From the IMG/VR virus record IMGVR_UViG_3300009161_000051, positions 1 to 59,310 of that record: a stretch of DNA of 59,310 nucleotides; one strand, given 5' to 3'. The number at the start of each line of letters is the position of its first letter. The first letter of the stretch is position 1. Positions 1 through 59,310 of the stretch are shown here, piece after piece. The position numbers and the translations under genes were made by a program. Below the pieces are notes generated by a model. It searched no databases, had not been told where the DNA came from, and saw only the letters and a program-made list of their open reading frames with translations. The DNA comes from a virus (taxonomy: Duplodnaviria; Caudoviricetes).

Positions 1-288
1 AATGCAATTACTTATAGCGTTGGCACAACGGATATCTTTGGTCTTCCCATCCTCTCTAATTTCTTCAGCGATGTAGCTATCAACTATAACGCTGCTGGAA
101 TTACAGCGAGTACGGGATATGTTGCGGCAGTGACTACAAGTCCTGCAACAACAACCACGGGTGATGTACGTGGTACGTATGCTGTACAGTCGGCAACGGA
201 TGCGTCAAAGCGACTTGCTATCCGGCAATTTGTTCTTCCAGCCAATATGGGTTCCACTACGGGCCTGTTTGGCGTCACACAAGCATAA
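1..288 (+). CDS. Partial (C-terminal 95 aa) virion structural protein; diverged copy of the 3' end of 57932..59083
   Basis: Frame 1 reads NAITYSVGTTDIFGLP...GLFGVTQA*, 82/95 aa identical to the end of 57932..59083. Confidence 0.85.
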   Translation, partial: NAITYSVGTTDIFGLPILSNFFSDVAINYNAAGITASTGYVAAVTTSPATTTTGDVRGTYAVQSATDASKRLAIRQFVLPANMGSTTGLFGVTQA

Positions 289-299
289 TGAGGTTTATT

Positions 300-581
300 A
301 TGAAAGGTCGTCATCGTAAGGCCGCTGGTGGCATGGTTGAGAAGGGCGTTGTTGCAAATGACGCCTCCCCAACTGATGTTTACTCAGGTTCCGGCTCTAA
401 TGTTGTTAAGGCTGCTAAACAGCGTAAAGCTGGCGGTAAGGTTTCTGGTTTTATGGCTAAGATGCGGTCTGACCGCCCTGCCCGTAAATCTGGCGGTCGC
501 ACAGGTTCAAACATGAACCCGCTGTCGTCTGCTCATGCAGGAACGGAACCAACGGGCCATAAATCAATGGTCAATTGTTAG
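300..581 (+). CDS. Small basic protein with three KxxGG motifs (probable virion-internal protein)
   Basis: GAGG RBS then ATG at 300; KAAGGMV, RKAGGKV, RKSGGRT; homologous to the partial ORF at 59093. Confidence 0.7.
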   Translation: MKGRHRKAAGGMVEKGVVANDASPTDVYSGSGSNVVKAAKQRKAGGKVSGFMAKMRSDRPARKSGGRTGSNMNPLSSAHAGTEPTGHKSMVNC

Positions 582-613
582 TCTTTGATTTTCTTAAATC
601 ATGGAGTAAGATA

Positions 614-639
614 GGCGGGACTTAACAGTCCCGTCTTTC
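614..639 (+). terminator. GC hairpin with short T tract (possible terminator or leader hairpin)
   Basis: GGCGGGAC-ttaaca-GTCCCGTC-TTTC. Confidence 0.4.
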
Positions 640-654
640 ATATGGGGGCTTCAA

Positions 655-903
655 ATGGCTACTACACCTGCTTGGCAACGCTCTGAAGGCAAATCTCCTT
701 CAGGCGGGTTAAATGAAAAAGGCAGAGCTTCTGCAAAAGCGGAAGGTCATAACCTTAAAGCCCCGACAAAGGATTCAGACAATCCTCGACATAAATCATT
801 TTGCGAGCGTATGACTGGTATGAAGCGTAAGCGCACGGGTGCTGCCGCTGCTGCTGATCCTGATAGCAGGATTAATAAGTCTCTCAGGAAGTGGGGTTGC
901 TAA
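655..903 (+). CDS. DUF6321-like small basic phage protein
   Basis: GGLNEKGRAS...RHKSFCERM...DPDSRINKSLRKWGC pattern recalled for this family. Confidence 0.7.
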   Translation: MATTPAWQRSEGKSPSGGLNEKGRASAKAEGHNLKAPTKDSDNPRHKSFCERMTGMKRKRTGAAAAADPDSRINKSLRKWGC

Positions 904-1067
904 TGTCAGACAAACCATTCTGGGAACAAAAATTACCCAAAGATCATCATACCAAGCACTTGTCCAACAAACAGGAACAAAGTGCTAAAGCTAGAGCAAG
1001 GGCGGCAGGTAGGCCATACCCAAACTTAGTTGACAATGCAGCGGCGTCCCGCAGGAAAGGCAAATAA
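903..1067 (+). CDS. Small conserved phage protein (54 aa, not in ORF track)
   Basis: TAATG coupling to the upstream gene; MSDKPFWEQK...AAGRPYPNLVDN...*. Confidence 0.65.
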   Translation: MSDKPFWEQKLPKDHHTKHLSNKQEQSAKARARAAGRPYPNLVDNAAASRRKGK

Positions 1068-1068
1068 A

Positions 1069-1749
1069 ATGCGAGCAGTAATCATCAATGTTGGGCCTTA
1101 TGCTGCCCCAAGCGCAACAAACATCCGCACGGCATCGTCGATTGCAGCGGCTGGAACAGTTACTCTGAATGGTTCTTTGGTCAGTAGCGGAACGGCTACA
1201 TTGGATCAGCCTCGGCGTGTATTGTTCACGTCTGTGGGGAACGATAGCGGGATTACGTTCACCGTCACTGGGACAGACTGGAATAATATGCCAGCGAGTG
1301 AAGTTGTAACTGGGGCAAATGCAACAACGACGTACACGGTTTATGATTTTAAAACGGTTACTTCAGTCGTTGCCTCTGGCGCGTCTGCTAATAGTGTTAG
1401 CATTGGCACAAACGCAATTGCATCTAGCCGTCCGGTATTTTTGGATTTGTATGCTGATAGCAGCACATATGTTCAAACAGACACGGGTGGTGCTTCTGGT
1501 GTTACTTATACAATTCAATATTCTGGCGATAATCCAAATAATTACCAGATTGGAATTGGTACTGAAACATACGTGAATTCTCGTTGGGTTAATTCTGGAA
1601 CAGCAGCATTGGTAAATGCAACGGGAGCAGTGAACGCTAACCAATCAGGTATCCCAACAATGGCTCGTGTTTACGTCAGCAATGCAGGATCAAATACATC
1701 TGGCACTGTTCATGTAAACTTCAATCAAGCTGGCATGATTTCTCAGTAA
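1069..1749 (+). CDS. Virion structural protein (beta-rich)
   Basis: T/S/G/A-rich; shares VTGTDW...SEVVT...FKTVTSV pattern with 57932..59083 (VSGYDI...SEAIT...FKYIASV). Confidence 0.6.
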   Translation: MRAVIINVGPYAAPSATNIRTASSIAAAGTVTLNGSLVSSGTATLDQPRRVLFTSVGNDSGITFTVTGTDWNNMPASEVVTGANATTTYTVYDFKTVTSVVASGASANSVSIGTNAIASSRPVFLDLYADSSTYVQTDTGGASGVTYTIQYSGDNPNNYQIGIGTETYVNSRWVNSGTAALVNATGAVNANQSGIPTMARVYVSNAGSNTSGTVHVNFNQAGMISQ

Positions 1750-1768
1750 TTCAAAATAGGACTGTAAC

Positions 1769-2467
1769 ATGGTTGGCAATGTCACAATAACAGCACTACC
1801 TGCGGGTGGGACAGTAGGATCAACTGATCCTTTCCCATCCGTGCAGTCTACCAATACGGTAAAAATAACAGCTACACAGATGAGAACTTTTGTTCTTAAC
1901 AGTAGCGCAACTTTTGCTATTGGAACGGGTGCTGCTGCTACAACAATTGCTGGAACTGGTGCTTACAATTTAACGCTCACGACAAACAGCGGCGCATCTA
2001 ATCAAGGCACTATTACGATAGCAAATGGAGCCAACGGTAACATTACTATTGATCCTGATGGCACTGGCATAATTTCTTTAGCAGGTGTTACAACCGGAAC
2101 AGGTTCCATAACAAGTTCATCCAGTAGCGGTGGTATTGGTTATTCAACTGGTGCTGGTGGGACAGTTACTCAAGCCACAAGCAAAAGTACCACTGTAGCT
2201 CTAAATGCGGTTACTGGAACGATTGTGATGAATGGTGCTTCCCTTGCTGCGGCTACGGTTGTGGCGTTTACTTTTACAAATACGTCGATAGCCGCGACTG
2301 ACATGGTTGTTATAAATCACTCGTCAGTAGGAACACTGAGCGGGTATAGCTTTGCAGTAACACCGGGTGCTGGAACCTCAACAGTATCTGTTAGAAACAA
2401 CACTGCGGGTGCATTGGCTGAAGCTATTGTGTTACAGTTTGCTATTATTAAATCCGTCACTGGTTAA
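1769..2467 (+). CDS. Virion fibre/decoration-like protein
   Basis: T/G/S-rich; GIGYSTGAGGTVTQATSKSTTV module; structural gene context. Confidence 0.55.
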   Translation: MVGNVTITALPAGGTVGSTDPFPSVQSTNTVKITATQMRTFVLNSSATFAIGTGAAATTIAGTGAYNLTLTTNSGASNQGTITIANGANGNITIDPDGTGIISLAGVTTGTGSITSSSSSGGIGYSTGAGGTVTQATSKSTTVALNAVTGTIVMNGASLAAATVVAFTFTNTSIAATDMVVINHSSVGTLSGYSFAVTPGAGTSTVSVRNNTAGALAEAIVLQFAIIKSVTG

Positions 2468-2479
2468 TCGGAGCCAACT

Positions 2480-3175
2480 ATGACAACGAGTGGAACATAC
2501 GCTTTCAATCCAAGTCTTGGAGAGTTGACGCTGTATGCTTTCAACTTGTGCGGCATACGTAATACGTCTCTCCTTCAAGAGCATATGACTTCTGCCCGGA
2601 TGGCAACAAACTTGATGCTGTCCCGCTGGTCAAATATGGGCGTTAATCTTTGGAAAGTTGATCTGGTCACAGTACCTTTGGTGACGGGCGTCTCGACTTA
2701 TAATGTAGACCAAAACACGGTTATGGTACTTGATACATATGTTACAACGGCTCAAACTGGTCAGAACATTGACCGCATTATATTACCAATCAGTCGTACT
2801 GAGTATGCATCTTATCCAAATAAAGAGCAGGAGGGGTTCCCAACTGTCTATTGGTTTGATCGTCTTGTTAGCCCTACGCTCACTATATGGCCTGTTCCAA
2901 ACACTTCTAACGGGCCTACAACGCTTAGTTACTACCGTGTTACGCAAATTGAAGATGCTAATTTTAAAAGTGGTCAGACGGTAGACATCCCATATCGTTG
3001 GATGGAAGCATTTGCCAATGGTCTTGCTTACAATTTGGCTCGTGTGTGGAACCCGCAAATGGTTGTCCAACTAAAGCCTGAAGCAGATGAATCATATATG
3101 ATTGCGGCAGGTCAGGACGTTGAAGTTGTAAACATGTATATCAGCCCAATGGTTTCTGGTTATTGGAGGTCGTAA
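2480..3175 (+). CDS. Head-tail adaptor / tail tubular-like protein
   Basis: MTTSGTYAFN start; ISRTEYASYPNK..GFPTVYWFDR..IWPVP..DIPYRWMEAF typical of podophage adaptors. Confidence 0.6.
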   Translation: MTTSGTYAFNPSLGELTLYAFNLCGIRNTSLLQEHMTSARMATNLMLSRWSNMGVNLWKVDLVTVPLVTGVSTYNVDQNTVMVLDTYVTTAQTGQNIDRIILPISRTEYASYPNKEQEGFPTVYWFDRLVSPTLTIWPVPNTSNGPTTLSYYRVTQIEDANFKSGQTVDIPYRWMEAFANGLAYNLARVWNPQMVVQLKPEADESYMIAAGQDVEVVNMYISPMVSGYWRS

Positions 3176-3901
3176 ATGCGTCCTCACGGTCGTGCTAGAG
3201 TAAGCACTAGAAATCCACAGGCGTTTGGTATTTGCGACCGTTGTGGTTTTTTATACAACCATACTAATCTGATGTGGCAGTTTGATTGGGCTGGAGCAAG
3301 TCTGATCAATAAGCGCATCCTAGTATGCAAACCGTGCAATGACGTTCCTCAGAATCAGTTGAGAGCAATTGTTCTTCCGGCAGACCCTGTTCCAATTATG
3401 AACCCTCGCGTTGAAGCATATGCATCTGCTGAAACAGACACTCGCGTGATTATAGTTTCTTCAACCGTTGATCCGACAACTGGTTTGACAATCAACGTGT
3501 ATGCAACCCGTGTAACGCAAGACGATCAACCTCGTGTAGATCAACCTATTGGTGTTCCTACAGGCTTGGTTCAATCTGCTGTAATGCCTTTATATGCCAA
3601 CGTGACATACGGCGTAGAACTCTCTGTATTGTCAATCACGGCAAATGGCACGACCATTGTTACGGTGACGTGTTCAGACGTTCATGGGCTGACTACAAAC
3701 GATGTAGTTTCTATTGAAGGCACGTCTACTGCAAAAGCAGACGGGTTTTATAATGTCGTAGTAACTTCAGCTACAGCATTTACATATGAAACCAACAAAA
3801 CAATCACGGCTAGTAGCCTTCAAGAGGTTTCAACTCGCATAATAACTGCTATAGTGGGTACGCCTTATGGATTTGATCAGATACCAAAAACGGGAATTTA
3901 A
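3176..3901 (+). CDS. Conserved structural protein with CxxC...CxxC N-terminus and beta-rich C-terminal domain
   Basis: AFGICDRCGF...LVCKPC; C-terminal HGLTTNDVVSI module. Confidence 0.55.
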   Translation: MRPHGRARVSTRNPQAFGICDRCGFLYNHTNLMWQFDWAGASLINKRILVCKPCNDVPQNQLRAIVLPADPVPIMNPRVEAYASAETDTRVIIVSSTVDPTTGLTINVYATRVTQDDQPRVDQPIGVPTGLVQSAVMPLYANVTYGVELSVLSITANGTTIVTVTCSDVHGLTTNDVVSIEGTSTAKADGFYNVVVTSATAFTYETNKTITASSLQEVSTRIITAIVGTPYGFDQIPKTGI

Positions 3902-3903
3902 TT

Positions 3904-6828
3904 ATGGCTAACATTACCATTCCCAATCTTCCTGCCGCTACCTCTCTTAACGGGGACGAGCAGTTTGAAACGGTTCAGAGCGGAACATCAAATAGAACAA
4001 CTACTCAACAGATTGCAGATTATGTTGTTAGCGCAGGAATTTATGGGCCTATTGCTAATAGCACTGTAGTTTCAAACATATCTGGTGCAACGGCGGAACC
4101 AACTGCAAATTCATTAACGTCAATCATAGATTATTCTTTTGGCAGCACAATTGGTGATATCTTATATCGTAGCGGTGCAGGTTGGGCTGTGCTTGCGCCG
4201 GGAATTTCTGGTCAAGTTCTTTCAACCCAAGGGGTTAATTTTGACCCTATTTGGCGGTCTACACCCGGCACAGGCACGGTAACATCGATCACGGCGGGGA
4301 CAAACCTGTCTGCCACACCTGCAAATCCGATTACAGCATCCGGCACAATTAGCACAGTTGATAATCCTGTATTTGCCACATCAACCACAACTCCTGTTGT
4401 TTACGGTGGCACAGCGGCATCGTCCAATTTGACGCTTCAATCGACGAGCGGAGTAGGAACGACAGACAGCATATCCCTGAAGGTGGGGAATGCAGGTGCT
4501 ATTACAGCACTGGGGGTTGATACATCTGGTGTAGTGACACTGTCATCAGCTTTGCCTGCCACATCAGGCGGTACGGGCCAGACATCATACACAGTTGGCG
4601 ATTTGCTTTATGCGTCTTCCTCAACAGCCTTGTCAAAACTCGCGGACGTGGCGACTGGGTCTGTTCTGATCTCTGGCGGGGTTGGTGCCGCGCCTTCCTA
4701 TTCGGCTTCTCCAACGCTGACGACCTCGCTGACAACGCCGCTTCTTATTGGCGGCACGACGGCATCCTCGTCATTGACGCTTCAATCAACGTCCGGTGTT
4801 GGCACGACAGATAAAATTCTTTTTAAAGTTGGCAACAATGGTGCTGTTACGGGTGGGACAATCGGAACAACAGGAAATTGGGGATTTGGCGGAAATGCAA
4901 CTACATTCATTGGTCTTGCTGTTCCGTTAGTCATCACAGGCGCAACCTCTGCTTACGGTCAGCGCATTAATGGCAACGTCCAATCAGACGTGACTACTCT
5001 TGCGGCAGCTTATTTCTCAAATATTGCTCTTCAAAACGCTTCTTTTACAACGACAGACCTTGTCCATTTCCTCGCAAACCCGCCAACGGGCGGGGCGGGT
5101 TCTACGGCAACAAACCAATATGGTTTTAAGGCAAACAGCACACTTGGTTCAAATGGCGCGGCAACTGTTACAAACTCTTACGGGTTTTACAGCGACCTTG
5201 CTTCTGCTTCAAACAAATGGAATTTTTACGCTAACGGAACTGCGGATAATTATTTTGGTGGCAACGTAGGCATCGGATCGACGTCGCTAACAACTACAAA
5301 TCTACGGGTATCAAAAAGCATAACCGGAGGCACAATAGCACAAAGCATTAGGTCAGACGGAGCAATCCAGTCAGATGTAACAGGCAGTGGTGCTTATTAT
5401 GTATCGGCTGCTAGTATGGCGTCTGGGACGTTAGGTAATTTAAACCATTATCAAGCTAATCAAGCAACGGTTGCAGCGACTGTTACCAATCAAAGCGGAT
5501 TTACTTCAACCGCAACTTTAATTGGAGCCACCAACAACTACGCGTTTATTGCCGCCGACACCGCCGCAGTAACGGCTGGCAAGACTGCATACGGCTATTA
5601 CTCCGCAGTAAACACAGCCACAGGCGGCGGTACGACTTATCAGTTTTATGCAGCGGGAACTGCGCCAAGCGTAATCAATGGCACTGTCACGCTCGGCACA
5701 CCTTTGGCAGTCTCTTCCGGCGGCACAGGCGCAACGACATCAAACGCCGCTCTGACAAACCTGACGACGTTCACAAGCACCGCAACAGCGGGTGCAACGA
5801 CCACGCTGACCAACACAAGCACATACTTCCAGTTTTTTACTGGAGTGCTTACGCAAACGATCACGTTGCCTGTGACGAGCACTTTGGCTCAGGGCTGGAC
5901 GTTTCACATCGTCAACAACAGCACTGGAAATTTGACAGTCAATTCATCCGGCGCGAACTTTGTCATTACGGTTCTCCCCGGCACGACCGTAATGTGCACA
6001 TGCATTGGAACTGCATTAACAACTGCCGCTGATTGGGAAGCGGGTTACACGGACTTCTCAACCGCGACAGGCGCAGGCTCGGTTGTTCTTTCCGCAAGCC
6101 CGACGCTGACGGGAACGACAACTGCGACAACACTGACTGCGACAACCCTCACAGCAACTGCGGGTGCTGGGTTTCAGAACATGGTTGTTTTGACATCCGG
6201 TGCTTCTTATTCACTGCCAGCCGCTGTTCAGGTTACTGGTGCTAAGTTTAAAATCACTGTTATTGGTGGCGGTGGCGCAGGTGGCGGCAACCCAGCGACA
6301 GCGGCAACCGCAGGTGGCGGCGGTGGCGCAGGTGGTGTCGGTGTTGCAATTGTAACTTTTGTTACAGGACAAACATCAATTACAACGTCATTTGGAGCGG
6401 CAGGCGCGGCGTCCTCTGGTGCTGTAGGCGGTAACGGTGGCGCAACGACTGCAACGTATAATGCGTTGACGTATATTGGAACGGGCGGAGGCGGTGGCGC
6501 GTTAGGTGCGGCTACGTCTGCGGGTGGTGCTGGCGGTACAGGGACTACCGGAACCGGAACCGTGGTTCTTGCTCCAACTGGACAAGTTGGCGGTACTGGC
6601 GGCACAACAACAGCGGTTGCTGGTGTTACATACCTTAATAACTCAGGTGCTAATACAGCCCTTGGTTATGGCATGGGTGGCCTTATGCCGTTTGCTGGCG
6701 CAACTGGTTCTGCGGGTGTGGTTGCGTCTGGTTATGGTGCGGGTGGGTCTGGTTCTGTAGCGGGTTCAACGGCAACGGCTCGTGCTGGCGGAAACGGTAC
6801 GCTTGGTGCAATTATCATTGAATACTGA
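3904..6828 (+). CDS. Tail fibre protein with internal repeats and Gly-rich C-terminus
   Basis: 974 aa, T/G/S/A-rich; GGTG fibre motifs; duplicated LTLQSTSGVGTTD module; C-terminal GGGG-rich domain ending IIIEY. Confidence 0.8.
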   Translation: MANITIPNLPAATSLNGDEQFETVQSGTSNRTTTQQIADYVVSAGIYGPIANSTVVSNISGATAEPTANSLTSIIDYSFGSTIGDILYRSGAGWAVLAPGISGQVLSTQGVNFDPIWRSTPGTGTVTSITAGTNLSATPANPITASGTISTVDNPVFATSTTTPVVYGGTAASSNLTLQSTSGVGTTDSISLKVGNAGAITALGVDTSGVVTLSSALPATSGGTGQTSYTVGDLLYASSSTALSKLADVATGSVLISGGVGAAPSYSASPTLTTSLTTPLLIGGTTASSSLTLQSTSGVGTTDKILFKVGNNGAVTGGTIGTTGNWGFGGNATTFIGLAVPLVITGATSAYGQRINGNVQSDVTTLAAAYFSNIALQNASFTTTDLVHFLANPPTGGAGSTATNQYGFKANSTLGSNGAATVTNSYGFYSDLASASNKWNFYANGTADNYFGGNVGIGSTSLTTTNLRVSKSITGGTIAQSIRSDGAIQSDVTGSGAYYVSAASMASGTLGNLNHYQANQATVAATVTNQSGFTSTATLIGATNNYAFIAADTAAVTAGKTAYGYYSAVNTATGGGTTYQFYAAGTAPSVINGTVTLGTPLAVSSGGTGATTSNAALTNLTTFTSTATAGATTTLTNTSTYFQFFTGVLTQTITLPVTSTLAQGWTFHIVNNSTGNLTVNSSGANFVITVLPGTTVMCTCIGTALTTAADWEAGYTDFSTATGAGSVVLSASPTLTGTTTATTLTATTLTATAGAGFQNMVVLTSGASYSLPAAVQVTGAKFKITVIGGGGAGGGNPATAATAGGGGGAGGVGVAIVTFVTGQTSITTSFGAAGAASSGAVGGNGGATTATYNALTYIGTGGGGGALGAATSAGGAGGTGTTGTGTVVLAPTGQVGGTGGTTTAVAGVTYLNNSGANTALGYGMGGLMPFAGATGSAGVVASGYGAGGSGSVAGSTATARAGGNGTLGAIIIEY

Positions 6829-6840
6829 TGGGAAGAAATC

Positions 6841-7647
6841 ATGCCAATAAAACTTAGAGGCTCGACATCTGGCGATATAACCCTAACAGCAGCGGCTGTA
6901 GCAGGGACTAATACGCTTACGCTTCCGGCTGTAACTGACACGCTTGTAGGTCTAGCGGCTACACAGACGCTTACTGGCAAGACGTTGACGGGTGCTACCT
7001 TATCAGCAGGAACAACAACAGTCGCTCCGTTAGATTTTACATCTGGAACAAATCTGACATCCGCCCTTGCTGGTGCAATAGAATATGATGGCAAGGTATT
7101 TTATGGAACCCCGCAAGGCACACAGCGCGGCGTAATTCCGGGGATGCAGTTCTTTCGGCTGAACGCTGATCTTGCAGGCGCAAACGTCAGCACGGTGCAA
7201 AGTGTGTTTGGTGTTAGCGTCACGTTGTCTGCCTCAACGGTGTATGCTTTTGAGGCCATATACTATTTTAACAAAACAGTAGGCGCAACAGCGCACACCG
7301 TTGGTATTGGGTTTGGTGGAACGGCAACACTTAACAGCGTTCTTTACGGCGGCATTGCTTTTGATGGGGTTACTCCGCTTCCAACAAGAGCAAGCTCAGG
7401 AACTTCACAAATAGCTTCTGCTTCTGCTGCAAATTTAACAATTACCGGACCAATAGCTAATGCTGCCTTAACAATTTTTTCAAGTATTAAAGGCATTGTC
7501 AGCATCAATGGCGGCGGTACATTCACGCCTCAGTACACGCTCTCTGCTGCTCCCGGCGGTGCGTACAGCACTATGGCAAATAGCTACTTCTTGATCTACC
7601 CAATCGGTGCATCTGGGGCTAACGTCAACGTAGGAACATGGGCATGA
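6841..7647 (+). CDS. Tail fibre / receptor-binding-associated protein
   Basis: N-terminal GSTSG..AVAGTNT..LAATQTLT.KTLT module shared with 8938..9702. Confidence 0.65.
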   Translation: MPIKLRGSTSGDITLTAAAVAGTNTLTLPAVTDTLVGLAATQTLTGKTLTGATLSAGTTTVAPLDFTSGTNLTSALAGAIEYDGKVFYGTPQGTQRGVIPGMQFFRLNADLAGANVSTVQSVFGVSVTLSASTVYAFEAIYYFNKTVGATAHTVGIGFGGTATLNSVLYGGIAFDGVTPLPTRASSGTSQIASASAANLTITGPIANAALTIFSSIKGIVSINGGGTFTPQYTLSAAPGGAYSTMANSYFLIYPIGASGANVNVGTWA

Positions 7648-8513
7648 CGGTAACAATTAACGGAACTACAGGTATAGCTGGTGTTGATGGCTCTGCTGCT
7701 ACTCCAGCAGTGCAGGGTGCTGATACCAACACGGGTATCTTCTTTCCTGCCGCTGATACGATTGCCTTCACTGAAGGCGGTGCGGAAGCGATGCGGATTA
7801 ACTCGTCTGGTCAGGTAGGGATTGGGACGACTACGCCAAACGCTAATCTTGAGGTGTCTGGGACGGCTACGGCGGTAAATATTACTAGATACTCAACAGA
7901 TACTGGTGTTTCAAGTTTAGTCTTTAGAAAATCTCGCGGGACTGAAGCGTCCCCAACAATAATTTCTTCTGGCGATAACATTGGTTCAATTTTGTTCCAA
8001 GGATATGACGGGAGTAGTTTTAGTAATGCGGCTCAAATATTGGTTCAATGTGCCGCAACCCCCGGAGCAACCGATATGCCGGGAAATATGTTATTCCGCG
8101 TATCGCCAGATGGATCAGCAACTGTTGTCAATCAAGCATCACTTAGTTCGGCAGGGCTATTCTCATTCAATTCCGGCTACGGCTCGGCAGCGGTGGCATA
8201 CGGCTGCCGTGCGTGGGTAAACTTTGATGGCACGGGAACACCTGCTATCCGTGCTAGTGGCAATGTTACAAGTATTACGGATGGTGGGACTGGAATATTT
8301 ACATTGAATTTTGCAACAGCACTAGTTGACACTAATTATGCTTTTGTATCGACAACTAGCGGTTCTGCAACTGGCAGTGCTAGTTTTAGATCAGCAGGCG
8401 GTAGCCAAGGAAGAGATTATGCTACTACGTCGGTTACATTACTTTGCTTTGCTATTGATAGTGCTAATAATGCTGATGATCCAGTTTTAGCCAATGTTGC
8501 AATATTTAGGTAA
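7644..8513 (+). CDS. Tail fibre / receptor-binding-associated protein
   Basis: DTNTGIFFPAADTIAF..EAMRI..VGIGTT; C-terminal CRAWVNFDG...SITD.GTG module. Confidence 0.7.
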   Translation: MTVTINGTTGIAGVDGSAATPAVQGADTNTGIFFPAADTIAFTEGGAEAMRINSSGQVGIGTTTPNANLEVSGTATAVNITRYSTDTGVSSLVFRKSRGTEASPTIISSGDNIGSILFQGYDGSSFSNAAQILVQCAATPGATDMPGNMLFRVSPDGSATVVNQASLSSAGLFSFNSGYGSAAVAYGCRAWVNFDGTGTPAIRASGNVTSITDGGTGIFTLNFATALVDTNYAFVSTTSGSATGSASFRSAGGSQGRDYATTSVTLLCFAIDSANNADDPVLANVAIFR

Positions 8514-8522
8514 GGGCGTCCA

Positions 8523-8717
8523 ATGAACCGCATCATATACCCAAACGACGACGGTGGAGTTTCCATCATCATCCCCGCTCCAGAGGCTCTTGAGACAATG
8601 ACCATTGAGGAAATCGCTGCCAAGGATGTACCTGCTGGTAAGCCATTCAAGATCGTGGACGTGTCCGACATTCCATCCGACCGCACGTTCCGCAATGCGT
8701 GGGAGTATTCTGAATGA
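8523..8717 (+). CDS. Tail fibre assembly/chaperone-like small protein
   Basis: IAAKDVPAG.PFKIVD..DIPSDRTFRNAW, immediately after fibre genes. Confidence 0.6.
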   Translation: MNRIIYPNDDGGVSIIIPAPEALETMTIEEIAAKDVPAGKPFKIVDVSDIPSDRTFRNAWEYSE

Positions 8718-8941
8718 TCACGATCAACATCGACAAAGCCAAGGACATCACCAAGCAGCGTCTACGGGCAGAGCGTGAGCCACTACTCGCCGCGCAGGAC
8801 GTAGCGTTCCAACGTGCGCTAGAAAGCGGCGCAGACACCGCAGCCATCGTTGCAGAGAAGCAGCGTCTAAGGGATGTGACTGCATTGGTAGACACTTGCT
8901 CGACACTAGACGAGTTAAAAGCACTTGAGGTGACACCATGA
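8714..8941 (+). CDS. Tail fibre assembly/chaperone-like small protein
   Basis: LRAEREPLLAAQDV..KQRLRDVT pattern; ATGA overlaps on both sides. Confidence 0.6.
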   Translation: MITINIDKAKDITKQRLRAEREPLLAAQDVAFQRALESGADTAAIVAEKQRLRDVTALVDTCSTLDELKALEVTP

Positions 8942-9702
8942 GTACGATTAAAGTCACTAACATACAGAATGAATCGTCAGCTACAGTAAACATGAGTTTG
9001 GGAACGGCTGGTGAAGTTACACTAGCAAAAAGCCCAAAGTTAAATGGTTCTACGTCTGGGACACTCACAATTGCCGCTCCTGCTGTAGCGGGTACTAATA
9101 CAATTACATTCCCTGCTGCGACAGACACGGTTGCAACCCTTGCCGCTACCCAGACGCTTACTAATAAGACGTTAACTAGCCCGACGATTACGGGTGCTGT
9201 TGTATCCTCAATGGGCAGCAGCGTACTTACACGAGCAACCGCGCAAACACAACCAGCATCTCCTTCGGCGGTTGCTAATGTTGACTTTATAGGCATCCCG
9301 TCATGGGTAAAACGCGTCTCGGTTATGTTCTCTGAAGTAAGCACAAGCGGAACAAGCAATTATATTATCCAGCTTGGATACGGTGCAACACCAACATATG
9401 TGACAAGTGGATATTTAGGTTCAGTAGTAGCTGGAGGAGGAACAGCAACTTCTTTTAGTACTGGATTTATGCTTAATAATGGTAGCGCAGCAACAGATGC
9501 TTATAGCGGAATTGCAACCATAACAAATATAACAGGTAATGCTTGGACTATGACAAGCGTTTTAGGCATTACAACTAACAATGCCAACCGATATGCCGCT
9601 GGAAATGTCAGCACAGTTACTGTCTTGACTGCAATCCGTATTACCACCGTAACCGGCACAGACACTTTTGACGCTGGCACTATCAACATCATGTACGAGT
9701 AA
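8938..9702 (+). CDS. Tail fibre / receptor-binding-associated protein
   Basis: Shared module with 6841..7647; C-terminal DF.GIPSWVKRV...TFDAGTINIMYE. Confidence 0.65.
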   Translation: MSTIKVTNIQNESSATVNMSLGTAGEVTLAKSPKLNGSTSGTLTIAAPAVAGTNTITFPAATDTVATLAATQTLTNKTLTSPTITGAVVSSMGSSVLTRATAQTQPASPSAVANVDFIGIPSWVKRVSVMFSEVSTSGTSNYIIQLGYGATPTYVTSGYLGSVVAGGGTATSFSTGFMLNNGSAATDAYSGIATITNITGNAWTMTSVLGITTNNANRYAAGNVSTVTVLTAIRITTVTGTDTFDAGTINIMYE

Positions 9703-9706
9703 CATT

Positions 9707-9886
9707 ATGGACATCCAAGAAAGCAAACTTGCAATTGATTCAACCATAGCGACAGGTGCTATTACAATGCCGTTATGGGTTGCTCAATTGCAAGGTTGGA
9801 TTGGACTTGGTATTTCTGTTGGTGGTCTTATCTTGATTGTCATGCGTATTATTATTGCTTTTAGAGATTGGCAAAAAAGGCAATAA
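9707..9886 (+). CDS. Small membrane protein (holin/antiholin-like)
   Basis: 59 aa, hydrophobic segment(s), basic C-terminus; first gene of lysis cluster. Confidence 0.45.
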   Translation: MDIQESKLAIDSTIATGAITMPLWVAQLQGWIGLGISVGGLILIVMRIIIAFRDWQKRQ

Positions 9887-10357
9887 ATGGACCCGTTTAC
9901 GATCCTCGCTGGCGCACAGGCCATCTATAGCGGCATAAAGTCAATGACCGACAATGCCCACGACGCTATAGATGTTGCAGAGCGCGTAGGATCGTTATTT
10001 TCTCGTGTTGCTCAAATTGTGCAATTAACTTCTACAAACAGGAAAAAGACACTTTTCCAAAGCCAATCTGATTTTGAAGCTGAAGCAATCAAGATGTACA
10101 CGTTGCGGCAGAAAGCCCAACAACTACAACTTGACTGTAAAAACCTTTTTATTGGAACTTACGGGCCACAAGCGTGGGCAGGAATTCAAAAAGAGATAAT
10201 TGAAATGAAAAAGGAAGCGGTACGTCAAGCCGCTGCTGCTCAAAGAGAAGCAGAAGAACGCCGTGCAGAGCTTATCATGGGCGCGTGGATGTTCTTGGGC
10301 GTCATCGTTATGGCTCTTGGCCTTGCACTCTTTGTTTACTTCACGGCGCACAAATGA
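9887..10357 (+). CDS. Coiled-coil protein with C-terminal transmembrane helix
   Basis: MDPFTILAGA start, helical middle, LIMGAWMFLGVIVMALGLALFVYF. Confidence 0.55.
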   Translation: MDPFTILAGAQAIYSGIKSMTDNAHDAIDVAERVGSLFSRVAQIVQLTSTNRKKTLFQSQSDFEAEAIKMYTLRQKAQQLQLDCKNLFIGTYGPQAWAGIQKEIIEMKKEAVRQAAAAQREAEERRAELIMGAWMFLGVIVMALGLALFVYFTAHK

Positions 10358-10536
10358 AGTACCTGTTGGCGGTTGCATTTTTGGTCCTGTCAGGATGTGA
10401 GGACCGTTACCGTTACCCGTGCCAAGACCCTAAAAATTGGGATGCCGCTGAGTGTAACCCACCTATTTGCACCGCCTCTGGAACCTGTTCCGCAGACACC
10501 CTCAAGAGAAACCCGTGCGGGGCCGTGCCGAGATGA
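10354..10536 (+). CDS. Cys-rich lipoprotein (possible o-spanin-like)
   Basis: MKYLLAVAFLVLSG-C lipobox; five further Cys residues; lysis context. Confidence 0.6.
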   Translation: MKYLLAVAFLVLSGCEDRYRYPCQDPKNWDAAECNPPICTASGTCSADTLKRNPCGAVPR

Positions 10537-10790
10537 GGATCAGAGAAGATGAACTTCACGCACTGCTTCAATTCATCATTGGCATCAGCCTGTGCTTGAC
10601 GCTTACGGGAACGGTGTTTGCCGTGCTGTACAGCCTGATATTTGTGGTGCAGCCGATAGATGGACAAGCACCAAACGACCAAGAATTTTTTAAGTTAATC
10701 GCGCCTATTGCTACGTTCCTGACGGGAACTCTTTCAGGAATTATGTTAGGATCAAAATCTACAGGAGGTAAAGACGATGGACCTACTTAA
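10533..10790 (+). CDS. Two-TM membrane protein
   Basis: Two hydrophobic helices around QPIDGQAPND; ATGA overlap. Confidence 0.55.
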   Translation: MRIREDELHALLQFIIGISLCLTLTGTVFAVLYSLIFVVQPIDGQAPNDQEFFKLIAPIATFLTGTLSGIMLGSKSTGGKDDGPT

Positions 10791-11304
10791 AAACTTTGGA
10801 AGTCTGATTGGGTCTGTTGCACCAACTTTGGCAACAGCCTTGGGCGGACCATTAGCTGGCATGGCAACAAAAGCATTGTCTCAGGCACTGTTGGGCAATG
10901 AGGACGGCTCTGACGATGATATTCAGGCCGCTCTACGCACTGCATCTCCTGAGCAACTTGCGTCTGTCAAAAAGATTGATGCTGATTTTAAAGTAAAAAT
11001 GAAGAGCCTCGATATTGATCTTGAACGCATTGCGGTGGACGACCGTAAGTCGGCTCGGTCGATGCAAACTGAAACCCGCGATTTTATCCCAAGGCTCTTG
11101 GCGGTATCAGTGACCGTTGGTTTCTTTGCCATCCTGATTTACATGCTTGTCTATGGCTTACCAACAACAGGAAACGAGGCATTGTTGCTTCTTCTTGGAG
11201 CATTGCAAACAGCGTGGGGCGGTATCATCGCTTTCTATTTTGGCTCGTCGTCTGGTTCTCAAAAGAAAGACCAGATGATTTACAATTCCACACCCAAGGA
11301 GTAA
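10777..11304 (+). CDS. Holin (GTA 3TM-holin-like)
   Basis: APTLATALGGPLAG...DRKSARSMQ...IIAFYFGSS; directly before the endolysin. Confidence 0.75.
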   Translation: MDLLKNFGSLIGSVAPTLATALGGPLAGMATKALSQALLGNEDGSDDDIQAALRTASPEQLASVKKIDADFKVKMKSLDIDLERIAVDDRKSARSMQTETRDFIPRLLAVSVTVGFFAILIYMLVYGLPTTGNEALLLLLGALQTAWGGIIAFYFGSSSGSQKKDQMIYNSTPKE

Positions 11305-11307
11305 CCC

Positions 11308-11820
11308 ATGAAAGACAACTTTGAAGAGTGCCTAGCTCATATTTTGAAATCGGAGGGGGGATTTGTGAATCACCCTAAAGACCCCGGTGGAGCAACAAAT
11401 TTAGGAACCACCAAACGCACTTGGGAAGAGTGGGTAGGACACGAGGTAACAGTAGATGACATTAAAGCCCTCACAATTGCCGATGTCGCCCCGCTCTACA
11501 AAGCGCGGTACTGGGACAAGTGCCGCTGCGATGACCTCCCGCATGGGGTGGACCTTGCTGTTTTTGATCTGTCTATTAATTCTGGCCCTACTCGTGCCTC
11601 CAAGTTTCTTCAAAATGCTTGTAATGTGGTCGCTGATGGGGCTATCGGACCTGCTACACTTGCAGCGGTAGCACAGATGAACCCTCGTGAATTGGCAACT
11701 AAAATTTGCGATGCAAGACTGGCTTTCTTGCAAGCACTGCCAACATGGAGTACGTTTGGCAAAGGTTGGGGCCGTCGAGTAGCAGAAGTTGAAAAAACGG
11801 CTTTCAACATGGTTGGGTAA
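11308..11820 (+). CDS. Endolysin, glycoside hydrolase family 108 with PG-binding domain
   Basis: EGGFVNHPKDPGGATNLG...FDLSINSG...DGAIGPATL...FGKGWGRR. Confidence 0.92.
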   Translation: MKDNFEECLAHILKSEGGFVNHPKDPGGATNLGTTKRTWEEWVGHEVTVDDIKALTIADVAPLYKARYWDKCRCDDLPHGVDLAVFDLSINSGPTRASKFLQNACNVVADGAIGPATLAAVAQMNPRELATKICDARLAFLQALPTWSTFGKGWGRRVAEVEKTAFNMVG

Positions 11821-11832
11821 GAGGTCACCGTC

Positions 11833-12567
11833 ATGGATTATGATACTTATAAAAAGCAAATCTATGTCATGGCGGGTTACACAGTCGATCCAGTAACTGG
11901 GTTGATAACTGATTATGACCAAAACTATCTGACAATTTTGCCAGAGATGATTACGTATGCTGAATTGAGAATGCAGCGTGATCTGGATTTTTTGTCTACC
12001 CAAACGTCTACGACAGCATATAGCTTGACGGCAAACAATAATACTCTGTCGATACCAACAAGTGCTTTTGTAACGCTGCAAACAATTCAAGTTAATGATG
12101 CTTCTGGTCCAACGCCGCTTTTGCCAACAACAAAATCTTTTTTGCAGAATGTTTGGCCTAATGTTTCTGGCGCAGCAGTGCCTCAATATTTTGCTGTATA
12201 CGGTGGCGACAGTGCTACAGCAGGTCAAACATCTCAAAACATAATTTTTGGGCCTTGGCCTGACAGCAGTTACAATCTTACTCTGACGGGGACGATCCGT
12301 TCTGAAACTCTGTCAGACACAAATACGACGACCTTTATCAGTGTGTATTTGCCTGATTTGTTTATCATGGCGTCTATGATTTACATGAGTGGGTATCAGC
12401 GTAATTTTGGTCGAGCAAATGATGATCCGCAAATGGCGATCACATATGAAAGCCAATACAAGTCCTTGTTAATGTCAGCAACGGTTGAAGAATTCCGTAA
12501 GAAGTTTGAGGCCGCTGCGTGGTCTTCAATGTCACCTGCTCCTGTCGCATCACTCACAAGGGGATAA
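11833..12567 (+). CDS. Tail adaptor / tail tubular protein A-like
   Basis: ITYAELRMQRDL...GPWPDSSY...YLPDLFIMAS; precedes the nozzle gene. Confidence 0.6.
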   Translation: MDYDTYKKQIYVMAGYTVDPVTGLITDYDQNYLTILPEMITYAELRMQRDLDFLSTQTSTTAYSLTANNNTLSIPTSAFVTLQTIQVNDASGPTPLLPTTKSFLQNVWPNVSGAAVPQYFAVYGGDSATAGQTSQNIIFGPWPDSSYNLTLTGTIRSETLSDTNTTTFISVYLPDLFIMASMIYMSGYQRNFGRANDDPQMAITYESQYKSLLMSATVEEFRKKFEAAAWSSMSPAPVASLTRG

Positions 12568-12570
12568 AAC

Positions 12571-14706
12571 ATGCCTCATGGCAGTGTAAAAATTATCCCC
12601 GGCGTTGATACGACAAGAACTCCTGCTTTAAATGAAGCTGCGATTTCTGAAACTAATTTGATTAGGTTTTTGCCGGATCGGAATGGTCTTGGATTGCCTC
12701 AAAAGTTAGGCGGCTGGGTAAGGTTTTTTAGTGGACAATTTGTTTCACCAATACGTGACCTTCACGCTTGGCAAGATTTGAATGAATTTAAATGGTTGGC
12801 GGTAGGTGCTGAATTAAGTCTAAGTGCTATTTATAATAGTACCCAAACAGTGATTACGCCAGAATTTTTATCCTCAGATGCGGCTCCTGATTTTTCAATT
12901 GGCGGTGGCCTTCTCTTAGGTGAAGGAACTAACGTCGATAATTTTATAATAACAGAAAGCACAACGCCAGCTTTGGATGGGCTTGAATTAAAAGTTGCTC
13001 AAGGCGGGAACATCGTAACAATCGTTGACGTTGGAAGCGATGTAGCTTTAACCGACATTGTCTATATTAAAACGCCTGTAGCAGTTGGTGGCGGCATTGT
13101 TTATGGAACATACGCAATTTATGCCAGAATTGATAATGATACATATCAAATTCAAGTTGCTTTTAATGCTACGGAGAATGTTGAAAATGGTGGCGCAGTA
13201 CCCCTATTCAACACAACATCTTCAAGTTCATTTGTCACAGTTACATTAGCTAACAATGGTCAATCAGAAGGTGACACCGTAGCATTTTTAGTACCCACAA
13301 CTGTTGGCGGAATTACAGTTTACGGGGAGTATCTTGTTTATAGCGTGATTGATGTAAACCAATTCACCATTGCCGCAACAAATGTGGCTACGTCTACAAC
13401 CAGTGGGTACATGAATGGTGGGGATGTAAGTTTCTATTATTTCCTAGACCTCGGTGCTGGTTCTGGATACGGTCGTGGTGGTTACGGGCAGGGCGGCTAC
13501 GGAACAGGTGGTTCTGCACGAGTCGGGACAAAAATTGAAACAACTGATTGGTATTTGGATAATTTTGGTCAAATATTAATTGCAAATCCGCATGGTGGCG
13601 CAATCTATTATTGGCAACCAAATGGACCATCTAGAACAGCTTTAGTGCTTAAAAATGCTCCCGTAGCTAATAACGGGGTATTTGTTGCAATGCCACAACG
13701 ACAAATTATAGCTTTTGGTTCAACATTTAACGGTTTGGTTGATCCTCTTTTGGTGCGTTGGTGCGATATAAACAATCCTGAAATTTGGAACGGTCAGGCA
13801 ATCAATCAAGCTGGCTCGTATGTAATACCTGAAGGAAGCAAAATTGTTTCAGCTATCCAAGCTCCACAACAGGCAATTTTGTGGACTGACCAGTCAGTAT
13901 GGTCGATGCAGTACATTGGTCCACCTCTTGTTTACGCATTTAACAAAATTGGTACGGGTGTTGGCTCTATATCGCCTAAAAGCGTTGGACTGATGAACAA
14001 TGTTGTTTATTGGATGTCGGAATCGCAATTCAATTTGCTTTCAAGCAATGGTGTTCAAACAATTGCGTGTCCTGTTTGGGACCAAGTATTTCAAAATTTG
14101 AATGAAAGCATTGACGAGTATGGTAACAAGTACACAGATCGGATCAGGTGCGCCACCAATAGTCAATTTGGTGAAGTAACTTGGTATTACCCTTCTGCAA
14201 ATTCCACTGAAAATGATTCATACGTAAAATATAATACGCAGCTTCAGCAGTGGGATTACGGAACTCTTTCAAGGACAGCTTGGGTGGATCAGTCCGTTCT
14301 TGGATCACCAATCGGATCAAGCTCGGATGGTTATCTGTACCAACATGAAATCGGGTACAATAATGGCGACACCGTTATGCTGTCGTCCTTCAAGACAGGT
14401 TATTTTGCTATATCAGAAGCTGATCAACTTTTGTTTGTTGACCAAATTTGGCCTGATATGAAGTGGGGTACTCTTGATAGCGCACAGACAGCAGAAGTGA
14501 ACATTACGTTTTACGGAACAAACTATCCGGGTGACACCCCTATCGTATACGGTCCGTTTACAATGACACAGGCAAAACAGTATATACAAACACGCATTAG
14601 GACACGCCTATTGGCAATTGAAATATCTTCAAATGCTGAACAGCTTGATTCCTTCTGGCGTATGGGTAACGTCAGATATCGTTTCCAACCTGATGGAAGG
14701 TTCTAA
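12571..14706 (+). CDS. Tail nozzle / packaged-DNA stabilisation protein (P22 gp10 / T7 gp12-like)
   Basis: 711 aa; W-rich beta-propeller-like pattern (LVRWCD, ILWTD, VYWMS, EVTWYYPS); ends FQPDGRF. Confidence 0.7.
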   Translation: MPHGSVKIIPGVDTTRTPALNEAAISETNLIRFLPDRNGLGLPQKLGGWVRFFSGQFVSPIRDLHAWQDLNEFKWLAVGAELSLSAIYNSTQTVITPEFLSSDAAPDFSIGGGLLLGEGTNVDNFIITESTTPALDGLELKVAQGGNIVTIVDVGSDVALTDIVYIKTPVAVGGGIVYGTYAIYARIDNDTYQIQVAFNATENVENGGAVPLFNTTSSSSFVTVTLANNGQSEGDTVAFLVPTTVGGITVYGEYLVYSVIDVNQFTIAATNVATSTTSGYMNGGDVSFYYFLDLGAGSGYGRGGYGQGGYGTGGSARVGTKIETTDWYLDNFGQILIANPHGGAIYYWQPNGPSRTALVLKNAPVANNGVFVAMPQRQIIAFGSTFNGLVDPLLVRWCDINNPEIWNGQAINQAGSYVIPEGSKIVSAIQAPQQAILWTDQSVWSMQYIGPPLVYAFNKIGTGVGSISPKSVGLMNNVVYWMSESQFNLLSSNGVQTIACPVWDQVFQNLNESIDEYGNKYTDRIRCATNSQFGEVTWYYPSANSTENDSYVKYNTQLQQWDYGTLSRTAWVDQSVLGSPIGSSSDGYLYQHEIGYNNGDTVMLSSFKTGYFAISEADQLLFVDQIWPDMKWGTLDSAQTAEVNITFYGTNYPGDTPIVYGPFTMTQAKQYIQTRIRTRLLAIEISSNAEQLDSFWRMGNVRYRFQPDGRF

Positions 14707-14708
14707 CT

Positions 14709-15056
14709 TTGGCTAGTTTAGATGATATCCTGACAACACAGAAAAACGGCGTTCAAGGCATCAATAGCGTTGCTGACACGCAATTATTTCTGGCTGGGAA
14801 ACAAAGTTTTAAAGAAATAAACACATCAACTGTTGTGAAAACAACTGCTGGGTGGGTAGCTAGAGTTTATGTTTTTCAAGCTGGTGATGATGTTGGCACG
14901 ATCTATGACGCAGCATTAACAAGTACAGCAATAACTGGTGTGCGTGTTGCTTTGATTAACAATGTGGTTGGTCTTCAAGAAATATTTATGCCTACCGCAA
15001 CTGGTATTGTCGTAACGCCGAGTAACGGCATGATTGTAACAGTATCGTATAGTTAG
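14709..15056 (+). CDS. Virion structural protein
   Basis: TTG start after GGAAGG; tail context. Confidence 0.5.
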   Translation: MASLDDILTTQKNGVQGINSVADTQLFLAGKQSFKEINTSTVVKTTAGWVARVYVFQAGDDVGTIYDAALTSTAITGVRVALINNVVGLQEIFMPTATGIVVTPSNGMIVTVSYS

Positions 15057-15064
15057 GAAACATC

Positions 15065-15637
15065 ATGCCACTGGTTCAAGGTAAGTCCCAAAAATCAATA
15101 TCGTCAAACATCCGAGAGCTTTCTAACACGGGCCATCCGCGAGATCAGAGCATTGCTATTGCTTTGAATGTTGCACGATCATTGAACAAGCCAAAGCACA
15201 AGGCAGATGGCGGTTCTATGATGGGTGTTGGCTTTTTTGCTAAGGGTGGGGTTACAAACCAGAAAAAAGTTCACACTGGTGCTATTCAAAGCGCAGTGGC
15301 GGGTAGGACTGATCATCTACCAATGCATGTTCCTGAAGGTGCTTATGTCATCCCTGCCGACATTGTATCGGCGTTGGCTGAAGGTAACACCCAAGGTGGG
15401 TATAAAATTTTAGACAGGATGATTGAACAATTCCAAGATGATGGAGAATATTCTCGTGGTGGAGAAGTTCCAATCGTTGCGGCTGGTGGTGAATATGTAA
15501 TACCTACTCATGCAGTTGCAGGGTTTGGAAATGGAAATGTGGATCAAGGTCACAAAATCTTGGATGAGTTTGTGAAAAAAATACGCAAACAGACCATTAA
15601 AACTTTGCAAAAACTTCCCGGCCCAAAAAAGGATTGA
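15065..15637 (+). CDS. Virion protein with three GG motifs and duplicated G[AE]YVIP domain
   Basis: KADGGSM, FAKGGVT, YSRGGEV; GRTDHLPMHVPEGAYVIPADIV and GGEYVIPTHAV. Confidence 0.6.
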   Translation: MPLVQGKSQKSISSNIRELSNTGHPRDQSIAIALNVARSLNKPKHKADGGSMMGVGFFAKGGVTNQKKVHTGAIQSAVAGRTDHLPMHVPEGAYVIPADIVSALAEGNTQGGYKILDRMIEQFQDDGEYSRGGEVPIVAAGGEYVIPTHAVAGFGNGNVDQGHKILDEFVKKIRKQTIKTLQKLPGPKKD

Positions 15638-15646
15638 GAATTTAGC

Positions 15647-16216
15647 ATGGAATTACTTATTAAAACTAAGCGTGTACGTCTTTCAAAGAGCAAGCGTATG
15701 CGTATGAATCAGCCTCCAAAAGTTACTACGGAAGCTGTTGTGCGTGTTGGTCAGCCAGAAGATGAAGATGGCGTCATGGTTTTGGCCCGTCTGATCCATA
15801 AAGAGATTGGAATGTTTAATATTGATGAGGACAAAGGATTAACTCAAATCCGTCCTGCATTGAGAAAAGAACATGGTATTGTAGGCGTGATCGGTAAGAA
15901 GGATAACCTTGAGGGTTTCATCCTGTTGCGTGTTTCAACCAATTGGTACAGCCCAAAGCCATTTTTAGAAGAAATGTGCGTGTTTGTGCATCCTGACTAT
16001 CGCAATGCGGTTGATTCAAGAGTTAGAAAGCTATTGGATTTTTCTAAAAAATGTTCTGACGAGTTGCAAATGCCACTGATGATTGGTGTTTTGTCAAATC
16101 AGCGGACTGATGCTAAAGTGAAATTCTACCAGCGTACTTTTGGCGACCCCGCAGGTGCATTTTTTATATATGGTGCAAAAACTGGTCAGTCTGAAGAACC
16201 TGATACTAGACATTAA
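15647..16216 (+). CDS. GNAT-like acetyltransferase-fold tail-associated protein
   Basis: WYSPKPFLEEMCVFVHPDYR...KFYQR; position before ejection genes. Confidence 0.55.
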   Translation: MELLIKTKRVRLSKSKRMRMNQPPKVTTEAVVRVGQPEDEDGVMVLARLIHKEIGMFNIDEDKGLTQIRPALRKEHGIVGVIGKKDNLEGFILLRVSTNWYSPKPFLEEMCVFVHPDYRNAVDSRVRKLLDFSKKCSDELQMPLMIGVLSNQRTDAKVKFYQRTFGDPAGAFFIYGAKTGQSEEPDTRH

Positions 16217-16227
16217 GGAGACGGGCC

Positions 16228-19200
16228 GTGGGTAGCAAGGGTAGCCAAACATCAACCTCAACGTACAAGCCTCCAAAAGAGGTAATGGATAATTACAGGT
16301 ACGTTACAGACCTTGCTAAACAAGTGGCTGCAACTCCTTATGAAAGATATAAAGGTGAGCTTGTTGCCGGAATGACGCCAACCCAAATGGCTGGCATTCA
16401 GAACGTAAACCAAGCTCAGGGAATGGCTCTTCCGTATTATCAAGAAGCTACTTCACTCGCGTCAGATGCGGCTACTGCGGGTGATACAAGGAATTTCAAG
16501 CAAAGCGACATTGATACTTATATGTCTCCTTATTTGAATAATGTCGTTGGTAGCACGATGGCTAACCTTGAGGAGCAGAATAAGCGTCAACGGCAAGACC
16601 TTGTTGGGACAGCTATTTCTCGCGGGGCATTTGGGGGTGATCGGGGCAAAATTGCAGAAGCAGAGTTGAACCGTCAGCAGGGTCTATCTACTGGCAAGAC
16701 ACTGAGCGATCTTCTTCAAGGTGGTTATAGTCAGGCTTTGGGTCAATTTAATCAGGGCATCGCCAATAAGTTCACTGGTGCTGGTCAGATAGCTGGATAC
16801 GGCACAGGCGCACAACAGTCCGTCCTTCAAGGCGCACAGGCTCAGATGGCTGCTGGAGCGCAACAACAGGCTGTACGTCAAGCACAAGACACTGCTAATT
16901 ATCAGCAGTTTCAACAACAACAGGCTTATCCGTTCCAAACATCGCAATACTTGGCTAACATTACTCAGGGTATTGGCGCACAGTCCGGCGGCACAAGCAC
17001 TCAGACCCAACCCGGCCCAAGCATGGGTGGTCAGGTTCTTGGTTTTGCAACAGCAATGGCAGGTATGCCTTGGTCTGATATCCGTCTGAAAGAGAATGTC
17101 GGCGTTATCGGTAAGACCTTTGATGGTCAGCCTATCTACAAATACAACCTTAAAGGTCAAGAACAGACCCAAATTGGTTTGATGGCTCAGGACGTTGAAA
17201 AGCGTAACCCTGATGCTGTTCATCAATATAAAGGGTTCAAGAAGGTTGATTATGATGCAGCTACACATGATGCTGAAAAGCGCGGACACTTTGCGTTTGG
17301 TGGTGTAGTCCCTCGCTACGCTGATGGCGGCAGCATCAATGATATCATCCAGAGCCTTCAGGATTATCAAGAGCCGGGTGCTACACCTTTGCCATATGGG
17401 CAGTACGGTGCGCCTTACGGTTCTAATAAATCACCAATCTTTCCAAAAGAAGCACTCAAGGGATTGGGCGGGATGGGTCGTGGTCAAACACCTGCGGGAG
17501 CGGAGGAGAATTACATTCCTCGTGCGCCTAGGATTCAAGAACAGGAAAGTCCTGTCGATGCTTTGAAAAAAGGTCTACAGGCTATGTCTCCTGCCCAGAC
17601 AGCCAACCTTAAATCTAACATGGGTTCTCTTGGCCTTGGTAGTAAGGGTAAGACGCTGTACACGGCTCCTATTGGGCCAAGCTCTACTGGCGATCCCATG
17701 CAAGCAGGTCTTGTCTCTAAAAAAGACGAGAGCGTACTTGAGCATGGCTTGAACTATTTGTTTCCGTCATTGTTTAAAAATCATGGCGGCGGTGTTGTTG
17801 GTCGCAATCACTATGAAGATGGTGGCGCACCTACATACAAAGTACAACCGCAAAATGTTGAAGATATGCCTCAATATCAACAGGCATTACTACAAGCAAT
17901 TTACGGCCCTGAGAGCGGCGGCAGATACGACATTATGCAGGGCGGAAAAGAAACTTTTGATACTTCTGGGCCTCACCCTAATCGTGTAGCTCAAGGTGGA
18001 GAAAGCACTGCTGCTGGAGCAGGTCAGTTCATCAACAGCACTTGGAATGATGTTACTGGCGGTGCGCCAATGACAAAACCTTATCAAGATGCAGCAACAT
18101 TGGCATTAGCTAAACGCGATTTTAATAGGCGTACAGGACAAGATTTAGACACTGTGTTGCAAGAACAAGGCGTAACACCAGATGTTTTAAAAGCACTGTC
18201 TCCTACTTGGGTAGCACTTGCTAATAAACCTGCTTCAGGAGCGGTTGCAGCGGGTGATATGAGCCGTGGTCCGGGTCTTGTGCCTCCAGATGGAGAAGCA
18301 CAGCCCAGCAGCCTGTTGGAGCGCGTTACAGGCATGAAACTGTCTGAAGAGGCGCGTTCAGGTCTTCTGGCTGCTGGCCTTGGCATGATGGCGTCACGTT
18401 CACCGTTCATGGGCGTTGCTATTGGTGAAGGCGGTCTTGGTGGCTTGCAGACGTATTATAATGCGTTGGCTAACAAACGGGCTGGCGAGAAGCAACAAGC
18501 TGAAACTGAAGTTGCAAAACGCACAGTTGCAGTTTCTGAAGCTGGCGTTCCAATTGAACGGCAACGTGTTGATATTGATCAGAAAGCTAAAAATCTTGAA
18601 GCGTACAAGTTTTGGATTGCTTCATTTGTACCAGTGCCACAAAAAGATGGTAGCATATTATACCGTGATCAATCAGGCCAATTGATAGATGAAAAAACAT
18701 ACCGTGAAAGAATTTCTTCTGCTTTAAACTCATTGGGGTTGGCTCCCTTTGAAGTGAGCACACCAAAATCTAATACATCTACGACTGCCGCAGACTCAGC
18801 ACTGGGAGGTGTCAATAAACCAACTACTGAAGCTCCTACCGCAGGTGGCGTTGTTCCTTCTGCTGTTGAGCCTCCTAAAGAAGTTGTTCAATCTGCTCCT
18901 AAATTTGTCAGGGAAGAAGATTTATTAAATCCTCCGCTTGCGGCAGCTAAAGTTGGTACACAAACAGAAAACGTGCCTGTCAATACACCTAATGAAAAAA
19001 TGGTTATTGATGCGGACAACCCTACTATTCTTGACAGACTTGCTAATGAACAAATGAAAATTATGAAAACATATGAAGATCGTGGTTTAACTGCACCACC
19101 TTCTGCCAAAACTTTGTATGATTCATATGTTGCAAGAAGAACGGCAATTCTTGAAGGAAAACAACCTGTTGAATTTAAAGACGGTACGGCAGGAATATAT

Positions 19201-19941
19201 CCTGCTGTAAAAGAAGCTAAACTTGCTGAAACGGCAGAAACAGAAGCTGCTAAAGCTCTACGAGGTCAAGGAGATAAAATTTTAGCAGAAGCTAACGCAA
19301 GTCGCTCGGCAGCATATTCAATGCAAATGCGTTTGGATGGCATGAGAGAATCTATCAAACAACTTCCTGAAGAAGGATGGTTATCACTGGGATATATGGC
19401 TCCAGAAAGATTAGAAGTTGCTAAAGGGATAAATTTCTTTGGAGCATTTTTGAAAGATTTTACGGGGCGGGAAATTTATGCACCAATTGATCCTCAAGCA
19501 CTAGGTGCGGCTGAAGATGTATTCAAAAATACGTTTAAACTTGCTACTGATATGGCACAGCAATTGGGTCGCGAGCCGGGGTTCATTTTGGAGAGAATTC
19601 AACAAGCTAATCCGGGTATTGAAAATTCAAAAATGGGCTATGATCGCATTGCCGCAGGTATGCAAGCTACAGCTCAATACGCAATTGAAAAAGCTAATTT
19701 TCAAGAAAAATGGTATGACGACCATAAAGGTAACATGAGCGGTTCTGAAACGGCTTTTCACGAGGCCAACCCGCCTGAGAAATATATTAGACTTGCTATT
19801 GTATCGACGATTCCACCTGAAAAAGTAGAAAAATTTGTAAACTATGCTACAAAATTTAAAGGATATGATCTTTCTAAAGCTAAAACTATATTTGACAAAG
19901 AATATGGTAAAGGTGTTTCTGACATAGTATTGGGTAAATAA
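16228..19941 (+). CDS. DNA ejection/internal virion protein with Peptidase S74 and lambda-lysozyme-like domains
   Basis: Q/G/A-rich pilot N-terminus; WSDIRLKEN...IGLMAQDVE...VDY (S74); PESGGRYD...STAAGAGQFINSTW (lysozyme-like). Confidence 0.75.
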   Translation: MGSKGSQTSTSTYKPPKEVMDNYRYVTDLAKQVAATPYERYKGELVAGMTPTQMAGIQNVNQAQGMALPYYQEATSLASDAATAGDTRNFKQSDIDTYMSPYLNNVVGSTMANLEEQNKRQRQDLVGTAISRGAFGGDRGKIAEAELNRQQGLSTGKTLSDLLQGGYSQALGQFNQGIANKFTGAGQIAGYGTGAQQSVLQGAQAQMAAGAQQQAVRQAQDTANYQQFQQQQAYPFQTSQYLANITQGIGAQSGGTSTQTQPGPSMGGQVLGFATAMAGMPWSDIRLKENVGVIGKTFDGQPIYKYNLKGQEQTQIGLMAQDVEKRNPDAVHQYKGFKKVDYDAATHDAEKRGHFAFGGVVPRYADGGSINDIIQSLQDYQEPGATPLPYGQYGAPYGSNKSPIFPKEALKGLGGMGRGQTPAGAEENYIPRAPRIQEQESPVDALKKGLQAMSPAQTANLKSNMGSLGLGSKGKTLYTAPIGPSSTGDPMQAGLVSKKDESVLEHGLNYLFPSLFKNHGGGVVGRNHYEDGGAPTYKVQPQNVEDMPQYQQALLQAIYGPESGGRYDIMQGGKETFDTSGPHPNRVAQGGESTAAGAGQFINSTWNDVTGGAPMTKPYQDAATLALAKRDFNRRTGQDLDTVLQEQGVTPDVLKALSPTWVALANKPASGAVAAGDMSRGPGLVPPDGEAQPSSLLERVTGMKLSEEARSGLLAAGLGMMASRSPFMGVAIGEGGLGGLQTYYNALANKRAGEKQQAETEVAKRTVAVSEAGVPIERQRVDIDQKAKNLEAYKFWIASFVPVPQKDGSILYRDQSGQLIDEKTYRERISSALNSLGLAPFEVSTPKSNTSTTAADSALGGVNKPTTEAPTAGGVVPSAVEPPKEVVQSAPKFVREEDLLNPPLAAAKVGTQTENVPVNTPNEKMVIDADNPTILDRLANEQMKIMKTYEDRGLTAPPSAKTLYDSYVARRTAILEGKQPVEFKDGTAGIYPAVKEAKLAETAETEAAKALRGQGDKILAEANASRSAAYSMQMRLDGMRESIKQLPEEGWLSLGYMAPERLEVAKGINFFGAFLKDFTGREIYAPIDPQALGAAEDVFKNTFKLATDMAQQLGREPGFILERIQQANPGIENSKMGYDRIAAGMQATAQYAIEKANFQEKWYDDHKGNMSGSETAFHEANPPEKYIRLAIVSTIPPEKVEKFVNYATKFKGYDLSKAKTIFDKEYGKGVSDIVLGK

Positions 19942-19942
19942 G

Positions 19943-22336
19943 ATGGTTGATCCTGTCCAATTGCAAGAACCAGATGAAGTTTTTTCTCTGTCTAGTCCTA
20001 AGCAGCAAACTGCTCCATCTCTTGCTATGCCAGATGAAGAATTTGTTTTGTCTCCCAGCAAAGCAGCACAGCCACAACCTCAAACCCAATTGTCACCTGC
20101 TGAAGCGGAACACGCTGCACGGGTTCAAGCTATGCGTTCAAAAGCAGCGGAACAGGTTGGTAAGGAAAGTTTTGTTCCGGCAATGACGCCTGACATATAT
20201 AACTTTCCTATCATTGGCGCACCGATTGAAAAAGGTCTGGCTTATGCGGGTGCTGCTCTTGGCGCGGGAGAAGGCGACACTGTAGAGGAAAGATACAGAA
20301 ACCAAATTGCTCTTGAAGAAGCCAAGAGAGCAGAAAGACAAAAACAAAGTCCGACCGCATCCAAATTTGCTACTGCTCAAGAAATTGCAACTGGCGTTGT
20401 TGCTCTTCCTGAAATTGGAATTGAAGCAGGGCTAGTAAAATTGGGATCGGCTTTTCCTAAGATTGCGACAATCTTTGGCAGAACAGCAGAGTCTTTAGTT
20501 TATGGTGGTGCTGATGCAGCCTCCAAAGCACCCCCCGGCGCAACAACTGAAGACATGGTGGCAAGAGCAAAAGAATCAGTTGTTCCATCCTTGATAGGCG
20601 TTGCAGCATCTCCTTTGGTTCAAAAAGGATTTAATATTGTAGCAAACAAATTTGGTCGTACTGCTGTTGATTCTGCTGGAAATTTAACGCCAAAAGCAAT
20701 TTTAGCTGCAAAAGAAGCGGGTTTGGATGACAATGCAATTGCTGACCTGAAGGATTTGCTTGTTGAGCAATTTACAAGCAAAGGCGTAACTCCAGCAGCA
20801 GCCAGAGAAGCGCAGTTTGCTGAATTTGGCGTCAAACCAACACTTGGGCAAGCGACACAAGATGTTGCCCAAATTGGCAAAGAATCTAAAATACCAATAG
20901 AAGATTTTAGAGCATCTCAAATTGATGCAGTCAGTGAAGCTGAAAAGAAATTGATTGGTTCACCATATGTAGGTGAGGCGGGTGAAATTCCAACACAGGC
21001 CGCTATCGATGCCCAAAAAGCATTAGCAGCAGGTGCTGGAAAAGCTAAGGGAGCCGCTGAAAAGAAATATGAAGAATTTGGTAAATCCAGTGGGCTTCTT
21101 GCTCCTCAAGGATTAGCTGATTTTTCATTTAAAGTTAAAGATGCAATTCCATTTGAATTGCGTCCCAGAAAAAATATGCATCCTATTTCTTCAGACGCTT
21201 TAAACATCATTTCTGATGAAATTGATGCTATTGGTGCAAAAGCATTGGCAATAGGCCCACAAATGCCAAATCCCATATCAACTTTGCAGCATTTAGAAAA
21301 CGTCAGGAAGCTCTTAAATCAAAATTACATAGCTGCTAAACAAAGTGGTGAGCTTGGTAATTATTCTGCTGTTATCAATTCATTTGATAATGAAGTTGAA
21401 AAATTGGTTAATAGTTTGCATTTCTCTGGCGATCCAGATGCACCAAAACTGATCAAAGAAGCTCGGCAGTTGTGGTCGCAATATAAAAAGACTTATGGCG
21501 TCCGTCATGGAAAAGATGACGCCGGAAAAATGATTGACAATCTAGTCAATGAAACAAAAAATCCTGCTGATTTGGTAAATGCGTTATTTAATATTTCTGC
21601 ATCTGGCGGTGCTAGGGGAAGCACGGAACGTCTTTATAACCGCATTCAGAACGCAATTGGTAAATCAAATCCTGAAGTTATTTCTGCAATCAATGCCGGA
21701 TTAAAGGCAAAACTTCTTGCCCCTAAAACTTCCGACAGAATTGCTTCTTTTAAAGAAGTAGCGGACAGAATTGAAAAAATGACACAAGGGCCGCAAAGCA
21801 TTTTGTTAAAAAAAATAATGTCTCCAGAGGAATTCCGCCAAATACAAAGGTATGGCAAAGTTTCTCGGATGCTATCAACAAAAGGCGTAGTTCCGTCAAA
21901 CGCTACTATAATGAGGACATTGACCAGTTATGGTTTGAAAGGTGCTGCAATTGCAATTGGAGCATTACATGGCCCAGTCTCGGCTCTTGTTGCTCCATTT
22001 GTTGAACATTTGGCTGAAAAAGGCGTATCAAATCTTTTACAGAAAAATGCAATTAAACAAGCAACTAAAGGTGCGCCGTACGTTAAAAATGTTGCACCGC
22101 CTAAAGCTGGCAGGGCAGGTTCAAAAATACCCGCTTTGTATGAAGAATCGGTAGACAGTCGAGAAGGTAGAGCTTCCGGCGGTCGCATTAGTATGGCTGC
22201 TGATCGTTTGGTGCGTGAAGCTATGAAAAACCAAAGGATGATTGGTAACCATACCGAACAGATGCTATCCATGCCAGATGATGCTATTGTCAGCGCACTT
22301 GATGTTGCTAAGAAGACCCTCGGAGGAGCCATATAA
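19943..22336 (+). CDS. Internal virion / ejection protein
   Basis: 797 aa helical Ala-rich; follows the ejection protein; C-terminal RASGGRI and DAIVSALDVAKK motifs. Confidence 0.6.
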   Translation: MVDPVQLQEPDEVFSLSSPKQQTAPSLAMPDEEFVLSPSKAAQPQPQTQLSPAEAEHAARVQAMRSKAAEQVGKESFVPAMTPDIYNFPIIGAPIEKGLAYAGAALGAGEGDTVEERYRNQIALEEAKRAERQKQSPTASKFATAQEIATGVVALPEIGIEAGLVKLGSAFPKIATIFGRTAESLVYGGADAASKAPPGATTEDMVARAKESVVPSLIGVAASPLVQKGFNIVANKFGRTAVDSAGNLTPKAILAAKEAGLDDNAIADLKDLLVEQFTSKGVTPAAAREAQFAEFGVKPTLGQATQDVAQIGKESKIPIEDFRASQIDAVSEAEKKLIGSPYVGEAGEIPTQAAIDAQKALAAGAGKAKGAAEKKYEEFGKSSGLLAPQGLADFSFKVKDAIPFELRPRKNMHPISSDALNIISDEIDAIGAKALAIGPQMPNPISTLQHLENVRKLLNQNYIAAKQSGELGNYSAVINSFDNEVEKLVNSLHFSGDPDAPKLIKEARQLWSQYKKTYGVRHGKDDAGKMIDNLVNETKNPADLVNALFNISASGGARGSTERLYNRIQNAIGKSNPEVISAINAGLKAKLLAPKTSDRIASFKEVADRIEKMTQGPQSILLKKIMSPEEFRQIQRYGKVSRMLSTKGVVPSNATIMRTLTSYGLKGAAIAIGALHGPVSALVAPFVEHLAEKGVSNLLQKNAIKQATKGAPYVKNVAPPKAGRAGSKIPALYEESVDSREGRASGGRISMAADRLVREAMKNQRMIGNHTEQMLSMPDDAIVSALDVAKKTLGGAI

Positions 22337-22947
22337 TGACCACCTATACCGTCAACAAATACATCGCAAAGCCAGCAAATGGTGGTTTTCCAAATGCTTG
22401 GGATGTTCCTGTAAACAGCGACTGGGACATTATTGACAAAGCTTTTGGTTCTGAAGTTACAAAAGCACTTGTTGGCAACACAGCTACTGTAACTCTTACT
22501 CAAGCACAAAACCAACGCATCCTACTGACGGGCGTTCTTACTGCGGCAGGAACCGTCACAATCCCGTATCAAGACGGAAGTGTTATAACGGCTGTCGGCG
22601 GTATGTGGGTTGTGAACAATGAAACTACTGGCGTTGATGGCTCTGGTGCGGCATGGCCTGTGACCGTCAAAACGGTAGTTGCGGGTAGCGTTGGTGTTGT
22701 TGTAGAACGTGACAAGCGGTCGCTTGTTTACTCTGATGGGACAGATGTGTTGTTTGCCGATGACCGTGCTGGCGGCGGCGGTGCAACTGGCGGCGGCGAC
22801 GATGCGATCTTCTATGAGAACGATCTTGTTGTCACAGTGGACTATTCAATTCCCGCCACAAAGAACGCAATGACAGCAGGGCCGATTAGCGTAGACCCCG
22901 GCATCACTGTAACAATCCCTGCTACATCAACGTGGACAATTGTCTAA
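22336..22947 (+). CDS. Virion structural (fibre-attachment-like) protein
   Basis: KPANG...WDVPVNSDWDIIDKAFG; C-terminal NAMTAGPI...TWTIV. Confidence 0.55.
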   Translation: MTTYTVNKYIAKPANGGFPNAWDVPVNSDWDIIDKAFGSEVTKALVGNTATVTLTQAQNQRILLTGVLTAAGTVTIPYQDGSVITAVGGMWVVNNETTGVDGSGAAWPVTVKTVVAGSVGVVVERDKRSLVYSDGTDVLFADDRAGGGGATGGGDDAIFYENDLVVTVDYSIPATKNAMTAGPISVDPGITVTIPATSTWTIV

Positions 22948-22950
22948 CAC

Positions 22951-23307
22951 CTAACGCAACACGACCGTCCCATCCATTTTCTTTTTCCAACGAGATTTTT
23001 TACCACATGGGAGCGGTGATTTTGATTGCTTCAAGCCAAGACTGGATGCCTTAACCCGTTTGGCTTTAGCAGCCATAGAGTGGTCCTGTTTTGTTTTCTC
23101 TCCTGCACAACCTTTGCAGGTGAGACGTATATTATCATCATTATCGGTTCCGCCTAACTCTAAAGCGCGGACATGTTCAAAAATGAATCCACCCGTAAAT
23201 AGCTTCATGGAACAGATCATGCATTTGCCTTGCTCACGTTCCCAGATTGATAATTTGCGCCGAACGGAAAGGTTCCCGCGCTTTGTTGTTCCCATATCCT
23301 CAATCAT
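22951..23307 (-). CDS. HNH endonuclease
   Basis: CMIC...EHVRALELGG.D.DDNIRLTCKGC...KT. Confidence 0.8.
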   Translation of the reverse strand: MIEDMGTTKRGNLSVRRKLSIWEREQGKCMICSMKLFTGGFIFEHVRALELGGTDNDDNIRLTCKGCAGEKTKQDHSMAAKAKRVKASSLGLKQSKSPLPCGKKSRWKKKMDGTVVLR

Positions 23308-23783
23308 GCCGTGCCTTTTGATTTAGGGAAAATGACATGTTCAAGAGGACACAGATACATCTCTTCAAAGTTCCCTGTGTTTGGCATTAACAAATTCTCA
23401 ACAAACCAATGCGGTTTGGTATCCCAATAAATTATTCCTATGTGTGTCATTACACTATTAACAAAAATGTATGCCAAAGGTGTTGGAGAAGCTCTATCTA
23501 TTGATTTTTTACTGGCTACGATTGCTCTTTTGAAGGGAAAATCCTCGCGACAGGTAAACATATTTTTCTTCATATGTTTGACCTCAACACGACCGTTATT
23601 TCTGCCTTCAATAATAATGTCTCCGTTGTCTACATAAGACATATGCTCTGATGCCGTAGGAGCGTATTTGTATGCAGGTATGGAAACTGAATAACCGTTC
23701 CGATGAAGATATTCCGCAACCTTAAACACAGCGGGTCGAGAGCCATCAACTCGTTTCAGAAAACTTTGGTGTTGTTCACTCAT
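23304..23783 (-). CDS. Hypothetical protein, possible PD-(D/E)xK nuclease fold
   Basis: DNGDII...RVEVKH. Confidence 0.45.
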   Translation of the reverse strand: MSEQHQSFLKRVDGSRPAVFKVAEYLHRNGYSVSIPAYKYAPTASEHMSYVDNGDIIIEGRNNGRVEVKHMKKNMFTCREDFPFKRAIVASKKSIDRASPTPLAYIFVNSVMTHIGIIYWDTKPHWFVENLLMPNTGNFEEMYLCPLEHVIFPKSKGTA

Positions 23784-24118
23784 CTAAAGCTGTTACCTGC
23801 TCTTTGATTAGCTTGTTCAGAACGCCACGCCTCTATGACGGCATCGCACCGATTGCGTTCAGCACGTTCATATTCATCCTGCCTGATGGCGTCTACTTCT
23901 ACATCGACAGCATTGGCGTATAGCTGATGAGCTTCTGCCCATGCCTCTCGCAGGGTGGCAGATTTCTCGTCAGATTGGAGGATCAGGTTTGCCCTGATCC
24001 TCTTGCGCTGATGTTCAGCCCTGACGCGCATAGCTCTAGCTTCTGAAAGCGTTGCTGATGATGTAGCAAGATGGTTCAAAGCACCTTCCATCATGTCGTC
24101 AGTAATGAACTTAGTCAT
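23780..24118 (-). CDS. Helical hypothetical protein (UvsY-like mediator possible)
   Basis: SATLREAWA...IEAWRSEQANQR; within the recombination operon. Confidence 0.4.
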   Translation of the reverse strand: MTKFITDDMMEGALNHLATSSATLSEARAMRVRAEHQRKRIRANLILQSDEKSATLREAWAEAHQLYANAVDVEVDAIRQDEYERAERNRCDAVIEAWRSEQANQRAGNSFR

Positions 24119-24329
24119 CTTCATAAGCTCCAAAATTAGGATCAAACGGGGCAAGTGTTACCCAACATTCTCCCTGTGAATTTACCAGTGGCAGTGCCTC
24201 AAAACAAACATTGATGACTTCATTCTTACGCAAGAACGCTTTGCCAATTTTTGTTTTTCTAGTGCTACCATGCTTATCCATCCGATAGGTCAAAGCTACC
24301 CACTCTGTGACATTTTCATTTTTCATCAA
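24111..24329 (-). CDS. Hypothetical protein
   Basis: KTKIGKAF...FEALP; overlaps both neighbours. Confidence 0.5.
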   Translation of the reverse strand: MMKNENVTEWVALTYRMDKHGSTRKTKIGKAFLRKNEVINVCFEALPLVNSQGECWVTLAPFDPNFGAYEDD

Positions 24330-24613
24330 AATGGAATTTCATCATCAGTAAAAGGTAGAGCGACAGGTGCAGATTTTGCTCTGCTGAGTGAAGACGTTCC
24401 TAAAGAAACAGGTTCAGATGTAGATTGCCGAGCTTCTTTTGCTTTTAAAGTTACATTCCAAAATTCACCGTTTGAACCATTTTTTGTAAAAACATTTATC
24501 CAATATTCTACACCTGAAACCTTAACGGTTCCTGTATAATCAGCATGATTTGGCATAGTCTTTTTTTGATTAACATTAAAAGAACCGCCATCGCCTTGTT
24601 GCTCGTAAGCCAT
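24326..24613 (-). CDS. Single-stranded DNA-binding protein (small, DUF736-like)
   Basis: NHADYTGTVKVSGVEYWI; acidic DDEIPF tail. Confidence 0.7.
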   Translation of the reverse strand: MAYEQQGDGGSFNVNQKKTMPNHADYTGTVKVSGVEYWINVFTKNGSNGEFWNVTLKAKEARQSTSEPVSLGTSSLSRAKSAPVALPFTDDEIPF

Positions 24614-25287
24614 TATTTTTGATCCTTGCTTAATGCTGAAACACGGGTTTCACACATTCCCTTGATATTATCATAACTGCTAGTTCCGGGAGTTATACCA
24701 TATGTAACACGGTTTGTAGCTTCCTGTTTCCAAAACTCGCGCACCTGTTCAGCCGTTTCAGCCATCCCGATAGCTGTAGTTTGAATCTGAACATAAAGAG
24801 CAAGGTCTTCATCCGTAATCTTGAACTCGCTCTTTGTAACAATTGGCTTAACCTTCTGCACCTCAACCAATGGTTGCGCCTCAGTGGCCTCTGGATCGTC
24901 TCCAGTCTCAATCTGGAACAGTTTAAACAGCAGGTATTTATTGGCCCCTGTAATGGCTTTATAAAGCCCCTTGTCGCCAATACCGTTCTTGTTGCGGTCA
25001 TTGCCACAACCTGCCGCCATAATCTTGTCAGGCCACGTCTCTCCGCTTTCATGGACAAGTGTGTATGCAATCATAACGGTCGTGTTGCCATGATCGTCAA
25101 TCTTGCCAACATCCATGACTGAAGGAATCAACATCAATCCTTCCTCAATCATTGCAGGTCGCAGTTTGTCCAACAATGCGGCTTCACTTGCGTATTTGTA
25201 ACCGTGAAACTTGTTCTCACTGCTCTTTTGAACGTAACCAACTTTAGTCATTACGTTATGCAGTGCCTTTGCTATCTTCATGCTCAT
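24613..25287 (-). CDS. erf: ERF-family single-strand annealing recombinase
   Basis: N.FHGYKYAS...LVHESGE...DKGLYKAITGANKYLLFKLFQIETGDDPE. Confidence 0.85.
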   Translation of the reverse strand: MSMKIAKALHNVMTKVGYVQKSSENKFHGYKYASEAALLDKLRPAMIEEGLMLIPSVMDVGKIDDHGNTTVMIAYTLVHESGETWPDKIMAAGCGNDRNKNGIGDKGLYKAITGANKYLLFKLFQIETGDDPEATEAQPLVEVQKVKPIVTKSEFKITDEDLALYVQIQTTAIGMAETAEQVREFWKQEATNRVTYGITPGTSSYDNIKGMCETRVSALSKDQK

Positions 25288-25288
25288 T

Positions 25289-25774
25289 TTATTGCCTTAT
25301 CATTAATGATGTGCCGCCATTGGACATGACACATCCTGCTACATCCATTTTTTGAAGCATTTCTTTTATCAGTGTTTTGTTTGGCTCCTTTTTAATTTTC
25401 ATAAAATCATCTGGGATGACTGATTCATCCAAAATCACAACTGAAGGCGGCTTATTGATTACAGAAACGGTTCCTGTCGCAAACTCCATCTTCTTAACGT
25501 CTGCAATCTCCATGAGCTTCTTAATTAACTCACGACCAAACTCAACACGCTTGTCAAACCTGCTTTTACGTTCTCGGATGCCGCGCAACTTCAATTCTGC
25601 AACTTCTGACAATGCGGATGCATCTTGAATCTTCAACAACATTGATTCAATCACTTCATTAAACTTTGTCGATCCTTCCAACATGTCTTTGCGGAGGTCT
25701 TCATCGTCTTTTAATTCTGGGTACGATTCCAAGAGATTGTTAATCGTCTGTTCCAAAACCATAACATTAAACAT
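25289..25774 (-). CDS. Gp157-like protein
   Basis: PPSVVILDESVIPDDFMK..EPNKTLIK...G; adjacent to ERF. Confidence 0.8.
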   Translation of the reverse strand: MFNVMVLEQTINNLLESYPELKDDEDLRKDMLEGSTKFNEVIESMLLKIQDASALSEVAELKLRGIRERKSRFDKRVEFGRELIKKLMEIADVKKMEFATGTVSVINKPPSVVILDESVIPDDFMKIKKEPNKTLIKEMLQKMDVAGCVMSNGGTSLMIRQ

Positions 25775-25967
25775 TCAATTTTTCCTTTTCTATTTTTGCC
25801 CACATTACTAACGTCTTTACAGTTTGTCTCGTTTTGTAGCGATCTAGTTTGTATTTTTGACCGTTCTCAGGGTCTAAAAAAGATAAAACTAAAGATGATC
25901 TGTGAGCAAATCTATGCCATTTCAGAGCTTCAATACATGCAGATAATAGGTGTGTAGTCCGTTGCAT
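25767..25967 (-). CDS. Hypothetical protein
   Basis: GGAG RBS before MQRTTHLL; first gene of the leftward operon. Confidence 0.5.
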   Translation of the reverse strand: MQRTTHLLSACIEALKWHRFAHRSSLVLSFLDPENGQKYKLDRYKTRQTVKTLVMWAKIEKEKLNV

Positions 25968-25987
25968 TTGTTGTTCTCCTTGATCTG

Positions 25988-26084
25988 GTTCTTGCATGAC
26001 GTGAAAATCGTGTCAAGCAATTAAATTTTTCTGGGGTAGGACTTCCATGATCACGTTGACACGGAAGGGTTAAGGAAACATTTA
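25988..26084. promoter_or_regulatory. Divergent sigma70-type promoters
   Basis: Minus: TTGACA(26016-26011)-17-AAGAAC; plus: TTGACA(26056)-17-CATTTA before the HTH gene. Confidence 0.5.
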
Positions 26085-26090
26085 CAACAT

Positions 26091-26294
26091 ATGGAAAAAC
26101 ACCCTCTCCGCGCTTGGCGGCACAAAAATAATGTATTGCTACACGACATGGCTTTGTCGTCGGGCATTTCTATTGCGTCTATATCTAGGGTCGAGAGGTG
26201 GAAACAGCCACCAACACACAGGATGATAGCCGCTATTATGAGAGCGACAGACGGCATGGTCCGGCCTGAAGATTTCTTTGGTGACATCAAGTGA
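26091..26294 (+). CDS. Cro/XRE-type HTH regulator
   Basis: HPLRAWR...MALSSGISIASISRVE...TDGMVRPEDF. Confidence 0.75.
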   Translation: MEKHPLRAWRHKNNVLLHDMALSSGISIASISRVERWKQPPTHRMIAAIMRATDGMVRPEDFFGDIK

Positions 26295-26677
26295 TCCGAG
26301 TAGAAGTCCCCCTAGCTCCAAGCGTTAATCGCCTGTGGAGAGCTACAAAAGGCGGCAAGGTCTATCGGTCGAGCGAGTACACAAACTGGCTGACCGAGGC
26401 CAGTTGGATGATCAAGAGCCAGACCAAAGACAAAATCATTGGGCAATACATTTTGCACATAGCCGCAGTCAAACCTGACAAGAGGCACAGGGATTTGGAC
26501 AATCTCCTGAAGGCAACCTGCGACCTGCTTGTCAAAACAAACATTGTTGAGAGTGATTCTATGTGCCGCGCTCTAGCCGCTGAGTGGGTAGAATTTGGCG
26601 CACCTATGACACTGACCGTATACGGTCTTGAAGAGGAAATTGAAGAATGGAAAATCCCAAAACATATGGTGAATTGA
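26291..26677 (+). CDS. rusA: RusA-family Holliday junction resolvase
   Basis: PSVNRLWR...PDKRHRDLDNLLKATCDLL...ESDS. Confidence 0.9.
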   Translation: MIRVEVPLAPSVNRLWRATKGGKVYRSSEYTNWLTEASWMIKSQTKDKIIGQYILHIAAVKPDKRHRDLDNLLKATCDLLVKTNIVESDSMCRALAAEWVEFGAPMTLTVYGLEEEIEEWKIPKHMVN

Positions 26678-27078
26678 AGGCTCACTATCTAGCCGTCAGT
26701 AAACGCCTAAACGGGGTTACAGGTGGCACGGGTGTTGTTCCTATTGAGCGGGTGTATCGACAATCTGAACAGGCTGATCATCACGTTGCCAGTACGACCT
26801 TTGCCCTTGAGACAGAGATGCCTCATTACAAGTTTATCCGTATGCTCCGGCAGGTAGCGGCAAACCACAATATTGATCCGGCTTTGGTGATGTCCAACTC
26901 AATGGCAAAGAATGTCCTATCTGTAAGGCGTGAAGTCCAATGGAAAGCACGGACAGAACTGAAAATGTCTTACGCCAAGATTGGTCGCATAATGAAACGG
27001 GACCATACGTCTGTTTTGTCCGCAGTAAAAAAGTGGCAAGAGATGCATCCACAAGTCTGTCACGCATCAACTCCATAA
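26647..27078 (+). CDS. Protein with DnaA C-terminal-like HTH
   Basis: MSYAKIGRIMKRDHTSVLSAVKK. Confidence 0.75.
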   Translation: MENPKTYGELKAHYLAVSKRLNGVTGGTGVVPIERVYRQSEQADHHVASTTFALETEMPHYKFIRMLRQVAANHNIDPALVMSNSMAKNVLSVRREVQWKARTELKMSYAKIGRIMKRDHTSVLSAVKKWQEMHPQVCHASTP

Positions 27079-27081
27079 CAG

Positions 27082-27150
27082 TTGACAGCTATCTAGAACT
27101 GTGCAAGAACACTTGGGCAAACAGAGCTACGGCTCAACTCAAGGAGACTA
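27082..27150 (+). promoter_or_regulatory. Diverged copy of the repeated early promoter cassette
   Basis: TTGACA-gctATCTagaACTGTGC-AAGAAC, GAGC-TACG-GCTC hairpin, AAGGAG RBS. Confidence 0.55.
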
Positions 27151-27152
27151 AA

Positions 27153-27368
27153 ATGAGCGTTTCAGATACGATGAGAGATTTGGAGAACTTTGCTAAGGAA
27201 AGTGCCAAGCGTTGTGGAAGCCCAACTTCTGCTTCACAACATAGTTACGCCTACGGTTATATGGTCGGGTTCTTGGAAAATTTTATTCGGGATCAGAGTG
27301 TAGAAGTTCAGAAGAACTTTGAAAATGAAGTTGAAGCTAGAAAAAAATTATATAGTGAGGACGCTTGA
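27153..27368 (+). CDS. Hypothetical protein
   Basis: AAGGAG RBS, MSVSDT start. Confidence 0.55.
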   Translation: MSVSDTMRDLENFAKESAKRCGSPTSASQHSYAYGYMVGFLENFIRDQSVEVQKNFENEVEARKKLYSEDA

Positions 27369-27440
27369 CAGCAATGCCAAGCTCAAGTACTGTCACTTTA
27401 TCGACAACAGCCCAAGGGCAACAAAACAAGGACAACGACC

Positions 27441-27764
27441 ATGACTTTCATTCCTTCCCCCGACCTTTTTGCTCTTTCAATAGAAGACCTGATTGACGAG
27501 GCAGGTAAACTTGATTCTCACGTCAAGGCTCTGACAAAAAATCTCGACCATGCAAAAGCAATTATCAAAGCAAAAATTGGTGAAGAAGCCTTTGGCAACT
27601 CGTACAGGGTGCAGATCACATCATCCCATCGTTGGACGTTGGACCAGACCGCTCTCAAGGAAGAGTTTGGCGAGGATTGGTTTACCTCACGGTCAAAGAT
27701 CACAACCGTCAAAACACTTTTGATCAAGCCGTATGTATCGCTTGGTGAGATCAAGGCAGCATGA
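27441..27764 (+). CDS. Hypothetical protein
   Basis: Own promoter TTGACA(27365)-17-TACTGT and AAGGA RBS. Confidence 0.6.
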   Translation: MTFIPSPDLFALSIEDLIDEAGKLDSHVKALTKNLDHAKAIIKAKIGEEAFGNSYRVQITSSHRWTLDQTALKEEFGEDWFTSRSKITTVKTLLIKPYVSLGEIKAA

Positions 27765-27791
27765 TCCATTATTTTAAAAACAAATTCAAAG

Positions 27792-27818
27792 ACAGGCGGC
27801 TTAAATTGCCGCCTGTTA
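27792..27818 (+). terminator. Hairpin, likely terminator
   Basis: ACAGGCGGC-ttaaatt-GCCGCCTGT. Confidence 0.5.
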
Positions 27819-27888
27819 GAATTTGGATCATTATGAAAAATCCACCAATTATGTCATCGCCAAAAATATTAACCATCGTGAGGATAAA

Positions 27889-28188
27889 ATGATCACTGCA
27901 AAAGCAATCCCAAAACCTACCAAAAAAAAGAAGAAGTTACGGGATGAGAACGCACCCAAGAAATTGCGCGGGTTTGCGGCTATGTCTGCTGAAAGAAGGA
28001 AACAGGTTGCTACGTTGGGCGGTTTGTCTGTCCCAAAAGAGAAGCGCACCTTCAGCAACAAAGCTATAGCCATCAAGGCGGGTAAGATCGGCGGCAAGAA
28101 CGTGCCAGATGAGAAGCGGTCGTTCTCGGTGGATCGGGAGCTTGCAAGTCGTGCAGGAACAGCGGCGAGGAGTAAGGTCGATGGCTAA
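27889..28188 (+). CDS. KGG-repeat general stress protein homologue
   Basis: RGFAAMSAERRKQVATLGG..RTFS..AGKIGG..RSFSVDRELASRAG. Confidence 0.75.
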   Translation: MITAKAIPKPTKKKKKLRDENAPKKLRGFAAMSAERRKQVATLGGLSVPKEKRTFSNKAIAIKAGKIGGKNVPDEKRSFSVDRELASRAGTAARSKVDG

Positions 28189-28651
28189 TTACTGGACGAT
28201 GGACGAGAAGGCACTTGCTATTGAATTGTTAAACAAAAATTACTCGGCTCGACAGATTGCGGCTAAATTGAATGGGCGCACCAAGAACAGCGTGATTGGC
28301 GTGTTGAACCGGATGGGGTTACACTGGCCTAGTGCTAAACCAAAATCAAAACGTGAGTCAAAAGATAAGCCAAGGAAGCTCACGCATACGCCTCAGAATG
28401 TGAAGGTCAATATTGAATACAAGAGCATGGTTGATACTGTCTCAAGACCAAGCGGCGGTGTTCCGTATTTTTCTATCAGGAACTTTGAATGCCGTTACAT
28501 CACGTTTCAGGGTGAGAGAATTGAACACACCTTGTTCTGTGGCGATCCGACAAAAGGTATGACAAGTTGGTGTATTAAGCACCATGCAATTGTGTTCAGA
28601 CCAAAGGATACGCCGAGGGGAGCCTACATTGGGAAAGCGGTCGGATTTTGA
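28181..28651 (+). CDS. gcrA: GcrA-family cell-cycle transcription regulator
   Basis: WT...SARQIAAKLNGRTKNSVIGVLNRMGL N-domain; ECRY...FCG.P...SWCIKH C-domain. Confidence 0.85.
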   Translation: MANYWTMDEKALAIELLNKNYSARQIAAKLNGRTKNSVIGVLNRMGLHWPSAKPKSKRESKDKPRKLTHTPQNVKVNIEYKSMVDTVSRPSGGVPYFSIRNFECRYITFQGERIEHTLFCGDPTKGMTSWCIKHHAIVFRPKDTPRGAYIGKAVGF

Positions 28652-29159
28652 ACGGATAGGGTTGGACTTTTATCCGTCACCTTGGTCTGTGATGCCGCCC
28701 CTGATCCCACATTTGACTACAGGTTTTACGTTCTGTGAACCCTGTGCAGGTGCGGGTCACATGATTGATCATCTGGAAAAGATTGGTCTAAAGTGTGTTA
28801 GTCGTTTTGATGTCAACCCACAGCGGAGTGACATTAAAGTGTCAGATGCATCGTTCATAGATGAACAAGACCTCAATAATGCTGATATGATAATAACAAA
28901 TCCACCTTGGGACAGGCCAGTGCTACATCAAATCATAGAGCGATGCAGTCTGCTCAGACCTACGTGGCTGTTGTTTGATGCCGACTGGGCGCACACTAAA
29001 CAGGCTAAAACGCACTTAGAAATCTGCCGGAAGATAATTGCTGTCGGTCGGGTAAAATGGATTGAGGACAGCGCGATGGCAGGTAAAGACAATTGTTGTT
29101 GGCATTTGTTTGATGCCAAAAATAACGGGCCAACTATTTTTTACGGGAGATCACAGTGA
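28629..29159 (+). CDS. DNA amino-methyltransferase (probably N6-adenine)
   Basis: DFYPSP, EPCAGAG (SAM-binding motif), IITNPPW (catalytic motif); TTG start after GAGGGG. Confidence 0.8.
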   Translation: MGKRSDFERIGLDFYPSPWSVMPPLIPHLTTGFTFCEPCAGAGHMIDHLEKIGLKCVSRFDVNPQRSDIKVSDASFIDEQDLNNADMIITNPPWDRPVLHQIIERCSLLRPTWLLFDADWAHTKQAKTHLEICRKIIAVGRVKWIEDSAMAGKDNCCWHLFDAKNNGPTIFYGRSQ

Positions 29160-29347
29160 CAGCGGAAGAATGGACAGCTTTTGTGAAGTTTGCCAAAAAA
29201 GAATATGGGGTGACCAACAGCACATTGGCAAAAGTGTTGGGAATACACAGGGTTTCCGTCAAGACATGGCAGAAGACTGGGACGCCGGACTCCATAGGTT
29301 TGGCGGTGGCGGCAGTTGTTGCCGGATTAGACCCGTGGAAGCCTTGA
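29156..29347 (+). CDS. Small HTH protein
   Basis: TNSTLAKVLGIHRVSVKTWQK. Confidence 0.65.
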   Translation: MTAEEWTAFVKFAKKEYGVTNSTLAKVLGIHRVSVKTWQKTGTPDSIGLAVAAVVAGLDPWKP

Positions 29348-29501
29348 CGCCGTGACGATAAAATGACAAATTGAAATAAGTAAGGGCCACCAGTTTGCAT
29401 CTGATGGCCCTGAAGAGCGGAACAATTGCCCTGTTCCGATGGTATTACATTAGCCATTATACGGCTCTGTAGCTGTCGGATCAACCCTTTGGAGTGATGC
29501 G

Positions 29502-29813
29502 ATGGGACTTTTTTATATGCCTTTTTCATGGGGCGACTATTGGCGTGATACGGGTCACCTGTCAGATAGTGAACACGTTAGCTATCTAAAACTGATTAGC
29601 TATTACTGGCACAACAAATCTTTGCCGTCTGATGATGAAAGACTGGCGAGAATTGTAGGCCGCTCATTGTTTGAATGGATGGCAATGAAACCGACACTTC
29701 AGAGCTTCTTTTCTGAAGGTTGGACGCATCAAAGAATTGAGCGAGATTTGGTAAAACAAAACAATCTTGTGATACGTGGAAAGAAGGGTGCTGATGCTCG
29801 GTGGAATGCTTAA
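29502..29813 (+). CDS. DUF1376/YdaU-family replication initiator (N-terminal domain only)
   Basis: YMPFSWGDYWRDTGHLS..EH..YLKL...LPSDDERLARI...WTHQRIERD; followed by iterons. Confidence 0.8.
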   Translation: MGLFYMPFSWGDYWRDTGHLSDSEHVSYLKLISYYWHNKSLPSDDERLARIVGRSLFEWMAMKPTLQSFFSEGWTHQRIERDLVKQNNLVIRGKKGADARWNA

Positions 29814-29900
29814 TAGATGCTTGTGGGATGCTTGTGGGATGCTTGTTGCAATGCTTGTTGCAATGCTTGTGGGATGCTTAAGCATATGCTTGTGGGATGC
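29806..29900 (+). repeat. Iteron array (probable replication origin)
   Basis: Eight ATGCTT cores, mostly in 11-12 bp units (GATGCTTGTGG / AATGCTTGTTGC); palindrome ATGCTTAAGCAT. Confidence 0.75.
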
Positions 29901-29904
29901 CATA

Positions 29905-29972
<68 letters not shown>

Positions 29973-29985
29973 TAGGAAAAACAAC

Positions 29986-31479
29986 ATGGCACAGTTTAAG
30001 TTGCGGGATTACCAGACCGATATCATCACAGCGATCAGAACATCGTTGTCGAGTGGCAAGAAAAGACCCTGCGTACAAGCACCAACTGGATCGGGCAAAA
30101 CGGTCATCGCGGCATCAATCGTGAACATGGCAATGGACAAGGGCAAGAAGGTTCTGTTCTGCGTACCATCCATCAGCCTGATCGATCAGACGGTAAAGCG
30201 TTTTGAGGAAAATGGCATTTGGGACGTTGGGGTCATCCAAGCATTTCACGAGCGGACTGACTACAGGATGCCTGTACAGGTATGCTCGGTGCAGACGCTT
30301 GCCAGAAGGTCTATCCCTGAATGCGACCTTGTGATCATCGACGAGGCTCACGTCATGTTTAAATTTTATCAGGACACATTTGCAAACCAGTGGAGCAAAG
30401 TGCCAGTGATTGGCTTGACTGCAACACCTTGGCAAAAGGGCATGGGCAAACTCTACGATGATTTGATTATCGGGCAGACAACGCAGGGTCTGATTGATTT
30501 GGGCCATCTGTCGGACTTCAAAGTGTTTGCGCCGTCCCATCCTGATCTGGACGGGGTCAAGACCATTGCAGGTGATTATGACCTGAAGGGGCTTGGTGAG
30601 GCGATGGACAAGGCTCCATTGGTTGCGGATATCGTATCGACGTGGATGGAGCGGGGTGAGAACCGCCAGACGCTGTGCTTTGCCGTGAACCGCGCCCATG
30701 CCAAAAACATTCAGACGCAATTTGAAAAAGCAGGTGTTAAGACCGCCTACATGGATGCCTTTACTGATCTGGCAGAGCGGCAGGAGATTGCTGACCAGTT
30801 TGCAAACGGCGATATCCAGATCGTCTGCAACGTGGGCGTCCTGACGACTGGTGTTGATTGGGACGTGAGATGCATCATTCTCGCGAGGCCGACAAAGAGC
30901 GAGATTCTGTATACGCAAATCATTGGTCGGGGATTGCGGACAGCAGACGGCAAAGACCACTGCCTGATCCTCGACCACAGCGATACGACATTGCGCTTAG
31001 GTTTTGTTACGAGCATCCATCACGATACTTTGGATGATGGCAAGACCAAGAAAAAGGCCGAGGTCAAGAAGCGGGAATACCTGCCCAAGGAATGCGCTAA
31101 GTGCAATTTCTTGAAGCCACCCAAAACCCGCAAGTGTCCTGTATGCGGATTTGAGGCTGTCGCTGTGTCAGACGTGGATCACATCGACGGGGAGCTTGCA
31201 GAGCTTGGTCGGGATGGGTCGCAGAAACTGATCAGCTACACGCAAGAACAGAAACAGCAATTTTACAGCGAGCTGATCTCGTATGCGAGAGCCAAGGGCT
31301 TCAAGAGTGGATGGGCATATTGGACATACAAAGATAAATTCAAAGTTGGGCCTTCTAATAAATTTCACGATAGGCCATTGACGCCATCATCATCCACGAT
31401 GGCTTGGATCACGCACAGAAACATAGCCAGAGCAAAGCAAAGGTCAAAAGATGAAAACAGAAGCGCAAGCTATCGCTGA
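29986..31479 (+). CDS. SF2 (DEAH) helicase with C-terminal zinc finger
   Basis: APTGSGKT, IIDEAH, GLTATP, QIIGRGLR; CAKC..CPVC. Confidence 0.92.
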   Translation: MAQFKLRDYQTDIITAIRTSLSSGKKRPCVQAPTGSGKTVIAASIVNMAMDKGKKVLFCVPSISLIDQTVKRFEENGIWDVGVIQAFHERTDYRMPVQVCSVQTLARRSIPECDLVIIDEAHVMFKFYQDTFANQWSKVPVIGLTATPWQKGMGKLYDDLIIGQTTQGLIDLGHLSDFKVFAPSHPDLDGVKTIAGDYDLKGLGEAMDKAPLVADIVSTWMERGENRQTLCFAVNRAHAKNIQTQFEKAGVKTAYMDAFTDLAERQEIADQFANGDIQIVCNVGVLTTGVDWDVRCIILARPTKSEILYTQIIGRGLRTADGKDHCLILDHSDTTLRLGFVTSIHHDTLDDGKTKKKAEVKKREYLPKECAKCNFLKPPKTRKCPVCGFEAVAVSDVDHIDGELAELGRDGSQKLISYTQEQKQQFYSELISYARAKGFKSGWAYWTYKDKFKVGPSNKFHDRPLTPSSSTMAWITHRNIARAKQRSKDENRSASYR

Positions 31480-32374
31480 AGGCAGGTGGCACTCGATTCT
31501 CACGCAGTTTGGGATTGATACTAAGTTTTTGGTCAACAGGCACGGGCCATGTCCCATCTGTGGTGGCAAAGATCGGTTCCGGTTCAGCGATCAAAACATT
31601 GGGCGGTTTATTTGCAATCACTGCGGGAGCGGTGACGGGTACAAACTGATTGAGAGAATCACGGGTGAACCATTCAAAGACGTTGTACGGAAAGTGAAAG
31701 ACATGGTCGATACGATAAAGCCGCAGATCAGGGCAGAGGCGACAGATGAAGCTCGGCAGAAGCGGGAGATGCAAAATTTATGGGATCGGGGCATCTGGCC
31801 TACTGAAGGCGGAATCGTATCCAAGTACGTCAACAGCCGGATCGGGCAGTGGTGGTCAGGGCAATACCTGCGGGAGGTGGATCAGGTCCGGCATCCATAC
31901 ACGTCAGGTGATTTTACCTGCATGATGACCAAAATCACCGACCCAAGTGGTAAGCCGTGCAACATCCACCTCACCTACCTCAATGAACAGGGCCGTAAAG
32001 CCGCTGTAGAGCCTCCTAAGCTGGTTCTAGCAGGAAAGTTGACCGAGGGTAGCGCAATCCGCTTATCGCCGTCTGGAGCCACGCTAGGGCTTTCTGAGGG
32101 CATAGAGACTGCGATGGCGGCATCACTGATGTTTGACGTACCATGTTGGGCGGCAATCAGTGGCACGATGATGGCTAAATGGATTCCGCCGGAAGAGGTC
32201 AAGCGGGTGATCATCTTTGCGGATAACGATGGCAATTACACGGGACAGGCTAAGGCATATGCACTGGCAAATCGTTTAGTCGTACAGAGTAAATTGCTTG
32301 TTGAAGTAAGGGTTCCAGAGCTTGTCGGGGATGACTGGGCAGACGTGTATGAAAAAAAATTGAAAAATATTTAA
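31451..32374 (+). CDS. Primase (zinc-binding + Toprim)
   Basis: HGPCPICGGKDRFRF..CNHCG; EGIETA; IFADND. Confidence 0.88.
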   Translation: MKTEAQAIAEGRWHSILTQFGIDTKFLVNRHGPCPICGGKDRFRFSDQNIGRFICNHCGSGDGYKLIERITGEPFKDVVRKVKDMVDTIKPQIRAEATDEARQKREMQNLWDRGIWPTEGGIVSKYVNSRIGQWWSGQYLREVDQVRHPYTSGDFTCMMTKITDPSGKPCNIHLTYLNEQGRKAAVEPPKLVLAGKLTEGSAIRLSPSGATLGLSEGIETAMAASLMFDVPCWAAISGTMMAKWIPPEEVKRVIIFADNDGNYTGQAKAYALANRLVVQSKLLVEVRVPELVGDDWADVYEKKLKNI

Positions 32375-32450
32375 ATAGGGTGTTGACGCATATCTTCAGC
32401 TATGCCACAAGAGGGTATCAACAACGGGCCGAGGCCCACCCAACAAGGAG
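32371..32450 (+). promoter_or_regulatory. Repeated early promoter cassette, copy 1
   Basis: TTAAATAGGGTG-TTGACG-catatcttcagctatgc-CACAAG; GGGC-CGAG-GCCC; AAGGAG. Confidence 0.8.
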
Positions 32451-32457
32451 AACGACA

Positions 32458-32847
32458 ATGACAACGATCAACAAAGAAGCCGCTTTCCAGAACTTGTTCA
32501 CGGAGGCTTATATCGCAGGTCAGGAAGCAGGAACCCGCCAGATTCCCCGCCCAATGCAGGTTGTAGAGGCGGACGTGTTTGGTAAGCCGTTGGCAAACGC
32601 AACAGTTTGGGACGAGCCAGAAGGCATGTGCGGTTTTGCTTGGGTCGTCATCCGCCCTGCAACATCATCCTTTGCCAGATGGTTGCTGAAGAACAAACTT
32701 GCACGGACCGGATACACAGGCGGTCTACATATCTGGATCAGTGACCACAATCAGTCGTACGAGCGCAAGTTGGCCCACGCCAGAGCAATGGCTAAGGTGA
32801 TTAGTGATGCAGGTTTTGAAGCCTACGCTGACAGCCGTTTGGACTGA
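32458..32847 (+). CDS. Conserved phage hypothetical (early) protein
   Basis: CGFAWV...QSYERK...SRLD; RBS AAGGAG. Confidence 0.7.
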   Translation: MTTINKEAAFQNLFTEAYIAGQEAGTRQIPRPMQVVEADVFGKPLANATVWDEPEGMCGFAWVVIRPATSSFARWLLKNKLARTGYTGGLHIWISDHNQSYERKLAHARAMAKVISDAGFEAYADSRLD

Positions 32848-32855
32848 TCGGGATC

Positions 32856-32878
32856 GGGGGAGGGTCATGCTCTCCCCC
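32856..32878 (+). terminator. Hairpin between cassettes
   Basis: GGGGGAGGG-tcatg-CTCTCCCCC. Confidence 0.6.
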
Positions 32879-32892
32879 ACCACAAAAATAAT

Positions 32893-32970
32893 TTAAATAG
32901 GGTGTTGACCTCTATCTTGGACTATGCCACAAGAGGTTATCGCAACGGGCAACCCGCCCAAACTTTGGAG
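32893..32970 (+). promoter_or_regulatory. Repeated early promoter cassette, copy 2
   Basis: TTAAATAGGGTG-TTGACC-tctatcttggactatgc-CACAAG; GGGC-AACCC-GCCC; GGAG. Confidence 0.8.
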
Positions 32971-32977
32971 TTTTACT

Positions 32978-33280
32978 ATGGCCCTCGCACCACACTACAA
33001 TTTTGAAGGTTCCACCCTCCCGCTGATCGTTGGTGAGTTTAAGTCGGAATCAGGAGCGTTGTTTGAATACGCTGTCCGTCCAGATGCTGACAAGGCGATC
33101 CACGATCCTGAGTTCTCGCACATTGTGTATGTCGGGTCGCATGGAATTGGTGGCGACTGCGGATACCGTGCCGCTAAGGTTCTGGGTACGGTCGCTTACA
33201 TCGCGGTAGATGAAGATGACAACGGCACTGTGATTGAGAAGTGGGCGATCAAGAGCCACCGCACATACGGGAGGAAGTGA
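32978..33280 (+). CDS. Hypothetical early protein
   Basis: GGAG RBS; YRAAKVLGTVAYIAVDED. Confidence 0.65.
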   Translation: MALAPHYNFEGSTLPLIVGEFKSESGALFEYAVRPDADKAIHDPEFSHIVYVGSHGIGGDCGYRAAKVLGTVAYIAVDEDDNGTVIEKWAIKSHRTYGRK

Positions 33281-33471
33281 TGGGAACGGAATATTATGTC
33301 GAGGTGTTTACCTTTGAAGAACAAGAAATTGATTTTGAATTGACCGACAATTTTGAGGATGCCTGTATTGCGTTTGATGTTTTAGTAACACGCAACCCAA
33401 CCTTGTCAGTCCGTTTTGTCAATTTAACGACAGGATACCTTATTGATCAGCATAATTGGGTGGAGAGATGA
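33280..33471 (+). CDS. Hypothetical acidic protein
   Basis: GGAGG RBS, TGATG coupling. Confidence 0.55.
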   Translation: MGTEYYVEVFTFEEQEIDFELTDNFEDACIAFDVLVTRNPTLSVRFVNLTTGYLIDQHNWVER

Positions 33472-33566
33472 TGCAGGAAATAATCAGCGCGGTGGCAGAG
33501 GCTGTGTTTATTTCAACTCTGCCGATTGTGGCGATTGCAATTACTTTGATGATGGGTAAAAAATAA
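33468..33566 (+). CDS. 32-aa single-TM peptide (not in ORF track)
   Basis: GGAG RBS, ATGA overlap; MMQEIISAVAEAVFISTLPIVAIAITLMMGKK. Confidence 0.45.
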   Translation: MMQEIISAVAEAVFISTLPIVAIAITLMMGKK

Positions 33567-33650
33567 TTCAAAATGCTATTGACCTACATCTAGAGCTATG
33601 CCACAAAAGGCTATCAACAACAGGGCCACGGCCCAAACCAACGGAGAACC
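33567..33650 (+). promoter_or_regulatory. Repeated early promoter cassette, copy 3
   Basis: TTGACC-tacatctagagctatgc-CACAAA; GGGC-CACG-GCCC; ACGGAG. Confidence 0.75.
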
Positions 33651-33653
33651 ACA

Positions 33654-33896
33654 ATGTCTGCACCAATGAAACTGTCATTTTATAAAACTAATGACCATAA
33701 TAGCTACAAATCAGCTCTGGAAGCAAAAGCGGTTTATTCCGTTTTGCTAGAGTATGGCGAGGCGCATAAAGGTTTTGAACAAGGCGCAGTTTATGACGCG
33801 ATTGAGTTAATAAACGAGACTAAGCGGTGCTTTGGCATTGAAGAGCCATTGAAGTACGTGCTTATCGATGGCGACAAAATTATAGATTTTGATTGA
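33654..33896 (+). CDS. Hypothetical early protein
   Basis: AACGGAGAACCACAATG translation start. Confidence 0.6.
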   Translation: MSAPMKLSFYKTNDHNSYKSALEAKAVYSVLLEYGEAHKGFEQGAVYDAIELINETKRCFGIEEPLKYVLIDGDKIIDFD

Positions 33897-33926
33897 ACGC
33901 AACAACAAATCAAACGGAGAACCACA

Positions 33927-34082
33927 ATGACACTAACGATCCGCATCACAACCGACAAAAATGGTAAGCGCATTGCCCACTATTATGGATCGGCACTCCG
34001 TTTGCATCGCATCTCAGTGGCAGAAGCTGAATTGGCTATTGCCACAGGCCGTTTGTTTAATCGTCCCGCAGTCTCTGCATAA
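33927..34082 (+). CDS. Hypothetical 51-aa protein (not in ORF track)
   Basis: Second identical AACGGAGAACCACAATG start; MTLTIRITTDKNGKRIAHYY... Confidence 0.6.
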   Translation: MTLTIRITTDKNGKRIAHYYGSALRLHRISVAEAELAIATGRLFNRPAVSA

Positions 34083-34096
34083 TCAGGAGAATCACA

Positions 34097-34339
34097 ATGA
34101 CACAGTACAACACCCCATCAGTCCCCGCCCAGTGGTCGGACAGCCGGAACACGCACCCCGCAGTCGCGATGGCGATCCACGCGATTGCTGATAGCTCCCG
34201 CCCCGCAGATGATATCTGGGAGGAGCCGACAATCGCAGAGTTTGACCACGTCATCATGGCTGTCGGGCATTACGTGGATCGGGGCATCTTTAACCAGATG
34301 AACCAATTCTGGTGGGGCGACCTTCAAGTTAAAATTTAA
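34097..34339 (+). CDS. Hypothetical early protein
   Basis: CAGGAGAATCACAATG start. Confidence 0.6.
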   Translation: MTQYNTPSVPAQWSDSRNTHPAVAMAIHAIADSSRPADDIWEEPTIAEFDHVIMAVGHYVDRGIFNQMNQFWWGDLQVKI

Positions 34340-34364
34340 CAATTAAATCAAAGGAAACAAAACA

Positions 34365-34622
34365 ATGACATATGATCCATTTTTATCGCACTCACTGTCC
34401 TCAATCGATCCTGATCAGTTGGACGCCATTGCATCCTACGTGTTGAACAATCACTCCGGCCTGATGGATGAGGATGCGGTTGACTTGACCAATTTTGACC
34501 GCAGTCTGGAACTGCTTGATGAGCCGACAGACCTTCAATGGCTGTTGAAATACATGGAGCATCATTACAACCAGTTTGGCTCACACTTTGAATGGCAACC
34601 CGCACGATCCACAGGAGCATAA
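34365..34622 (+). CDS. Hypothetical acidic protein
   Basis: AAGGA RBS; D-rich. Confidence 0.55.
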   Translation: MTYDPFLSHSLSSIDPDQLDAIASYVLNNHSGLMDEDAVDLTNFDRSLELLDEPTDLQWLLKYMEHHYNQFGSHFEWQPARSTGA

Positions 34623-34623
34623 A

Positions 34624-34890
34624 ATGTTTTTAGTTACCGACATATCAAATCTCTACGCACCCCGTGTTCTGGGCTTCATTGAGGCCGTGGAGGACATTGT
34701 AGATGTTCTGCCGGAGAACTTGTTCTGCATAGAGGAAGACGGGGATCACCCGCGCCATTGGGACGCCATCACGGAATCGGGTCGGCTGATCACGATAGAG
34801 CCGAACGGGGAGGGCGAGACACAGACAGCACTTGATGCTCAGATTGATGCCGAGGCATTGGCGCATGAAGCGGCAACCAATTGCTACTGA
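34624..34890 (+). CDS. Hypothetical acidic protein
   Basis: AGGAG RBS; E/D-rich. Confidence 0.55.
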   Translation: MFLVTDISNLYAPRVLGFIEAVEDIVDVLPENLFCIEEDGDHPRHWDAITESGRLITIEPNGEGETQTALDAQIDAEALAHEAATNCY

Positions 34891-34898
34891 TCAAGAGC

Positions 34899-34925
34899 GG
34901 GGGCTACGGCCCCCACTTATTTTTA
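34899..34925 (+). terminator. cUACGg-tetraloop terminator
   Basis: GGGGGC-TACG-GCCCCC then ACTTATTTTT. Confidence 0.75.
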
Positions 34926-35002
34926 AATAGGGTGTTGACGTGCATCTTGGGCTGTGCCATTAAAGGTCATCAGCAACGGGGCTTTGGCCCGACCTAAGGA
35001 GC
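34923..35002 (+). promoter_or_regulatory. Repeated early promoter cassette, copy 4
   Basis: TTAAATAGGGTG-TTGACG-tgcatcttgggctgtgc-CATTAA; GGGC-TTTG-GCCC; AAGGAG. Confidence 0.8.
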
Positions 35003-35007
35003 TTAAA

Positions 35008-35667
35008 ATGACTTTTATTGAAAACGAGAGTGCTTACGAGGCAGGTAAACAACGGAATATCCAGTTCAACCGTATCAAGGGCAACAAAAATCGTTGGCTT
35101 CAAGAGAGCGGTCAAGAGATTGTGAATCGTGTTGAAAATTTCTTGTTTCAGTCTGGTGAATTTGCCCCTGCCGAGATCGTTGACCGTCAAGGATATCACG
35201 AGCTTCAAACGCACCCAGTCGTGAAGGCATCCTTTGGTGATTTCCGCGCAAAAATGGTTGATTCCTTAATGCGGTGGGGTCGCCTGTCACCTGCTCAGGA
35301 AAAGGCCGTGCTTGGCATGATTGAGAAGGGTCAGAGCCGCATTGCAGAGCGTGAGGCCGCCAAGGCTGTCAAGGCCACAACAGCCAAGCACGTAGGCACG
35401 GTTGGCGAGCGGCGCGACTTTGAGGTCACCGTTCAGTTCAAGACCTCGTTTGAAACGCAGTTTGGTTGGACAGCCGTGTATGTCTGCGAGGACGATGATG
35501 GCAACGTAATCGTCTATAAAGGTTCAAGCGTCCTGTACGGCGCACCAGACAACTGCGGTGCGGCGGCGGCGATCAAGGGTGAGCGGATCAAGTTCAAGGC
35601 CACGATCAAAGAGCATGGTGTACGGGATGGCATTGCCCAGACCATTGTTGCCCGTCCAAAGCAGTGA
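35008..35667 (+). CDS. Early protein with C-terminal OB-fold-like domain
   Basis: HVGTVGERRDFEVTV...GNVIVYKGS...KATIKEH..RDG..QT...RPK. Confidence 0.6.
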   Translation: MTFIENESAYEAGKQRNIQFNRIKGNKNRWLQESGQEIVNRVENFLFQSGEFAPAEIVDRQGYHELQTHPVVKASFGDFRAKMVDSLMRWGRLSPAQEKAVLGMIEKGQSRIAEREAAKAVKATTAKHVGTVGERRDFEVTVQFKTSFETQFGWTAVYVCEDDDGNVIVYKGSSVLYGAPDNCGAAAAIKGERIKFKATIKEHGVRDGIAQTIVARPKQ

Positions 35668-35685
35668 AGTGACAGGGGATCAGCA

Positions 35686-35717
35686 GAGGGGGCTACGGCC
35701 CTCTCAAATTATTTTTA
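35686..35717 (+). terminator. cUACGg-tetraloop terminator
   Basis: GAGGGGGC-TACG-GCCCTCTC then AAATTATTTTT. Confidence 0.7.
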
Positions 35718-35790
35718 AATAGGGTGTTGACGCATATCTTGAGCTGTGCCATAAAGATCAGGCGGGGCGCGGAGTCCCTTTAAATTGGAG
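35715..35790 (+). promoter_or_regulatory. Repeated early promoter cassette, copy 5
   Basis: TTAAATAGGGTG-TTGACG-catatcttgagctgtgc-CATAAA; GGAG RBS. Confidence 0.8.
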
Positions 35791-35796
35791 ATAAAA

Positions 35797-36048
35797 ATGA
35801 CAAAGATTGTAGCGGCAGATGCCTTTGAAATTGAAGCCAACATTTTTGCGGTTGTTGCCTACCTTGGCAACGGTCATAGCGTTTATCATAATGGCCCAAA
35901 GGGTTTTGCCTATTTCACCAAGGATCAAGCGGAGCGTCTCGCAAATCGTATTAATGCTGATCGTTCCATTGATTTGGCTCATTGGGACGCAGGTAAGTAT
36001 CAGCGTGATGAGTATGCGCTCATTGAGGCGGAATATTACGAGGGCTGA
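35797..36048 (+). CDS. Hypothetical early protein
   Basis: GGAG RBS, MTKIVAAD start. Confidence 0.6.
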   Translation: MTKIVAADAFEIEANIFAVVAYLGNGHSVYHNGPKGFAYFTKDQAERLANRINADRSIDLAHWDAGKYQRDEYALIEAEYYEG

Positions 36049-36056
36049 TCTAAAAC

Positions 36057-36080
36057 GGGGGCTACGGCCCCCACTTTCCT
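36057..36080 (+). terminator. cUACGg-tetraloop terminator closing the cassette array
   Basis: GGGGGC-TACG-GCCCCC-ACTTTCCT. Confidence 0.7.
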
Positions 36081-36091
36081 GTGTAAGTCGT

Positions 36092-36120
36092 TTGCAATGC
36101 CGCCCTTGAGGCGGTATATT
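36092..36120 (+). promoter_or_regulatory. Putative promoter of the terminase operon
   Basis: TTGCAA-17 bp-TATATT. Confidence 0.45.
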
Positions 36121-36159
36121 TGTATGGAAATACAGGGATTCCAAGCAGGGGAGAATGCA

Positions 36160-36582
36160 ATGGAAGAAGGCGAGAGAATTAGCAGTTTGGTCAATGATCA
36201 ATCGATCTTTGTCGTTCACATGGATGAAGCGGGATTGATGACGATAACAACACGGGGCGATCCTGCGGGGTGGCCTGATGGGCTTACAAAGGCACTGGGG
36301 ACGTTGCTGAAGGCGGCAGGGCATAGTTTGTGTGTAATGGTAGAAACGCTTCCTCAGGCCGTGCTAGAGCCTACAGATGCACAAATATTAGATCAGCAGA
36401 TCAGTGATATAATCCGTGATGCAGAACAGTCTGAAATTGAAGACATTATGGCATCACATGAAGCAATAGCAGATCACCGAGCTAGCATTAATACACGGGA
36501 GACGTTTGCAGATGTTGTAGAGGCTGAGGAAGACGATGAGATCAGGCGCGAGATCGATGCTGAAGAGGCAGGTGAGCGGTGA
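36160..36582 (+). CDS. Acidic hypothetical protein
   Basis: GGGGAG RBS before MEEGERIS (ATG at 36124 also possible); GTGA overlap with terS. Confidence 0.55.
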   Translation: MEEGERISSLVNDQSIFVVHMDEAGLMTITTRGDPAGWPDGLTKALGTLLKAAGHSLCVMVETLPQAVLEPTDAQILDQQISDIIRDAEQSEIEDIMASHEAIADHRASINTRETFADVVEAEEDDEIRREIDAEEAGER

Positions 36583-37151
36583 GTGATCCAGACGTTAAGC
36601 CACTGAAGGCCAAAGACGCACCAAAGCAGAAGCTCACCAAAGCGCAAACAAGGTGGCAGAAAGGTGTGCCTAATCCAATAGGTGGAAAGAGAACAAACGA
36701 GTACACACAGATCATAGGTGATCATATATGTGAGAGACTAGCATCAGGTGAGAGTCTCAGGTCAATATGTCGTGATGAGAACATGCCAGCGTTGGCAACA
36801 GTATTGCGATGGGTTGCGGCGGTTCCTCTCTTTTGTACGCAATACTCACGCGCCCGTGAGGAACAGGCTGAAGCAATGGTTGATGAAATGCTTGAACTAG
36901 CCAATGCGCCCAAGGATGATTCATCCGAGGCCATCAATCGCGCACGGTTGCAGATCGATACCCGCAAATGGGTTGCGTCCAAGCTACGCCCCAAAAAATA
37001 CGGTGATAAGTCTAATGTTGAACTCACTGGCGCAGGTGGTGGAGCCATTACTGTGCAACGGGTTGACACTACGATGTTGGACGATGACCAGAAGCTCGCG
37101 CTTGAGAACATGCTCAGGACCATCACGTTGACGCCTGAAGACGATGATTGA
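36579..37151 (+). CDS. terS: Terminase small subunit (Sf6 gp1-like)
   Basis: ICERLASGESLRSICRDENMP..TVLRW...YSRAREEQAE...RARLQIDTRKWVASKLRPKKYGDK. Confidence 0.9.
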   Translation: MSDPDVKPLKAKDAPKQKLTKAQTRWQKGVPNPIGGKRTNEYTQIIGDHICERLASGESLRSICRDENMPALATVLRWVAAVPLFCTQYSRAREEQAEAMVDEMLELANAPKDDSSEAINRARLQIDTRKWVASKLRPKKYGDKSNVELTGAGGGAITVQRVDTTMLDDDQKLALENMLRTITLTPEDDD

Positions 37152-37522
37152 TAGCCATGCCCTAGAAGCCACAGGGAAGCCCGTACAGCCGTTTGGTGGT
37201 CTATCCGGTGTATTGGTATCAGAATTTTGTTTTTGCCAATCTACTGGACATACCGTGAACAACTTGAACTATGGCACAGATCATGCATAAAAATGCGGTT
37301 TGGACCCTTAGGCCGATACAAGCAATTTCCTCAGTTTTGCTACAGCTTGGCAACAAAATGCGGCACAGCCCAAGCTATATGGGCGCAATGGCTGAGTTCA
37401 AGTAATGGCGTGGATCGATGCATGGATGGCGGCGTGGGCGGTGCAGAAGGCGATCCTGCATTGGTGGTTTGGAATCGGGTGGGTGACTATCAGCATAGCC
37501 GTCCTGAAGGTATTGAGGTGGC

Positions 37523-39205
37523 GTGATGTTTGACCCGTCTGCGCTGTCAGTGGACGCGATGAAGGCTGTCGTCCTTAATCTGGAGAAGGAGCGACTGGAG
37601 AAGAGCTTGTATGACTTCACGGTGGCGGCATGGAGGCACGTTGACAGCGCACCCTTTGCTCACGGTGGCTTTGCTCTACAGGCTGTGTGCGAGCATCTGG
37701 AGGCTTGTGTGGATGGGCATATCCGCAACCTGATCATCAACATCCCGCCGAGGTTTAGTAAATCTACCATCACAGGCACGATGCTTCCGGCGTGGACGTG
37801 GGCGCAGAGGCTCGACAGCCCGACATCCGGCGCAGGTGTCCAGTTCTTACACAGTGGGTATGCTCTCAACCTGTCACTGCAAGACAGCGTCAAGTGTCGT
37901 CGGCTGATGACATCAAGGTGGTATCAGCGCAGGTGGGGCGACCGCTTCAAGCTACTGGGTGACCAGAACACCAAGACCCGCTTTGAGAACGACCGCAACG
38001 GTATCCGCAACACCGTATCGGTTGGATCGGCGACCACAGGTCTGGGCGGTGCGTTCTTGATTGCGGACGATCCTAACAATGCGCAGGAGGCCAACAGCGA
38101 GGCGATCATCACGTCAACCAATGAATGGTGGGACATGGCGTGGAGTACTCGCCTGAATGACCCTAAAACGGGGTGCAGGATCGTCGTACAGCAGAGGCTT
38201 TCAGAGCAGGATATCACGGGGCATATCCTGTCCAAGGATGTTGGTGAGTGGACGCACCTGATGTTGCCTATGCGGTTTGAACCGGAGCGGCGCATCTACA
38301 CGGTATTAGTTCCTGCTGATATGACGGATGACGGTGAGGCGGTTGTGTGGACTGATCCCCGTGAGACAGCGGGGGAGCTACTGTGGCCTGAGCGGTTTGG
38401 CGAGAGCGAGATCGACCTGTTGGAGCGGACACTTGGACCGTATGCGGCGGCGGGGCAATTGCAACAGCGTCCTGAACCTGCGGGTGGCGGCATCATCAAG
38501 CGTGTGTGGTGGGAGCCGTGGGAGACGGAGCAGTTTCCCGACATGGAGTTTATCGTTGCGAGTGTTGATACGGCTTACGGGGCCAAGGAGCATGAGGGTG
38601 ACTTCAGCGCGATGACGGTATGGGGCGTGTGGCGTGACAGCGGTGAGACGACAGCGGTTGCGTCGAGGAACGGTGCGTATGCCAGTGTGACGAGCCGCAT
38701 TGAGAAGGCTAATGTGGAGGCTGACGTTCCCAAAGTGATGCTGATGTTTGCATGGCAACAGAGGTTAGAACTGCATGAGCTTGTGACCAAGATTGGGGAC
38801 ACGTGTAGGAAGCTCAAGGTTGATCTGTTGTTGGTTGAGAACAAGGCATCTGGGATTAGTGTTGCGCAGGAGATCAGGCGCATCTTTGGTGCTGAGACAT
38901 TTGGCGTGAGATTGATTGACCCCAAGGGGATCGACAAGGTCAGCCGTACGTATGCGATCCAGCATTTGTTTAGTGAAGGACTGATTCATGCACCTGTGGA
39001 TCGTGTTTGGTGCGATATGGTTATTACGCAGTCTGCGCAGTTTCCCAAGGCAAAGCATGATGACTTGCATGACACGGCGACACAGGCTCTTTCATGGTTG
39101 CGTCAGAGCGGGATGATACAGCGTGGTGCTGAACGGACTGCTGAGTTGGCTGACAGTAAATTGTTTAGGGGCAACACTAACGATTTGCCATTGTACCCTG
39201 TTTAA
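37523..39205 (+). CDS. terL: Terminase large subunit
   Basis: NIPPRFSKS (Walker A variant), LIADDP, VVQQRL, QLQQRP, SVDTAY, VENKASG, FPKAKHDDLHD. Confidence 0.93.
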   Translation: MMFDPSALSVDAMKAVVLNLEKERLEKSLYDFTVAAWRHVDSAPFAHGGFALQAVCEHLEACVDGHIRNLIINIPPRFSKSTITGTMLPAWTWAQRLDSPTSGAGVQFLHSGYALNLSLQDSVKCRRLMTSRWYQRRWGDRFKLLGDQNTKTRFENDRNGIRNTVSVGSATTGLGGAFLIADDPNNAQEANSEAIITSTNEWWDMAWSTRLNDPKTGCRIVVQQRLSEQDITGHILSKDVGEWTHLMLPMRFEPERRIYTVLVPADMTDDGEAVVWTDPRETAGELLWPERFGESEIDLLERTLGPYAAAGQLQQRPEPAGGGIIKRVWWEPWETEQFPDMEFIVASVDTAYGAKEHEGDFSAMTVWGVWRDSGETTAVASRNGAYASVTSRIEKANVEADVPKVMLMFAWQQRLELHELVTKIGDTCRKLKVDLLLVENKASGISVAQEIRRIFGAETFGVRLIDPKGIDKVSRTYAIQHLFSEGLIHAPVDRVWCDMVITQSAQFPKAKHDDLHDTATQALSWLRQSGMIQRGAERTAELADSKLFRGNTNDLPLYPV

Positions 39206-39243
39206 TTGCATGGTATGTAAACACCTCAATTGGGAGGTTGTTT

Positions 39244-39513
39244 ATGGAAGACATTGTCAGCAGATTACGCACTTTGAATTTTATGGGGCCGTGGGCAGAG
39301 GCAGCGGATGAGATTGAGCGGTTGCGGGAAGCGTTGGAAACCTTTGCTAATAATGTAAAAGAAACAAACGAGGGGATTGATGAAAATTGGTCCAAGACAA
39401 TCTATCCATTAAAAGCAGAGAACCAAAGGTTGCGGGAAGAGATTGCGCTTCTTAATTCAATGATACAAACAGAACATACAATTATCCGTGCCGCATTGAA
39501 GGAGGTTAAGTGA
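39244..39513 (+). CDS. Modular mini-gene A (DIV..LR / AADEIERLRE / AALKE family)
   Basis: MEDIVSRLR...EAADEIERLRE...AALKEVK; GGAGG RBS. Confidence 0.65.
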   Translation: MEDIVSRLRTLNFMGPWAEAADEIERLREALETFANNVKETNEGIDENWSKTIYPLKAENQRLREEIALLNSMIQTEHTIIRAALKEVK

Positions 39514-39761
39514 TGGATATTGTTGAACGATTGCTTTTGTTGGCGGATGAAAAAAATTCCAACAAAGTATTGAGATTGGTTGATGAAGTTGCAGTTAAGG
39601 CCGCTGAAGAAATTATAGGGCTGCGAGATACTTTGGAGAACATTTTAAAAATCCCCAACAGTGAAGCGGCTCAAGGAATTATAAAAGTATTAGCTCGTGC
39701 AGCACTTGGGTTTGATGACCGCCGTCGTGATGATCGCGGTGATAACTTGGATGGGAACTGA
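39513..39761 (+). CDS. Modular mini-gene B
   Basis: MDIVERLL...AAEEIIGLRD...ARAALG. Confidence 0.65.
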   Translation: MDIVERLLLLADEKNSNKVLRLVDEVAVKAAEEIIGLRDTLENILKIPNSEAAQGIIKVLARAALGFDDRRRDDRGDNLDGN

Positions 39762-40001
39762 GTGATGACTGACATTGTAGACAGATTGAGAACCGTTGAC
39801 ATCAGTTGGAGTCAAGAAGCTGAGTGGTGTGCCGAGGCAGCCGACGAGATCATCAAGCTACGGGAAGACAAACAACTAGCATTTGAATTGATGGACGTGT
39901 TTATTAAAGAAACCAATCGAGTAAAGAAAGTGCTTCACCGGATTGCTAAGATGCAGTCAGCACAGAAAATAGCACAAGACGCACTGAAGGAGAAAGAGTG
40001 A
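39762..40001 (+). CDS. Modular mini-gene C
   Basis: MTDIVDRLR...EAADEIIKLRE...DALKEKE. Confidence 0.65.
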   Translation: MMTDIVDRLRTVDISWSQEAEWCAEAADEIIKLREDKQLAFELMDVFIKETNRVKKVLHRIAKMQSAQKIAQDALKEKE

Positions 40002-40204
40002 TGGATATTGTTGAAGAACTTAGGATAATGGCTCCATATTATCCAACTCAAGGGATAGCCGCTGACGAGATTGAGCGGTTGCGGGAAGTATTAGGAATGT
40101 GGTTGCGCTATAGCAAATCTGATTATGATGACCACGCACAGATGATTATTGATTGGTCTGAAGCAGAGGCCGCCACAAAGGCCGCACTAAAGGAGAAAGA
40201 GTGA
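40001..40204 (+). CDS. Modular mini-gene D
   Basis: MDIVEELR...AADEIERLRE...AALKEKE. Confidence 0.65.
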   Translation: MDIVEELRIMAPYYPTQGIAADEIERLREVLGMWLRYSKSDYDDHAQMIIDWSEAEAATKAALKEKE

Positions 40205-40533
40205 TGTTTGGAATGCCATCAACCAAACGTGAAGGACAAACCATGCTGAATATGTGCATGGAACAATGTGAAGGCGTCTACTTAATGGATGAGATTGAAC
40301 GGTTGCGGTTAGCTAACTCAGACCTTCAGATGCACTATGATTATGCCAAGGATGAGGTTTTAAAACTTGAGGCAGAAGTTAATCGTATGCGCTACGCATT
40401 GGATAAATACGATTGCCTTCACAGATGTACCGAGCCATGCGCTTTATATGCAATGGAAAAAGAACGCGAGAATGATTTCCCGCATATGATTTGCGGGTGG
40501 TGGGCATCTTCTGCGTTAAAGGAGAAAGAGTGA
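40204..40533 (+). CDS. Modular mini-gene E (Cys-containing insert)
   Basis: DEIERLR...SALKEKE. Confidence 0.6.
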   Translation: MFGMPSTKREGQTMLNMCMEQCEGVYLMDEIERLRLANSDLQMHYDYAKDEVLKLEAEVNRMRYALDKYDCLHRCTEPCALYAMEKERENDFPHMICGWWASSALKEKE

Positions 40534-40769
40534 TGAGTGAAAGAAATCCAAATTATGTTACGCCGGAAGAGGCATTCAAAAAAATATGCCCGTTAAAAGC
40601 AACATCGGACATTGATGACGTTAGCGGTCAGTGCGTCTCGCATGAGTGCATGGCATGGCGGTGGCATACTTACCAAGTTCAGATAATAGGGAAAGAGCGC
40701 ACTGGGCCTAACATTTGGGAAAAAGAGACAAGCAAGACCTACGGGCGATGCGGGATGGTTTCGGAATGA
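40533..40769 (+). CDS. Small Cys-motif protein
   Basis: TPEEAFKKICP...C.SHECMAWRW...GRCG. Confidence 0.6.
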   Translation: MSERNPNYVTPEEAFKKICPLKATSDIDDVSGQCVSHECMAWRWHTYQVQIIGKERTGPNIWEKETSKTYGRCGMVSE

Positions 40770-40858
40770 TGGATTTGTTGTTTTATATTGGAACAGCAGT
40801 AATTTGCATCTCGCCTCTACTACTTGGAATCATGATAACTCCTAAGGAGAAAAAATAA
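40766..40858 (+). CDS. 30-aa single-TM peptide (not in ORF track)
   Basis: MMDLLFYIGTAVICISPLLLGIMITPKEKK; overlaps both neighbours. Confidence 0.45.
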   Translation: MMDLLFYIGTAVICISPLLLGIMITPKEKK

Positions 40859-41013
40859 TGGCGACAAAAAAGAAAGGCATTCTCACATCAGCACCGCAGT
40901 GGTGGGATCATCTGAAGGACTGGAAGAAAGTATTTTGGAGCGCAGAACGCAATGCCGTTAAAAGAGAAATTGAAAAAGAACTTAGAAACTCAAGAAATAA
41001 GGGAGACTACTGA
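40858..41013 (+). CDS. 51-aa basic hypothetical protein (not in ORF track)
   Basis: AAGGAG RBS; MATKKKGILT..QWWDHL.DWKKVFW..ER. Confidence 0.55.
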   Translation: MATKKKGILTSAPQWWDHLKDWKKVFWSAERNAVKREIEKELRNSRNKGDY

Positions 41014-41645
41014 TGAATGTGGAAGATATTTTAATTGAAGACCTAGAACTTAGCACAAGACTGCACAATTGTCTCTTGAATGACAATCTTAAAACAATTG
41101 GAGACGTTCTTAAAATATCGCAAGAAAAAATGTTAAGATCACCTAATTTTGGAAGAAGATGTTTAAATGAACTTAAACAAGTATTGTTTGAACATAAAGT
41201 TCTATGGCCCAGTACTAAAAGCGGTGAAGAAATTCAGCTAACAAAAGAAGAACGTAGCATTGAAACTAGGAGACGGTGGAAAAAAGCTTACGTTTTGCAT
41301 CAGGCGGGATGGGACTGGAGTTCAATTGGCAAAGAATTAGAAGTTTCAAAACTTTCAGCAAAATCAATGGCTAAGAAATATCGTAAAGAACATGATATTC
41401 CAATTATTCCTGTTCCTATATGTTGGAAACCAATATCAACAGCACCAAGAAATGGAACAGCTTTTTTAGGAGCAAAATACTTTGGCTACACGATTGGTTG
41501 GCAACGGTACATATGCGTGTGGCATAACCCAACATCACAATTTGCAGCGTGTTTTAGTATTGCTGAAGGAGGTGAATTGTATCCTTTAAATGAAAAAAGT
41601 TTTCCAAGCCATTGGATGGCATTACCGGAGCCACCAAATGTCTGA
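41013..41645 (+). CDS. RNA polymerase alpha-CTD-like domain fused to HTH-like and DUF551-like domains
   Basis: IEDLELSTRLHNCL...IGDVL...MLRSPNFGRRCLNELKQVL; WKPISTAPRNGT...PSHWMALPEPP. Confidence 0.8.
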   Translation: MNVEDILIEDLELSTRLHNCLLNDNLKTIGDVLKISQEKMLRSPNFGRRCLNELKQVLFEHKVLWPSTKSGEEIQLTKEERSIETRRRWKKAYVLHQAGWDWSSIGKELEVSKLSAKSMAKKYRKEHDIPIIPVPICWKPISTAPRNGTAFLGAKYFGYTIGWQRYICVWHNPTSQFAACFSIAEGGELYPLNEKSFPSHWMALPEPPNV

Positions 41646-41874
41646 TGAAGCATTATTAGCTGACGGGTTTGAAGAAGCCTTGATCGGTATGGGGCGGCAA
41701 TTCAACCAAGACCTTGCCGTATATGATTTTGACAAGTGCGTTGAAATCTTGATGAAGCGTGATGGCATGGATTATCACGATGCCTGTGAGTTTATGGAAT
41801 ACAATGTGGTTGGTGCATGGGTTGGACCTGCAACACCTGTGTTTGTAGAGATAGGTAAGGAGCCTTCAGAATGA
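41638..41874 (+). CDS. Conserved phage hypothetical protein
   Basis: ADGFEEALIG...AVYD..KC..IL...A.EFMEYNVVGAWVG..TPVF. Confidence 0.65.
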   Translation: MSDEALLADGFEEALIGMGRQFNQDLAVYDFDKCVEILMKRDGMDYHDACEFMEYNVVGAWVGPATPVFVEIGKEPSE

Positions 41875-42017
41875 AAGAACCAAAGAACCTAAAACAAGAA
41901 CGCAATGATCAGATTAAAAAAGACCGTGGTGATGGCATGACGTTTGCTGAACTTGCTGCAAAGTATGGCATATCTAAAACTAGGGCGAGAAATATATGTG
42001 TGCCAAGTTATTATTGA
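41871..42017 (+). CDS. 48-aa HTH protein (Mor-like; not in ORF track)
   Basis: AAGGAG RBS; ERNDQI...GMTFAELAAKYGISKTRARNI. Confidence 0.6.
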   Translation: MKEPKNLKQERNDQIKKDRGDGMTFAELAAKYGISKTRARNICVPSYY

Positions 42018-42063
42018 AAATAATGGTTTTCATCTCGCGTAAATAATGGTATTGAATATTTAC

Positions 42064-42191
42064 GTCACGTATAAGGGAAACACCCCTGCATCCGCGACGG
42101 CAACGGGCAAGTGAGAGGCAATTTTAGGGGTTTACTCATGCACCTGAGATGCTGTGGCACTACAAGACAAAGTTCTGGCCTAATACGTGAC
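42064..42191 (+). ncRNA. Candidate structured non-coding RNA
   Basis: Intergenic; ends pair (GTCACGTAT-A-AGG / CCT-A-ATACGTGAC); internal ACCCCT/AGGGGT and GCATC/GATGC helices; strand inferred from flanking genes. Confidence 0.35.
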
Positions 42192-42250
42192 AAACAACTG
42201 CATACCAGTGAAACTTTGTAAGCCGTCACTAACTTAAACAAGGAAACAAA

Positions 42251-42625
42251 ATGAGCAATTTATTAGACAGACGACATGAAACACACGGCAATTTCCACGA
42301 GGTTGCAAAAATTTCAATGGGGATTAAAAAGTTAATTGAATTAAGCCCTAACGCAAAAAAGTTGACTGATTCTCAATTAGAATCGTTAAGTATGATTTCA
42401 AGCAAAATTGCTAGGATTTTGTGTGGCAATTCAAGTTACCGTGATCATTGGGATGACATTGCAGGTTACGCTGAACTTGGTGCGTCAGGGACTGTTAGCG
42501 TTCCTGATCAGATAGAACGCGACATTGCCGCTGTAGTTAATCATCTACAGGAAACAAGCGATGAAAAATTCCCGGACATTGTTACTAAACGCCGTGGATA
42601 TTTTAAATCTGGTGAAGAAAAATGA
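42251..42625 (+). CDS. DUF6378-like protein
   Basis: R.ETHGNF...KIARIL.GN..Y.DHWDDIAGYAEL. Confidence 0.7.
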   Translation: MSNLLDRRHETHGNFHEVAKISMGIKKLIELSPNAKKLTDSQLESLSMISSKIARILCGNSSYRDHWDDIAGYAELGASGTVSVPDQIERDIAAVVNHLQETSDEKFPDIVTKRRGYFKSGEEK

Positions 42626-43026
42626 ACAAGCAAGACAAATTCTACATAGAAATGGAAATAACTATTAATGAATATGTCCGGTACGCTGGTGAATTAACAA
42701 ACAATTCAGAATCGGGATTGTTGTTTGAAAAAGAGTACCAGAAGGCATTAATGAATGCTTCCGTGCTTGGTGAGCTTGATTACGCCACTGTAAAGTCAGC
42801 AATTTACAAAATTTGCAGGGTAATTAAGGATTTAGAAGAAAATATTGTGTCAAATGTTGATGAACCGCGCTCAATACGCAAGAACTTGGAAGAGTTAAGT
42901 TCAATTTTGCATATTTCACGGTCACATATTGACAATGCTATCAAAAGAACCCTTGAATTGCGCCCGTCAGGTAAAAAGGTTACACGTAAACCAACAATTT
43001 CTACGGGGCCATCACGATATGCCTAA
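42622..43026 (+). CDS. Hypothetical protein
   Basis: ATGA overlap, 134 aa. Confidence 0.5.
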   Translation: MNKQDKFYIEMEITINEYVRYAGELTNNSESGLLFEKEYQKALMNASVLGELDYATVKSAIYKICRVIKDLEENIVSNVDEPRSIRKNLEELSSILHISRSHIDNAIKRTLELRPSGKKVTRKPTISTGPSRYA

Positions 43027-43231
43027 TTATGTACAGTTGCTAAGGGACATGGCTACAAACAAGCCAACAGATATTGATCCTGAAGAATTAGCAGACTACG
43101 TTGAAATGCTTGAAAAAGCTGTTTTGCACGTAAACACCAACCTTTATCAAAATGATTTCAATGAATGGTGTTTTTTTGAACCATTTAAAGAAAATTTGTT
43201 TAAAAAGGCAGTTGATACGCTTACAAAATAA
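43019..43231 (+). CDS. Hypothetical protein
   Basis: MPNYVQLLRD start overlapping the upstream gene. Confidence 0.45.
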   Translation: MPNYVQLLRDMATNKPTDIDPEELADYVEMLEKAVLHVNTNLYQNDFNEWCFFEPFKENLFKKAVDTLTK

Positions 43232-43268
43232 CAGCAACGTCATAAGATGGGTAAGTCCAACCATGTGT

Positions 43269-43297
43269 TTGCGTGATTCCTTGAATTCTCGTATAGT
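43269..43297 (+). promoter_or_regulatory. Putative portal/head promoter with GANTC site in spacer
   Basis: TTGCGT-GATTCcttgaattctcg-TATAGT (17-bp spacer). Confidence 0.45.
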
Positions 43298-43324
43298 GTT
43301 GCTTCCATTAAAAGGATGTAGCAC

Positions 43325-45604
43325 ATGGCTGGACTTGTCCCTAATATCCGCCTCGTAGAAGACGCCCCCCAAGACGTTCCTACTGAAGGAATGGACGTTG
43401 TTGTAGTTGAAAACTCTGATCCAGAGGGCGATAACCTACAATACGATGAAAACGGTAATGTTTTGCGGATTGAACACGATGATGGATCAATCAGCGTGTC
43501 ATTGGACGGGCGTCCTATTAAATCCAACGATAAAGACACGCCGGAAAACTGGTTTGACAATCTTGCCGACGATATGAGCGAGATGGAACTCAGCAGGATT
43601 ACTGAAGACCTTTTGCGAGGCATTGGAGAAGACATAGAGAGCCGCAAGGACTGGATTGAGGACAGAGCGCAGGGATTGCGCCTTCTTGGTCTCAAAATTG
43701 AACTGCCGGGCCTACAGGGTTCCGCAGACGGCGCACCAATTGAAGGCATGAGCAAGATCAGGCATCCGTTGCTTTTAGAAGCCGTGCTGCGTTTTCAAGC
43801 TAATGCGCGTTCTGAGTTACTGCCTACTGACGGGCCTGTTAAAATCAGGAACGACGACACAAACGGTTCACCTGAAGAAGACAAACAAGCTGAAGACTTA
43901 GAAAAAGATTTCAATCATTATCTGACGGTTACGGCTAAAGAGTATTACCCAGATACGGACAAAATGTTGTTTATGCTTGGCTTTGGCGGATCAGCGTTCA
44001 AGAAAGTTTATTTCTGTCCGTTAAGAAATCGTCCTGTATCTGAAACTGTTGATGCGGATGATCTGATTGTAAACAATCAAGCTACTGATCTTGGAAATGC
44101 TCGCCGTATTACGCACAGGATTATGATGCGCCCGTCCGTTGTAAAGCGGATGCAGATCATTGGCGCATATCGTGATTGCGATCTTGGTCAGGCTGTTGCA
44201 AAGACGCCTAATGCAATTCAACAGGAAAAGAACGCACAGCAGGGCATTCAGCAAGATGTAAAATCTTCTGAAGATCGTGATCGTGAGATTTATGAGTGCT
44301 ACTGTGAACTTGATATCCAAGGCTACGAGCATACCATTGATGGTGAGCCTTCAGGTCTTGAAGTCCCATACCGTGTGACGGTTGACGTATCTTCCAAAAA
44401 GATTTTAAGCGTTGTCCGCAATTACGATGAGGATGAAGAACTTCCAGAAGCCAAGACAACATTTGTAAAGTGGGATTTTATCCCCGGTCTAGGTTTCTAC
44501 GGTATTGGTTTGCTTCACATTCTTGGCAATACGACAAATGCCCTGACAGCTACATGGCGTGAGCTTCTTGACGCAGGTATGTACGCAAATTTCCCCGGCT
44601 TCTTGTATGCAAAGGCGAGTGGTCGGCAGAACACAAACATTTTCCGTGTTCCTCCCGGTGGCGGCGCACAGATTGATACGTCAGGTATGCCGATACAACA
44701 GGCTGTCATGCCTTTGCCGTACAAAGAGCCTTCAGGCGCACTGATGCAGTTGTCTGAAAACATGAGCCAATACGGTCAACGTGTTGGTGGTACTGCCGAG
44801 ATGAATGTTGGAGAAGGTCGTCAAGATGCACCTGTTGGAACAACGCTTGCGATCATTGAACAAGCGCAAAAGGTTCTCAACAGCGTTCATAAGCGGATGC
44901 ATTCAGCACAGGCGGATGAGTTTCAACTTCTTGCACAGTGCTTTAGGGAGAACCCAACATCGTTTTGGGAACGCAACAAGCGTCCTGCAAAGAAATGGGA
45001 TGAACAGCAGTTTATAGCTGCTCTTGATAACTATTTGCTTGTTCCACAGGCTGATCCAAATACCGCATCGCACATCCAGCGCGTTATGAAGGTTACTGCT
45101 TTGATACAGTTGGCAAAAGAAGCACCACAGCTTTACAACATTGAAGCTGTCAATAAAGAAGCCTTGATTGCCCTTGGCTGGTCTAATCCTACAAGCCTGT
45201 TGCGTGATCAAGCAGAGCAGACTCCTCCTCCTCCAGAGGAAATGGCAAAGATGGCGGAAGCTCAAGCTAAAATGATTACGGCTCAAGCCAAGATTGCTGA
45301 AGTTCAAAGCGGCGGCGTTGGTGTACCAATGGACCCGGCAAAGGTGCAGATGGAACAGGCTGCAAATGAAGTAAAGCTGGCTGAGATCAAACAGCGTTCT
45401 ATTGATGCACAGTTGGACGCCATGAACCGTAAGCGCGACAGGGAAAGCCGTGAGAGAATCGCTACAGTGAAACTAGCTGAAACTATTGCAGAAAAACCTG
45501 AATCGATGGGCATCATGGACGGGATCATTAAACCTGATATGCTTACTCGTCTTGAAGGAAATGAAGAACCGTTTACACCAAATCCAGATGGCATTGTTAA
45601 GTAA
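43325..45604 (+). CDS. Portal protein (P22-like)
   Basis: 759 aa; HPLLLEAVLRFQA, GSAFKKVY, PGLGFYGIG, APVGTTLA; helical C-terminal barrel. Confidence 0.9.
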   Translation: MAGLVPNIRLVEDAPQDVPTEGMDVVVVENSDPEGDNLQYDENGNVLRIEHDDGSISVSLDGRPIKSNDKDTPENWFDNLADDMSEMELSRITEDLLRGIGEDIESRKDWIEDRAQGLRLLGLKIELPGLQGSADGAPIEGMSKIRHPLLLEAVLRFQANARSELLPTDGPVKIRNDDTNGSPEEDKQAEDLEKDFNHYLTVTAKEYYPDTDKMLFMLGFGGSAFKKVYFCPLRNRPVSETVDADDLIVNNQATDLGNARRITHRIMMRPSVVKRMQIIGAYRDCDLGQAVAKTPNAIQQEKNAQQGIQQDVKSSEDRDREIYECYCELDIQGYEHTIDGEPSGLEVPYRVTVDVSSKKILSVVRNYDEDEELPEAKTTFVKWDFIPGLGFYGIGLLHILGNTTNALTATWRELLDAGMYANFPGFLYAKASGRQNTNIFRVPPGGGAQIDTSGMPIQQAVMPLPYKEPSGALMQLSENMSQYGQRVGGTAEMNVGEGRQDAPVGTTLAIIEQAQKVLNSVHKRMHSAQADEFQLLAQCFRENPTSFWERNKRPAKKWDEQQFIAALDNYLLVPQADPNTASHIQRVMKVTALIQLAKEAPQLYNIEAVNKEALIALGWSNPTSLLRDQAEQTPPPPEEMAKMAEAQAKMITAQAKIAEVQSGGVGVPMDPAKVQMEQAANEVKLAEIKQRSIDAQLDAMNRKRDRESRERIATVKLAETIAEKPESMGIMDGIIKPDMLTRLEGNEEPFTPNPDGIVK

Positions 45605-45613
45605 GAGGTTGCT

Positions 45614-48600
45614 ATGGAAGATTATGATCAGGATATTGCAAATGCCCTGCGTTTAGCACAACCATCAGAAGCAGCTAGAGAAGCACAACGCATACAAGCA
45701 TTCCGAGATCAACAGGCAGCAGACGAGCGTAGGTTTGCTCCTACGATTAACATAAGCAATCAAGGCCAAGTGATGAATGAGGCGCAACGGTATAGACCGA
45801 TGCCTTCAGCCACTGGTGAACCCGTCCAACCTGTCCAACCCGTCCAACCGGGCATGATGGGTCGTGCTTATTCTACAGCAACAGGTGGCAGAAACGCTCA
45901 GGCCGATATGAGCAGTGCTTTAGAAAATTTGCCTCAACCAATGGAATATTTTGATGACGTTGCAAAAGCAGCACGAGAATCAAGTGCATATGCAAAGCAA
46001 GGCATTAATAAAATGGGGGAATCTGGTAACCCTTTCAATCAAGTTGTAGGTGGTGGTGAGTATGCTCTTGGTTCTCTTGGGTATCTAGTTTCCCCTTTTA
46101 CAGGCGCAGTTACAAATTTAGTAACTAATCCGGCTAAAAAAGTTTTTGGTGAACCATTTGCCCAAAGAGCAGACATAGTTGCTAATTTAATAGACCCGTT
46201 TTCTCCAACGGCTTATGTGAAGGCGGGGCTTGCGGCAGCTATCCCTACATTAGCAATGGCTACTATTCCGGCTAAATCTAAAGCGATAGAAACTGCTTTG
46301 CAGGTAGCAAATCAAGCGTCTGATTTAAAAACCCCAGAACAGTTAGCTTTAGAAACAGCGCAAAAAACTGCACCTTTGCCTACACCTGCTTACAATCAGC
46401 CAATAGGCCCATTGTCTCCTCCAGTTGTTCCAAAAGGTTCTTCAGCATCGCAAGCAGTAGATTTGTTAGCTGAGACGCCTAAAGCAGATGCTGATGCTAT
46501 TAGGGCAAATAATCAGGGAACCGGGTTGGTTTACCCTGAAGATGAAGCACTTGAACGGTTAAGACTTAAATTATCACGTAAAGAACCAGCACTTGCTTTG
46601 GGAGAAAAAGCTCAAACCAGTTCTGTTGGCGATCCTTTGAATGAAAGAAGAATTATCCGCGCTCCAAGAGATGCGGAAGGCAACCCAATTGCAGGAAAGC
46701 CTGATTTCACGGTGGGCAAAATTACACCACAAGATTGGGTAAATCGTGCTGAAAGCATGATGAATGATAATGAAATTCAAGAAGCGTCAACGTGGTATGG
46801 AAAAATAAGAAGTATCTTTAACAATTACACAGGTGGTGATTCTGAAAAAACAAATAAATATATGAAGGCTTGGCTTGTAGGGCAGCAAAATGTTGATGTT
46901 GCTGGTTCATTAAAAAATGTGTTTTTACAAGCTGAACAATTTGCTAGAAAAATACCAGAAGCAGAAATGACTGGTGGAGGTATGCCTAACCCAACATATG
47001 CTATCCGTCAGGTTCTTAAAGATGAACCTATTGAATACGGCGTTGGGCAAAAAATTTCTGATTTTGTTGATTCTGCGGAAAATAAACCCGTCAGATCATG
47101 GATGGCAAATCATCCTGATGGCGGGTCGCCTTTTGTCGTTGATGTTCACACTGCAAGAGACACAGGATTGGTTGATCAAAAATTAATCAACCATTTAACT
47201 AAATTAGGATACAACACGGAAGATTTGAAAAATTTAAAACTTGATTTTAGTGATGCAATTTCACCTCAAAAATATGAAAATCGTTCAGAATTTGGGCATG
47301 AAATAACAAATTATTTAAATTCTATTACTTGGAAAGGCAGAAATGATTGGACGCCATTAGAAGTTCAGGCTGTTGGCTGGATGGGGATGACACGTTTAAC
47401 AGCGGATAAAGCAGAAGATGTTGTAAGCGGGTTTGAAAGAAACCTCCGTAGAATTTCTATGGAAGCTGCGCCCGGAGAGGGGTCGCCTATTCATACTTTA
47501 TATAACAACAGATTTAGTGTTTTGTCTTTGCCAGAAAAAGAAACAATTACTCAAAACATTACCAATAAAGCTCTGGAGGATGTGTCAAACCTCGTTGGTA
47601 TTGATTTAAGGTCTATCGCTCATGGATCGGGCGGTTGGAATATGGATATTAACCCATCCAGCGTTGGGCAGGTTTATGCAACTCCACAAGCTGCTCAAAT
47701 GGGTGCAAATATCCTTGGGCATATTTTGCAACAGTCTGAAGTTTGGTCAAATTCAGTAAAACCTTTAACACAAAACCCAAGCAGTTTTGCTATTGATTTT
47801 CTTGAAAATGGCACAACAAATCTACGCGATAATACGCAGCTTGCTGATTTTTGGAGCCGCATTCAAAAAGCAGACCCCGATAAAAAGAAACCTCTTTTTG
47901 TTGGATATCAGCCAATTTCTACACCAGATGGAAGAATTGGTATCCGTGTTTTAATTGATCGTGGTGGAGCAAAATTAGCAGAAACATTGACTTCCGCAAT
48001 TGAAGGGCCGATACAAAAAGAATTAAACAATATAGGATATGATGTTTCTGCTCAGGTGCATGAGGCAGAAATTTACAAAGCACAACATGATTGGAAAGGT
48101 GACCCCAGTGGGCAAAGTTACATTACTGCCGCCAGCAACCTCCTTGGACGAGATTCCACAAGCGATCTCAATAATTTACGGGAAAAATATCAGGAGCAAT
48201 TCCGACAGGAACTTGAGTCCGCAGAAGACAGAACCAAGCGACAAGGAACTTCAACAATTGATCAACAAGGACTACAAGGATCACCAGAAGAGGTATCGCG
48301 CCAAATTGACCAACGTGCCACCGCGCAAAATTACATTGAAGGAAATGCGGGAGCTTTTGAACAAAATTCATCCGATGTTCTGACAAAAGATGTTGGTTCA
48401 GGGCGGAACTTTACCGGGTTTTTTGCAAATATTACTTCTGGACTTACTGGCAAACCAACAACAATGGTTGGTTATAAACCTGCGTTTGATATTTCAAAAA
48501 TCAAACCGTTTTCAGAAGAGTATTTAAAACACATTGGAAATTTTGATGACCATATTGGTTCATCAATTCCCGCTTTTAGAGAAATACAACAGTCCGTTGG

Positions 48601-50806
48601 AAATTCAATTGTAAAAACTTTTGGGGAAGGTGCTAATATGCTTGATATTGGCGCGTCTGAAGGAGCTTTGGCAAAGACAATTACCCAATTAAGCAACGGA
48701 AAAATTAAAACAGTTGCATTAGACCCTAACCCGTCAATGCAAGCGTCATTTAACAATATTTCTCAAGTTCCCGGTTCAGAATACTACCTTGGTGCTTATG
48801 GTCATGCTGATGATGAAGGTAAAGTAGCTTGGACAGAAGACGCTATTCTTAAAGACAAAAACGGTGTTGATAGGGATAATCCACACGCAAATATAGACAT
48901 TCCTTATTACGCCCCTGATAGAAAATTTAATGTTGTCCATGAAGCAATGGTTTTTCAATTTATGAACAACAATCGTTCTGCTCAAATACAACGCGCAAAA
49001 GAACTTATGGAACCTAATGGTATTTTAATTTTAGAAGAAAAATTTATTCACGGCGACGGCTTAAATTTAGAAGAATTTTTGGCAAATGAAGTTAAAAAAG
49101 ATGCTTACAAAGAGCAATTTTTTACCCGTGAAGATATTGAAAGAAAACGCCAAGCTATTCTAAGCGGGAAAGAAGATGAATTTGTTGAAGGAGAAAAAGC
49201 AAAAGAAGCAGCCGTTGTTGGAATGCATGATTTGCAAGTTTCTCCCGGACATATTGAAAATGAATTAAAAAAGAATTTTAAAGTTGTTACACAATTTTGG
49301 GATAGTGGAAATTTCAAAGGCTATGTAGCATCAGATGATCCTGCTACATTGTCTCGTTTTTTAGCTAATATGCCATCTACAAACAGTGAATATTCTACAA
49401 TTCAAACACCAAGAATGGTTACGTCTCAAAGTAAAACACTTAATTCTCGTATTGATATGCCTCACAAAGATATTATGGCTCGCGATAAAGTTTTAGAAGA
49501 TAACGTATTAAAATTAACAAATAACGAGATTACCCCTGAGCAATGGGATGCGTTAGTTAATGAAAGAAAACCTGTTGAGCCATACTCAATGGATAGAATT
49601 CCTGTACCTGCAACACCAGAACAGGCTATCAATGCTTTAAACAAAGACAAAAAAGAAAAATATGGTTTAACGGATCAATATTACAAAGAAGGTGACCCCG
49701 TTAAACTACGATTGGATATTCCTGCTTATGAATATTATAGCACATGGGTTAATGCTATCCATGATGGAAGGTCTGGCGACGGGAAAAACCCTACTACCTA
49801 TAGCAGCGTAAGCGCGGCAACTAATGTTGAATTTGATGTATCCAAAACAGGATCAATGAAAACAGCAAAAGGAGGCAGCAAAGCCCCATATGCAACTATG
49901 AGCGGCAAATACAAGTCTGTAACGCCTGAAGAAGCATATGCTAAAGCTCAACAGTACTTTAATGATCCGCAATGGGTTCAAATTGGTATGGACCCAACAC
50001 GGCATTCTTTCTTTTATACCCGTGAAGGCATGAAGCCTGTTACAAGTGCGGAAGAAGTCCTTCAGATAGGCCCATTGGTTTTTGCAAAAAATCCAACTTA
50101 CGGCAACAGGGCTAATTATAAATTTAACCAAGGCGGTCGTGTAGGGTATGATAACGGCGGTGGAACTGGGCAAGGAATAGCCGCAGATTACATAAGCAAA
50201 GCACTTATGGCTGCTCTTCAAGGAACACAAGATGCTCCCGGCATAGCTGCGACACACGCTGGAGATTATGCAACAGAAGTTGCGGCTCAACATTTGGGTG
50301 CATTGCCTGAAGTCGCGCATGGCGTATTTGCAAATTTGCCTGAAGCTGCTAAAGGAGAACTTCTTTCAAGACCAACATTAGGCATTGATTGGTGGAATGA
50401 ATTTTTTAAAGAACAAGGTTTGCAAAGCCACCAAGTAGACCCAATGGTGCATGATTTAGCATTAGCTACAGCAATTCTTTCTCCAATTTCCGATACATTA
50501 AAATTAGGAACTAAAGCAGCGGAAATTGGCATTGAATCTGTTCCAGTTGTACAAAAACTTATAGCTCCCGCTAAAGAAATTAAACATTTTCCAATAGGAA
50601 CAAGCCATCCTAAAGTTGAAACAATAGCTCATGGTCTTGCAAAAACGGAAAAAGCGGGAACTAAAGTTGGTTATGGTTTAACAGCAAATGCTGAATTAAA
50701 TCCACAATCATACGGCCCACCTGAAGGCCAAGTTAGTGCAACCCATCATGCCCGTGGTGGTTCAGTTGACCATGCGCTACAGTTAGCGCATTATTACAGT
50801 AATTGA
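45614..50806 (+). CDS. Large polyvalent (probably packaged) protein with HhH-glycosylase-like and CmoA-like SAM-dependent domains
   Basis: WY..; GQKISDF; VVDVHTAR; EVQAVGW; FDDHIGSSIP..MLDIGASEG..VFQFM..PNGILILEEK..GNF; C-terminal GG motifs. Confidence 0.7.
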   Translation: MEDYDQDIANALRLAQPSEAAREAQRIQAFRDQQAADERRFAPTINISNQGQVMNEAQRYRPMPSATGEPVQPVQPVQPGMMGRAYSTATGGRNAQADMSSALENLPQPMEYFDDVAKAARESSAYAKQGINKMGESGNPFNQVVGGGEYALGSLGYLVSPFTGAVTNLVTNPAKKVFGEPFAQRADIVANLIDPFSPTAYVKAGLAAAIPTLAMATIPAKSKAIETALQVANQASDLKTPEQLALETAQKTAPLPTPAYNQPIGPLSPPVVPKGSSASQAVDLLAETPKADADAIRANNQGTGLVYPEDEALERLRLKLSRKEPALALGEKAQTSSVGDPLNERRIIRAPRDAEGNPIAGKPDFTVGKITPQDWVNRAESMMNDNEIQEASTWYGKIRSIFNNYTGGDSEKTNKYMKAWLVGQQNVDVAGSLKNVFLQAEQFARKIPEAEMTGGGMPNPTYAIRQVLKDEPIEYGVGQKISDFVDSAENKPVRSWMANHPDGGSPFVVDVHTARDTGLVDQKLINHLTKLGYNTEDLKNLKLDFSDAISPQKYENRSEFGHEITNYLNSITWKGRNDWTPLEVQAVGWMGMTRLTADKAEDVVSGFERNLRRISMEAAPGEGSPIHTLYNNRFSVLSLPEKETITQNITNKALEDVSNLVGIDLRSIAHGSGGWNMDINPSSVGQVYATPQAAQMGANILGHILQQSEVWSNSVKPLTQNPSSFAIDFLENGTTNLRDNTQLADFWSRIQKADPDKKKPLFVGYQPISTPDGRIGIRVLIDRGGAKLAETLTSAIEGPIQKELNNIGYDVSAQVHEAEIYKAQHDWKGDPSGQSYITAASNLLGRDSTSDLNNLREKYQEQFRQELESAEDRTKRQGTSTIDQQGLQGSPEEVSRQIDQRATAQNYIEGNAGAFEQNSSDVLTKDVGSGRNFTGFFANITSGLTGKPTTMVGYKPAFDISKIKPFSEEYLKHIGNFDDHIGSSIPAFREIQQSVGNSIVKTFGEGANMLDIGASEGALAKTITQLSNGKIKTVALDPNPSMQASFNNISQVPGSEYYLGAYGHADDEGKVAWTEDAILKDKNGVDRDNPHANIDIPYYAPDRKFNVVHEAMVFQFMNNNRSAQIQRAKELMEPNGILILEEKFIHGDGLNLEEFLANEVKKDAYKEQFFTREDIERKRQAILSGKEDEFVEGEKAKEAAVVGMHDLQVSPGHIENELKKNFKVVTQFWDSGNFKGYVASDDPATLSRFLANMPSTNSEYSTIQTPRMVTSQSKTLNSRIDMPHKDIMARDKVLEDNVLKLTNNEITPEQWDALVNERKPVEPYSMDRIPVPATPEQAINALNKDKKEKYGLTDQYYKEGDPVKLRLDIPAYEYYSTWVNAIHDGRSGDGKNPTTYSSVSAATNVEFDVSKTGSMKTAKGGSKAPYATMSGKYKSVTPEEAYAKAQQYFNDPQWVQIGMDPTRHSFFYTREGMKPVTSAEEVLQIGPLVFAKNPTYGNRANYKFNQGGRVGYDNGGGTGQGIAADYISKALMAALQGTQDAPGIAATHAGDYATEVAAQHLGALPEVAHGVFANLPEAAKGELLSRPTLGIDWWNEFFKEQGLQSHQVDPMVHDLALATAILSPISDTLKLGTKAAEIGIESVPVVQKLIAPAKEIKHFPIGTSHPKVETIAHGLAKTEKAGTKVGYGLTANAELNPQSYGPPEGQVSATHHARGGSVDHALQLAHYYSN

Positions 50807-50819
50807 TTAGGAGAGCGGT

Positions 50820-51335
50820 ATGGGTTTGTTTGATTCAATGTTTGGCGGCGGCGGCGGAGATAATGCAAATTATATCGGCGGCTCAGACATGGGTGGCTAT
50901 ACGGGTTCAGGTAATAACCAAAACACATACGGCCCCGGCGGCAACTTGAGCAAAGAAGATTATAAAGAGCAATATGGCGGCAATGATAACAAAAATAACA
51001 ATAATCAAAACAATAACCAAAACAACAACAAACCAGCAGAACCAGTAGCTGATCCATATGTTGCCCCAGTATATGTCCCTCAAGAGGCATACACGCCGCC
51101 GCCACAGGCTGAATATGAATCACTTGGTGCAGTTCCTGCCGGGAACGCAAAGATGTCCTATCAGTCTTCTCCGGGGGTTGTATCAAAAAAATCTCTTGAA
51201 ATGGCCCGTGGAGGACAAGTTCATGGCAATGATGTTTCTGATATAGCCATAAGATTGGCAAAATTAATAATGGAAGAAATGAAATCTGATCCATTGTTTG
51301 AACGGAAGATTCAGAGTATCTTATCAAAAATGTAA
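50820..51335 (+). CDS. Low-complexity (Asn-rich) protein with GG motif
   Basis: AGGAG RBS; NNNNQNNNQNNN; MARGGQV..DVSDIAIRLA. Confidence 0.55.
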   Translation: MGLFDSMFGGGGGDNANYIGGSDMGGYTGSGNNQNTYGPGGNLSKEDYKEQYGGNDNKNNNNQNNNQNNNKPAEPVADPYVAPVYVPQEAYTPPPQAEYESLGAVPAGNAKMSYQSSPGVVSKKSLEMARGGQVHGNDVSDIAIRLAKLIMEEMKSDPLFERKIQSILSKM

Positions 51336-51364
51336 CTGCAATATTGCAGCTAAGGAGCAGGTCT

Positions 51365-53791
51365 ATGCATGAATATCTTAAAGCGGCTCGTTCCGGTGCT
51401 GCAAAACGTCTAAAAACAATTGCGACTGAAAAATCTCAAAAAGTTGACTCTTCTACATGGTCTCCAGCACCTGAATTGGAAGCTGGCAAGAAAACAGGTA
51501 TGCGACCCATCAGCAAACGGGCTTTTAAGTCTGGTGGCAAGGTAGTTGGCAAGATTGCTAAAGTACGTGCAGATCGTGTTGCACGGAAGAGCGGCGGCAA
51601 AGTTACATCAGAGCAGCCTCCTGTAGATCGGTACATCAACCGCGATCTTAAAAAGGCAAATGATTATCGTGAAGGCGGTGACAGCCACGTTGGTGCTTTA
51701 AAGAGCGGTGGCAGAACAAAGAAAGATATTGGCGGCGGGATGCCGTTTGAAGGTGCTAATACTGGTATTCCAGTTGGGCGCGGTAATGCCAAATTTCTTA
51801 ATACAGGCTTGAAGCGTGGTGGAGCAGCTAAAAAGAATGCAGGTGGACCACTTTTGGCTGGACCAGCATCACCAGAGATGATGGCTAAAAGATACGCCAC
51901 AGGCCCATCAGCGGTAGTTGCTCCTAATGCTCCACCTCGTAAGTTGGGCGGTCGTGCAAATAAAGCAAACGGTGGCTCAACTGATGAATTCATTAATCGT
52001 CAGGTAAAAAGATCAGAAGACGAGGAAGTGAAATTCCCTAAGAATGTTCCTTTGCCTCGTCCTCGTCCAAAGTCTTTGGATGCTTCCGAGTATCGTTACA
52101 AAGGTCCAAAGCGTGATCTTCCTAAGCCCGGTCTGCCCGGATACAAGAAGGGTGGCAAAGCTAATTGGGAAGGTTCTGCAAAGGATGAAGCGCAGGACAA
52201 GAAACTTGCAGCCAAGCGCGGCATTTCCATGAAGCAATGGGAAGCGTCCAAGGCTGACGACAAGCATGATTCTCAACAGTCCATGAAGGGGTTGAAGAAG
52301 GGTGGTCGCATTGATAAAGAAGATGGTGGGCCAATTCATCATTTTAGATTAAACTTGCAAAATGGTAAAGATAAAAGGACTCAAAATCTTTCATTTGGTG
52401 GAGAATCTCCAGCAGATGCGCTTATTAATAGAATTAAATTTGCAAATGCAGGTGGTTGGGACGTTACTGGAGCAAAACATACGGGGAGCTATGTTGGGGA
52501 TAAAAAATCAGCGGGGAGTAGTGCTGGTTTAATGAAGAAGGGCGGTCGCGCTCACAAAGCTGGCGGTGGAATGAATGAGCAAGCAAAGATGGCTATGATC
52601 ATTGCAAATGACCCCCATAGCAAACGGGATAAAATTGCGGGTTTCTTGCCACCTTCTACAAGAACATCTCTTAGCCTCCCTAGTTTGGAAAGCGGTGCTT
52701 CTAAAATGTCTGTTAAAAAAGCTCATGGCGGTCGCGCTCACAAGGCAAGTGGCGGTCTTAGTGAATTTGGTCAGGCCTTTAAGGAGGGTCGTGCCGCAAT
52801 GCTTGCAGGTGGCCCAAAGACGTTTGAGTACAATGGCAAGATGTATAATACAAACCTTGCCAAGCCATCTGAGGCGGGTAATCCACCTCGTCGCGGCGTT
52901 CCAAATCCACCTTCTGCAACAGAACGCTCGTACCGTGATCTTGAAAATACAACGGCAAAGAACAAAGCAAATTTTGAATATTCTAAACGAGTGGATGAAG
53001 TTGCCAAGGGTGTAGATGAGGCAGCAAAAAAAAGAAATGAAGAATCTGTAGCTCAAAATTACAGAAATAATTTAGCAGCAGCGGGTAAAACTGCTATAGA
53101 AAAACAAAGGGATCGTAGCAGTCAGGCAGATACTTCTTCTCCTCTGGCTCCTGCCACAGGATCAATGACTGGCCAAGTTGCTGATCCAACGACCATCCGT
53201 CGTCAATCAGGTCAACGGTCTTACATTCCGGGTATCCGTATGGGCGATCCTCGTCTTGGTGAACCAGCAATGGTCTTTGGGGGTGAGAAGCGTGGTGGAC
53301 GTATTGAAAAACGTGCAAAGCGCAAAGATGGCGGCAAAGTTTTCACTGGTGGTTCATACCCTAACAAGATTCCCGGCGTTGTTCCCGGCGGTCGCGTCAC
53401 TCGTGCTGAAGGCGGCGCAGTTGGCAAGAAGGGTGGCACCAACATAAACATCATCATCTCGCCTAAGTCTCCAGATCAGGGTCTTGGCGGAATGCCTCCT
53501 ATGCCTATGGATGCTGGCCCACCTCCTATGCCTCCTATGATGCCTCCAGAGGCTGGTCCGCCTCCAATGGGCGGTGGCATTGATCCTAACGTGTTGGCGA
53601 TGTTGGCTGCTAAGGGTGGCGGCGGTGGCCCTCCTCCAATGGGTGGCCCAATGATGCCTCCTCCCGGCGCACCTCCTATGATGCGTAAATCGGGTGGTCG
53701 CACTACATATCCAATCACAACAGCTTCTGGTGGTGGCAACGCTAGGCTTGAAAAAGTTCCTGCGTATGGGCTGAAACAGCCGACGTTCTAA
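51365..53791 (+). CDS. Basic polyprotein-like virion protein with about 19 KxxGG motifs
   Basis: AAGGAG RBS before MHEYLK; repeated [FLRYMK]KxGG and KxxGG; Pro/Met-rich C-terminus. Confidence 0.7.
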   Translation: MHEYLKAARSGAAKRLKTIATEKSQKVDSSTWSPAPELEAGKKTGMRPISKRAFKSGGKVVGKIAKVRADRVARKSGGKVTSEQPPVDRYINRDLKKANDYREGGDSHVGALKSGGRTKKDIGGGMPFEGANTGIPVGRGNAKFLNTGLKRGGAAKKNAGGPLLAGPASPEMMAKRYATGPSAVVAPNAPPRKLGGRANKANGGSTDEFINRQVKRSEDEEVKFPKNVPLPRPRPKSLDASEYRYKGPKRDLPKPGLPGYKKGGKANWEGSAKDEAQDKKLAAKRGISMKQWEASKADDKHDSQQSMKGLKKGGRIDKEDGGPIHHFRLNLQNGKDKRTQNLSFGGESPADALINRIKFANAGGWDVTGAKHTGSYVGDKKSAGSSAGLMKKGGRAHKAGGGMNEQAKMAMIIANDPHSKRDKIAGFLPPSTRTSLSLPSLESGASKMSVKKAHGGRAHKASGGLSEFGQAFKEGRAAMLAGGPKTFEYNGKMYNTNLAKPSEAGNPPRRGVPNPPSATERSYRDLENTTAKNKANFEYSKRVDEVAKGVDEAAKKRNEESVAQNYRNNLAAAGKTAIEKQRDRSSQADTSSPLAPATGSMTGQVADPTTIRRQSGQRSYIPGIRMGDPRLGEPAMVFGGEKRGGRIEKRAKRKDGGKVFTGGSYPNKIPGVVPGGRVTRAEGGAVGKKGGTNINIIISPKSPDQGLGGMPPMPMDAGPPPMPPMMPPEAGPPPMGGGIDPNVLAMLAAKGGGGGPPPMGGPMMPPPGAPPMMRKSGGRTTYPITTASGGGNARLEKVPAYGLKQPTF

Positions 53792-53810
53792 AGAACGTAC
53801 ATAGCCAGTT

Positions 53811-53852
53811 AAGAAAGGCCGCAGACCCTCCCTCTGCGGCCTTTTTTATTTT
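53811..53852. terminator. Bidirectional intrinsic terminator
   Basis: AAGAAAGGCCGCAGA-ccctccc-TCTGCGGCCTTTTTTATTTT between convergent genes. Confidence 0.85.
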
Positions 53853-54072
53853 AAAATGGTTGGAATGATGGGGTCATAACTTCTACTTCAACCATCTCAA
53901 CGCCAGATTTAGCAAAAACAAATTTGGCATCTTTTTTGGCAAGTTCTTTTTTCTCGTGTCGTTTATAAATGTAACCTGTTGCCGCAATTTTTGCGGAAGT
54001 TTCTCTTTTTTGTTCCCGTGTAAAATCATAATAACCTTTTGGTGTAATAGTCCAAAGCCACTTATTTTTCAT
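53851..54072 (-). CDS. Stand-alone (moron-like) hypothetical gene
   Basis: Only minus-strand gene in the head module; ACGGAG RBS; own promoter. Confidence 0.65.
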   Translation of the reverse strand: MKNKWLWTITPKGYYDFTREQKRETSAKIAATGYIYKRHEKKELAKKDAKFVFAKSGVEMVEVEVMTPSFQPF

Positions 54073-54077
54073 TTTGT

Positions 54078-54166
54078 TTCTCCGTTGAAGCGTTAGTCAG
54101 TTTGGCCTGACATACATTATATAGCATAGCTTGAGATGCAGGTCAACACCTATTTAAAATTATTTT
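54078..54166 (-). promoter_or_regulatory. Repeated early promoter cassette, copy 6 (inverted)
   Basis: Reverse strand: AAATAATTTTAAATAGGTG-TTGACC-tgcatctcaagctatgc-TATATA; hairpin; AACGGAG. Confidence 0.8.
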
Positions 54167-54224
54167 GGTGGGACTTACAGAAGATCACTAGAGCCGTTGG
54201 TTTGGCTCCCTGTATTTTGTCCAT

Positions 54225-54434
54225 ATGCAACAGACATATAGCAGCCGTTTAGAATACGAGGTTGGTCGTCTCATTGATGAGGCGATTGCCGATGAAACGT
54301 CTGTTTTGGTTGCCGGGTCTATTGAGGACATCAAAGACTACAAAATGCGCGTTGGCATGATCCGGGGCTTGTACAAGGCAAAGGAACTTATCAGCGAGGC
54401 AGACACCATTATTCAATCAGGGGAGAGAAGTTAA
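54225..54434 (+). CDS. Conserved small head-module protein
   Basis: G.IEDIKDYKMRVGMIRGL; precedes the GroES-like gene. Confidence 0.65.
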   Translation: MQQTYSSRLEYEVGRLIDEAIADETSVLVAGSIEDIKDYKMRVGMIRGLYKAKELISEADTIIQSGERS

Positions 54435-54435
54435 T

Positions 54436-54828
54436 ATGCCGTACATGAGAATGCATCATGCGGAAGACCCAAAGCAGATGATCATGAAAGAATTCAGCGA
54501 TATCAACAATATTGAGGTTTTCAACACAAGCATCATTGTAGCGATCTATGTCCGCCCGGATACGACCAAGAGCGGGATCGTTCTGCCCGGTCAGACACGG
54601 GATGAGGACAAATATCAAGGAAAAGTCGGTCTTGTTGTCAAAAAAGGCAACTTGGCTTTTGTCGATGACAACGAGACTTGGTTCAAAGATGTTTCAGTTG
54701 ATGTTGGGGATTGGGTTTATTTCCGTCCTTCTGAAGGCTGGGCAATGACAATTCATGGCGTTCTTTGCCGTGTGTTGAGAGACGTAGACGTGCGTGGAAA
54801 GATTTCAGCACCAGATGAGGTTTGGTAA
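54436..54828 (+). CDS. GroES-like co-chaperonin
   Basis: TKSGIVLP...VGLVVKKG..AF...VDVGDWV. Confidence 0.8.
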   Translation: MPYMRMHHAEDPKQMIMKEFSDINNIEVFNTSIIVAIYVRPDTTKSGIVLPGQTRDEDKYQGKVGLVVKKGNLAFVDDNETWFKDVSVDVGDWVYFRPSEGWAMTIHGVLCRVLRDVDVRGKISAPDEVW

Positions 54829-54829
54829 C

Positions 54830-55726
54830 ATGGCTAAGGAAGATGACATTCAAGTTGAGTTGCCATTTGACGATAGTGCCGGAGTGGCAGAGGTTGCAAA
54901 GCCAGTCAAAGAAGCAAAAGTAGCCGCTAATGATGAGCAAACACCTGAAGAAGGTATTGCTGAACTGCGGGAGCGGCTAGAGCAAGAGAAGAAAGCTCGT
55001 ATTGAAGCAGAAACTCGTGCAAATCAGGCACAGCAGTCTGCACACAAGGCTTCTCAGGACGTTCAAGATAGCAATTTGCAGTTAATCACAGGTGCAATTG
55101 ATAAAATTAAACGTGAGACAGGCTATAACAAAGCTGAATACCGCGATGCTTTAGCCTCTGGAGACTATGACAAGGCAGCAGACATTCAAGAAATGATGTC
55201 TCTGAACTCAGCAAAGCTCCTTCAACTTGAGAACGGTCGGGTATCTTTAGAGAATAAACTTGCACAGCCTCAGAAGGTTGAACCGCATTATTCTAATCCT
55301 GTTGAAGAAATTGCACAGACGCTTTCTCCAAGGTCTGCTGCTTGGGTTAGGTCGCATCCTGAGTGCATTACAAACCCACGCCTGTATAAAAATATGGTGG
55401 ACGCGCACAATGATGCTCTGCGTGACGGCTATATACCTGATTCAGAAGCATATTTTGACATGATTGAAACCCAACTGGGGTTTAAAAATCGTAGGCCACG
55501 CGATGATGGTGAAGATATAGTTCTTTCTGCTGCTTCAGCACCAGCACATAGGAGAGGCGCACCACCTGCCGCGCCTACTACCCGTACAGCATCAGGTACA
55601 GGCAACCGTACAACAACGGTCAGGCTCGACGCGAATCAGCGAGAGATGGCGTCGATGATGGGCATGACGCCTGAAGAATATGCCACAAACATGGTTGCGC
55701 TACGCAAAGAAGGCAAACTTAATTGA
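54830..55726 (+). CDS. Capsid scaffolding protein (putative)
   Basis: Acidic coiled coil; C-terminal VRLDANQREMASMMGMTPEEYA; upstream of capsid genes. Confidence 0.7.
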   Translation: MAKEDDIQVELPFDDSAGVAEVAKPVKEAKVAANDEQTPEEGIAELRERLEQEKKARIEAETRANQAQQSAHKASQDVQDSNLQLITGAIDKIKRETGYNKAEYRDALASGDYDKAADIQEMMSLNSAKLLQLENGRVSLENKLAQPQKVEPHYSNPVEEIAQTLSPRSAAWVRSHPECITNPRLYKNMVDAHNDALRDGYIPDSEAYFDMIETQLGFKNRRPRDDGEDIVLSAASAPAHRRGAPPAAPTTRTASGTGNRTTTVRLDANQREMASMMGMTPEEYATNMVALRKEGKLN

Positions 55727-55737
55727 AGGAGATTGTT

Positions 55738-56292
55738 ATGGAAGAAGAGACTGGAAAGTTGCCAAAGTTGGCTTCTGCATCATCTGTTAGGGGTGAAGTA
55801 CGTGAGACGTTGCGGACTGAGACATCGCGTGATTTGGCAAAAATACGTGCTGATGAAATTAGGAAGCATCGTGCCGGAACTGAAATAGATGTCATGGATA
55901 GGTATTATATTGACCCAGAAATCATCCCTGATGGGTGGTCTTATGAATATAAACGCAAATCTGTTCATGGATTGGAAGATGCTGCCTATGAAGTCAATCT
56001 TGCTAGGGGTGGTTGGACTGCTGTGCCAGTTGATAGAAACGCAAGACATCGCGCTTTAATGCCACGAGGAAACTATTCTACTGTTGAAATTGACGGCATG
56101 ATTTTAATGGAACGACCTTTGGAGTTGACAGAAGAAGCGCGTGATGTAGAATTGCGCCGAGCTAGAGGTCAAGTACGTGCTAAGGAGCAACAACTTGCAT
56201 CTACGCCAGACGGAACGATGACTCGTGAACATGAACGTGTGCGACCATCAATTAAAAAGGGTTACGAGCCAATGCCAGTCCCAAAGGACTGA
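55738..56292 (+). CDS. Conserved head-module protein
   Basis: IPDGWSYEYKR...GWTAVP...DGMILMERP. Confidence 0.6.
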   Translation: MEEETGKLPKLASASSVRGEVRETLRTETSRDLAKIRADEIRKHRAGTEIDVMDRYYIDPEIIPDGWSYEYKRKSVHGLEDAAYEVNLARGGWTAVPVDRNARHRALMPRGNYSTVEIDGMILMERPLELTEEARDVELRRARGQVRAKEQQLASTPDGTMTREHERVRPSIKKGYEPMPVPKD

Positions 56293-56388
56293 GGCCGTAG
56301 TCCGACCCGCCCTCTGGGAGGCAGGTAAAATTTGTCGTGGTTGGCAGTGCTAGGCGCATAGCAACCTCTTCATCAAGGAACATCAATT

Positions 56389-56985
56389 ATGGCAAACACT
56401 TCTGCGCCATTTGGATTCCGTCAGTATGGTGGAACAGGCTCTGCTCCTACGTATGAGCAAGTTCCAGCACTGATATCATCCTCATACTCGACCGCAATCT
56501 TTTTTGGCGATCCTGTATACCCGCTAACCACTGGCTATATTGCTGGCTCGTCTGAAACTCCCGGCACAGTTCAAATTGCTGGCGTGTTTGTTGGGGCACA
56601 GTATCTCTCAACCTCCCAAAAGCGTACAGTTTGGAGTAACTATTGGCCCGGTTCTGACGCAACTGGCGACGTTACAGCTTACATTATTAACGATCCAAAC
56701 GCTCGTTTCTTGGCACAAGTTGGCGGTTCCACAACCACAGGACTTACAAATGCTGATATCGCAGCAAACGTACAGTTTGCTTACGGTACTGGAACCACTG
56801 CAAACGGAATTTCAGGCGCATATGTTGTCTATAATTCTGCCACAACTACCAATACGCTTCCATTCCGGGTAGTAAACCTTGTCACAACACCTCCGGGTGC
56901 TGAAGGTACTGCTTCCGGTGCTTACAATCTTGTTGTTGTCGCGTTTAATAACGTGTCCACCAAGCAACTCTTATCAGTCGGCTAA
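56389..56985 (+). CDS. Capsid decoration/cement protein
   Basis: MANTSAPFGFR...IFFGDPV...GVFVG...DPN.RF; directly before the MCP. Confidence 0.65.
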   Translation: MANTSAPFGFRQYGGTGSAPTYEQVPALISSSYSTAIFFGDPVYPLTTGYIAGSSETPGTVQIAGVFVGAQYLSTSQKRTVWSNYWPGSDATGDVTAYIINDPNARFLAQVGGSTTTGLTNADIAANVQFAYGTGTTANGISGAYVVYNSATTTNTLPFRVVNLVTTPPGAEGTASGAYNLVVVAFNNVSTKQLLSVG

Positions 56986-56998
56986 GGAGTAAGGTATC

Positions 56999-57913
56999 AT
57001 GGCTGTTAATCTCTCAGCAATTAAAGACCTTTTGCTCCCCGGTCTACGTGGAGTTGAAGGCAAGTACGAGATGATCCCATCTCAGTACGACAAGATGTTC
57101 ACCAAGCATGAGTCAAAGATGGCTCTTGAGCGTACTGCTGAAATGCGGTTCCTCGGCTTGGCACAGTTGAAAACAGAAGGCGGTCAGACCGCTTTTGATA
57201 ACAGTGCTGGTGAGCGGTACATCTACAATCAGGAGCATACTGAAATTGCTCTCGGTTACGCGATTACCCGCAAAGCCATCGACGATAATCTGTATAAGAC
57301 ACAGTTTATGCCGTCCAACCTCGGCCTGATTGAATCCTTTCAGCAAACCAAGGAAATTTACGGTGCAAACATTCTTAATACAGCTACGACGTATAATTCC
57401 TCAATTGGCGGTGACGGTGTTGCACTTTGCTCCACGGCGCATCCTATTGACGGAAGTACAGTTGCTAATACACCAAGCGTTCAACTTGATCTCAATGAAG
57501 CATCGCTCCTTAACAGTATGATAGGTGTGCGGACAAACTTCAAAGATCAGGCTGGCCTGAAGGTATTTGCCCGTGCGCGTAAGCTCATTGTCCCGCCACA
57601 GCTTGAACCAGTTGCTATCCGTCTTACAAAGACAGAACTGCGTCCGGGTACAGCAGATAATGATGTTAATGCCATAATGATGTCTTCCGGCGGTCTGCCA
57701 GAAGGTTACATGGTTAATGACTTCTTGACCTCTGCGTATGCTTGGTTCTTGCTGACCAACATCGACGGTCTGTCGTATATGGAACGTGTGGCCTTTGAAA
57801 CCGACATGCAGGTCGATTTTGTTACAGATAACCTTCTTGTCAAGGGCTATGAGCGTTACTCGTTTGGTTACTATAACTGGCGTTCAATCTTTGGCTCGTT
57901 CCCAACATCGTAA
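56999..57913 (+). CDS. Major capsid protein
   Basis: LLPGL..; HTEIALGYAIT..AIDDNLY; GGDGVALCSTAHP; KLIVPPQL; ERYSFG..NWR.IFGS. Confidence 0.9.
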   Translation: MAVNLSAIKDLLLPGLRGVEGKYEMIPSQYDKMFTKHESKMALERTAEMRFLGLAQLKTEGGQTAFDNSAGERYIYNQEHTEIALGYAITRKAIDDNLYKTQFMPSNLGLIESFQQTKEIYGANILNTATTYNSSIGGDGVALCSTAHPIDGSTVANTPSVQLDLNEASLLNSMIGVRTNFKDQAGLKVFARARKLIVPPQLEPVAIRLTKTELRPGTADNDVNAIMMSSGGLPEGYMVNDFLTSAYAWFLLTNIDGLSYMERVAFETDMQVDFVTDNLLVKGYERYSFGYYNWRSIFGSFPTS

Positions 57914-57931
57914 TCCAAAGGAGAAGGTAAC

Positions 57932-59083
57932 ATGGCTATTTCAGCATTCTCCGGTCCCGTAATTTCTTTTGGTCAGAACACCATTGGAACTACAACGGAT
58001 TACAATCCACAATTAGGCCCGTCGCTCTTCTGGGGCGGCGTTGGTCGCCTTGATCCTCGTCCTAATTTTGCTTACATCCCCGGTCAGAACTACGGTGCAT
58101 TTACCGCTGGTTTTGCAACGTCGGATACTCAGACCATCAGTGCTACTCCTTATGCGCTTGGTTCTGCTGCAATCGCAGCAGCCGCAGCAACTACGGCTAG
58201 CACAGCTATGACGCTTGTTTCAACAAACTCAACGTCAACAGGTGTCTCAATTAGCGCATCGTGCATCAACTATAATACTGGTGCAACGGTGACTGGCCTT
58301 TTGCTTCTTGATGGTTTTGCATCCTTCACGGGTGTGGTAGCAAGCAGCATCTTGACCGTATCGTCCCTGACTGGGGTTATTACGATTGGGATGACCTTGA
58401 CTGGCACTGGCGTTAATTCTGGTACTACTGTTGTAAATCAGCTTACTGGGCCTCCCGGTGGTGCTGGAACTTATACGGTACAAGGTGACGATACTGTTGG
58501 TTCCACGACTATAACGGGACAAGCAGCTTTAGGGCCAACCGCATTTGGGCAGCCTTTCAGCGATACTAATTCCGTTTATCTCTGGAACCCACAGGCTCTT
58601 GTTTCTCGCGCAGTGAGTATTGTTCCGGTTTCTGGTACATCAACGGCGGCAGTTATCTTTACTGTTTCTGGTTACGACATTTATGGCGTACCAATGAGTG
58701 AAGCAATTACTGTTCCAACAAGCACGACGACAGCTACTACTACCAAGGGCGCAAAAGCGTTTAAGTATATTGCTTCTGTAACACCTAGTGTTACAAATGC
58801 AATTACTTATAGCGTTGGTACAACCGACATCTATGGTCTTCCAATTCGTTCTGATAACTTTGGCGATTTAGCGATCAACTACAACGCCACAGGTATTACG
58901 GCGAGTACGGGGTACGTCGCGGCAGTGACCACAAGTCCTGCAACGACGACTACAGGTGACGTTCGTGGAACGTATGCATTACAATCGGCGGCAGACGCTT
59001 CCAAGCGGCTTGTTGTTCGTCAATTTGTAACCCCAGCCAATATGGGTTCCATCACGGGCCTGTTCGGTGTAACCCAAGCATAG
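57932..59083 (+). CDS. Virion structural protein (T/S/G/A-rich)
   Basis: MAISAFSGPV start after the MCP; beta-rich. Confidence 0.65.
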   Translation: MAISAFSGPVISFGQNTIGTTTDYNPQLGPSLFWGGVGRLDPRPNFAYIPGQNYGAFTAGFATSDTQTISATPYALGSAAIAAAAATTASTAMTLVSTNSTSTGVSISASCINYNTGATVTGLLLLDGFASFTGVVASSILTVSSLTGVITIGMTLTGTGVNSGTTVVNQLTGPPGGAGTYTVQGDDTVGSTTITGQAALGPTAFGQPFSDTNSVYLWNPQALVSRAVSIVPVSGTSTAAVIFTVSGYDIYGVPMSEAITVPTSTTTATTTKGAKAFKYIASVTPSVTNAITYSVGTTDIYGLPIRSDNFGDLAINYNATGITASTGYVAAVTTSPATTTTGDVRGTYALQSAADASKRLVVRQFVTPANMGSITGLFGVTQA

Positions 59084-59092
59084 GAGTAAGCC

Positions 59093-59310
59093 ATGAAGGG
59101 CCATAAGCACAACTACGGAACCGCTGTTCATCACGAACATCCACGGGCCGAACATAAGAAGGGTGGCAAGGTTAATTCTGAGCATCCTATGGAAGGCCAT
59201 TTTGACAACGACGAAGCACCTAAAGAAGTTTATGCGGGTGCTGGTTCTAAAGTTGTAAAAGAAGCTGAAGAGAAAAAGCACGGCGGCAAGGTCCATAAGG
59301 CCCGTGCCAA
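59093..59310 (+). CDS. Partial small basic protein with KxxGG motifs (homologue of 300..581)
   Basis: AGGAG RBS; HKKGGKV, NDEAPKEVYAGAGSKVVK, KKHGGKV. Confidence 0.65.
   Translation, partial: MKGHKHNYGTAVHHEHPRAEHKKGGKVNSEHPMEGHFDNDEAPKEVYAGAGSKVVKEAEEKKHGGKVHKARA

Follow-up and report, generated by a model that had tools for sequence, protein, structure and literature searches.

The window, which is the whole 59-kb stretch of DNA analysed here, is the complete record of an SU10-like podovirus. Its predicted proteins repeatedly contain a peptide motif centred on Gly-Gly, which was searched for in a loose form, [FYMHKR]xxGGxx, and in a strict form with [VIAT] at +2. One flavour of the motif is a basic repeat, (R/K)K-x-GG-(R/K)(A/V/T), and the other an aromatic/basic element that forms half of a two-part tag; they may be unrelated to each other. 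The motif-bearing genes and their context genes are as follows.

288..581, + strand: small basic protein, copy A, 97 aa; basic-flavour motifs at 318..338, 423..443 and 483..503
15065..15637, + strand: 190-aa protein of the ejection block with an N-terminal helical hairpin (phrog_2423, E 2.3e-14, residues 1-46) and a folded C-terminal domain
15647..16216, + strand: GNAT-like protein, 189 aa, within the ejection block (phrog_1249 acetyltransferase, E 8.8e-6)
16228..19941, + strand: 1237-aa ejection-type protein (phrog_4287 DNA ejection protein, E 1.4e-24, residues 4-345)
22166..22324, + strand: C-terminal tag (GG ... helix ... GG) of the 797-aa protein 19943..22336 (profile E 8.5e-9, residues 742-794)
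43325..45604, + strand: portal protein, a context gene (PF23899 SU10_portal, E 6e-13)
45614..50806, + strand: 1730-aa post-portal giant with a methyltransferase-like domain; 6 motifs against 2.3 expected, p 0.019
50820..51335, + strand: 171-aa Gly/Asn-rich protein; 4 motifs against 0.62, p 0.003; tag profile E 0.032
51344..53791, + strand: 815-aa disordered protein, polybasic and rich in Gly, in which the basic flavour is mainly found; probable start ATG 51365
59093..59308, + strand: small basic protein, copy B, truncated at the record end; two motifs, 59153..59173 and 59273..59293

Bases 1..287 are a copy of 58796..59082 (80% identity), and the proteins of the ORFs at 288..581 and 59093 share 44% identity over 52 residues (E 1.6e-9). 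These ORFs are diverged copies of a single gene at the overlapping record ends. Therefore the motif-bearing genes number seven, and the original prediction of at least eight tagged proteins was inflated. Every motif instance that it had quoted was found in the ORF to which it had been assigned: three in 288..581, three in 15065, MARGG in 50820, two in 59093, 20 in 51344/51365, and the paired FNQGG/YDNGG together with HARGG in 45614. The ORF at 16228 has one extra instance besides the four quoted, and that at 19943 has a second one, two residues ahead of the stop.

The gene order, portal followed by one or more variable giants and then the 815-family, is identical in four complete relatives, and the tagged variable proteins always lie downstream of the portal. 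SU10 (Kuravirus) has the same portal and adaptor families and a block of about five genes after the nozzle that includes a cell-wall-degrading gene; for the ejection proteins the likeness is one of synteny. In SU10 the ejection proteins gp20-24 are described as present in the virion and gone after genome release (PMC9509320). Because of this synteny and the post-portal position, we infer that the tagged proteins are probably virion-internal.

Enrichment of the Gly-Gly motif

Per-protein, composition-preserving shuffles served as the null. Over the whole proteome the loose motif was observed 65 times against 29.0 ± 5.1 in shuffled sequences and the strict motif 34 times against 8.5 ± 2.9, with none of 2000 shuffles reaching either count. 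Four complete relatives are likewise enriched (z 2.7-4.7 loose, 4.6-7.5 strict), and the enrichment is repeated at the family level. The motif thus exceeds the composition-matched background against which it had been proposed to be checked, both here and in relatives. The 815-aa protein and the small basic ORFs hold 25 motifs against 5.4 expected, 51344..53791 alone contributing 20 of the 65 instances. Five other named proteins hold 20 against 7.5, the remaining virion genes 16 against 10.3 (p 0.06), and the 46 non-structural ORFs show no enrichment (4 against 5.7, p 0.81). The motif had not been seen by eye to be used in this way in the replication, terminase or capsid proteins; it is indeed not enriched there, but one instance occurs in the terminase large subunit and two occur in the capsid protein. 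Two blocks chosen by position and not by motif content (14709-22336 and 45614-51335) hold 20 motifs against 7.8 ± 2.8, a count reached in 0 of 3000 shuffles. When each is tested alone, the enrichment is marginal for 16228 (p 0.19 loose, 0.05 strict) and for 19943 (p 0.25 loose, 0.036 strict), and the case for these two rests on positional conservation in relatives.

The residues around GG are constrained at -3, -2, +1 and +2. The preferred residues are R/K/H/F/Y/M at -3 and K/A at -2, with R/K at +1 in 53% and A/V/T at +2 in 58%. Given a GG, the -3 residue belongs to the motif class in 25/44, 20/50 and 20/115 cases for three protein groups, against a background class frequency of 0.21 (Fisher p 2.6e-6 and 0.0029). 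The carriers are Gly-rich (8-14% Gly), and GG itself is in excess in only some of them. The GH108 endolysin (2 against 0.22) and a Gly/Tyr-rich insert of the nozzle protein at 12571 (5 against 1.3) also score, but both are unrelated.

The two-part tag and its carriers

The tag consists of aromatic/basic-x-x-GG-x-(V/I/T), 1-8 residues, the helix (N/D)(N/D)A(I/L)xNALR(I/L/M)A and often another GG. The helix is short and amphipathic with three turns, and the whole tag spans about 25 residues. A tag profile gave 48 domain matches at E<=0.01 in 2824 unique ORFs; it was built from the stored ORFs and iterated on the same loci and so favours its own family, while the locally shuffled control still gave 0. 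Proteins directly 3' of the portal account for 45 matches and the 797-aa family for three, with none elsewhere among the 2824 ORFs; 13 lie at N-termini, 17 at C-termini and 18 within the chain. Complete post-portal ORFs of at least 300 aa have the tag at the C-terminal end in 16/47 cases, and post-portal ORFs have the helix at the start in 20/66 (shuffled, 0 in both); the N-terminal copies are helix only, within the first 26 residues. The other complete ORFs (n=323) gave five C-terminal matches, all in the 797-aa family, and no N-terminal match. Among 359 proteins of five complete genomes, just four matches fell below E 0.01, in post-portal and 797-family proteins. At the profile level the C-terminal tag is absent from 31/47 complete post-portal ORFs, and about 13 of these 31 C-termini look degenerate by eye. 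The window's own matches are weak (E 0.016 to 1.4), except for that of 19943.

The 1730-aa giant carries an N-terminal helix-type tag (45632..45658, profile E 0.016), a GG pair (50123..50167) and a C-terminal GG with helix (50741..50794, profile E 1.4), and its residues 975-1200 resemble phrog_4752 and CmoA-like methyltransferases. Since just five homologues, all partial, were found among 80 portal loci, the gene is a variable slot. The adjacent 171-aa protein has GG and helix at 51201..51269, followed by a conserved C-terminal helix; its sole homologue found (L035) has retained this end, with 71% identity over the C-terminal 35 residues. Homology blocks among the post-portal giants begin or end at tags, and the internal tag of one giant (L022, residues 450-469) is a gene boundary at three other loci (L016, L020 and L024). 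In MW202675, a metagenomic phage in GenBank, tag-like ends were recognised by eye at 3/3 post-portal C-termini and 2/3 N-termini, and one post-portal ORF terminates three residues past GG.

The strongest tag match of the window belongs to the 797-aa protein, whose family (10 members) has 10 of its 15 invariant columns in the last 60 residues: R740, G746, G747, A753, T771, L775, D779, A785, L786 and A789. In the 1237-aa protein (tag profile E 0.081, residues 363-373), an S74 domain at about 17074..17220 (Peptidase_S74, E 5.8e-7) is followed by GG pairs at 17290..17337 and 17776..17832 and then by a lysozyme-like stretch (phrog_90 endolysin, E 6e-6, residues 539-630), itself preceded by a motif. 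H-F-x-x-GG follows the S74 domain in 9/9 homologues with a pattern-located S74 end. The 190-aa protein has motifs at 15200..15220 and 15236..15256 in a disordered linker and a third at 15449..15469, and its N-terminal hairpin ends in a related helix-then-GG arrangement. Its AlphaFold model has a pLDDT of 79, with residues 43-66, the linker that holds GG, below 50. The first GG (G49, G50) varies little or not at all across 37 homologues, and relatives have inserts of up to about 300 aa between GG motifs. The placement at domain boundaries that had been proposed, after S74, before the phrog_90-like stretch and in the linker of the 190-aa protein, is therefore borne out. Between the last two genes lies the GNAT-like gene, found in 5/5 complete or near-complete relatives; its profile has three matches in the PDB, each an acetyltransferase (E 0.18-0.27). 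A role as modifier of the Lys-rich motif is possible and speculative.

Because the tag residues use many synonymous codons, selection acts on the peptide and not on DNA: 65% of pairwise identical residues differ in codon, GG is encoded by 10 codon pairs, and five Leu codons and six Arg codons are in use. Selection has kept the GG motif, a genuine peptide signature of a single clade within the uncultured SU10-like podoviruses.

The basic repeat

The 815-aa protein has 20 motifs against 4.4 expected and 39 GG against 16.6, with a pI of 10.3, a net charge of +8.8 per 100 aa and an AlphaFold pLDDT of 56.7. Its homologues adjoining portals all have 4-19 motifs (34/34), and GG columns of the family are invariant despite 23% mean column identity. 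The N-terminal profile found 757 cluster representatives; 150 representatives of the family at <50% identity contain 1925 motifs against 430 expected, with a median net charge of +9.4 per 100 aa. No Pfam match was obtained for 95 representatives. Among 29 members, one has a DUF6496 module between GG motifs (E 2.6e-10) and 10 have a 20-residue Fusello_VP2 match that is below the cut-off. The tag helix is rare in the family, with three matches, two of them at E<=0.01, in 2/150 representatives.

The small basic protein 288..581 has three motifs against 0.58 (p 0.016; strict p 0.0005) and a pI of 11.1, and shares a 33-residue module with residues 62-94 of the 815-aa protein (58% identity, E 4e-8). 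Its gene adjoins the capsid genes and has 2-4 basic-flavour motifs, and homologues of 84-138 aa are found in complete relatives. The motif had been read as a shared signal on diverse cargo. That reading is supported, beyond what GG by itself could offer, by a tag on otherwise unrelated mosaic giants and one ejection family, but the main carrier, the 815-aa protein, looks like something else, a polybasic disordered repeat protein and not tagged cargo.

A possible docking tag and its alternatives

We propose, with a probability of roughly 45%, that the tag serves for docking or for loading into the head, with Gly-Gly as its hinge. The hinge would free the short helix for docking, and the helix would bind a constant part of the procapsid, such as the portal, the scaffold, the shell interior or another internal protein. 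The portal is a candidate reader; the motif is not enriched among 74 portals (observed/expected ratio 0.6-0.8). Any module bearing the label would be taken into the head and ejected afterwards, and module shuffling would retain the label at every junction. The motifs lie in segments that are predicted to be disordered yet are conserved, an arrangement typical of short docking motifs. The basic repeat protein would be an internal multivalent protein, DNA-associated or charge-neutralising, and may use the same reader. Against a docking tag, 18/48 matches lie inside the chain, a position that a label acting purely at termini would not require. In addition, the tagged families were absent from cultured phages in the search for carriers, and RW and HTVC027P, two distantly related cultured phages, share the head module but show neither these families nor motif enrichment, so the tag is dispensable for such a head type.

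A precedent is the capsid targeting sequence (CTS) of T4, a short terminal peptide common to the divergent, basic, ejected internal proteins IPI-III, which is described as joining targeting and processing determinants and is thought to permit loading of varied anti-host proteins (PMC9026906). The CTS is an N-terminal peptide of about 10 residues in a myovirus, whose prohead protease gp21 cleaves it at (L/I)-x-E, whereas the present tag, from a podovirus with no detectable protease, has about 25 residues, can lie at either terminus or at junctions within a protein, and is dissimilar in sequence. Encapsulin cargo peptides, reported as short, Gly-containing and terminal, are enough to direct varied cargo into an HK97-fold shell (PMC11866011, PMC8346489). 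They bind the shell protein itself and have neither internal copies nor a helix. Their consensus also differs from the tag. The giants resemble the polyvalent proteins of phages and conjugative elements (Iyer, Burroughs, Anand, de Souza, Aravind 2017), described as giant, mosaic and multi-domain proteins of late/virion neighbourhoods that are predicted to be packaged, injected and split (PMC5512222). Here the likeness lies in the 1730-aa giant with its methyltransferase-like domain and in the post-portal proteins of MW202675 annotated as 'peptidase M15' and 'type I restriction enzyme'; the zinc metallopeptidase proposed for processing of polyvalent proteins is absent, as no HExxH motif occurs. 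A term search of the polyvalent-protein paper found neither 'glycine' nor 'linker' (PMC5512222), and the SU10 passages contain neither 'cleav' nor 'protease' and do not mention a tag (PMC9509320).

The motifs could instead be plain flexible linkers with no specific reader, GG hinges joining modules that unfold and thread the tail channel while the polybasic repeats bind packaged DNA. We regard this as rather unlikely, although the motifs do lie in low-confidence disordered segments (Atlas model pLDDT 0.46), inserts between them vary in length, and the 815-family is highly charged (the median of +9.4) and weakly resembles the DNA-associated fusellovirus VP2 family. Simple linkers, however, are seldom invariant, and here GG is among the few invariant columns in families at 23-31% column identity; the -3, -2, +1 and +2 positions are constrained too, and the adjoining helix is kept across unrelated proteins, even at extreme termini that need no linker. 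Unlikely, and slightly more so, is that GG marks a protease cut site that splits polyprotein-like internal proteins or removes a terminal targeting helix. Self-processing has been proposed for polyvalent phage proteins (PMC5512222). In adenovirus and ASFV, core proteins, some very basic, have x-x-G-G-x sites at module boundaries that are described as cut by clan CE cysteine proteases past the second Gly of Gly-Gly-Xaa (PMC1198262). The likeness is that of internal or core proteins with GG sites at module boundaries, but adenovirus and ASFV infect eukaryotes and belong to another capsid lineage. The P4 residue preferred by their proteases is M/L/I, in contrast to the preferences at -3 and -2 seen here. 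In the phages, module junctions with motifs coincide with gene boundaries of other genomes, the stretch behind an internal GG is similar to the natural N-termini of these proteins, with the helix in the first 26 residues, the MW202675 ORF ends three residues beyond GG, and 815-family modules between GGs exist as stand-alone families (DUF6496; Fusello_VP2, below the cut-off). Yet conservation extends to both sides of GG, and about 20 cuts would reduce the 815-aa protein to peptides of 5-30 residues. The absence of a recognisable prohead protease, noted in the original prediction, holds: Pfam, PHROG, NCBIfam and PDB-profile searches found no protease of any family in the 84 ORFs, a six-frame search at E<=10 found no Gly-Gly-specific peptidase (Peptidase_C5, C48 or C39), and HExxH is absent from all virion proteins. 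The capsid protein (304 aa) is also accompanied by a separate scaffold-like gene, an arrangement of protease-free heads such as those of P22 and T7.

A DNA-level recombination joint, in which boundary sequences are kept because they promote module exchange between phages, would explain why homology blocks of the mosaic giants break at tags. It is disfavoured and very improbable, as the helix core has a mean identity of 0.58 in nucleotides and 0.52 in amino acids, which together with the codon diversity leaves no long identical DNA usable for recombination. Least probable is that Gly- and Lys-rich proteins yield the pattern unaided. The Gly content of the carriers, the uneven GG excess and the lack of significance of 16228 and 19943 with the loose motif would fit, but shuffles never reach the observed counts, the test conditional on GG is significant, and the excess is repeated in four genomes and 150 representatives, with the motif positionally conserved. 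For the set as a whole, chance or composition is refuted.

If the preferred reading as a head-loading or docking label is true, a group of uncultured short-tailed phages would mark their hypervariable head cargo with one common peptide.

Genome context of the tagged proteins

The window is an entire IMG/VR virus record of 59,310 bases, and its gene content is that of a short-tailed phage distantly related to coliphage SU10.

Table. Genes of the window discussed in the text, with the scans that recognized them
288..581 and 59093..59308, small basic ORFs
11833..12567, SU10-type adaptor (Pfam)
12571..14706, nozzle-like protein, 711 aa (Pfam/PHROG scans)
15065..15637, 190-aa protein
16228..19941, 1237-aa protein bearing Peptidase_S74
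19943..22336, 797-aa protein
36579..37151, small terminase subunit (Pfam/PHROG scans)
37523..39205, large terminase subunit (Pfam/PHROG scans)
43325..45604, SU10-type portal (Pfam)
45614..50806, 1730-aa protein
50820..51335, 171-aa protein
51344..53791, 815-aa protein
56999..57913, capsid protein, 304 aa (Pfam/PHROG scans)
no coordinates given, GH108 endolysin (Pfam/PHROG scans)

The portals of the nearest cultured relatives, namely the Pelagibacter phages HTVC027P and HTVC023P, the Caulobacter phages RW, RLK, GB2A and KcrB, and the Roseobacter phages CRP-901 and CRP-902, are 32-35% identical to that of the window. The metagenomic GenBank phage MW202675 is a closer relative, with a portal identity of 65%. 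Relatives are numerous in freshwater viromes, where 594 portal and 333 nozzle matches were obtained. A nucleotide search of the window against the phage collection gave no match, and no cultured phage carrying the 815-aa or 190-aa families was found. Phages RW and HTVC027P have the head module in common with the window, but show neither the motif enrichment, nor the 815-aa family, nor the tag described below.

Bases 58796..59082 and 1..287 are copies with 80% nucleotide identity, and the ORF at 288..581 shares 44% protein identity with the truncated ORF starting at 59093. The record ends (1..581 and 58796..59310) suggest a wrap-around assembly, from two related strains whose genome is circularly permuted, rather than a genuine terminal repeat. 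The original prediction had assigned a common Gly-Gly tag to at least eight probable virion-internal proteins; the carriers stand, whereas the count does not, since the record ends are diverged versions of overlapping sequence, which makes the two small basic ORFs copies of one gene.

A GcrA-like cell-cycle regulator, a DnaA C-terminal helix-turn-helix protein and an RNA polymerase alpha C-terminal-domain protein (28109..28651, 26647..27078 and 41013..41645) are possible host-takeover regulators, and the GcrA-like gene with its companion regulators hints at an alphaproteobacterial host. The head-assembly module holds a GroES-like co-chaperonin gene between portal and scaffold (54436..54828; 8929..9360 in the related locus L163 and 25089..25556 in L164), which is kept from the window's clade through to phages RW and HTVC027P. 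Four tandem small ORFs of 68-91 aa lie 3' of the large terminase gene (39238..40204), three of which match one another, with similar starts and a common motif of the type AADEIERLRE. An 82-aa ORF at 655..903, 3' of the small basic protein, is a stand-alone DUF6321 domain (E 2.3e-16) with an S-G-G of its own; in PHROG families this domain is found at the C-terminal end of proteins that range in length from 99 to 928 residues.

Enrichment of the Gly-Gly motif

All motif instances quoted in the original prediction are present. Shuffling each protein separately (2000 shuffles) revealed a clear excess over composition: the loose motif [FYMHKR]xxGGxx was observed 65 times against 29.0±5.1 expected, and the strict motif, with V/I/A/T two residues after the GG, 34 times against 8.5±2.9, numbers reached by 0 of 2000 shuffles in either case. 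The excess is uneven across gene groups, and the non-structural ORFs have none.

Table. Occurrence of the loose motif by gene group
815-aa protein and the two small basic ORFs: observed 25, expected 5.4
Five other proteins named in the original prediction: observed 20, expected 7.5
Other 30 virion-module ORFs: observed 16, expected 10.3 (p 0.06)
Non-structural ORFs (n=46): observed 4, expected 5.7 (p 0.81)

The group of five had been picked for showing the motif, so the test was redone on blocks defined by position only (all genes within 14709-22336, plus those at 45614 and 50820), which gave 20 occurrences against 7.8±2.8 expected (0 of 3000 shuffles reached this number). A composition-free comparison conditional on GG agreed: the residue at -3 belonged to the class in 25/44, 20/50 and 20/115 cases in the three groups, the class frequency being 0.21.

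An excess was also found in four complete relatives, with whole-genome z scores of 2.7 to 4.7 for the loose and 4.6 to 7.5 for the strict motif. The proteins that reached significance there match those of the window in kind: members of the 815-aa family, the small basic protein, the ejection protein with the S74 domain, and the post-portal giants, which are the variable large proteins encoded after the portal. Over 160 related loci, the strict observed/expected ratio was 14 for the 815-aa family, 6.5 for the 190-aa, 6.1 for the 1730-aa, 4.4 for the 797-aa and 2.8 for the 1237-aa family, 0.8 for 74 portals and 0.2 for 62 nozzle proteins; these ratios count homologous positions repeatedly and thus measure conservation, not independent events. 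The endolysin scores because of a conserved GH108 motif and the nozzle protein because of a Gly/Tyr-rich insert, both unrelated to the finding. The odd residue class [FYMHKR] proposed at -3 is justified by the 190-aa family, in which a single aligned column holds R, H, K, F or Y at this position.

The motif comes in two flavours. In carriers other than the 815-aa family and the small basic protein it reads aromatic or basic, mostly A/S next, then x-GG-x-V/I. For the basic flavour, residues flanking 479 isolated GG pairs were counted across 34 homologues of the 815-aa protein, giving R at -6 (30%), G/A at -4 (48%), R/K at -3 (40%) and K at -2 (46%) upstream, and R/K at +1 (53%) and A/V/T at +2 (58%) downstream. 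The 815-aa protein is polybasic (pI 10.3, net charge +8.8 per 100 residues) and predicted to be disordered: its Atlas model has a pLDDT of 0.46, and an AlphaFold model of the conserved first 132 residues, built with an alignment, reached a pLDDT of 56.7 and a pTM of 0.21, with the GG segments below 50. The mean column identity of the family is only 23%, yet GG pairs are among its few invariant columns. A profile of the N-terminal 130 positions matched 757 cluster representatives among 1.84 billion proteins. In all 150 of these representatives that were listed (<50% mutual identity), the domain lies at or near the N-terminus, at least 13 motifs occur per 1000 residues, and net charge per 100 residues has a median of +9.4; together they hold 1925 loose motifs against 430 expected and 1228 strict against 95. 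The two flavours may be functionally separate. A 33-residue module with 58% identity is common to the small basic protein and the 815-aa protein.

The KGG stress repeat is a named example of a Gly-rich basic repeat family in Pfam. For the 815-aa protein no Pfam family was found at E<=0.01, and a scan of 95 family representatives gave 0 matches at E<=1e-4. PF20106 (DUF6496) matches 1/29 family members and nothing in the window. The only recurrent Pfam match at E<=1 was Fusello_VP2, a sub-threshold match of 20 residues with a best E of 3.5e-4. It was obtained in 10/29 members (for example loci L003, L010, L020 and L032), from a conserved stretch of about 55 residues bounded by GG motifs, and concerns the N-terminal part of VP2, a DNA-binding protein of the fusellovirus virion. 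In the ESM Atlas, the 815-aa and 190-aa proteins matched only unnamed viral clusters, the nearest named cluster being a crAss cargo protein at 0.77, within the chance range.

A terminal tag and its place at module junctions

In related loci, the large ORFs that separate the portal from the 815-aa homologue were compared, which revealed C-termini that are mostly alike on bodies that are unrelated. A typical end consists of GG, a few residues and a short helix, (N/D)(N/D)-A-(I/L)-x-N-A-L-R-(I/L/M)-A. A profile of this tag was seeded with 11 pattern-picked ends from the stored ORFs and iterated four times; trained and tested on the same loci, it gave 48 domain matches at E<=0.01 in 2824 unique ORFs, and 0 in a copy shuffled within 30-residue blocks. 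Proteins encoded directly 3' of the portal account for 45/48 matches and the 797-aa family for the other three. Thirteen matches lie in the first 26 residues, where the helix stands without GG, 17 are no more than 25 residues from the C-terminus, and 18 occupy internal positions. Among complete post-portal ORFs of at least 300 aa, 16/47 carry the tag within the last 50 residues, and 20/66 post-portal ORFs carry the helix within the first 40 (shuffled, 0 for both). The other 323 complete ORFs of that size gave five C-terminal matches, all in the 797-aa family, and 0 N-terminal ones. About 13 further post-portal C-termini look, by eye, like degenerate tags. Five complete genomes, with 359 proteins, yielded just four matches below E 0.01, in two post-portal and two 797-aa-family proteins. 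As the E-values indicate, the window's own copies are weak except for that at the 797-aa C-terminus; in this family, the last 60 residues hold 10/15 invariant columns.

Table. Matches of the tag profile in the window
797-aa protein, C-terminus: E 8.5e-9
1730-aa protein, N-terminus: E 0.016
171-aa protein, near the C-terminus (residues 129-138): E 0.032
1237-aa protein, directly past the S74 domain: E 0.081
1730-aa protein, C-terminus: E 1.4

In MW202675, the post-portal proteins are annotated as 'peptidase M15', 'hypothetical protein' and 'type I restriction enzyme'; by eye, 3/3 have tag-like C-termini and 2/3 helix-type N-termini, and one post-portal ORF stops three residues past a GG. A second type of C-terminal module, also opening with x-x-GG, continues with a few residues, HP and I-P-G-V-H-I ... 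G-x-P-x-F-x-G, and was seen in several post-portal proteins without the helix tag (L063, L069, L072 and L081). The N-terminal hairpin of the 190-aa protein was considered as a common tag; its own profile found only the protein itself significant, the other tags scoring E>=0.17.

At the DNA level, the nine-residue helix core occurs in 38 distinct versions that use 5 Leu, 6 Arg and 4 Ala codons, the GG is encoded by 10 different codon pairs, and 65% of pairwise-identical residues use different codons. This synonymous-codon diversity indicates selection on the peptide and argues against a DNA-level recombination joint. Term searches of the open-access literature found no account of podovirus ejection proteins that carry a Gly-Gly or helix tag.

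The placement of the motif at domain boundaries, another part of the original prediction, was borne out. H-F-x-x-GG follows the S74 domain in 9/9 homologues with a located S74 end, and the second GG pair of the 1237-aa protein precedes a lysozyme-like stretch that matches an endolysin PHROG (E 6e-6); Pfam and a PDB sequence search found nothing for this stretch, so PHROG alone recognizes it. The post-portal giants are mosaic, with homology blocks that begin or end at tags. One such block, roughly 350 residues long, stops at the tag in L010 (443), L074 (1276), L036 (1338) and L038 (1206), and another begins at it in L010 (421) and L023 (636). What follows the internal tag of L022 (450-469) forms the beginning of proteins encoded by separate genes in L016, L020 and L024. 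Members of the 190-aa family can carry inserts, up to about 300 residues long, between the GG after the hairpin and the GG pair preceding the C-terminal domain. The hairpin (residues 1-46) matches phrog_2423 (E 2.3e-14 and 2.6e-16 in two scans), and the sole disordered stretch of the AlphaFold model (pLDDT 79), residues 43-66, contains the first two motifs. This model gave no Foldseek match in the PDB at E<=0.001; a wide VIA-align search returned only generic helical hairpins over residues 5-49 (Z<=5.0), a comparison that bears mainly on the N-terminal part.

The Peptidase_S74 intramolecular chaperone normally stands at the end of a fibre protein and excises itself. In 16228..19941 it is internal (about 17074..17220), with about 890 residues downstream, the lysozyme-like stretch included, a layout found in 40-odd relatives with variable C-terminal parts. 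A GNAT-like acetyltransferase gene (15647..16216; PHROG E 8.8e-6), unusual for an ejection-protein block, lies between the 190-aa and 1237-aa genes and is present in 5/5 complete or near-complete relatives. Its family profile had three matches in the PDB at E<=1, all acetyltransferases at E about 0.2; a link to the Lys-rich motif is speculation.

Possible roles of the tag

We conclude that the peptide signature exceeds expectation, keeps its position among homologues and is under selection as a peptide, and that only ejection-type and post-portal proteins share it. Within them it marks termini and the junctions of modules, where the chain is predicted to be flexible. The SU10 proteins gp20-24 are encoded 3' of the tail genes, present in virions and gone upon genome release (PMC9509320). 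From this synteny and from an analogy with the polyvalent proteins (PMC5512222), we infer that the tagged proteins may be stored in the head. Like the polyvalent proteins (Iyer et al. 2017), the 1730-aa protein, with a methyltransferase-like domain and encoded 3' of the portal, is a giant multi-domain mosaic in the virion neighbourhood. The zinc metallopeptidase (HExxH) processing domain of the polyvalent proteins was not found: in the window, H[ED]xxH is absent from the virion proteins and occurs solely in the large terminase.

The closest precedent, by analogy, is the capsid targeting sequence (CTS) of T4. As in T4, the tag is a short terminal peptide on otherwise unrelated proteins, here the post-portal proteins and the 797-aa family only. 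The CTS is common to divergent internal proteins and unites targeting and processing determinants (PMC9026906). The cargo-loading peptides of encapsulins, which bind the inner face of an HK97-fold shell protein, would be a second analogue. The T4 CTS is removed by the prohead protease, whereas no prohead or other protease family was found in the window's 84 ORFs; Pfam, PHROG and NCBIfam found no peptidase in them except the self-cleaving S74 chaperone domain, in agreement with the original prediction. A short capsid protein with a separate scaffold-like gene is the layout of protease-free heads. The 310-aa scaffold-like protein is acidic and weakly matches the scaffold part of Mu protein I; PDB searches with its family profile (best E 0.82) and that of a 198-aa head-module family (best E 0.63) gave nothing useful, and a 189-aa head-module family had no match.

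We propose, at a probability of about 45%, that the tag is a docking or address label. A Gly-Gly hinge would present a short amphipathic helix to a constant procapsid partner, and every exchangeable module would carry its own label. A plain linker combined with DNA-binding basic repeats suits the 815-aa family well, but accounts poorly for a conserved helix at extreme termini, and we regard this reading as rather unlikely. Cleavage at the GG is less likely still. It would explain why junction tags coincide with gene boundaries and why the sequence after internal GG sites resembles natural N-termini, and x-x-G-G-x at module boundaries of presumed internal virion proteins recalls the substrates of clan CE (adenain/Ulp1-like) proteases: adenovirus and ASFV core proteins are cut after Gly-Gly (PMC1198262). 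Against processing, no enzyme was found. Unlike clan CE systems, the window has no detectable C5 or C48 cysteine protease, six-frame searches with PF00770 and PF02902 giving 0 matches at E<=10, though such searches would miss a very remote homologue or a host enzyme; Peptidase_C39 (PF03412) of the double-glycine leader system likewise had 0 six-frame matches at E<=10.

A broader extension of the docking label, a clade-wide system of modular cargo loading with one constant receptor, is improbable on present evidence. Here each module flanked by "GG hinge + NALR helix" would be recruited into the procapsid, and the labels would link one module to the next, head to tail, so that ejection is ordered; the links would be either covalent, with the GG then cut by an unrecognized enzyme, or non-covalent. 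The polybasic GG-repeat protein would coat the packaged DNA in a histone-like manner, and the GNAT-like enzyme of the ejection block may act on its K-x-GG-K sites, by analogy with histone H4 tail acetylation. Such loading, if true, would leave these phages free to exchange the anti-host effectors that they inject.

To our knowledge, how short-tailed phages choose the proteins packaged in their heads is poorly understood outside T4. If the docking label is true, its presence on hundreds of unrelated, fast-evolving proteins would make the injected proteome predictable from sequence alone in an abundant, uncultured group of environmental phages. The variable post-portal modules would then be a large pool of likely anti-defence or host-takeover effectors, the unannotated 815-aa family with its 757 clusters would be a new class of internal polybasic phage protein, and the tag would be a portable means to load foreign proteins into phage heads.

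Follow-up and report, generated by a model that had tools for sequence, protein, structure and literature searches.

Locus and gene neighbourhood

The window, which is the whole stretch of 59,310 nucleotides of viral DNA that was analysed, contains a large open reading frame, P0001, at 45614..50806 on the + strand (the strand of all features described here). It begins with ATG and encodes a modular protein of 1730 amino acids of the polyvalent kind. The sequence GAGG lies 5 nt before the ATG, and the stop codon of the portal gene lies 10 nt before it. The portal gene (43325..45604), directly 5' of the 1730-aa ORF, was identified by its matches to phrog_1216 (8.6e-27) and to PF23899, SU10_portal (6.2e-13). 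The ORF coordinates and these profile matches confirm the original prediction of a large gene directly after the portal. PHROG and Pfam matches give the gene order in the window as TerS, TerL, portal, the 1730-aa gene and the major head protein. The gene has the same orientation as the late genes, and promoter-like and terminator-like sites at the gene, internal ones included, occur at chance level only. No tRNA genes were found in the window, and the 1730-aa gene has no nucleotide match among GenBank phages.

The position of the gene is shared with relatives. The large proteins of relatives have a portal homologue directly upstream, for example at L001-L003, L005, L009, L011 and L012. In Roseobacter phage CRP-207, the order is portal, a 62-aa ORF, gp58 (which carries the region termed module D below) and coat. 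In other phages, module C is part of a 477-aa protein encoded between TerL and portal. Maribacter phage Panino, a cultured relative as is CRP-207, carries module C in CDS0069.

A modular protein in a polyvalent context

Polyvalent proteins are believed to act in the infected cell before any other phage protein, and the chemistry of only a few of their domains is known. P0001 has the architecture of such a protein. The comparison of 63 homologues by blastp resolves five independently shuffled modules (A to E), which stand at varying positions among the relatives. Module A, the N-terminal chassis region (aa 1-264, 45614..46405), has 63% identity to the N-terminus of P0018, a protein with the same chassis, a different middle part and no module B. 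Module E (aa 1519-1712, 50168..50749) is 51% identical to residues 5-218 of P0037. Neither module A nor module E has any match in Pfam or PHROG, and a search of the whole P0001 against both collections gave marginal matches only. Modules B, C and D each have a large family of their own. Judged by sequence comparison, the modules are autonomous units that occur in many other combinations in uncultured phages.

Like the phage polyvalent proteins of Iyer et al. 2017 (PMC5512222), with P1 DarB as the archetype, P0001 is a long polypeptide of disparate, shuffled domains whose gene lies beside virion and packaging genes, as do the genes of its relatives. In contrast to them, P0001 has none of the Pfam polyvalent families in its own sequence; it also lacks Pfam matches to the MuF domain, to a zincin peptidase and to a DarB-type methylase-helicase. 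Its link to the network of recognised polyvalent domains runs through its relatives only. InPase is present in 7 and ART-PolyVal in 5 of the 28 proteins holding module B, LPD22, LPD38 and ddrB-ParB are present in other relatives, and each of the five domains is joined in one chain to module B, C or D. Structural matches in BFVD are proteins of uncultured phages, some of them named for a large polyvalent-protein-associated domain. The earlier description of the product as a polyvalent, modular protein is upheld by these relatives, in which the modules appear in other orders. The terms 'glycosylase', 'base excision' and 'S-adenosyl' are absent from the main text of PMC5512222.

Among the homologues of P0001, modules B and C never occur together: none of the 27 B-holding proteins has C, and none of the 6 C-holding proteins has B. 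This bears on the reading of P0001 as an unpackaged, late cytoplasmic fusion that acts on new phage DNA before packaging, for example by base excision and SAM chemistry for modification or repair. Co-orientation with the late genes and the chance level of internal promoter and terminator signals fit such an enzyme, as does a DNA hypermodification role of known phage CmoA homologues, reported in PMC12783734. However, a joint pathway of B and C is disfavoured because no homologue has both. In addition, the partner domains in relatives belong to injected polyvalent proteins, and the 477-aa protein that carries module C elsewhere is encoded in the packaging block. We regard a purely cytoplasmic role as very unlikely.

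Module B contains a helical domain laid out like a base-excision enzyme

Module B (aa 276-880, 46439..48253) is a large conserved two-domain unit, with an AlphaFold2 model of pLDDT 94.6 and pTM 0.91. It consists of an HhH-GPD-like helical domain (aa 368-602, 46715..47419) and a tandem ferredoxin-like alpha/beta domain (aa 604-830, 47423..48103). The family comprises 479 representative clusters at E<=1e-3, and 307 of 489 candidate stretches of viral contigs code for module B relatives. Some natural proteins of 557-605 aa, P0197 and P0121, consist of little besides module B. A motif-seeded scan of cellular genomes from 185,579 species confirmed only 2 relatives, both on MAG contigs, and module B has no tblastn match among 50,697 phage records.

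The motifs quoted in the original prediction for this protein are all present where it placed them. In module B they are GQKISDF (aa 478-484, nt 47045-47065), VVDVHTAR (aa 508-515) and EVQAVGW (aa 583-589). These motifs and those of module C go beyond chance: all 71 aligned relatives, with identity down to 26%, keep Lys480 and Asp510, and the CmoA-type motifs of module C fall in columns conserved in 35 of 35 members. Seven further residues of the helical domain are strictly invariant over the same 71 sequences. According to PMC3397491, the HhH-GPD superfamily is characterised by three elements in order: an HhH motif, a Gly/Pro-rich stretch and a conserved Asp. The helical domain contains each of these elements in the motif GVGQK480 ... 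HPDGGSPFVVD510VHTAR (47039..47158). In P0001 numbering, AlphaFold2 predicts a helix at 458-468, the GVG loop, a helix at 479-488 from K480, the loop HPDGGSPF, D510 and a helix at 511-516. This helical domain has the layout of an HhH-GPD base-excision enzyme: the invariant Lys opens the second HhH helix, and the invariant Asp comes after a Gly/Pro-rich loop.

The modelled domain may share an all-helical, two-lobed fold with HhH-GPD enzymes (nearest OGG2 Tm1821, 3n0u, and AGOG, 1xqp; also EndoIII). Features in common are the Gly-x-Gly hairpin, a Lys that starts the second helix, a Gly/Pro-rich loop and an Asp at a helix N-terminus. The spacing between Lys and Asp is 30 in module B and 32 in AGOG. 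Module B differs from OGG2, AGOG and EndoIII in lacking detectable sequence-profile similarity to them, in its moderate structural scores and in its fusion to a tandem ferredoxin-like domain within a phage polyprotein. Also unlike HhH-GPD glycosylases, the family is essentially missing from cellular genomes.

Searches for a sequence-level link gave negative results. No Pfam family was found in module B or in 20 of 20 distant relatives, and Pfam at E<=10 returned zero glycosylase families for 49 helical-domain sequences. The Pfam HhH-GPD family (PF00730) has no match in the window at E<=10, with a positive control in 14 of 14 genomes; PF09171 (AGOG) has no match in the window either, a result that carries no weight because its control matched in 0 of 14 genomes. 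By hhalign, the helical domain aligned with E. coli EndoIII, taken as a single sequence or as a 20-sequence alignment of 85-93% identity, over the motif only, with probabilities of 0.4-1.2%. This EndoIII profile was shallow because the homologue search gave near-identical sequences only. The sole local match places the Lys on K120 and the Asp on D138 and is not significant (E 0.13). A helical-domain profile against PDB sequences matched colicin Ib alone, an irrelevant hit at E 0.4. Among 5.8 billion proteins, a profile search seeded by words gave 13 matches, none with a Pfam domain; since all of them are fragments of the same family, they form no bridge to cellular glycosylases. The fold comparison also gave no match: Foldseek of module B against the PDB returned 0 matches at E<=1e-3. 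Further structural alignment to the PDB was taken up by porter domains of RND pumps and gave no information on the helical domain. DUF7178, a lead from the ESM Atlas (score 0.95), was rejected, as PF23802 misses the window and hhalign against two DUF7178 proteins was not significant. The HhH-glycosylase-like claim agrees with the motifs, the layout and the invariant Lys and Asp, and it has no support from sequence profiles (Pfam, the PDB and EndoIII). A glycosylase-like reading of module B is plausible but unproven.

Module C is a diverged CmoA homologue

Module C (aa 929-1270, 48398..49423) is a class I SAM-dependent enzyme domain derived from CmoA, as indicated by PDB profile searches, hhalign, TIGR00740 and phrog_4752 (2e-14). 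It carries FDDHIGSSIP (aa 977-986), MLDIGASEG (aa 1009-1017), AMVFQFM (aa 1111-1117), MEPNGILILEEK (aa 1132-1143) and WDSGNF (aa 1229-1234). The top three matches of its profile in the PDB are CmoA chains (1im8, 3.7e-8; 4iwn, 2.1e-6; 4gek, 2.5e-6), and the next match has an E of 0.044. With E. coli CmoA, hhalign gives 96.6% and an E of 6.2e-10 over 198 columns, covering residues 25-241 of 247. The homology extends over all of the CmoA fold, with the N-terminal cap and lid included. Of the 35 members, 32 have a TIGR00740 match, in every case a weak one (the best E is 3e-9). The family includes 110 confirmed viral stretches.

In CmoA, the SAM moiety is contacted by Asp62, Gly64, Ser66, Asp89 and Phe137, and Arg199, a conserved residue that defines the family, forms a salt bridge with the carboxylate of Cx-SAM (both from PMC3663124). 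These SAM contacts are retained in module C: D62 in 35/35, G64 in 30/35, D89 in 33/35 and F137 in 35/35 members, and the Ser66 equivalent is Ser in 29/35 and Thr in the other 6. At the position of Tyr39, 22 of 35 members have Phe and 8 have Tyr. Glu164 is kept in 30 and Lys165 in all 35. Asn132 is replaced throughout (Asn in 0/35), and the Arg199 equivalent is Arg in 6 of 35 members in the hhalign mapping, R1179 of the window included, and in 0 of 35 in the MAFFT mapping. Where CmoA has Met31 and Leu131, the family has an invariant His980 and an invariant Glu1110. The pocket around the methyl group of CmoA is hydrophobic (PMC10491745).

Module C is like CmoA (E. coli b1870; 4gek, 4iwn, 1im8) in the N-terminal cap FxDxIxxSxPG, the SAM residues, E164/K165 and the W..NF motif. 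It is unlike CmoA in that Arg199 and Asn132 are not conserved, in having an invariant His, Glu and Lys of its own, and in insertions of 30-60 residues. It also scores far under the equivalog cut-off of TIGR00740 (34.9 bits for the module in the window, with a cut-off of 193.3). Unlike CmoA and the CmoA-CmoX-CmoY system of phage S-B43, it is part of a giant head-module protein and not a free enzyme. In further contrast to the S-B43 system, the genome has no detected partner transferase: no CmoX-type C5-methyltransferase, CmoB-type family or DNA methylase was found by Pfam at E<=1e-3 among the 70 ORFs of the window, and a host-encoded partner is possible.

Phage CmoA enzymes that make Cx-SAM exist, and PMC12783734, whose authors leave SAM depletion as an open question, offers a precedent for a true carboxy-SAM synthase. 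Such an enzyme would convert host SAM and prephenate to Cx-SAM, and it would either starve SAM-dependent defences or feed DNA carboxymethylation, as phage CmoA-CmoX does. In its favour, no other known family comes nearly as close as CmoA, the homology reaches from the FxDxIxxSxPG helix to the C-terminal W..NF, the Glu164 and Lys165 equivalents are largely kept, and Arg1179 of the window falls on Arg199 in the hhalign mapping. On the other hand, the scarcity of Arg at this position across the family, the polar His980 and Glu1110 in place of a hydrophobic methyl pocket, the low TIGR00740 score and the lack of a CmoX-type or CmoB-type gene all argue against it. The chemistry cannot be read from CmoA because the Arg199 equivalent is Arg in only 6 of 35 and the Asn132 equivalent is never Asn. 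We consider a genuine carboxy-SAM synthase quite unlikely. The CmoA-like assignment of the original prediction is supported as homology by the PDB profile, hhalign and TIGR00740; its proposal of Cx-SAM formation or SAM diversion is weakened by Arg199, the equivalog score and the missing partner gene. The residue comparison indicates that module C is a diverged CmoA homologue that keeps the SAM-contact residues and not Arg199. Cx-SAM synthesis by this module appears doubtful on the same comparison.

Module D and the C-terminal peptide

Module D (aa 1278-1510, 49445..50143) is an enzyme-like domain without a solved structural relative and accounts for the further domain that had been noticed at 49450-50110. 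Its family is widespread, with at least 564 confirmed viral stretches, and has many invariant polar residues. Foldseek of module D against the PDB gave no match at E<=1e-3, and an ESM Atlas search returned nothing. The C-terminal, beta-rich half (aa ~1403-1483) resembles the family of mycobacteriophage L5 gp82 (PF25735, Phage_L5_gp82). This profile matches 32 of 39 module D relatives weakly, with a best E of 2.5e-7 and in the C-terminal half only; the module in the window scores 18.6 bits, with a Pfam gathering threshold of 27. Module D has double the length of the L5 gp82 family, from which it also differs by an extra helical N-terminal half. It is a candidate for a new fold.

P0001 ends in a peptide, ...ARGGSVDHALQLAHYYSN (50750..50803), that is common to differently built relatives. 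Its pattern, [VI][DNT]x[AV][LI]x[LIV][AVTLM], is found in 20 of 207 stored protein tails, taken as the last 35 aa. The remaining 306,572 residues contain it 9 times, so that 0.001 would be expected per tail. Among the ORF tails of the window, P0001 alone carries it.

A docking role is suggested by this conserved peptide, and P0001 could serve chiefly in virion structure or in ejection, for example as an internal head protein or as part of an ejectosome. The HhH-like domain would then use its hairpin only to grip the packaged genome or the genome end, with no catalysis, and the remaining modules would serve as scaffolds. The very large size of the protein, the place of its gene in the head block after the portal, the ability of HhH hairpins to bind DNA backbones without sequence preference (PMC3397491) and the failure to tie module B to active glycosylases at the sequence level are all compatible with such a part. 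However, Lys480, Asp510 and seven other residues are invariant in sequences as distant as 26% identity, which is typical of an active site, and the SAM-binding residues of module C are complete. Moreover, the modules are freely exchanged between phages; since they swap freely and B is missing from P0018 on the same chassis, a fixed structural part is not expected. A mainly structural function is unlikely.

A proposed model for a probably delivered cassette protein

P0001 is a polyvalent protein that is probably delivered with the virion. We consider it somewhat probable, as a whole, that a polyvalent cassette protein is packaged, enters the cell with the DNA and acts early. The gene product would be one long polypeptide in which several unrelated enzyme-like cassettes are placed on a common chassis, formed by module A and the conserved C-terminal peptide. 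It would join the procapsid close to the portal, with the C-terminal peptide as a possible attachment, and would exit the capsid together with the DNA. Once inside the host, module B may bind DNA through its hairpin and carry out base excision or nicking of abasic sites, with a Schiff base at Lys480 and assistance from Asp510. Module C may use SAM; a methyltransferase that acts on a small or enclosed substrate is more probable here than a Cx-SAM synthase. Module D may contribute a third activity. The protein would probably serve to shield the incoming genome early on or to attack host DNA or defences. We infer injection and anti-restriction from the position of the gene and from the context of the family.

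More tentatively, and as a possibility that we hold with low confidence, module B could be the first virion-delivered HhH-GPD base-excision enzyme, from a phage-only family of at least 479 clusters, injected to excise or nick bases. It would travel with a retooled CmoA-derived enzyme and with module D as a third enzyme without a solved relative. Possible targets of module B as a delivered enzyme are host DNA, marks installed by defence systems and lesions on the incoming phage DNA.

Implications

A single gene exposes three large phage families (B, C and D), none of which is captured by Pfam above a curated threshold, and each of the three modules offers concrete candidate catalytic residues. 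If true, a CmoA fold without Arg199 would show the repurposing of a rare SAM-carboxylating enzyme. The common C-terminal peptide may be a capsid-loading signal and could be of use for placing foreign cargo in phage heads. A delivered base-excision enzyme, if true, would be a new route by which phages act on DNA at entry.

Position of the gene

The window is the whole virus record of 59,310 bp, and its 1730-aa protein, P0001, is encoded on the plus strand by an ORF at 45614-50806 that opens with ATG and carries GAGG 5 nt upstream. The original prediction placed this gene directly after the portal. That placement is borne out: 10 nt separate the ATG from the preceding stop codon, and the gene that ends there matches portal families (phrog_1216, 8.6e-27; SU10_portal, 6e-13). 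All the motifs that the prediction quoted were found where it had put them. Its observation on the ORF is confirmed. Its interpretation, an injected bundle of glycosylase-like and CmoA-like enzymes with a role such as anti-restriction, is partly supported; injection and anti-restriction remain predictions.

The gene order is small terminase (Sf6-type), large terminase, several small ORFs, portal and P0001 gene, followed by 171-aa and 815-aa ORFs, a GroES-like protein and the major head protein. Within the head-assembly block, the GroES/Cpn10-like gene (54436-54828) comes after the P0001 gene and before that of the major head protein. Promoter-like and terminator-like sites near the P0001 gene are no commoner than chance, and no tRNA genes were found in the window. 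The G+C content drops to 0.40 and 0.38 over the region of modules B-D (46001-50000), while the neighbouring 2-kb stretches on either side have 0.47 and 0.45; this fits cargo cassettes of outside origin. The window also encodes an RNA polymerase alpha C-terminal domain protein (41013-41645; 5e-17), a GcrA-like regulator (28109-28651; 1.6e-13), a DnaA C-terminal HTH protein (26647-27078) and a DUF1376 protein (29502-29813). GcrA presumably points to an alphaproteobacterial host for the phage.

Modular architecture

A search of a 5.8-billion-protein collection yielded 63 homologues of P0001 among 7,994 scored candidates. Comparison with these homologues by blastp resolves P0001 into five blocks that occur separately and in varied order: module A (aa 1-264), module B (aa 276-880), module C (aa 929-1270), module D (aa 1278-1510) and module E (aa 1519-1712). 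Module C is present in none of the 27 proteins that hold module B, and module D accompanies module B in one of them (P0004). The homologue P0018 resembles P0001 in module A (63% identity), module D (59%) and tail peptide, but its middle differs. Among proteins with module B, 7/28 carry InPase and 5/28 ART-PolyVal; LPD22, LPD38 and ddrB-ParB are present in other relatives. All of these are Pfam families defined on polyvalent proteins, and P0001 itself has no Pfam match to any of them. Its build is the architecture named polyvalent proteins by Iyer et al. (PMC5512222), whose available text predicts that such proteins enter with the injected DNA. The shuffled blocks and the Pfam content of the relatives therefore uphold the description of P0001 as polyvalent and modular.

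Module B and the glycosylase question

Module B belongs to a large family that is found mainly on viral contigs. Among 1.84 billion representatives searched exhaustively with HMMER, 479 clusters match at E<=1e-3 and 257 at E<=1e-30; in a viral contig collection, relatives are encoded by 307 of 489 candidate stretches. A motif-seeded scan of the genomes of 185,579 prokaryotic species confirmed just two relatives, both on MAG contigs, and no relative came from GenBank phage records. Certain relatives of 557-605 aa, P0197 and P0121 among them, are made up almost wholly of module B. This segment has no Pfam match, and neither has any of 20 distant relatives.

The AlphaFold2 model of module B, built from a 71-sequence alignment (pLDDT 94.6, pTM 0.91), opens with a helical part at the N-terminus. 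A 12-helix domain (aa 370-602; model segment 100-332) and a tandem beta-alpha-beta domain (aa 604-830) follow, and further helices form the C-terminus. All but one of the ten invariant columns in the 629-aa module fall within the 12-helix domain. Sequence and model, independently of any fold search, reveal an HhH-GPD layout: two helices joined by a GVG hairpin, the second opening with Lys480, then the Gly/Pro-rich loop HPDGGSPF, and Asp510 starting the next helix. Lys480 and Asp510 are invariant in 71/71 aligned sequences. The same arrangement of helix-hairpin-helix, Lys, Gly/Pro loop and Asp defines the HhH-GPD motif, and the spacing of 30 residues in module B compares with 32 between the catalytic Lys140 and Asp172 of AGOG; beyond the motif, OGG subfamilies are described as having little sequence in common (available text of PMC3397491).

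Profile searches speak against a glycosylase. The Pfam HhH-GPD model found nothing in module B even at E<=10, while its control was positive in 14/14 genomes. With the helical domain, neither a profile search of the PDB nor a word-seeded one produced a useful match, and Foldseek gave zero PDB hits for module B at E<=1e-3. In an hhalign comparison with E. coli EndoIII, the motif alone was aligned. With a diverse profile, Lys480 was matched to Lys120 and Asp510 to Asp138, both catalytic in EndoIII, across an insertion of 12 residues; this match is not significant (E 0.13, probability 0.5%). By fold and motif, the glycosylase-like assignment is plausible, though unproven. We lean towards an HhH-GPD-type fold for the helical domain; real glycosylase or lyase activity is possible, somewhat short of probable.

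An ESM Atlas feature search placed the helical domain (aa 365-605) beside DUF7178 (PF23802) clusters, and this family also occurs in the polyvalent relatives P0039, P0045 and P0056. Despite the score of 0.95, kinship of aa 365-605 with DUF7178 was unconfirmed by HMM and hhalign.

Module C, ancestry and chemistry

Relatives of module C are encoded by 110 of 176 candidate stretches in a contig scan. A profile of 35 sequences from viral contigs retrieved CmoA chains first from the PDB (1im8, 3.7e-8; 4iwn, 2.1e-6; 4gek, 2.5e-6), with a methyltransferase next at 0.044. By hhalign it covers residues 25-241 of the 247 in E. coli CmoA (96.6%, E 6.2e-10). TIGR00740 (CmoA) is the commonest NCBIfam match (32/35 members), but the window's own module reaches just 34.9 bits, where the cut-off is 193.3.

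The roles of the CmoA residues follow the available text of Byrne et al. (PMC3663124). Equivalents of the SAM contacts are kept (Asp62 35/35, Gly64 30/35, Asp89 33/35, Phe137 35/35), that of Ser66 is S or T in 35/35, and those of Glu164 and Lys165 are kept in 30/35 and 35/35. Arg199, described there as the key residue defining Cx-SAM-holding CmoA proteins, has an Arg equivalent in just six of the 35 members, including R1179 of the window, and Asn132 has an Asn equivalent in none. The module C family has invariant residues of its own: His980, Glu1110, Glu1159, Lys1162, Lys1166, Trp1229 and Ser1231. No C5-methyltransferase or CmoB-type gene was detected in the window, unlike the phage CmoA-CmoX-CmoY system as described in the available text of PMC12783734. 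CmoA-like ancestry is thus correct, but module C departs from Cx-SAM synthases in two tested features. The predicted homology thus stands, but the same chemistry is probably not retained; conventional SAM-dependent transfer to an enclosed substrate seems more likely.

The domain also occurs in other phages. In another phage group (loci L056-L093), a 477-aa protein encoded between TerL and portal carries the CmoA-like domain in its C-terminal two thirds (for example L065, 2533-3966). In Maribacter phage Panino, the module C domain lies within an 1829-aa protein that bears a tRNA methyltransferase annotation and is encoded beside virion proteins. In the article texts searched, none joins polyvalent proteins with CmoA; two papers mention both polyvalent proteins and glycosylases, and one of them handles the two separately.

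C-terminal peptide and possible linkers

Gly-Gly-(Arg/Ser)-Val motifs close module D (50126-50146) and open the tail peptide (50756-50767), and might be linkers or processing sites. The two are adjacent in P0018, so module E resembles an insertion between them.

P0001 ends with the peptide ...GGSVDHALQLAHYYSN (50750-50803, plus strand; aa 1713-1730, the last 18 residues). Many large phage proteins of varied domain make-up close with a conserved peptide of this kind, GGx(V/I)(D/N)xAL(x)(L/I)A. Of 207 proteins compared, many of them fragments, 20 with differing architectures have the pattern within their final 35 residues (P0001, P0013, P0017-P0019, P0022, P0023, P0025, P0026, P0028, P0029, P0039, P0067, P0078, P0079, P0085-P0087, P0091 and P0144). 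Elsewhere in these proteins, over 306,572 residues, the pattern turns up nine times, and 0.001 would be expected per tail. No other ORF end in the window has it. The peptide may be a docking or capsid-loading signal.

Follow-up and report, generated by a model that had tools for sequence, protein, structure and literature searches.

The window analysed in this work, i.e. the whole stretch of 59,310 nucleotides from the phage record IMGVR_UViG_3300009161_000051, contains among its head genes an 808-aa open reading frame (51365..53791, + strand) whose product, referred to below as P0001, belongs to a large family of viral proteins. Comparison of the sequence of P0001 with those of its relatives supports a cassette-like architecture for this protein, in which short modules of variable number and identity lie between two conserved ends and are bordered by a repeated Gly-Gly motif. 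Our interpretation, which is a tentative one, is that P0001 may be a multivalent internal adaptor that is ejected from the virion and for which the motif serves as a docking signal, in a manner similar to gp6.7 and gp7.3 of phage T7 but not as a homologue, judging from the comparison with gp7.3.

The gene and the conserved frame of its family

The ORF at 51365-53791 is a genuine gene, since its ATG lies 7 nt after a Shine-Dalgarno box (AAGGAG, 51352..51357, + strand) and the orthologues aligned with it begin with the identical residues MHEYL; its stop is at 53791. The encoded protein is basic and rich in Gly, Lys, Ala and Pro, with a pI of 10.3 and a net charge of +70. Its mean hydropathy (0.407) falls below the Uversky boundary of 0.444, disorder-promoting residues make up 66% of its length, and its model in the ESM Atlas has a pLDDT of 0.46 and a pTM of 0.18; based on this model and on its composition, P0001 is predicted to be intrinsically disordered.

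The original prediction had placed this gene between the portal gene and those for GroES, scaffold and capsid, and this is borne out by the gene order, though the portal gene is not adjacent to it. The portal gene (43325-45604) is followed by a 1730-aa ORF (45614..50806, + strand) containing a CmoA-like methyltransferase stretch, a 171-aa ORF (50820..51335, + strand) and P0001, after which come two small ORFs, GroES (54436-54828), the scaffold gene, two ORFs and the gene for the capsid protein (56999-57913). Elsewhere in the window, a small basic ORF of 93 aa (300..578, + strand) is a paralogue of aa 45-87 of P0001 with three basic-x-GG sites, and a diverged second copy of this ORF begins at 59093 and is cut off by the end of the window. 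In the relative MW202675.1 a peptidase M15 is annotated between the portal and the P0001 orthologue, and in CRP-901 a LysM protein is annotated among the neighbours. Sequence searches of the PDB with P0001, the 189-aa and 198-aa head ORFs and the 1730-aa ORF returned nothing significant, and a search of the Atlas with the 189-aa head ORF gave unnamed viral clusters only.

The viral family of P0001-like proteins comprises at least 910 clusters at E<=1e-3 (599 at E<=1e-10), with members of 154-853 aa. No Pfam family matched P0001 or any of the 75 members that were scanned, and for the same number of members the PHROGs collection gave only five families, all of unknown function and each matching 1-5 members; a search of the literature found no paper describing a protein of this kind. 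The family is held together by a conserved frame of about 180 aa, consisting of an N-terminal basic segment with GG sites and of several parts near the C-terminus. The N-terminal core (aa 1-125; 51365..51739, + strand) is common to about 160 of 183 relatives and contains the sequence KTGMRPIS, two K-S-GG-K-V sites and the first of the GG-x6-GG units described below; the nearly invariant columns that form the N-terminal signature of the family (viz. KTGMRPxS and the K-x-GG-K-V sites) are thus present in P0001. The parts of the C-terminal frame (a TNINIII-type segment, a Pro/Met-rich stretch and RKxGGR...GRLEK) are likewise found in P0001 by alignment, where they correspond to the conserved segment KKGGTNINIIISP (53426..53464, + strand), which reads TTVNVIVAS in Rhizobium elements, a Pro/Met-rich stretch of low complexity (53486..53683, + strand) and the terminal signature RKSGGRT...GGGNARLEK (53684..53788, + strand). 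Conservation of the frame reaches as far as prophage-like elements of Rhizobium genomes, in which it makes up the entire protein and the gene lies directly after the portal gene. The elements of Rhizobium, Acidisoma and Boseaceae carry a version of 150-200 aa, between portal and GroES, and the alignment by hhalign of the family with the Rhizobium version has a probability of 99.1% and an E value of 1.2e-18, over 97 aligned columns at the C-terminus.

The repeated Gly-Gly motif and the turnover of modules

All seven of the GG-x6-GG units listed earlier are present in P0001, and they match the pattern [LMFY]-K-x-GG-R-x-x-[KR]-x-x-GG. In order along the + strand, with the preceding residues in brackets, they are (LKS)GGRTKKDIGG at aa 115 (51707..51736), (LKR)GGAAKKNAGG at aa 152 (51818..51847), (RKL)GGRANKANGG at aa 195 (51947..51976), (LKK)GGRIDKEDGG at aa 313 (52301..52330), (MKK)GGRAHKAGGG at aa 393 (52541..52570), (KAH)GGRAHKASGG at aa 455 (52727..52756) and GGRVTRAEGG at aa 675, the last of which begins at 53387 and lies with the conserved module GGKVFTGGSYPNKIPGVVP at 53327..53416. 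An eighth GG-x6-GG, at aa 752, falls inside a Gly/Pro run and is probably spurious. When the chance level was estimated from 5000 shuffles that preserved the composition of P0001, the observed counts were matched in 0 of 5000 for each of three patterns, viz. GGx6GG (8 observed; shuffle mean 0.35, maximum 4), GG[KR]x5GG (6 observed; mean 0.06) and [KR]xGG[KR] (10 observed; mean 0.5). Among GG-GG spacings of 0-14 residues in P0001, a spacing of 6 occurs 8 times and all others at most 3 times. The basic-GG motifs that had been described as some 19 copies of basic-x-x-GG do exist but were overcounted, as the strict form [KR]xxGG has 13 overlapping matches; a Lys or Arg stands exactly at -3 in 11 of the 32 GG runs and anywhere within -3 to -1 in 22 of them.

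These features are shared by the family, in which one or more GG-[KR]-x5-GG units were counted in 177 of 184 members (six in P0001) and GGx6GG is found 557 times in 151 sequences. The motif logo of the family has Arg at +1 in 80%, Lys or Arg at +4 in 82% and Lys at -2 in 58%, and the spacing of 6 was seen 457 times, with no other spacing exceeding 181. At the DNA level, the first 17 nt of the units at 52541 and 52727 are the same, as had been noted (2 matches vs 0.02 expected), and this identity sits within a 38-nt repeat that has 4 copies inside the gene with 61-100% identity.

Metagenomic relatives of P0001 have 150-650 aa of short modules between the two halves of the frame, and these modules are gained, lost and at times reordered; among 33 complete IMG/VR orthologues the length ranges from 334 to 614 aa and the number of GG-x6-GG units from 0 to 6. 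Module A (EGSAKDEAQDKKLAAKRGISMKQWE...; 52148..52300, + strand) is found in about 80 of 183 relatives and is replaced in others by a module with the sequence ALIKKMVK. The region that follows, aa 322-640 (52328..53284, + strand), is a hypervariable insert, which according to the coverage profile is found in just 2-31 of 183 relatives. It includes on the same strand the HHFRLNLQ module (15-31 relatives), the MNEQAKMAMIIANDPH module (about 14-17 relatives) and module D, FGQAFKEGR...KTFEYNGKMYNT (about 11-12 relatives), and its part from aa 501 to 640 occurs in 2 relatives only. A search for stand-alone short proteins with module D, limited by the word index of the search, yielded one candidate.

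The borders of the modules fall on the motif [LMFY]-K-x-G-G-R-x-x-[KR]-x-x-G-G, with clean cases of this in the alignment of L026, L072 and L027. Both ends lie within 3 aa of a GG run for 43 of 101 collapsed indels, as against 8.9 +/- 2.8 at random (0 of 2000 random placements reach 43), an excess that is partly an effect of alignment, as gaps abut conserved anchors, and that comes from events which are not fully independent. The same test for basic-x-GG gave 18 vs 3.0 expected. A looser test on all pairs of at least 45% identity, which has been superseded by these tests on close pairs, showed a modest enrichment (39% vs 24%) for an end lying no more than 3 aa from a complete unit. The part of the original prediction that describes a cassette-like array is therefore upheld by the alignment of orthologues, in which the linkers are kept while the intervening segments differ in number and identity. 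However, its proposal that cargo is exchanged by recombination at the linker DNA is weak, as the median microhomology at junctions is 1 nt and reaches 6 nt or more at only 4 of 41 junctions, and its proposal of a polyprotein cleaved at the linkers was not supported either, for reasons given below. It should also be pointed out that the high divergence of P0001 is not special to it, because among these loci identity is only about 50% throughout the head block, with the exception of the capsid protein; what is special to the P0001 gene is the turnover of modules only.

Possible roles of the motif

The motif is largely confined to certain proteins of the head block. Family genes contain 198 sites in 18,239 aa, whereas the ORFs upstream of them have 10 in 36,200 aa and those downstream 23 in 99,917 aa. 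The upstream matches are in ORFs between the portal and the P0001 gene, mostly large ones, and the downstream matches all fall in a single small, basic ORF that follows the capsid genes; outside the family, only these kinds of ORFs hold the motif or its variant GG-R-[VI]-G-[YF]-x-x-GG, and it is absent from the portal, GroES, scaffold and capsid protein. In this window the 1730-aa ORF has GGRVGYDNGG (50132-50161, + strand) and a C-terminal tail ARGGSV...ALQLA (from 50750), and the 171-aa ORF has ARGGQV (51204-51221, + strand) followed by a predicted amphipathic tail. The motif extends to gp47 of pelagiphage HTVC027P and to phage 023Pt, the large pre-portal proteins of which have C-terminal ...ARGG/ASGG tails. 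No in-frame motif was found in the scanned regions of Caulobacter phage RW and roseophage CRP-901, which have related portals, and no such motif in the first 45 kb (+ strand) of SU10.

From this restricted distribution it is plausible that the motif docks to the capsid. In the adaptor interpretation, the motif would be a short recognition loop by which proteins of this class dock to one common partner, the candidate sites for which are in the procapsid interior or the portal-tail channel (viz. scaffold, portal or core, capsid interior, DNA end). With its 2-8 copies of the motif P0001 would then be a multivalent flexible adaptor, its variable modules would be passenger peptides or host-specific fittings, and these could be gained and lost readily because each of them is bracketed by flexible GG motifs. 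The position of the gene and the composition of the protein lead us to infer that P0001 is packaged inside the head and ejected with the DNA, and its neighbours look like ejection proteins, judging from the peptidase M15 and LysM annotations in relatives. Portal and adaptor models of SU10 match this phage, but in SU10 the genes for ejection proteins follow the tail genes and not the portal gene; synteny is for this reason an unsafe guide to the status of an internal protein, and synteny with SU10 was rejected as an argument for such a status.

Among the closest parallels are T7 gp6.7 and gp7.3, which like P0001 are basic and contain Gly. Most of their length is unresolved in the virion, where short loops of these proteins form bridges between portal, core, nozzle and DNA end (PMC11784390). 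According to the same work, loops of gp6.7 bridge the portal barrel, gp14 and gp15, residues 84-98 of gp7.3 anchor it to the nozzle, the DNA end is contacted by its K84/K85, and the basic N-terminal part of gp7.3 gives unresolved density around the DNA. In the gp7.3 sequence a GG directly precedes residues 84-98, and its end (...AGG-KK...GGGINI) recalls the basic-x-GG...GGTNINIII of the P0001 family. The genes for the T7 pair lie just upstream of the portal gene. However, they have 88-99 aa and no known modularity, a repeated GG-x6-GG unit is absent from them, and homology of the family to gp7.3 was rejected, the comparison of the family profile with it by hhalign having a probability of 0.5%.

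It is less likely, in our view, that P0001 is a packaged polyprotein which a phage or host protease cuts after GG into short basic peptides and small cargo domains, with the C-terminal tails of the large neighbours also being removed. The core polyproteins of adenovirus and ASFV are virion-internal and basic and are processed at GG-X in this way, and P0001 shares with them its Gly-Gly sites and its presumed character of a basic protein inside the virion. The occurrence of the motif in non-homologous proteins of one presumed class suits a processing site equally as well as a docking site, the bracketing of individual modules by motifs fits cleavage, and in several large upstream ORFs a basic-x-GG is followed by a short C-terminal stretch of amphipathic character, possibly a targeting peptide that is to be removed. 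However, by sequence profiles no protease family was found for 19 head and tail proteins with complete tables of matches, and in a scan of 51 ORFs no processing protease was among the families listed (25 out of 30 for Pfam and 25 out of 77 for PHROGs, weak matches being possible beyond these), the sole match of peptidase type being a Peptidase_S74 fibre chaperone; these negatives concern sequence and leave room for a novel fold or a host enzyme. Among these results there is no protease of clan CE or other processing type, and the residues around GG also differ from those of the adenovirus and ASFV sites. The strongest conservation is downstream of the supposed scissile bond (Arg at +1, Lys or Arg at +4, the second GG at 6), which is unusual for a site that is read mainly from its upstream side. 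The consensus of the adenovirus protease is (M/I/L)-x-G-G, whereas in the logo of the P0001 family Lys (58%) stands at P4 and the hydrophobic residue one position further from GG, at P5. In addition, one-tenth of the segments between motifs are of 17 aa or less, so that cleavage would give many tiny peptides.

We consider it similarly doubtful that P0001 is an internal DNA-binding protein, the GG-R-x-x-K units of which would clamp the DNA backbone in the manner of AT-hook or RGG-type elements, so that it coats or organises the packaged DNA or its leading end and enters the cell with it. Its pI and net charge accord with such a role, as do, in T7, the lysines of gp7.3 that contact the DNA end right after a GG and its basic tail surrounding the DNA. 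A module of some orthologues that is absent from the window also has a weak likeness to fusellovirus VP2 (PF25632, E 0.014 and 0.032), with scores in two orthologues of 16.2 and 15.1 bits that are below the 27-bit gathering cut-off, and P0001 itself has no match. VP2 is a virion DNA-binding protein. However, the motifs in the large neighbours (GGRVGYDNGG, GGRVGFAQGG, GGRVGFFMGG) are not basic, so that a shared binding to DNA fails to explain the common core, and a plain binding by charge would not call for a spacing of exactly 6 residues or for a conserved hydrophobic residue at -3.

A further and likewise unlikely interpretation is that the GG-R motif is a cargo-loading code of the tailed-phage head, a short portable peptide that would dock any protein bearing it to the procapsid interior as encapsulin cargo-loading peptides do on a shell of HK97 fold, with P0001 as a multivalent hub and as the carrier of rapidly exchanged, injected mini-effectors tuning the phage to host defences. 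In T4, internal proteins have an N-terminal capsid targeting sequence which is removed by the prohead protease, and the signals of T4 and of the Dar proteins of P1 are short peptides that load unrelated proteins into the head for injection. P1 DarB has a methyltransferase-like stretch, and such a stretch is also held by the 1730-aa neighbour of P0001. Unlike the T4 signal, the motif of P0001 is internal and repeated and has no sign of removal, and no prohead protease was among the families listed in the scans above. In carboxysome CsoS2 and in the cargo-loading peptides of encapsulins, the interior of the shell has multiple contacts with a basic, disordered protein or with a short peptide rich in Gly, and the HK97 fold of phage capsid proteins is also that of encapsulin shells; the logic of multivalent motifs is alike, but this is purely an analogy, with no relation in sequence.

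Lastly, it is improbable that P0001 is a low-complexity filler, i.e. an unstructured linker tolerant of change in which repeated duplications have left behind motif copies without a function of their own. In favour of this, the number of motifs rises with length (r = 0.63), direct GGRAKK repeats flank some indels and the gene contains the 38-nt repeat family. Against it, the motif shows conservation at its individual positions in 177 of 184 members, and it is kept among phages in which the remaining head proteins have an identity of about 50%, as well as in non-homologous proteins and in distant pelagiphages. In addition, most of the DNA repeat copies have diverged (61-76% identity), whereas the peptide pattern is retained.

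Significance for the phage lineage

The lineage to which this phage belongs is abundant in public metagenomes, with at least 7,596 relatives of its capsid protein at E<=1e-10 among 8,000 candidates examined, and the P0001 family, with its at least 910 clusters, is a family of this abundant lineage that is without any annotation. Since the assemblies that contain the minimal versions bear the names of Rhizobium strains, such as Rhizobium sp. BK316 and R. lusitanum, and these strains should be amenable to culture, both the docking and the cleavage ideas are testable at the bench. If the motif is a cleavage site, it would represent GG-directed processing of core proteins in a tailed phage without a recognisable protease. 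If it is instead a loading or docking signal, as in the adaptor interpretation that we tentatively prefer, it would offer a small, transferable tag with which proteins could be directed into phage heads, and docking by this means would explain why assembly is not disrupted by a hot spot of module turnover in the block of head genes.

The gene, its family and its repeated motif

The virus record is rated complete at 59,310 bp (CheckV 100%), and its gene content includes both terminase subunits (large and small), an SU10-type portal and adaptor, a GroES homologue, a scaffold-like protein, a capsid protein and replication genes. The sequences at its two ends (1-520 and 58790-59310) are divergent versions of one another (79% column identity), each spanning the 3' end of a 383-aa gene and a small basic ORF. 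They may reflect a genuine terminal duplication that has diverged, or the joining of two strain variants into a chimera when a circular or terminally redundant genome was closed. An alphaproteobacterial host is probable, as suggested by a GcrA-like gene, by relatives in Rhizobiales isolates and by the phage relatives of the portal, which are from SAR11, Roseobacter and Caulobacter phages; the matches of window ORFs to host-like regulators (viz. GcrA, the RNA polymerase alpha C-terminal domain and the DnaA C-terminal domain) hint at the same.

The gene for the protein referred to here as P0001 extends on the plus strand from an ATG at 51365, preceded by an AAGGAG box seven bases away, to a stop at 53791. 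Predictions place its product of 808 residues (Gly 117, Lys 88, Ala 86, Pro 73; net charge +70, pI 10.3) among disordered proteins: mean hydropathy, at 0.407, falls short of the Uversky boundary of 0.444, and its ESM Atlas model has a pTM of 0.18 and a pLDDT of 0.46. P0001 has no match among the Pfam, PHROG and NCBIfam models, and a PDB sequence search with it gave nothing significant. When 1.84 billion cluster representatives were scanned in full with HMMER, 910 relatives (154 to 853 aa long) were recovered at E<=1e-3, and 599 at E<=1e-10; no Pfam family was found in the 75 longest members scanned. In the phage collection, an orthologue is detectable in one record only, MW202675.1, where the 382-aa protein is wrongly named 'yenB'. 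Literature searches, exclusive of supplements, revealed no account of this family or its motif, and proteomic data for P0001 were not found either.

The original prediction regarded P0001 as a packaged polyprotein with exchangeable cargo separated by GG-x6-GG linkers, and all seven of the units that it described are found in the protein. In 5000 shuffles of the protein, the observed counts of GGx6GG (8 vs a mean of 0.35), GG[KR]x5GG (6 vs 0.06) and [KR]xGG[KR] (10 vs 0.5) were attained in none, and a GG-to-GG spacing of 6 is exceptional in comparison to all other spacings from 0 to 14. The estimate of about 19 basic-x-x-GG motifs proved loose, as there are 13 strict overlapping matches, with K or R within the preceding three residues in 22 of 32 GG runs. 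As described, 52541 and 52727 share an identical 17-mer, which is a portion of a 38-nt repeat occurring in four copies (61-100% identity). In the family, 557 GGx6GG instances from 151 sequences yield the logo [LMFY]-K-x-G-G-R-[AT]-x-[KR]-x-x-G-G, where R is found at +1 in 80%, K/R at +4 in 82% and K at -2 in 58%. The spacing of 6 was seen 457 times, whereas every other spacing occurred at most 181 times, and at least one GG[KR]x5GG unit is present in 177 of 184 members and at least two in 154.

A constant frame and its variable modules

The coverage of P0001 by 183 relatives is very uneven, with residues 1-120 covered by about 160 of them, 260-320 by about 80, 322-500 by only 11-31, 501-640 by only 2 and 660-800 by 45-76. 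In 33 complete orthologues (334-614 aa, 0-6 units each), drawn from IMG/VR loci selected on capsid-protein similarity, short modules recur, all of them flanked by a constant core on the N-terminal side and a constant part on the C-terminal side, which together form a frame of about 180 aa. One place is occupied by either EGSAKDEAQDKKLAKK... or ...ALIKKMVKP..., other recurring modules are KWIQ..HPGALHK and LYANI.AKQERIA, and the recurring FG.AFK.GR...KTFEY.GKMYNT module is also present in P0001. A KWIQ.AIKHPG.LHK...IPAKKL module carried by some orthologues (aa 223-278 in related locus L060, 256-273 in L034) and absent from P0001 resembles the fusellovirus VP2 family PF25632 weakly, scoring below threshold. 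As anticipated, the segments between units vary by presence or absence between constant ends. The order is largely but not always collinear: modules A (52148..52300) and D (the FGQAFKEGR... segment) are found in both orders (2 vs 3 proteins), the arrangement being N-A-M-D in the window vs N-D-A in locus L029.

The 81 related loci were picked by their capsid protein (about 91% identical), and their other head proteins reach only about 50% identity, the portal, GroES, scaffold and two pre-capsid ORFs being 46-59% identical across them (window 43325-59083); hence they are close relatives in the capsid gene only. The best 120 database relatives of the capsid protein (56999-57913) are all at least 90% identical; this reflects either unusual constraint on the gene or its spread through the lineage in a sweep.

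The frame alone also occurs in nature, as a gene of 150-200 aa directly after the portal gene in a syntenic head block. Genes of this kind are found in assemblies of Rhizobium sp. BK316, R. lusitanum, a Rhizobiales isolate, a Boseaceae bacterium and Acidisoma, in the order portal, frame-only gene, GroES, scaffold, two ORFs and capsid protein, the latter showing 72-76% identity. The frame-only gene contains two basic-x-GG-R-V sites, a TTVNVIVAS segment, a Pro/Met-rich stretch and AGAGSGxGRLEK, and it is homologous to the P0001 family profile (hhalign probability 99.1%, E 1.2e-18). In the isolate loci (L106, L108, L114, L107, L105 and L109) the block lies on contigs of 28 kb to 882 kb, and the Rhizobium, Rhizobiales, Boseaceae and Acidisoma loci look like prophage or prophage-like relatives of an otherwise metagenome-only lineage. 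In roseophage CRP-901, a separate small ORF in the portal/GroES interval (gp71, 9355-9720 of its locus L087) has a stretch rich in Pro and Met, …MPDEMPPMPMDPNQG…, similar to the Pro/Met-rich part of P0001, and therefore other lineages may possess parts of the frame as independent genes.

In three fairly close orthologues, three large indels start and stop exactly on GG sites. From 48 orthologue pairs of at least 70% identity, 102 unique indels (20 aa or longer) were obtained; in 30 of them a GG run lies no more than 2 aa from each end, vs 6% for random placement. With near-identical events collapsed, a GG run was no more than 3 aa from each end in 43 of 101 vs 8.9 +/- 2.8 for random placement (43 being attained in 0 of 2000 placements), the corresponding figures for basic-x-GG being 18 vs 3.0 +/- 1.7. 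All of these statistics call for caution, since aligners prefer gaps beside conserved anchors and the events have common ancestry. Recombination at the linker DNA, as originally proposed, is thinly supported: microhomology of at least 6 nt is seen in 4 of 41 junctions vs 1.2% by chance, but its median is 1 nt. Our reading is that modules bracketed by flexible motifs are tolerated as units, with occasional motif-to-motif recombination.

The motif in other proteins and its role

In the related loci, family genes carry 10.9 sites per 1000 aa (198 in 18,239 residues), upstream ORFs 0.28 (10 in 36,200) and downstream ORFs 0.23 (23 in 99,917), shuffled controls giving 0 to 0.11; the portal, GroES, scaffold and capsid proteins of these loci have none. 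The downstream matches are all in one small basic ORF (73-197 aa) directly after the capsid genes, and the upstream matches are all in ORFs, mostly large, between the portal and the family gene, taking the form of GGR[VI]GYxxGG or of a C-terminal F-K-R-GG-[KR]-[VA] followed by an ...AL.L... tail. In the window, a 1730-aa ORF (45614-50806) has GGRVGYDNGG and a C-terminus of ...ARGGSV..ALQLA..., a 171-aa ORF has ...ARGGQV... ahead of an amphipathic tail, and a small ORF at 300-578 is paralogous to P0001 residues 45-87. The 1730-aa ORF, located after the portal, is extremely variable (matched in only 4 related loci, about 13% covered) and includes a CmoA-like SAM methyltransferase stretch at about aa 975-1200 (TIGR00740, E 7.7e-7, far below the cut-off; PHROG 4752, E 2e-14). 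The motif extends to marine pelagiphages. Pelagiphage HTVC027P gp47 (112 aa, between portal and GroES) contains KVGGRVSKMGGG and YKKGGSV, its profile comparison with the P0001 family giving a match at the motif only (probability 12.6%), and large pre-portal proteins of pelagiphages have GGRIGY or GGRVGFFMGG and C-terminal ...ASGG or ...ARGG tails. A 190-aa protein (15065-15637), flagged earlier as a possible partner, has the basic-x-GG sites KADGGS, FAKGGV and SRGGEV, an internally duplicated G..YVIP..V motif and 46 N-terminal residues matching PHROG 2423 (function unknown). A 1237-aa protein (16228-19941) has GGRYDIMQGG, an ejection-protein-like N-terminus (PHROG 4287) and a Peptidase_S74 intramolecular-chaperone domain at aa 283-331, an unusual position, with about 900 residues following it.

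When non-homologous proteins of a single presumed class have in common a short peptide conserved in specific positions, this is the mark of either a docking signal or a processing site. We tentatively favour docking, in which the motif would act as a recognition signal, since conservation is strongest downstream of the GG, with a second GG at a fixed distance, since the segments between motifs are often very short (10th percentile 17 aa), and since no protease family was found in the full tables for 19 window proteins, the only one among the families listed for 51 ORFs (25 of 30 Pfam, 25 of 77 PHROG) being the Peptidase_S74 fibre chaperone. GG-directed cleavage, of which this peptide could equally be the mark, is on these grounds unlikely. 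DNA binding is likewise improbable, and functionless low complexity is very unlikely.

From its gene position and composition, and from neighbours annotated as a peptidase M15 (MW202675.1) and as a LysM protein (CRP-901), we infer that P0001 is packaged in the head and ejected. The closest working precedent for the favoured docking role is provided by T7 gp6.7 and gp7.3. In T7, gp6.7 links the portal barrel, gp14 and gp15 by two short loops, and gp7.3 is anchored to the nozzle by a C-terminal loop (residues 84-98), with K84/K85 contacting the DNA end and its basic remainder forming unresolved density surrounding the DNA (PMC11784390). In the gp7.3 sequence, residues 84-98 come directly after a GG. 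No homology was detected between P0001 and gp7.3, and therefore P0001 would work like the T7 protein rather than be a member of its family.
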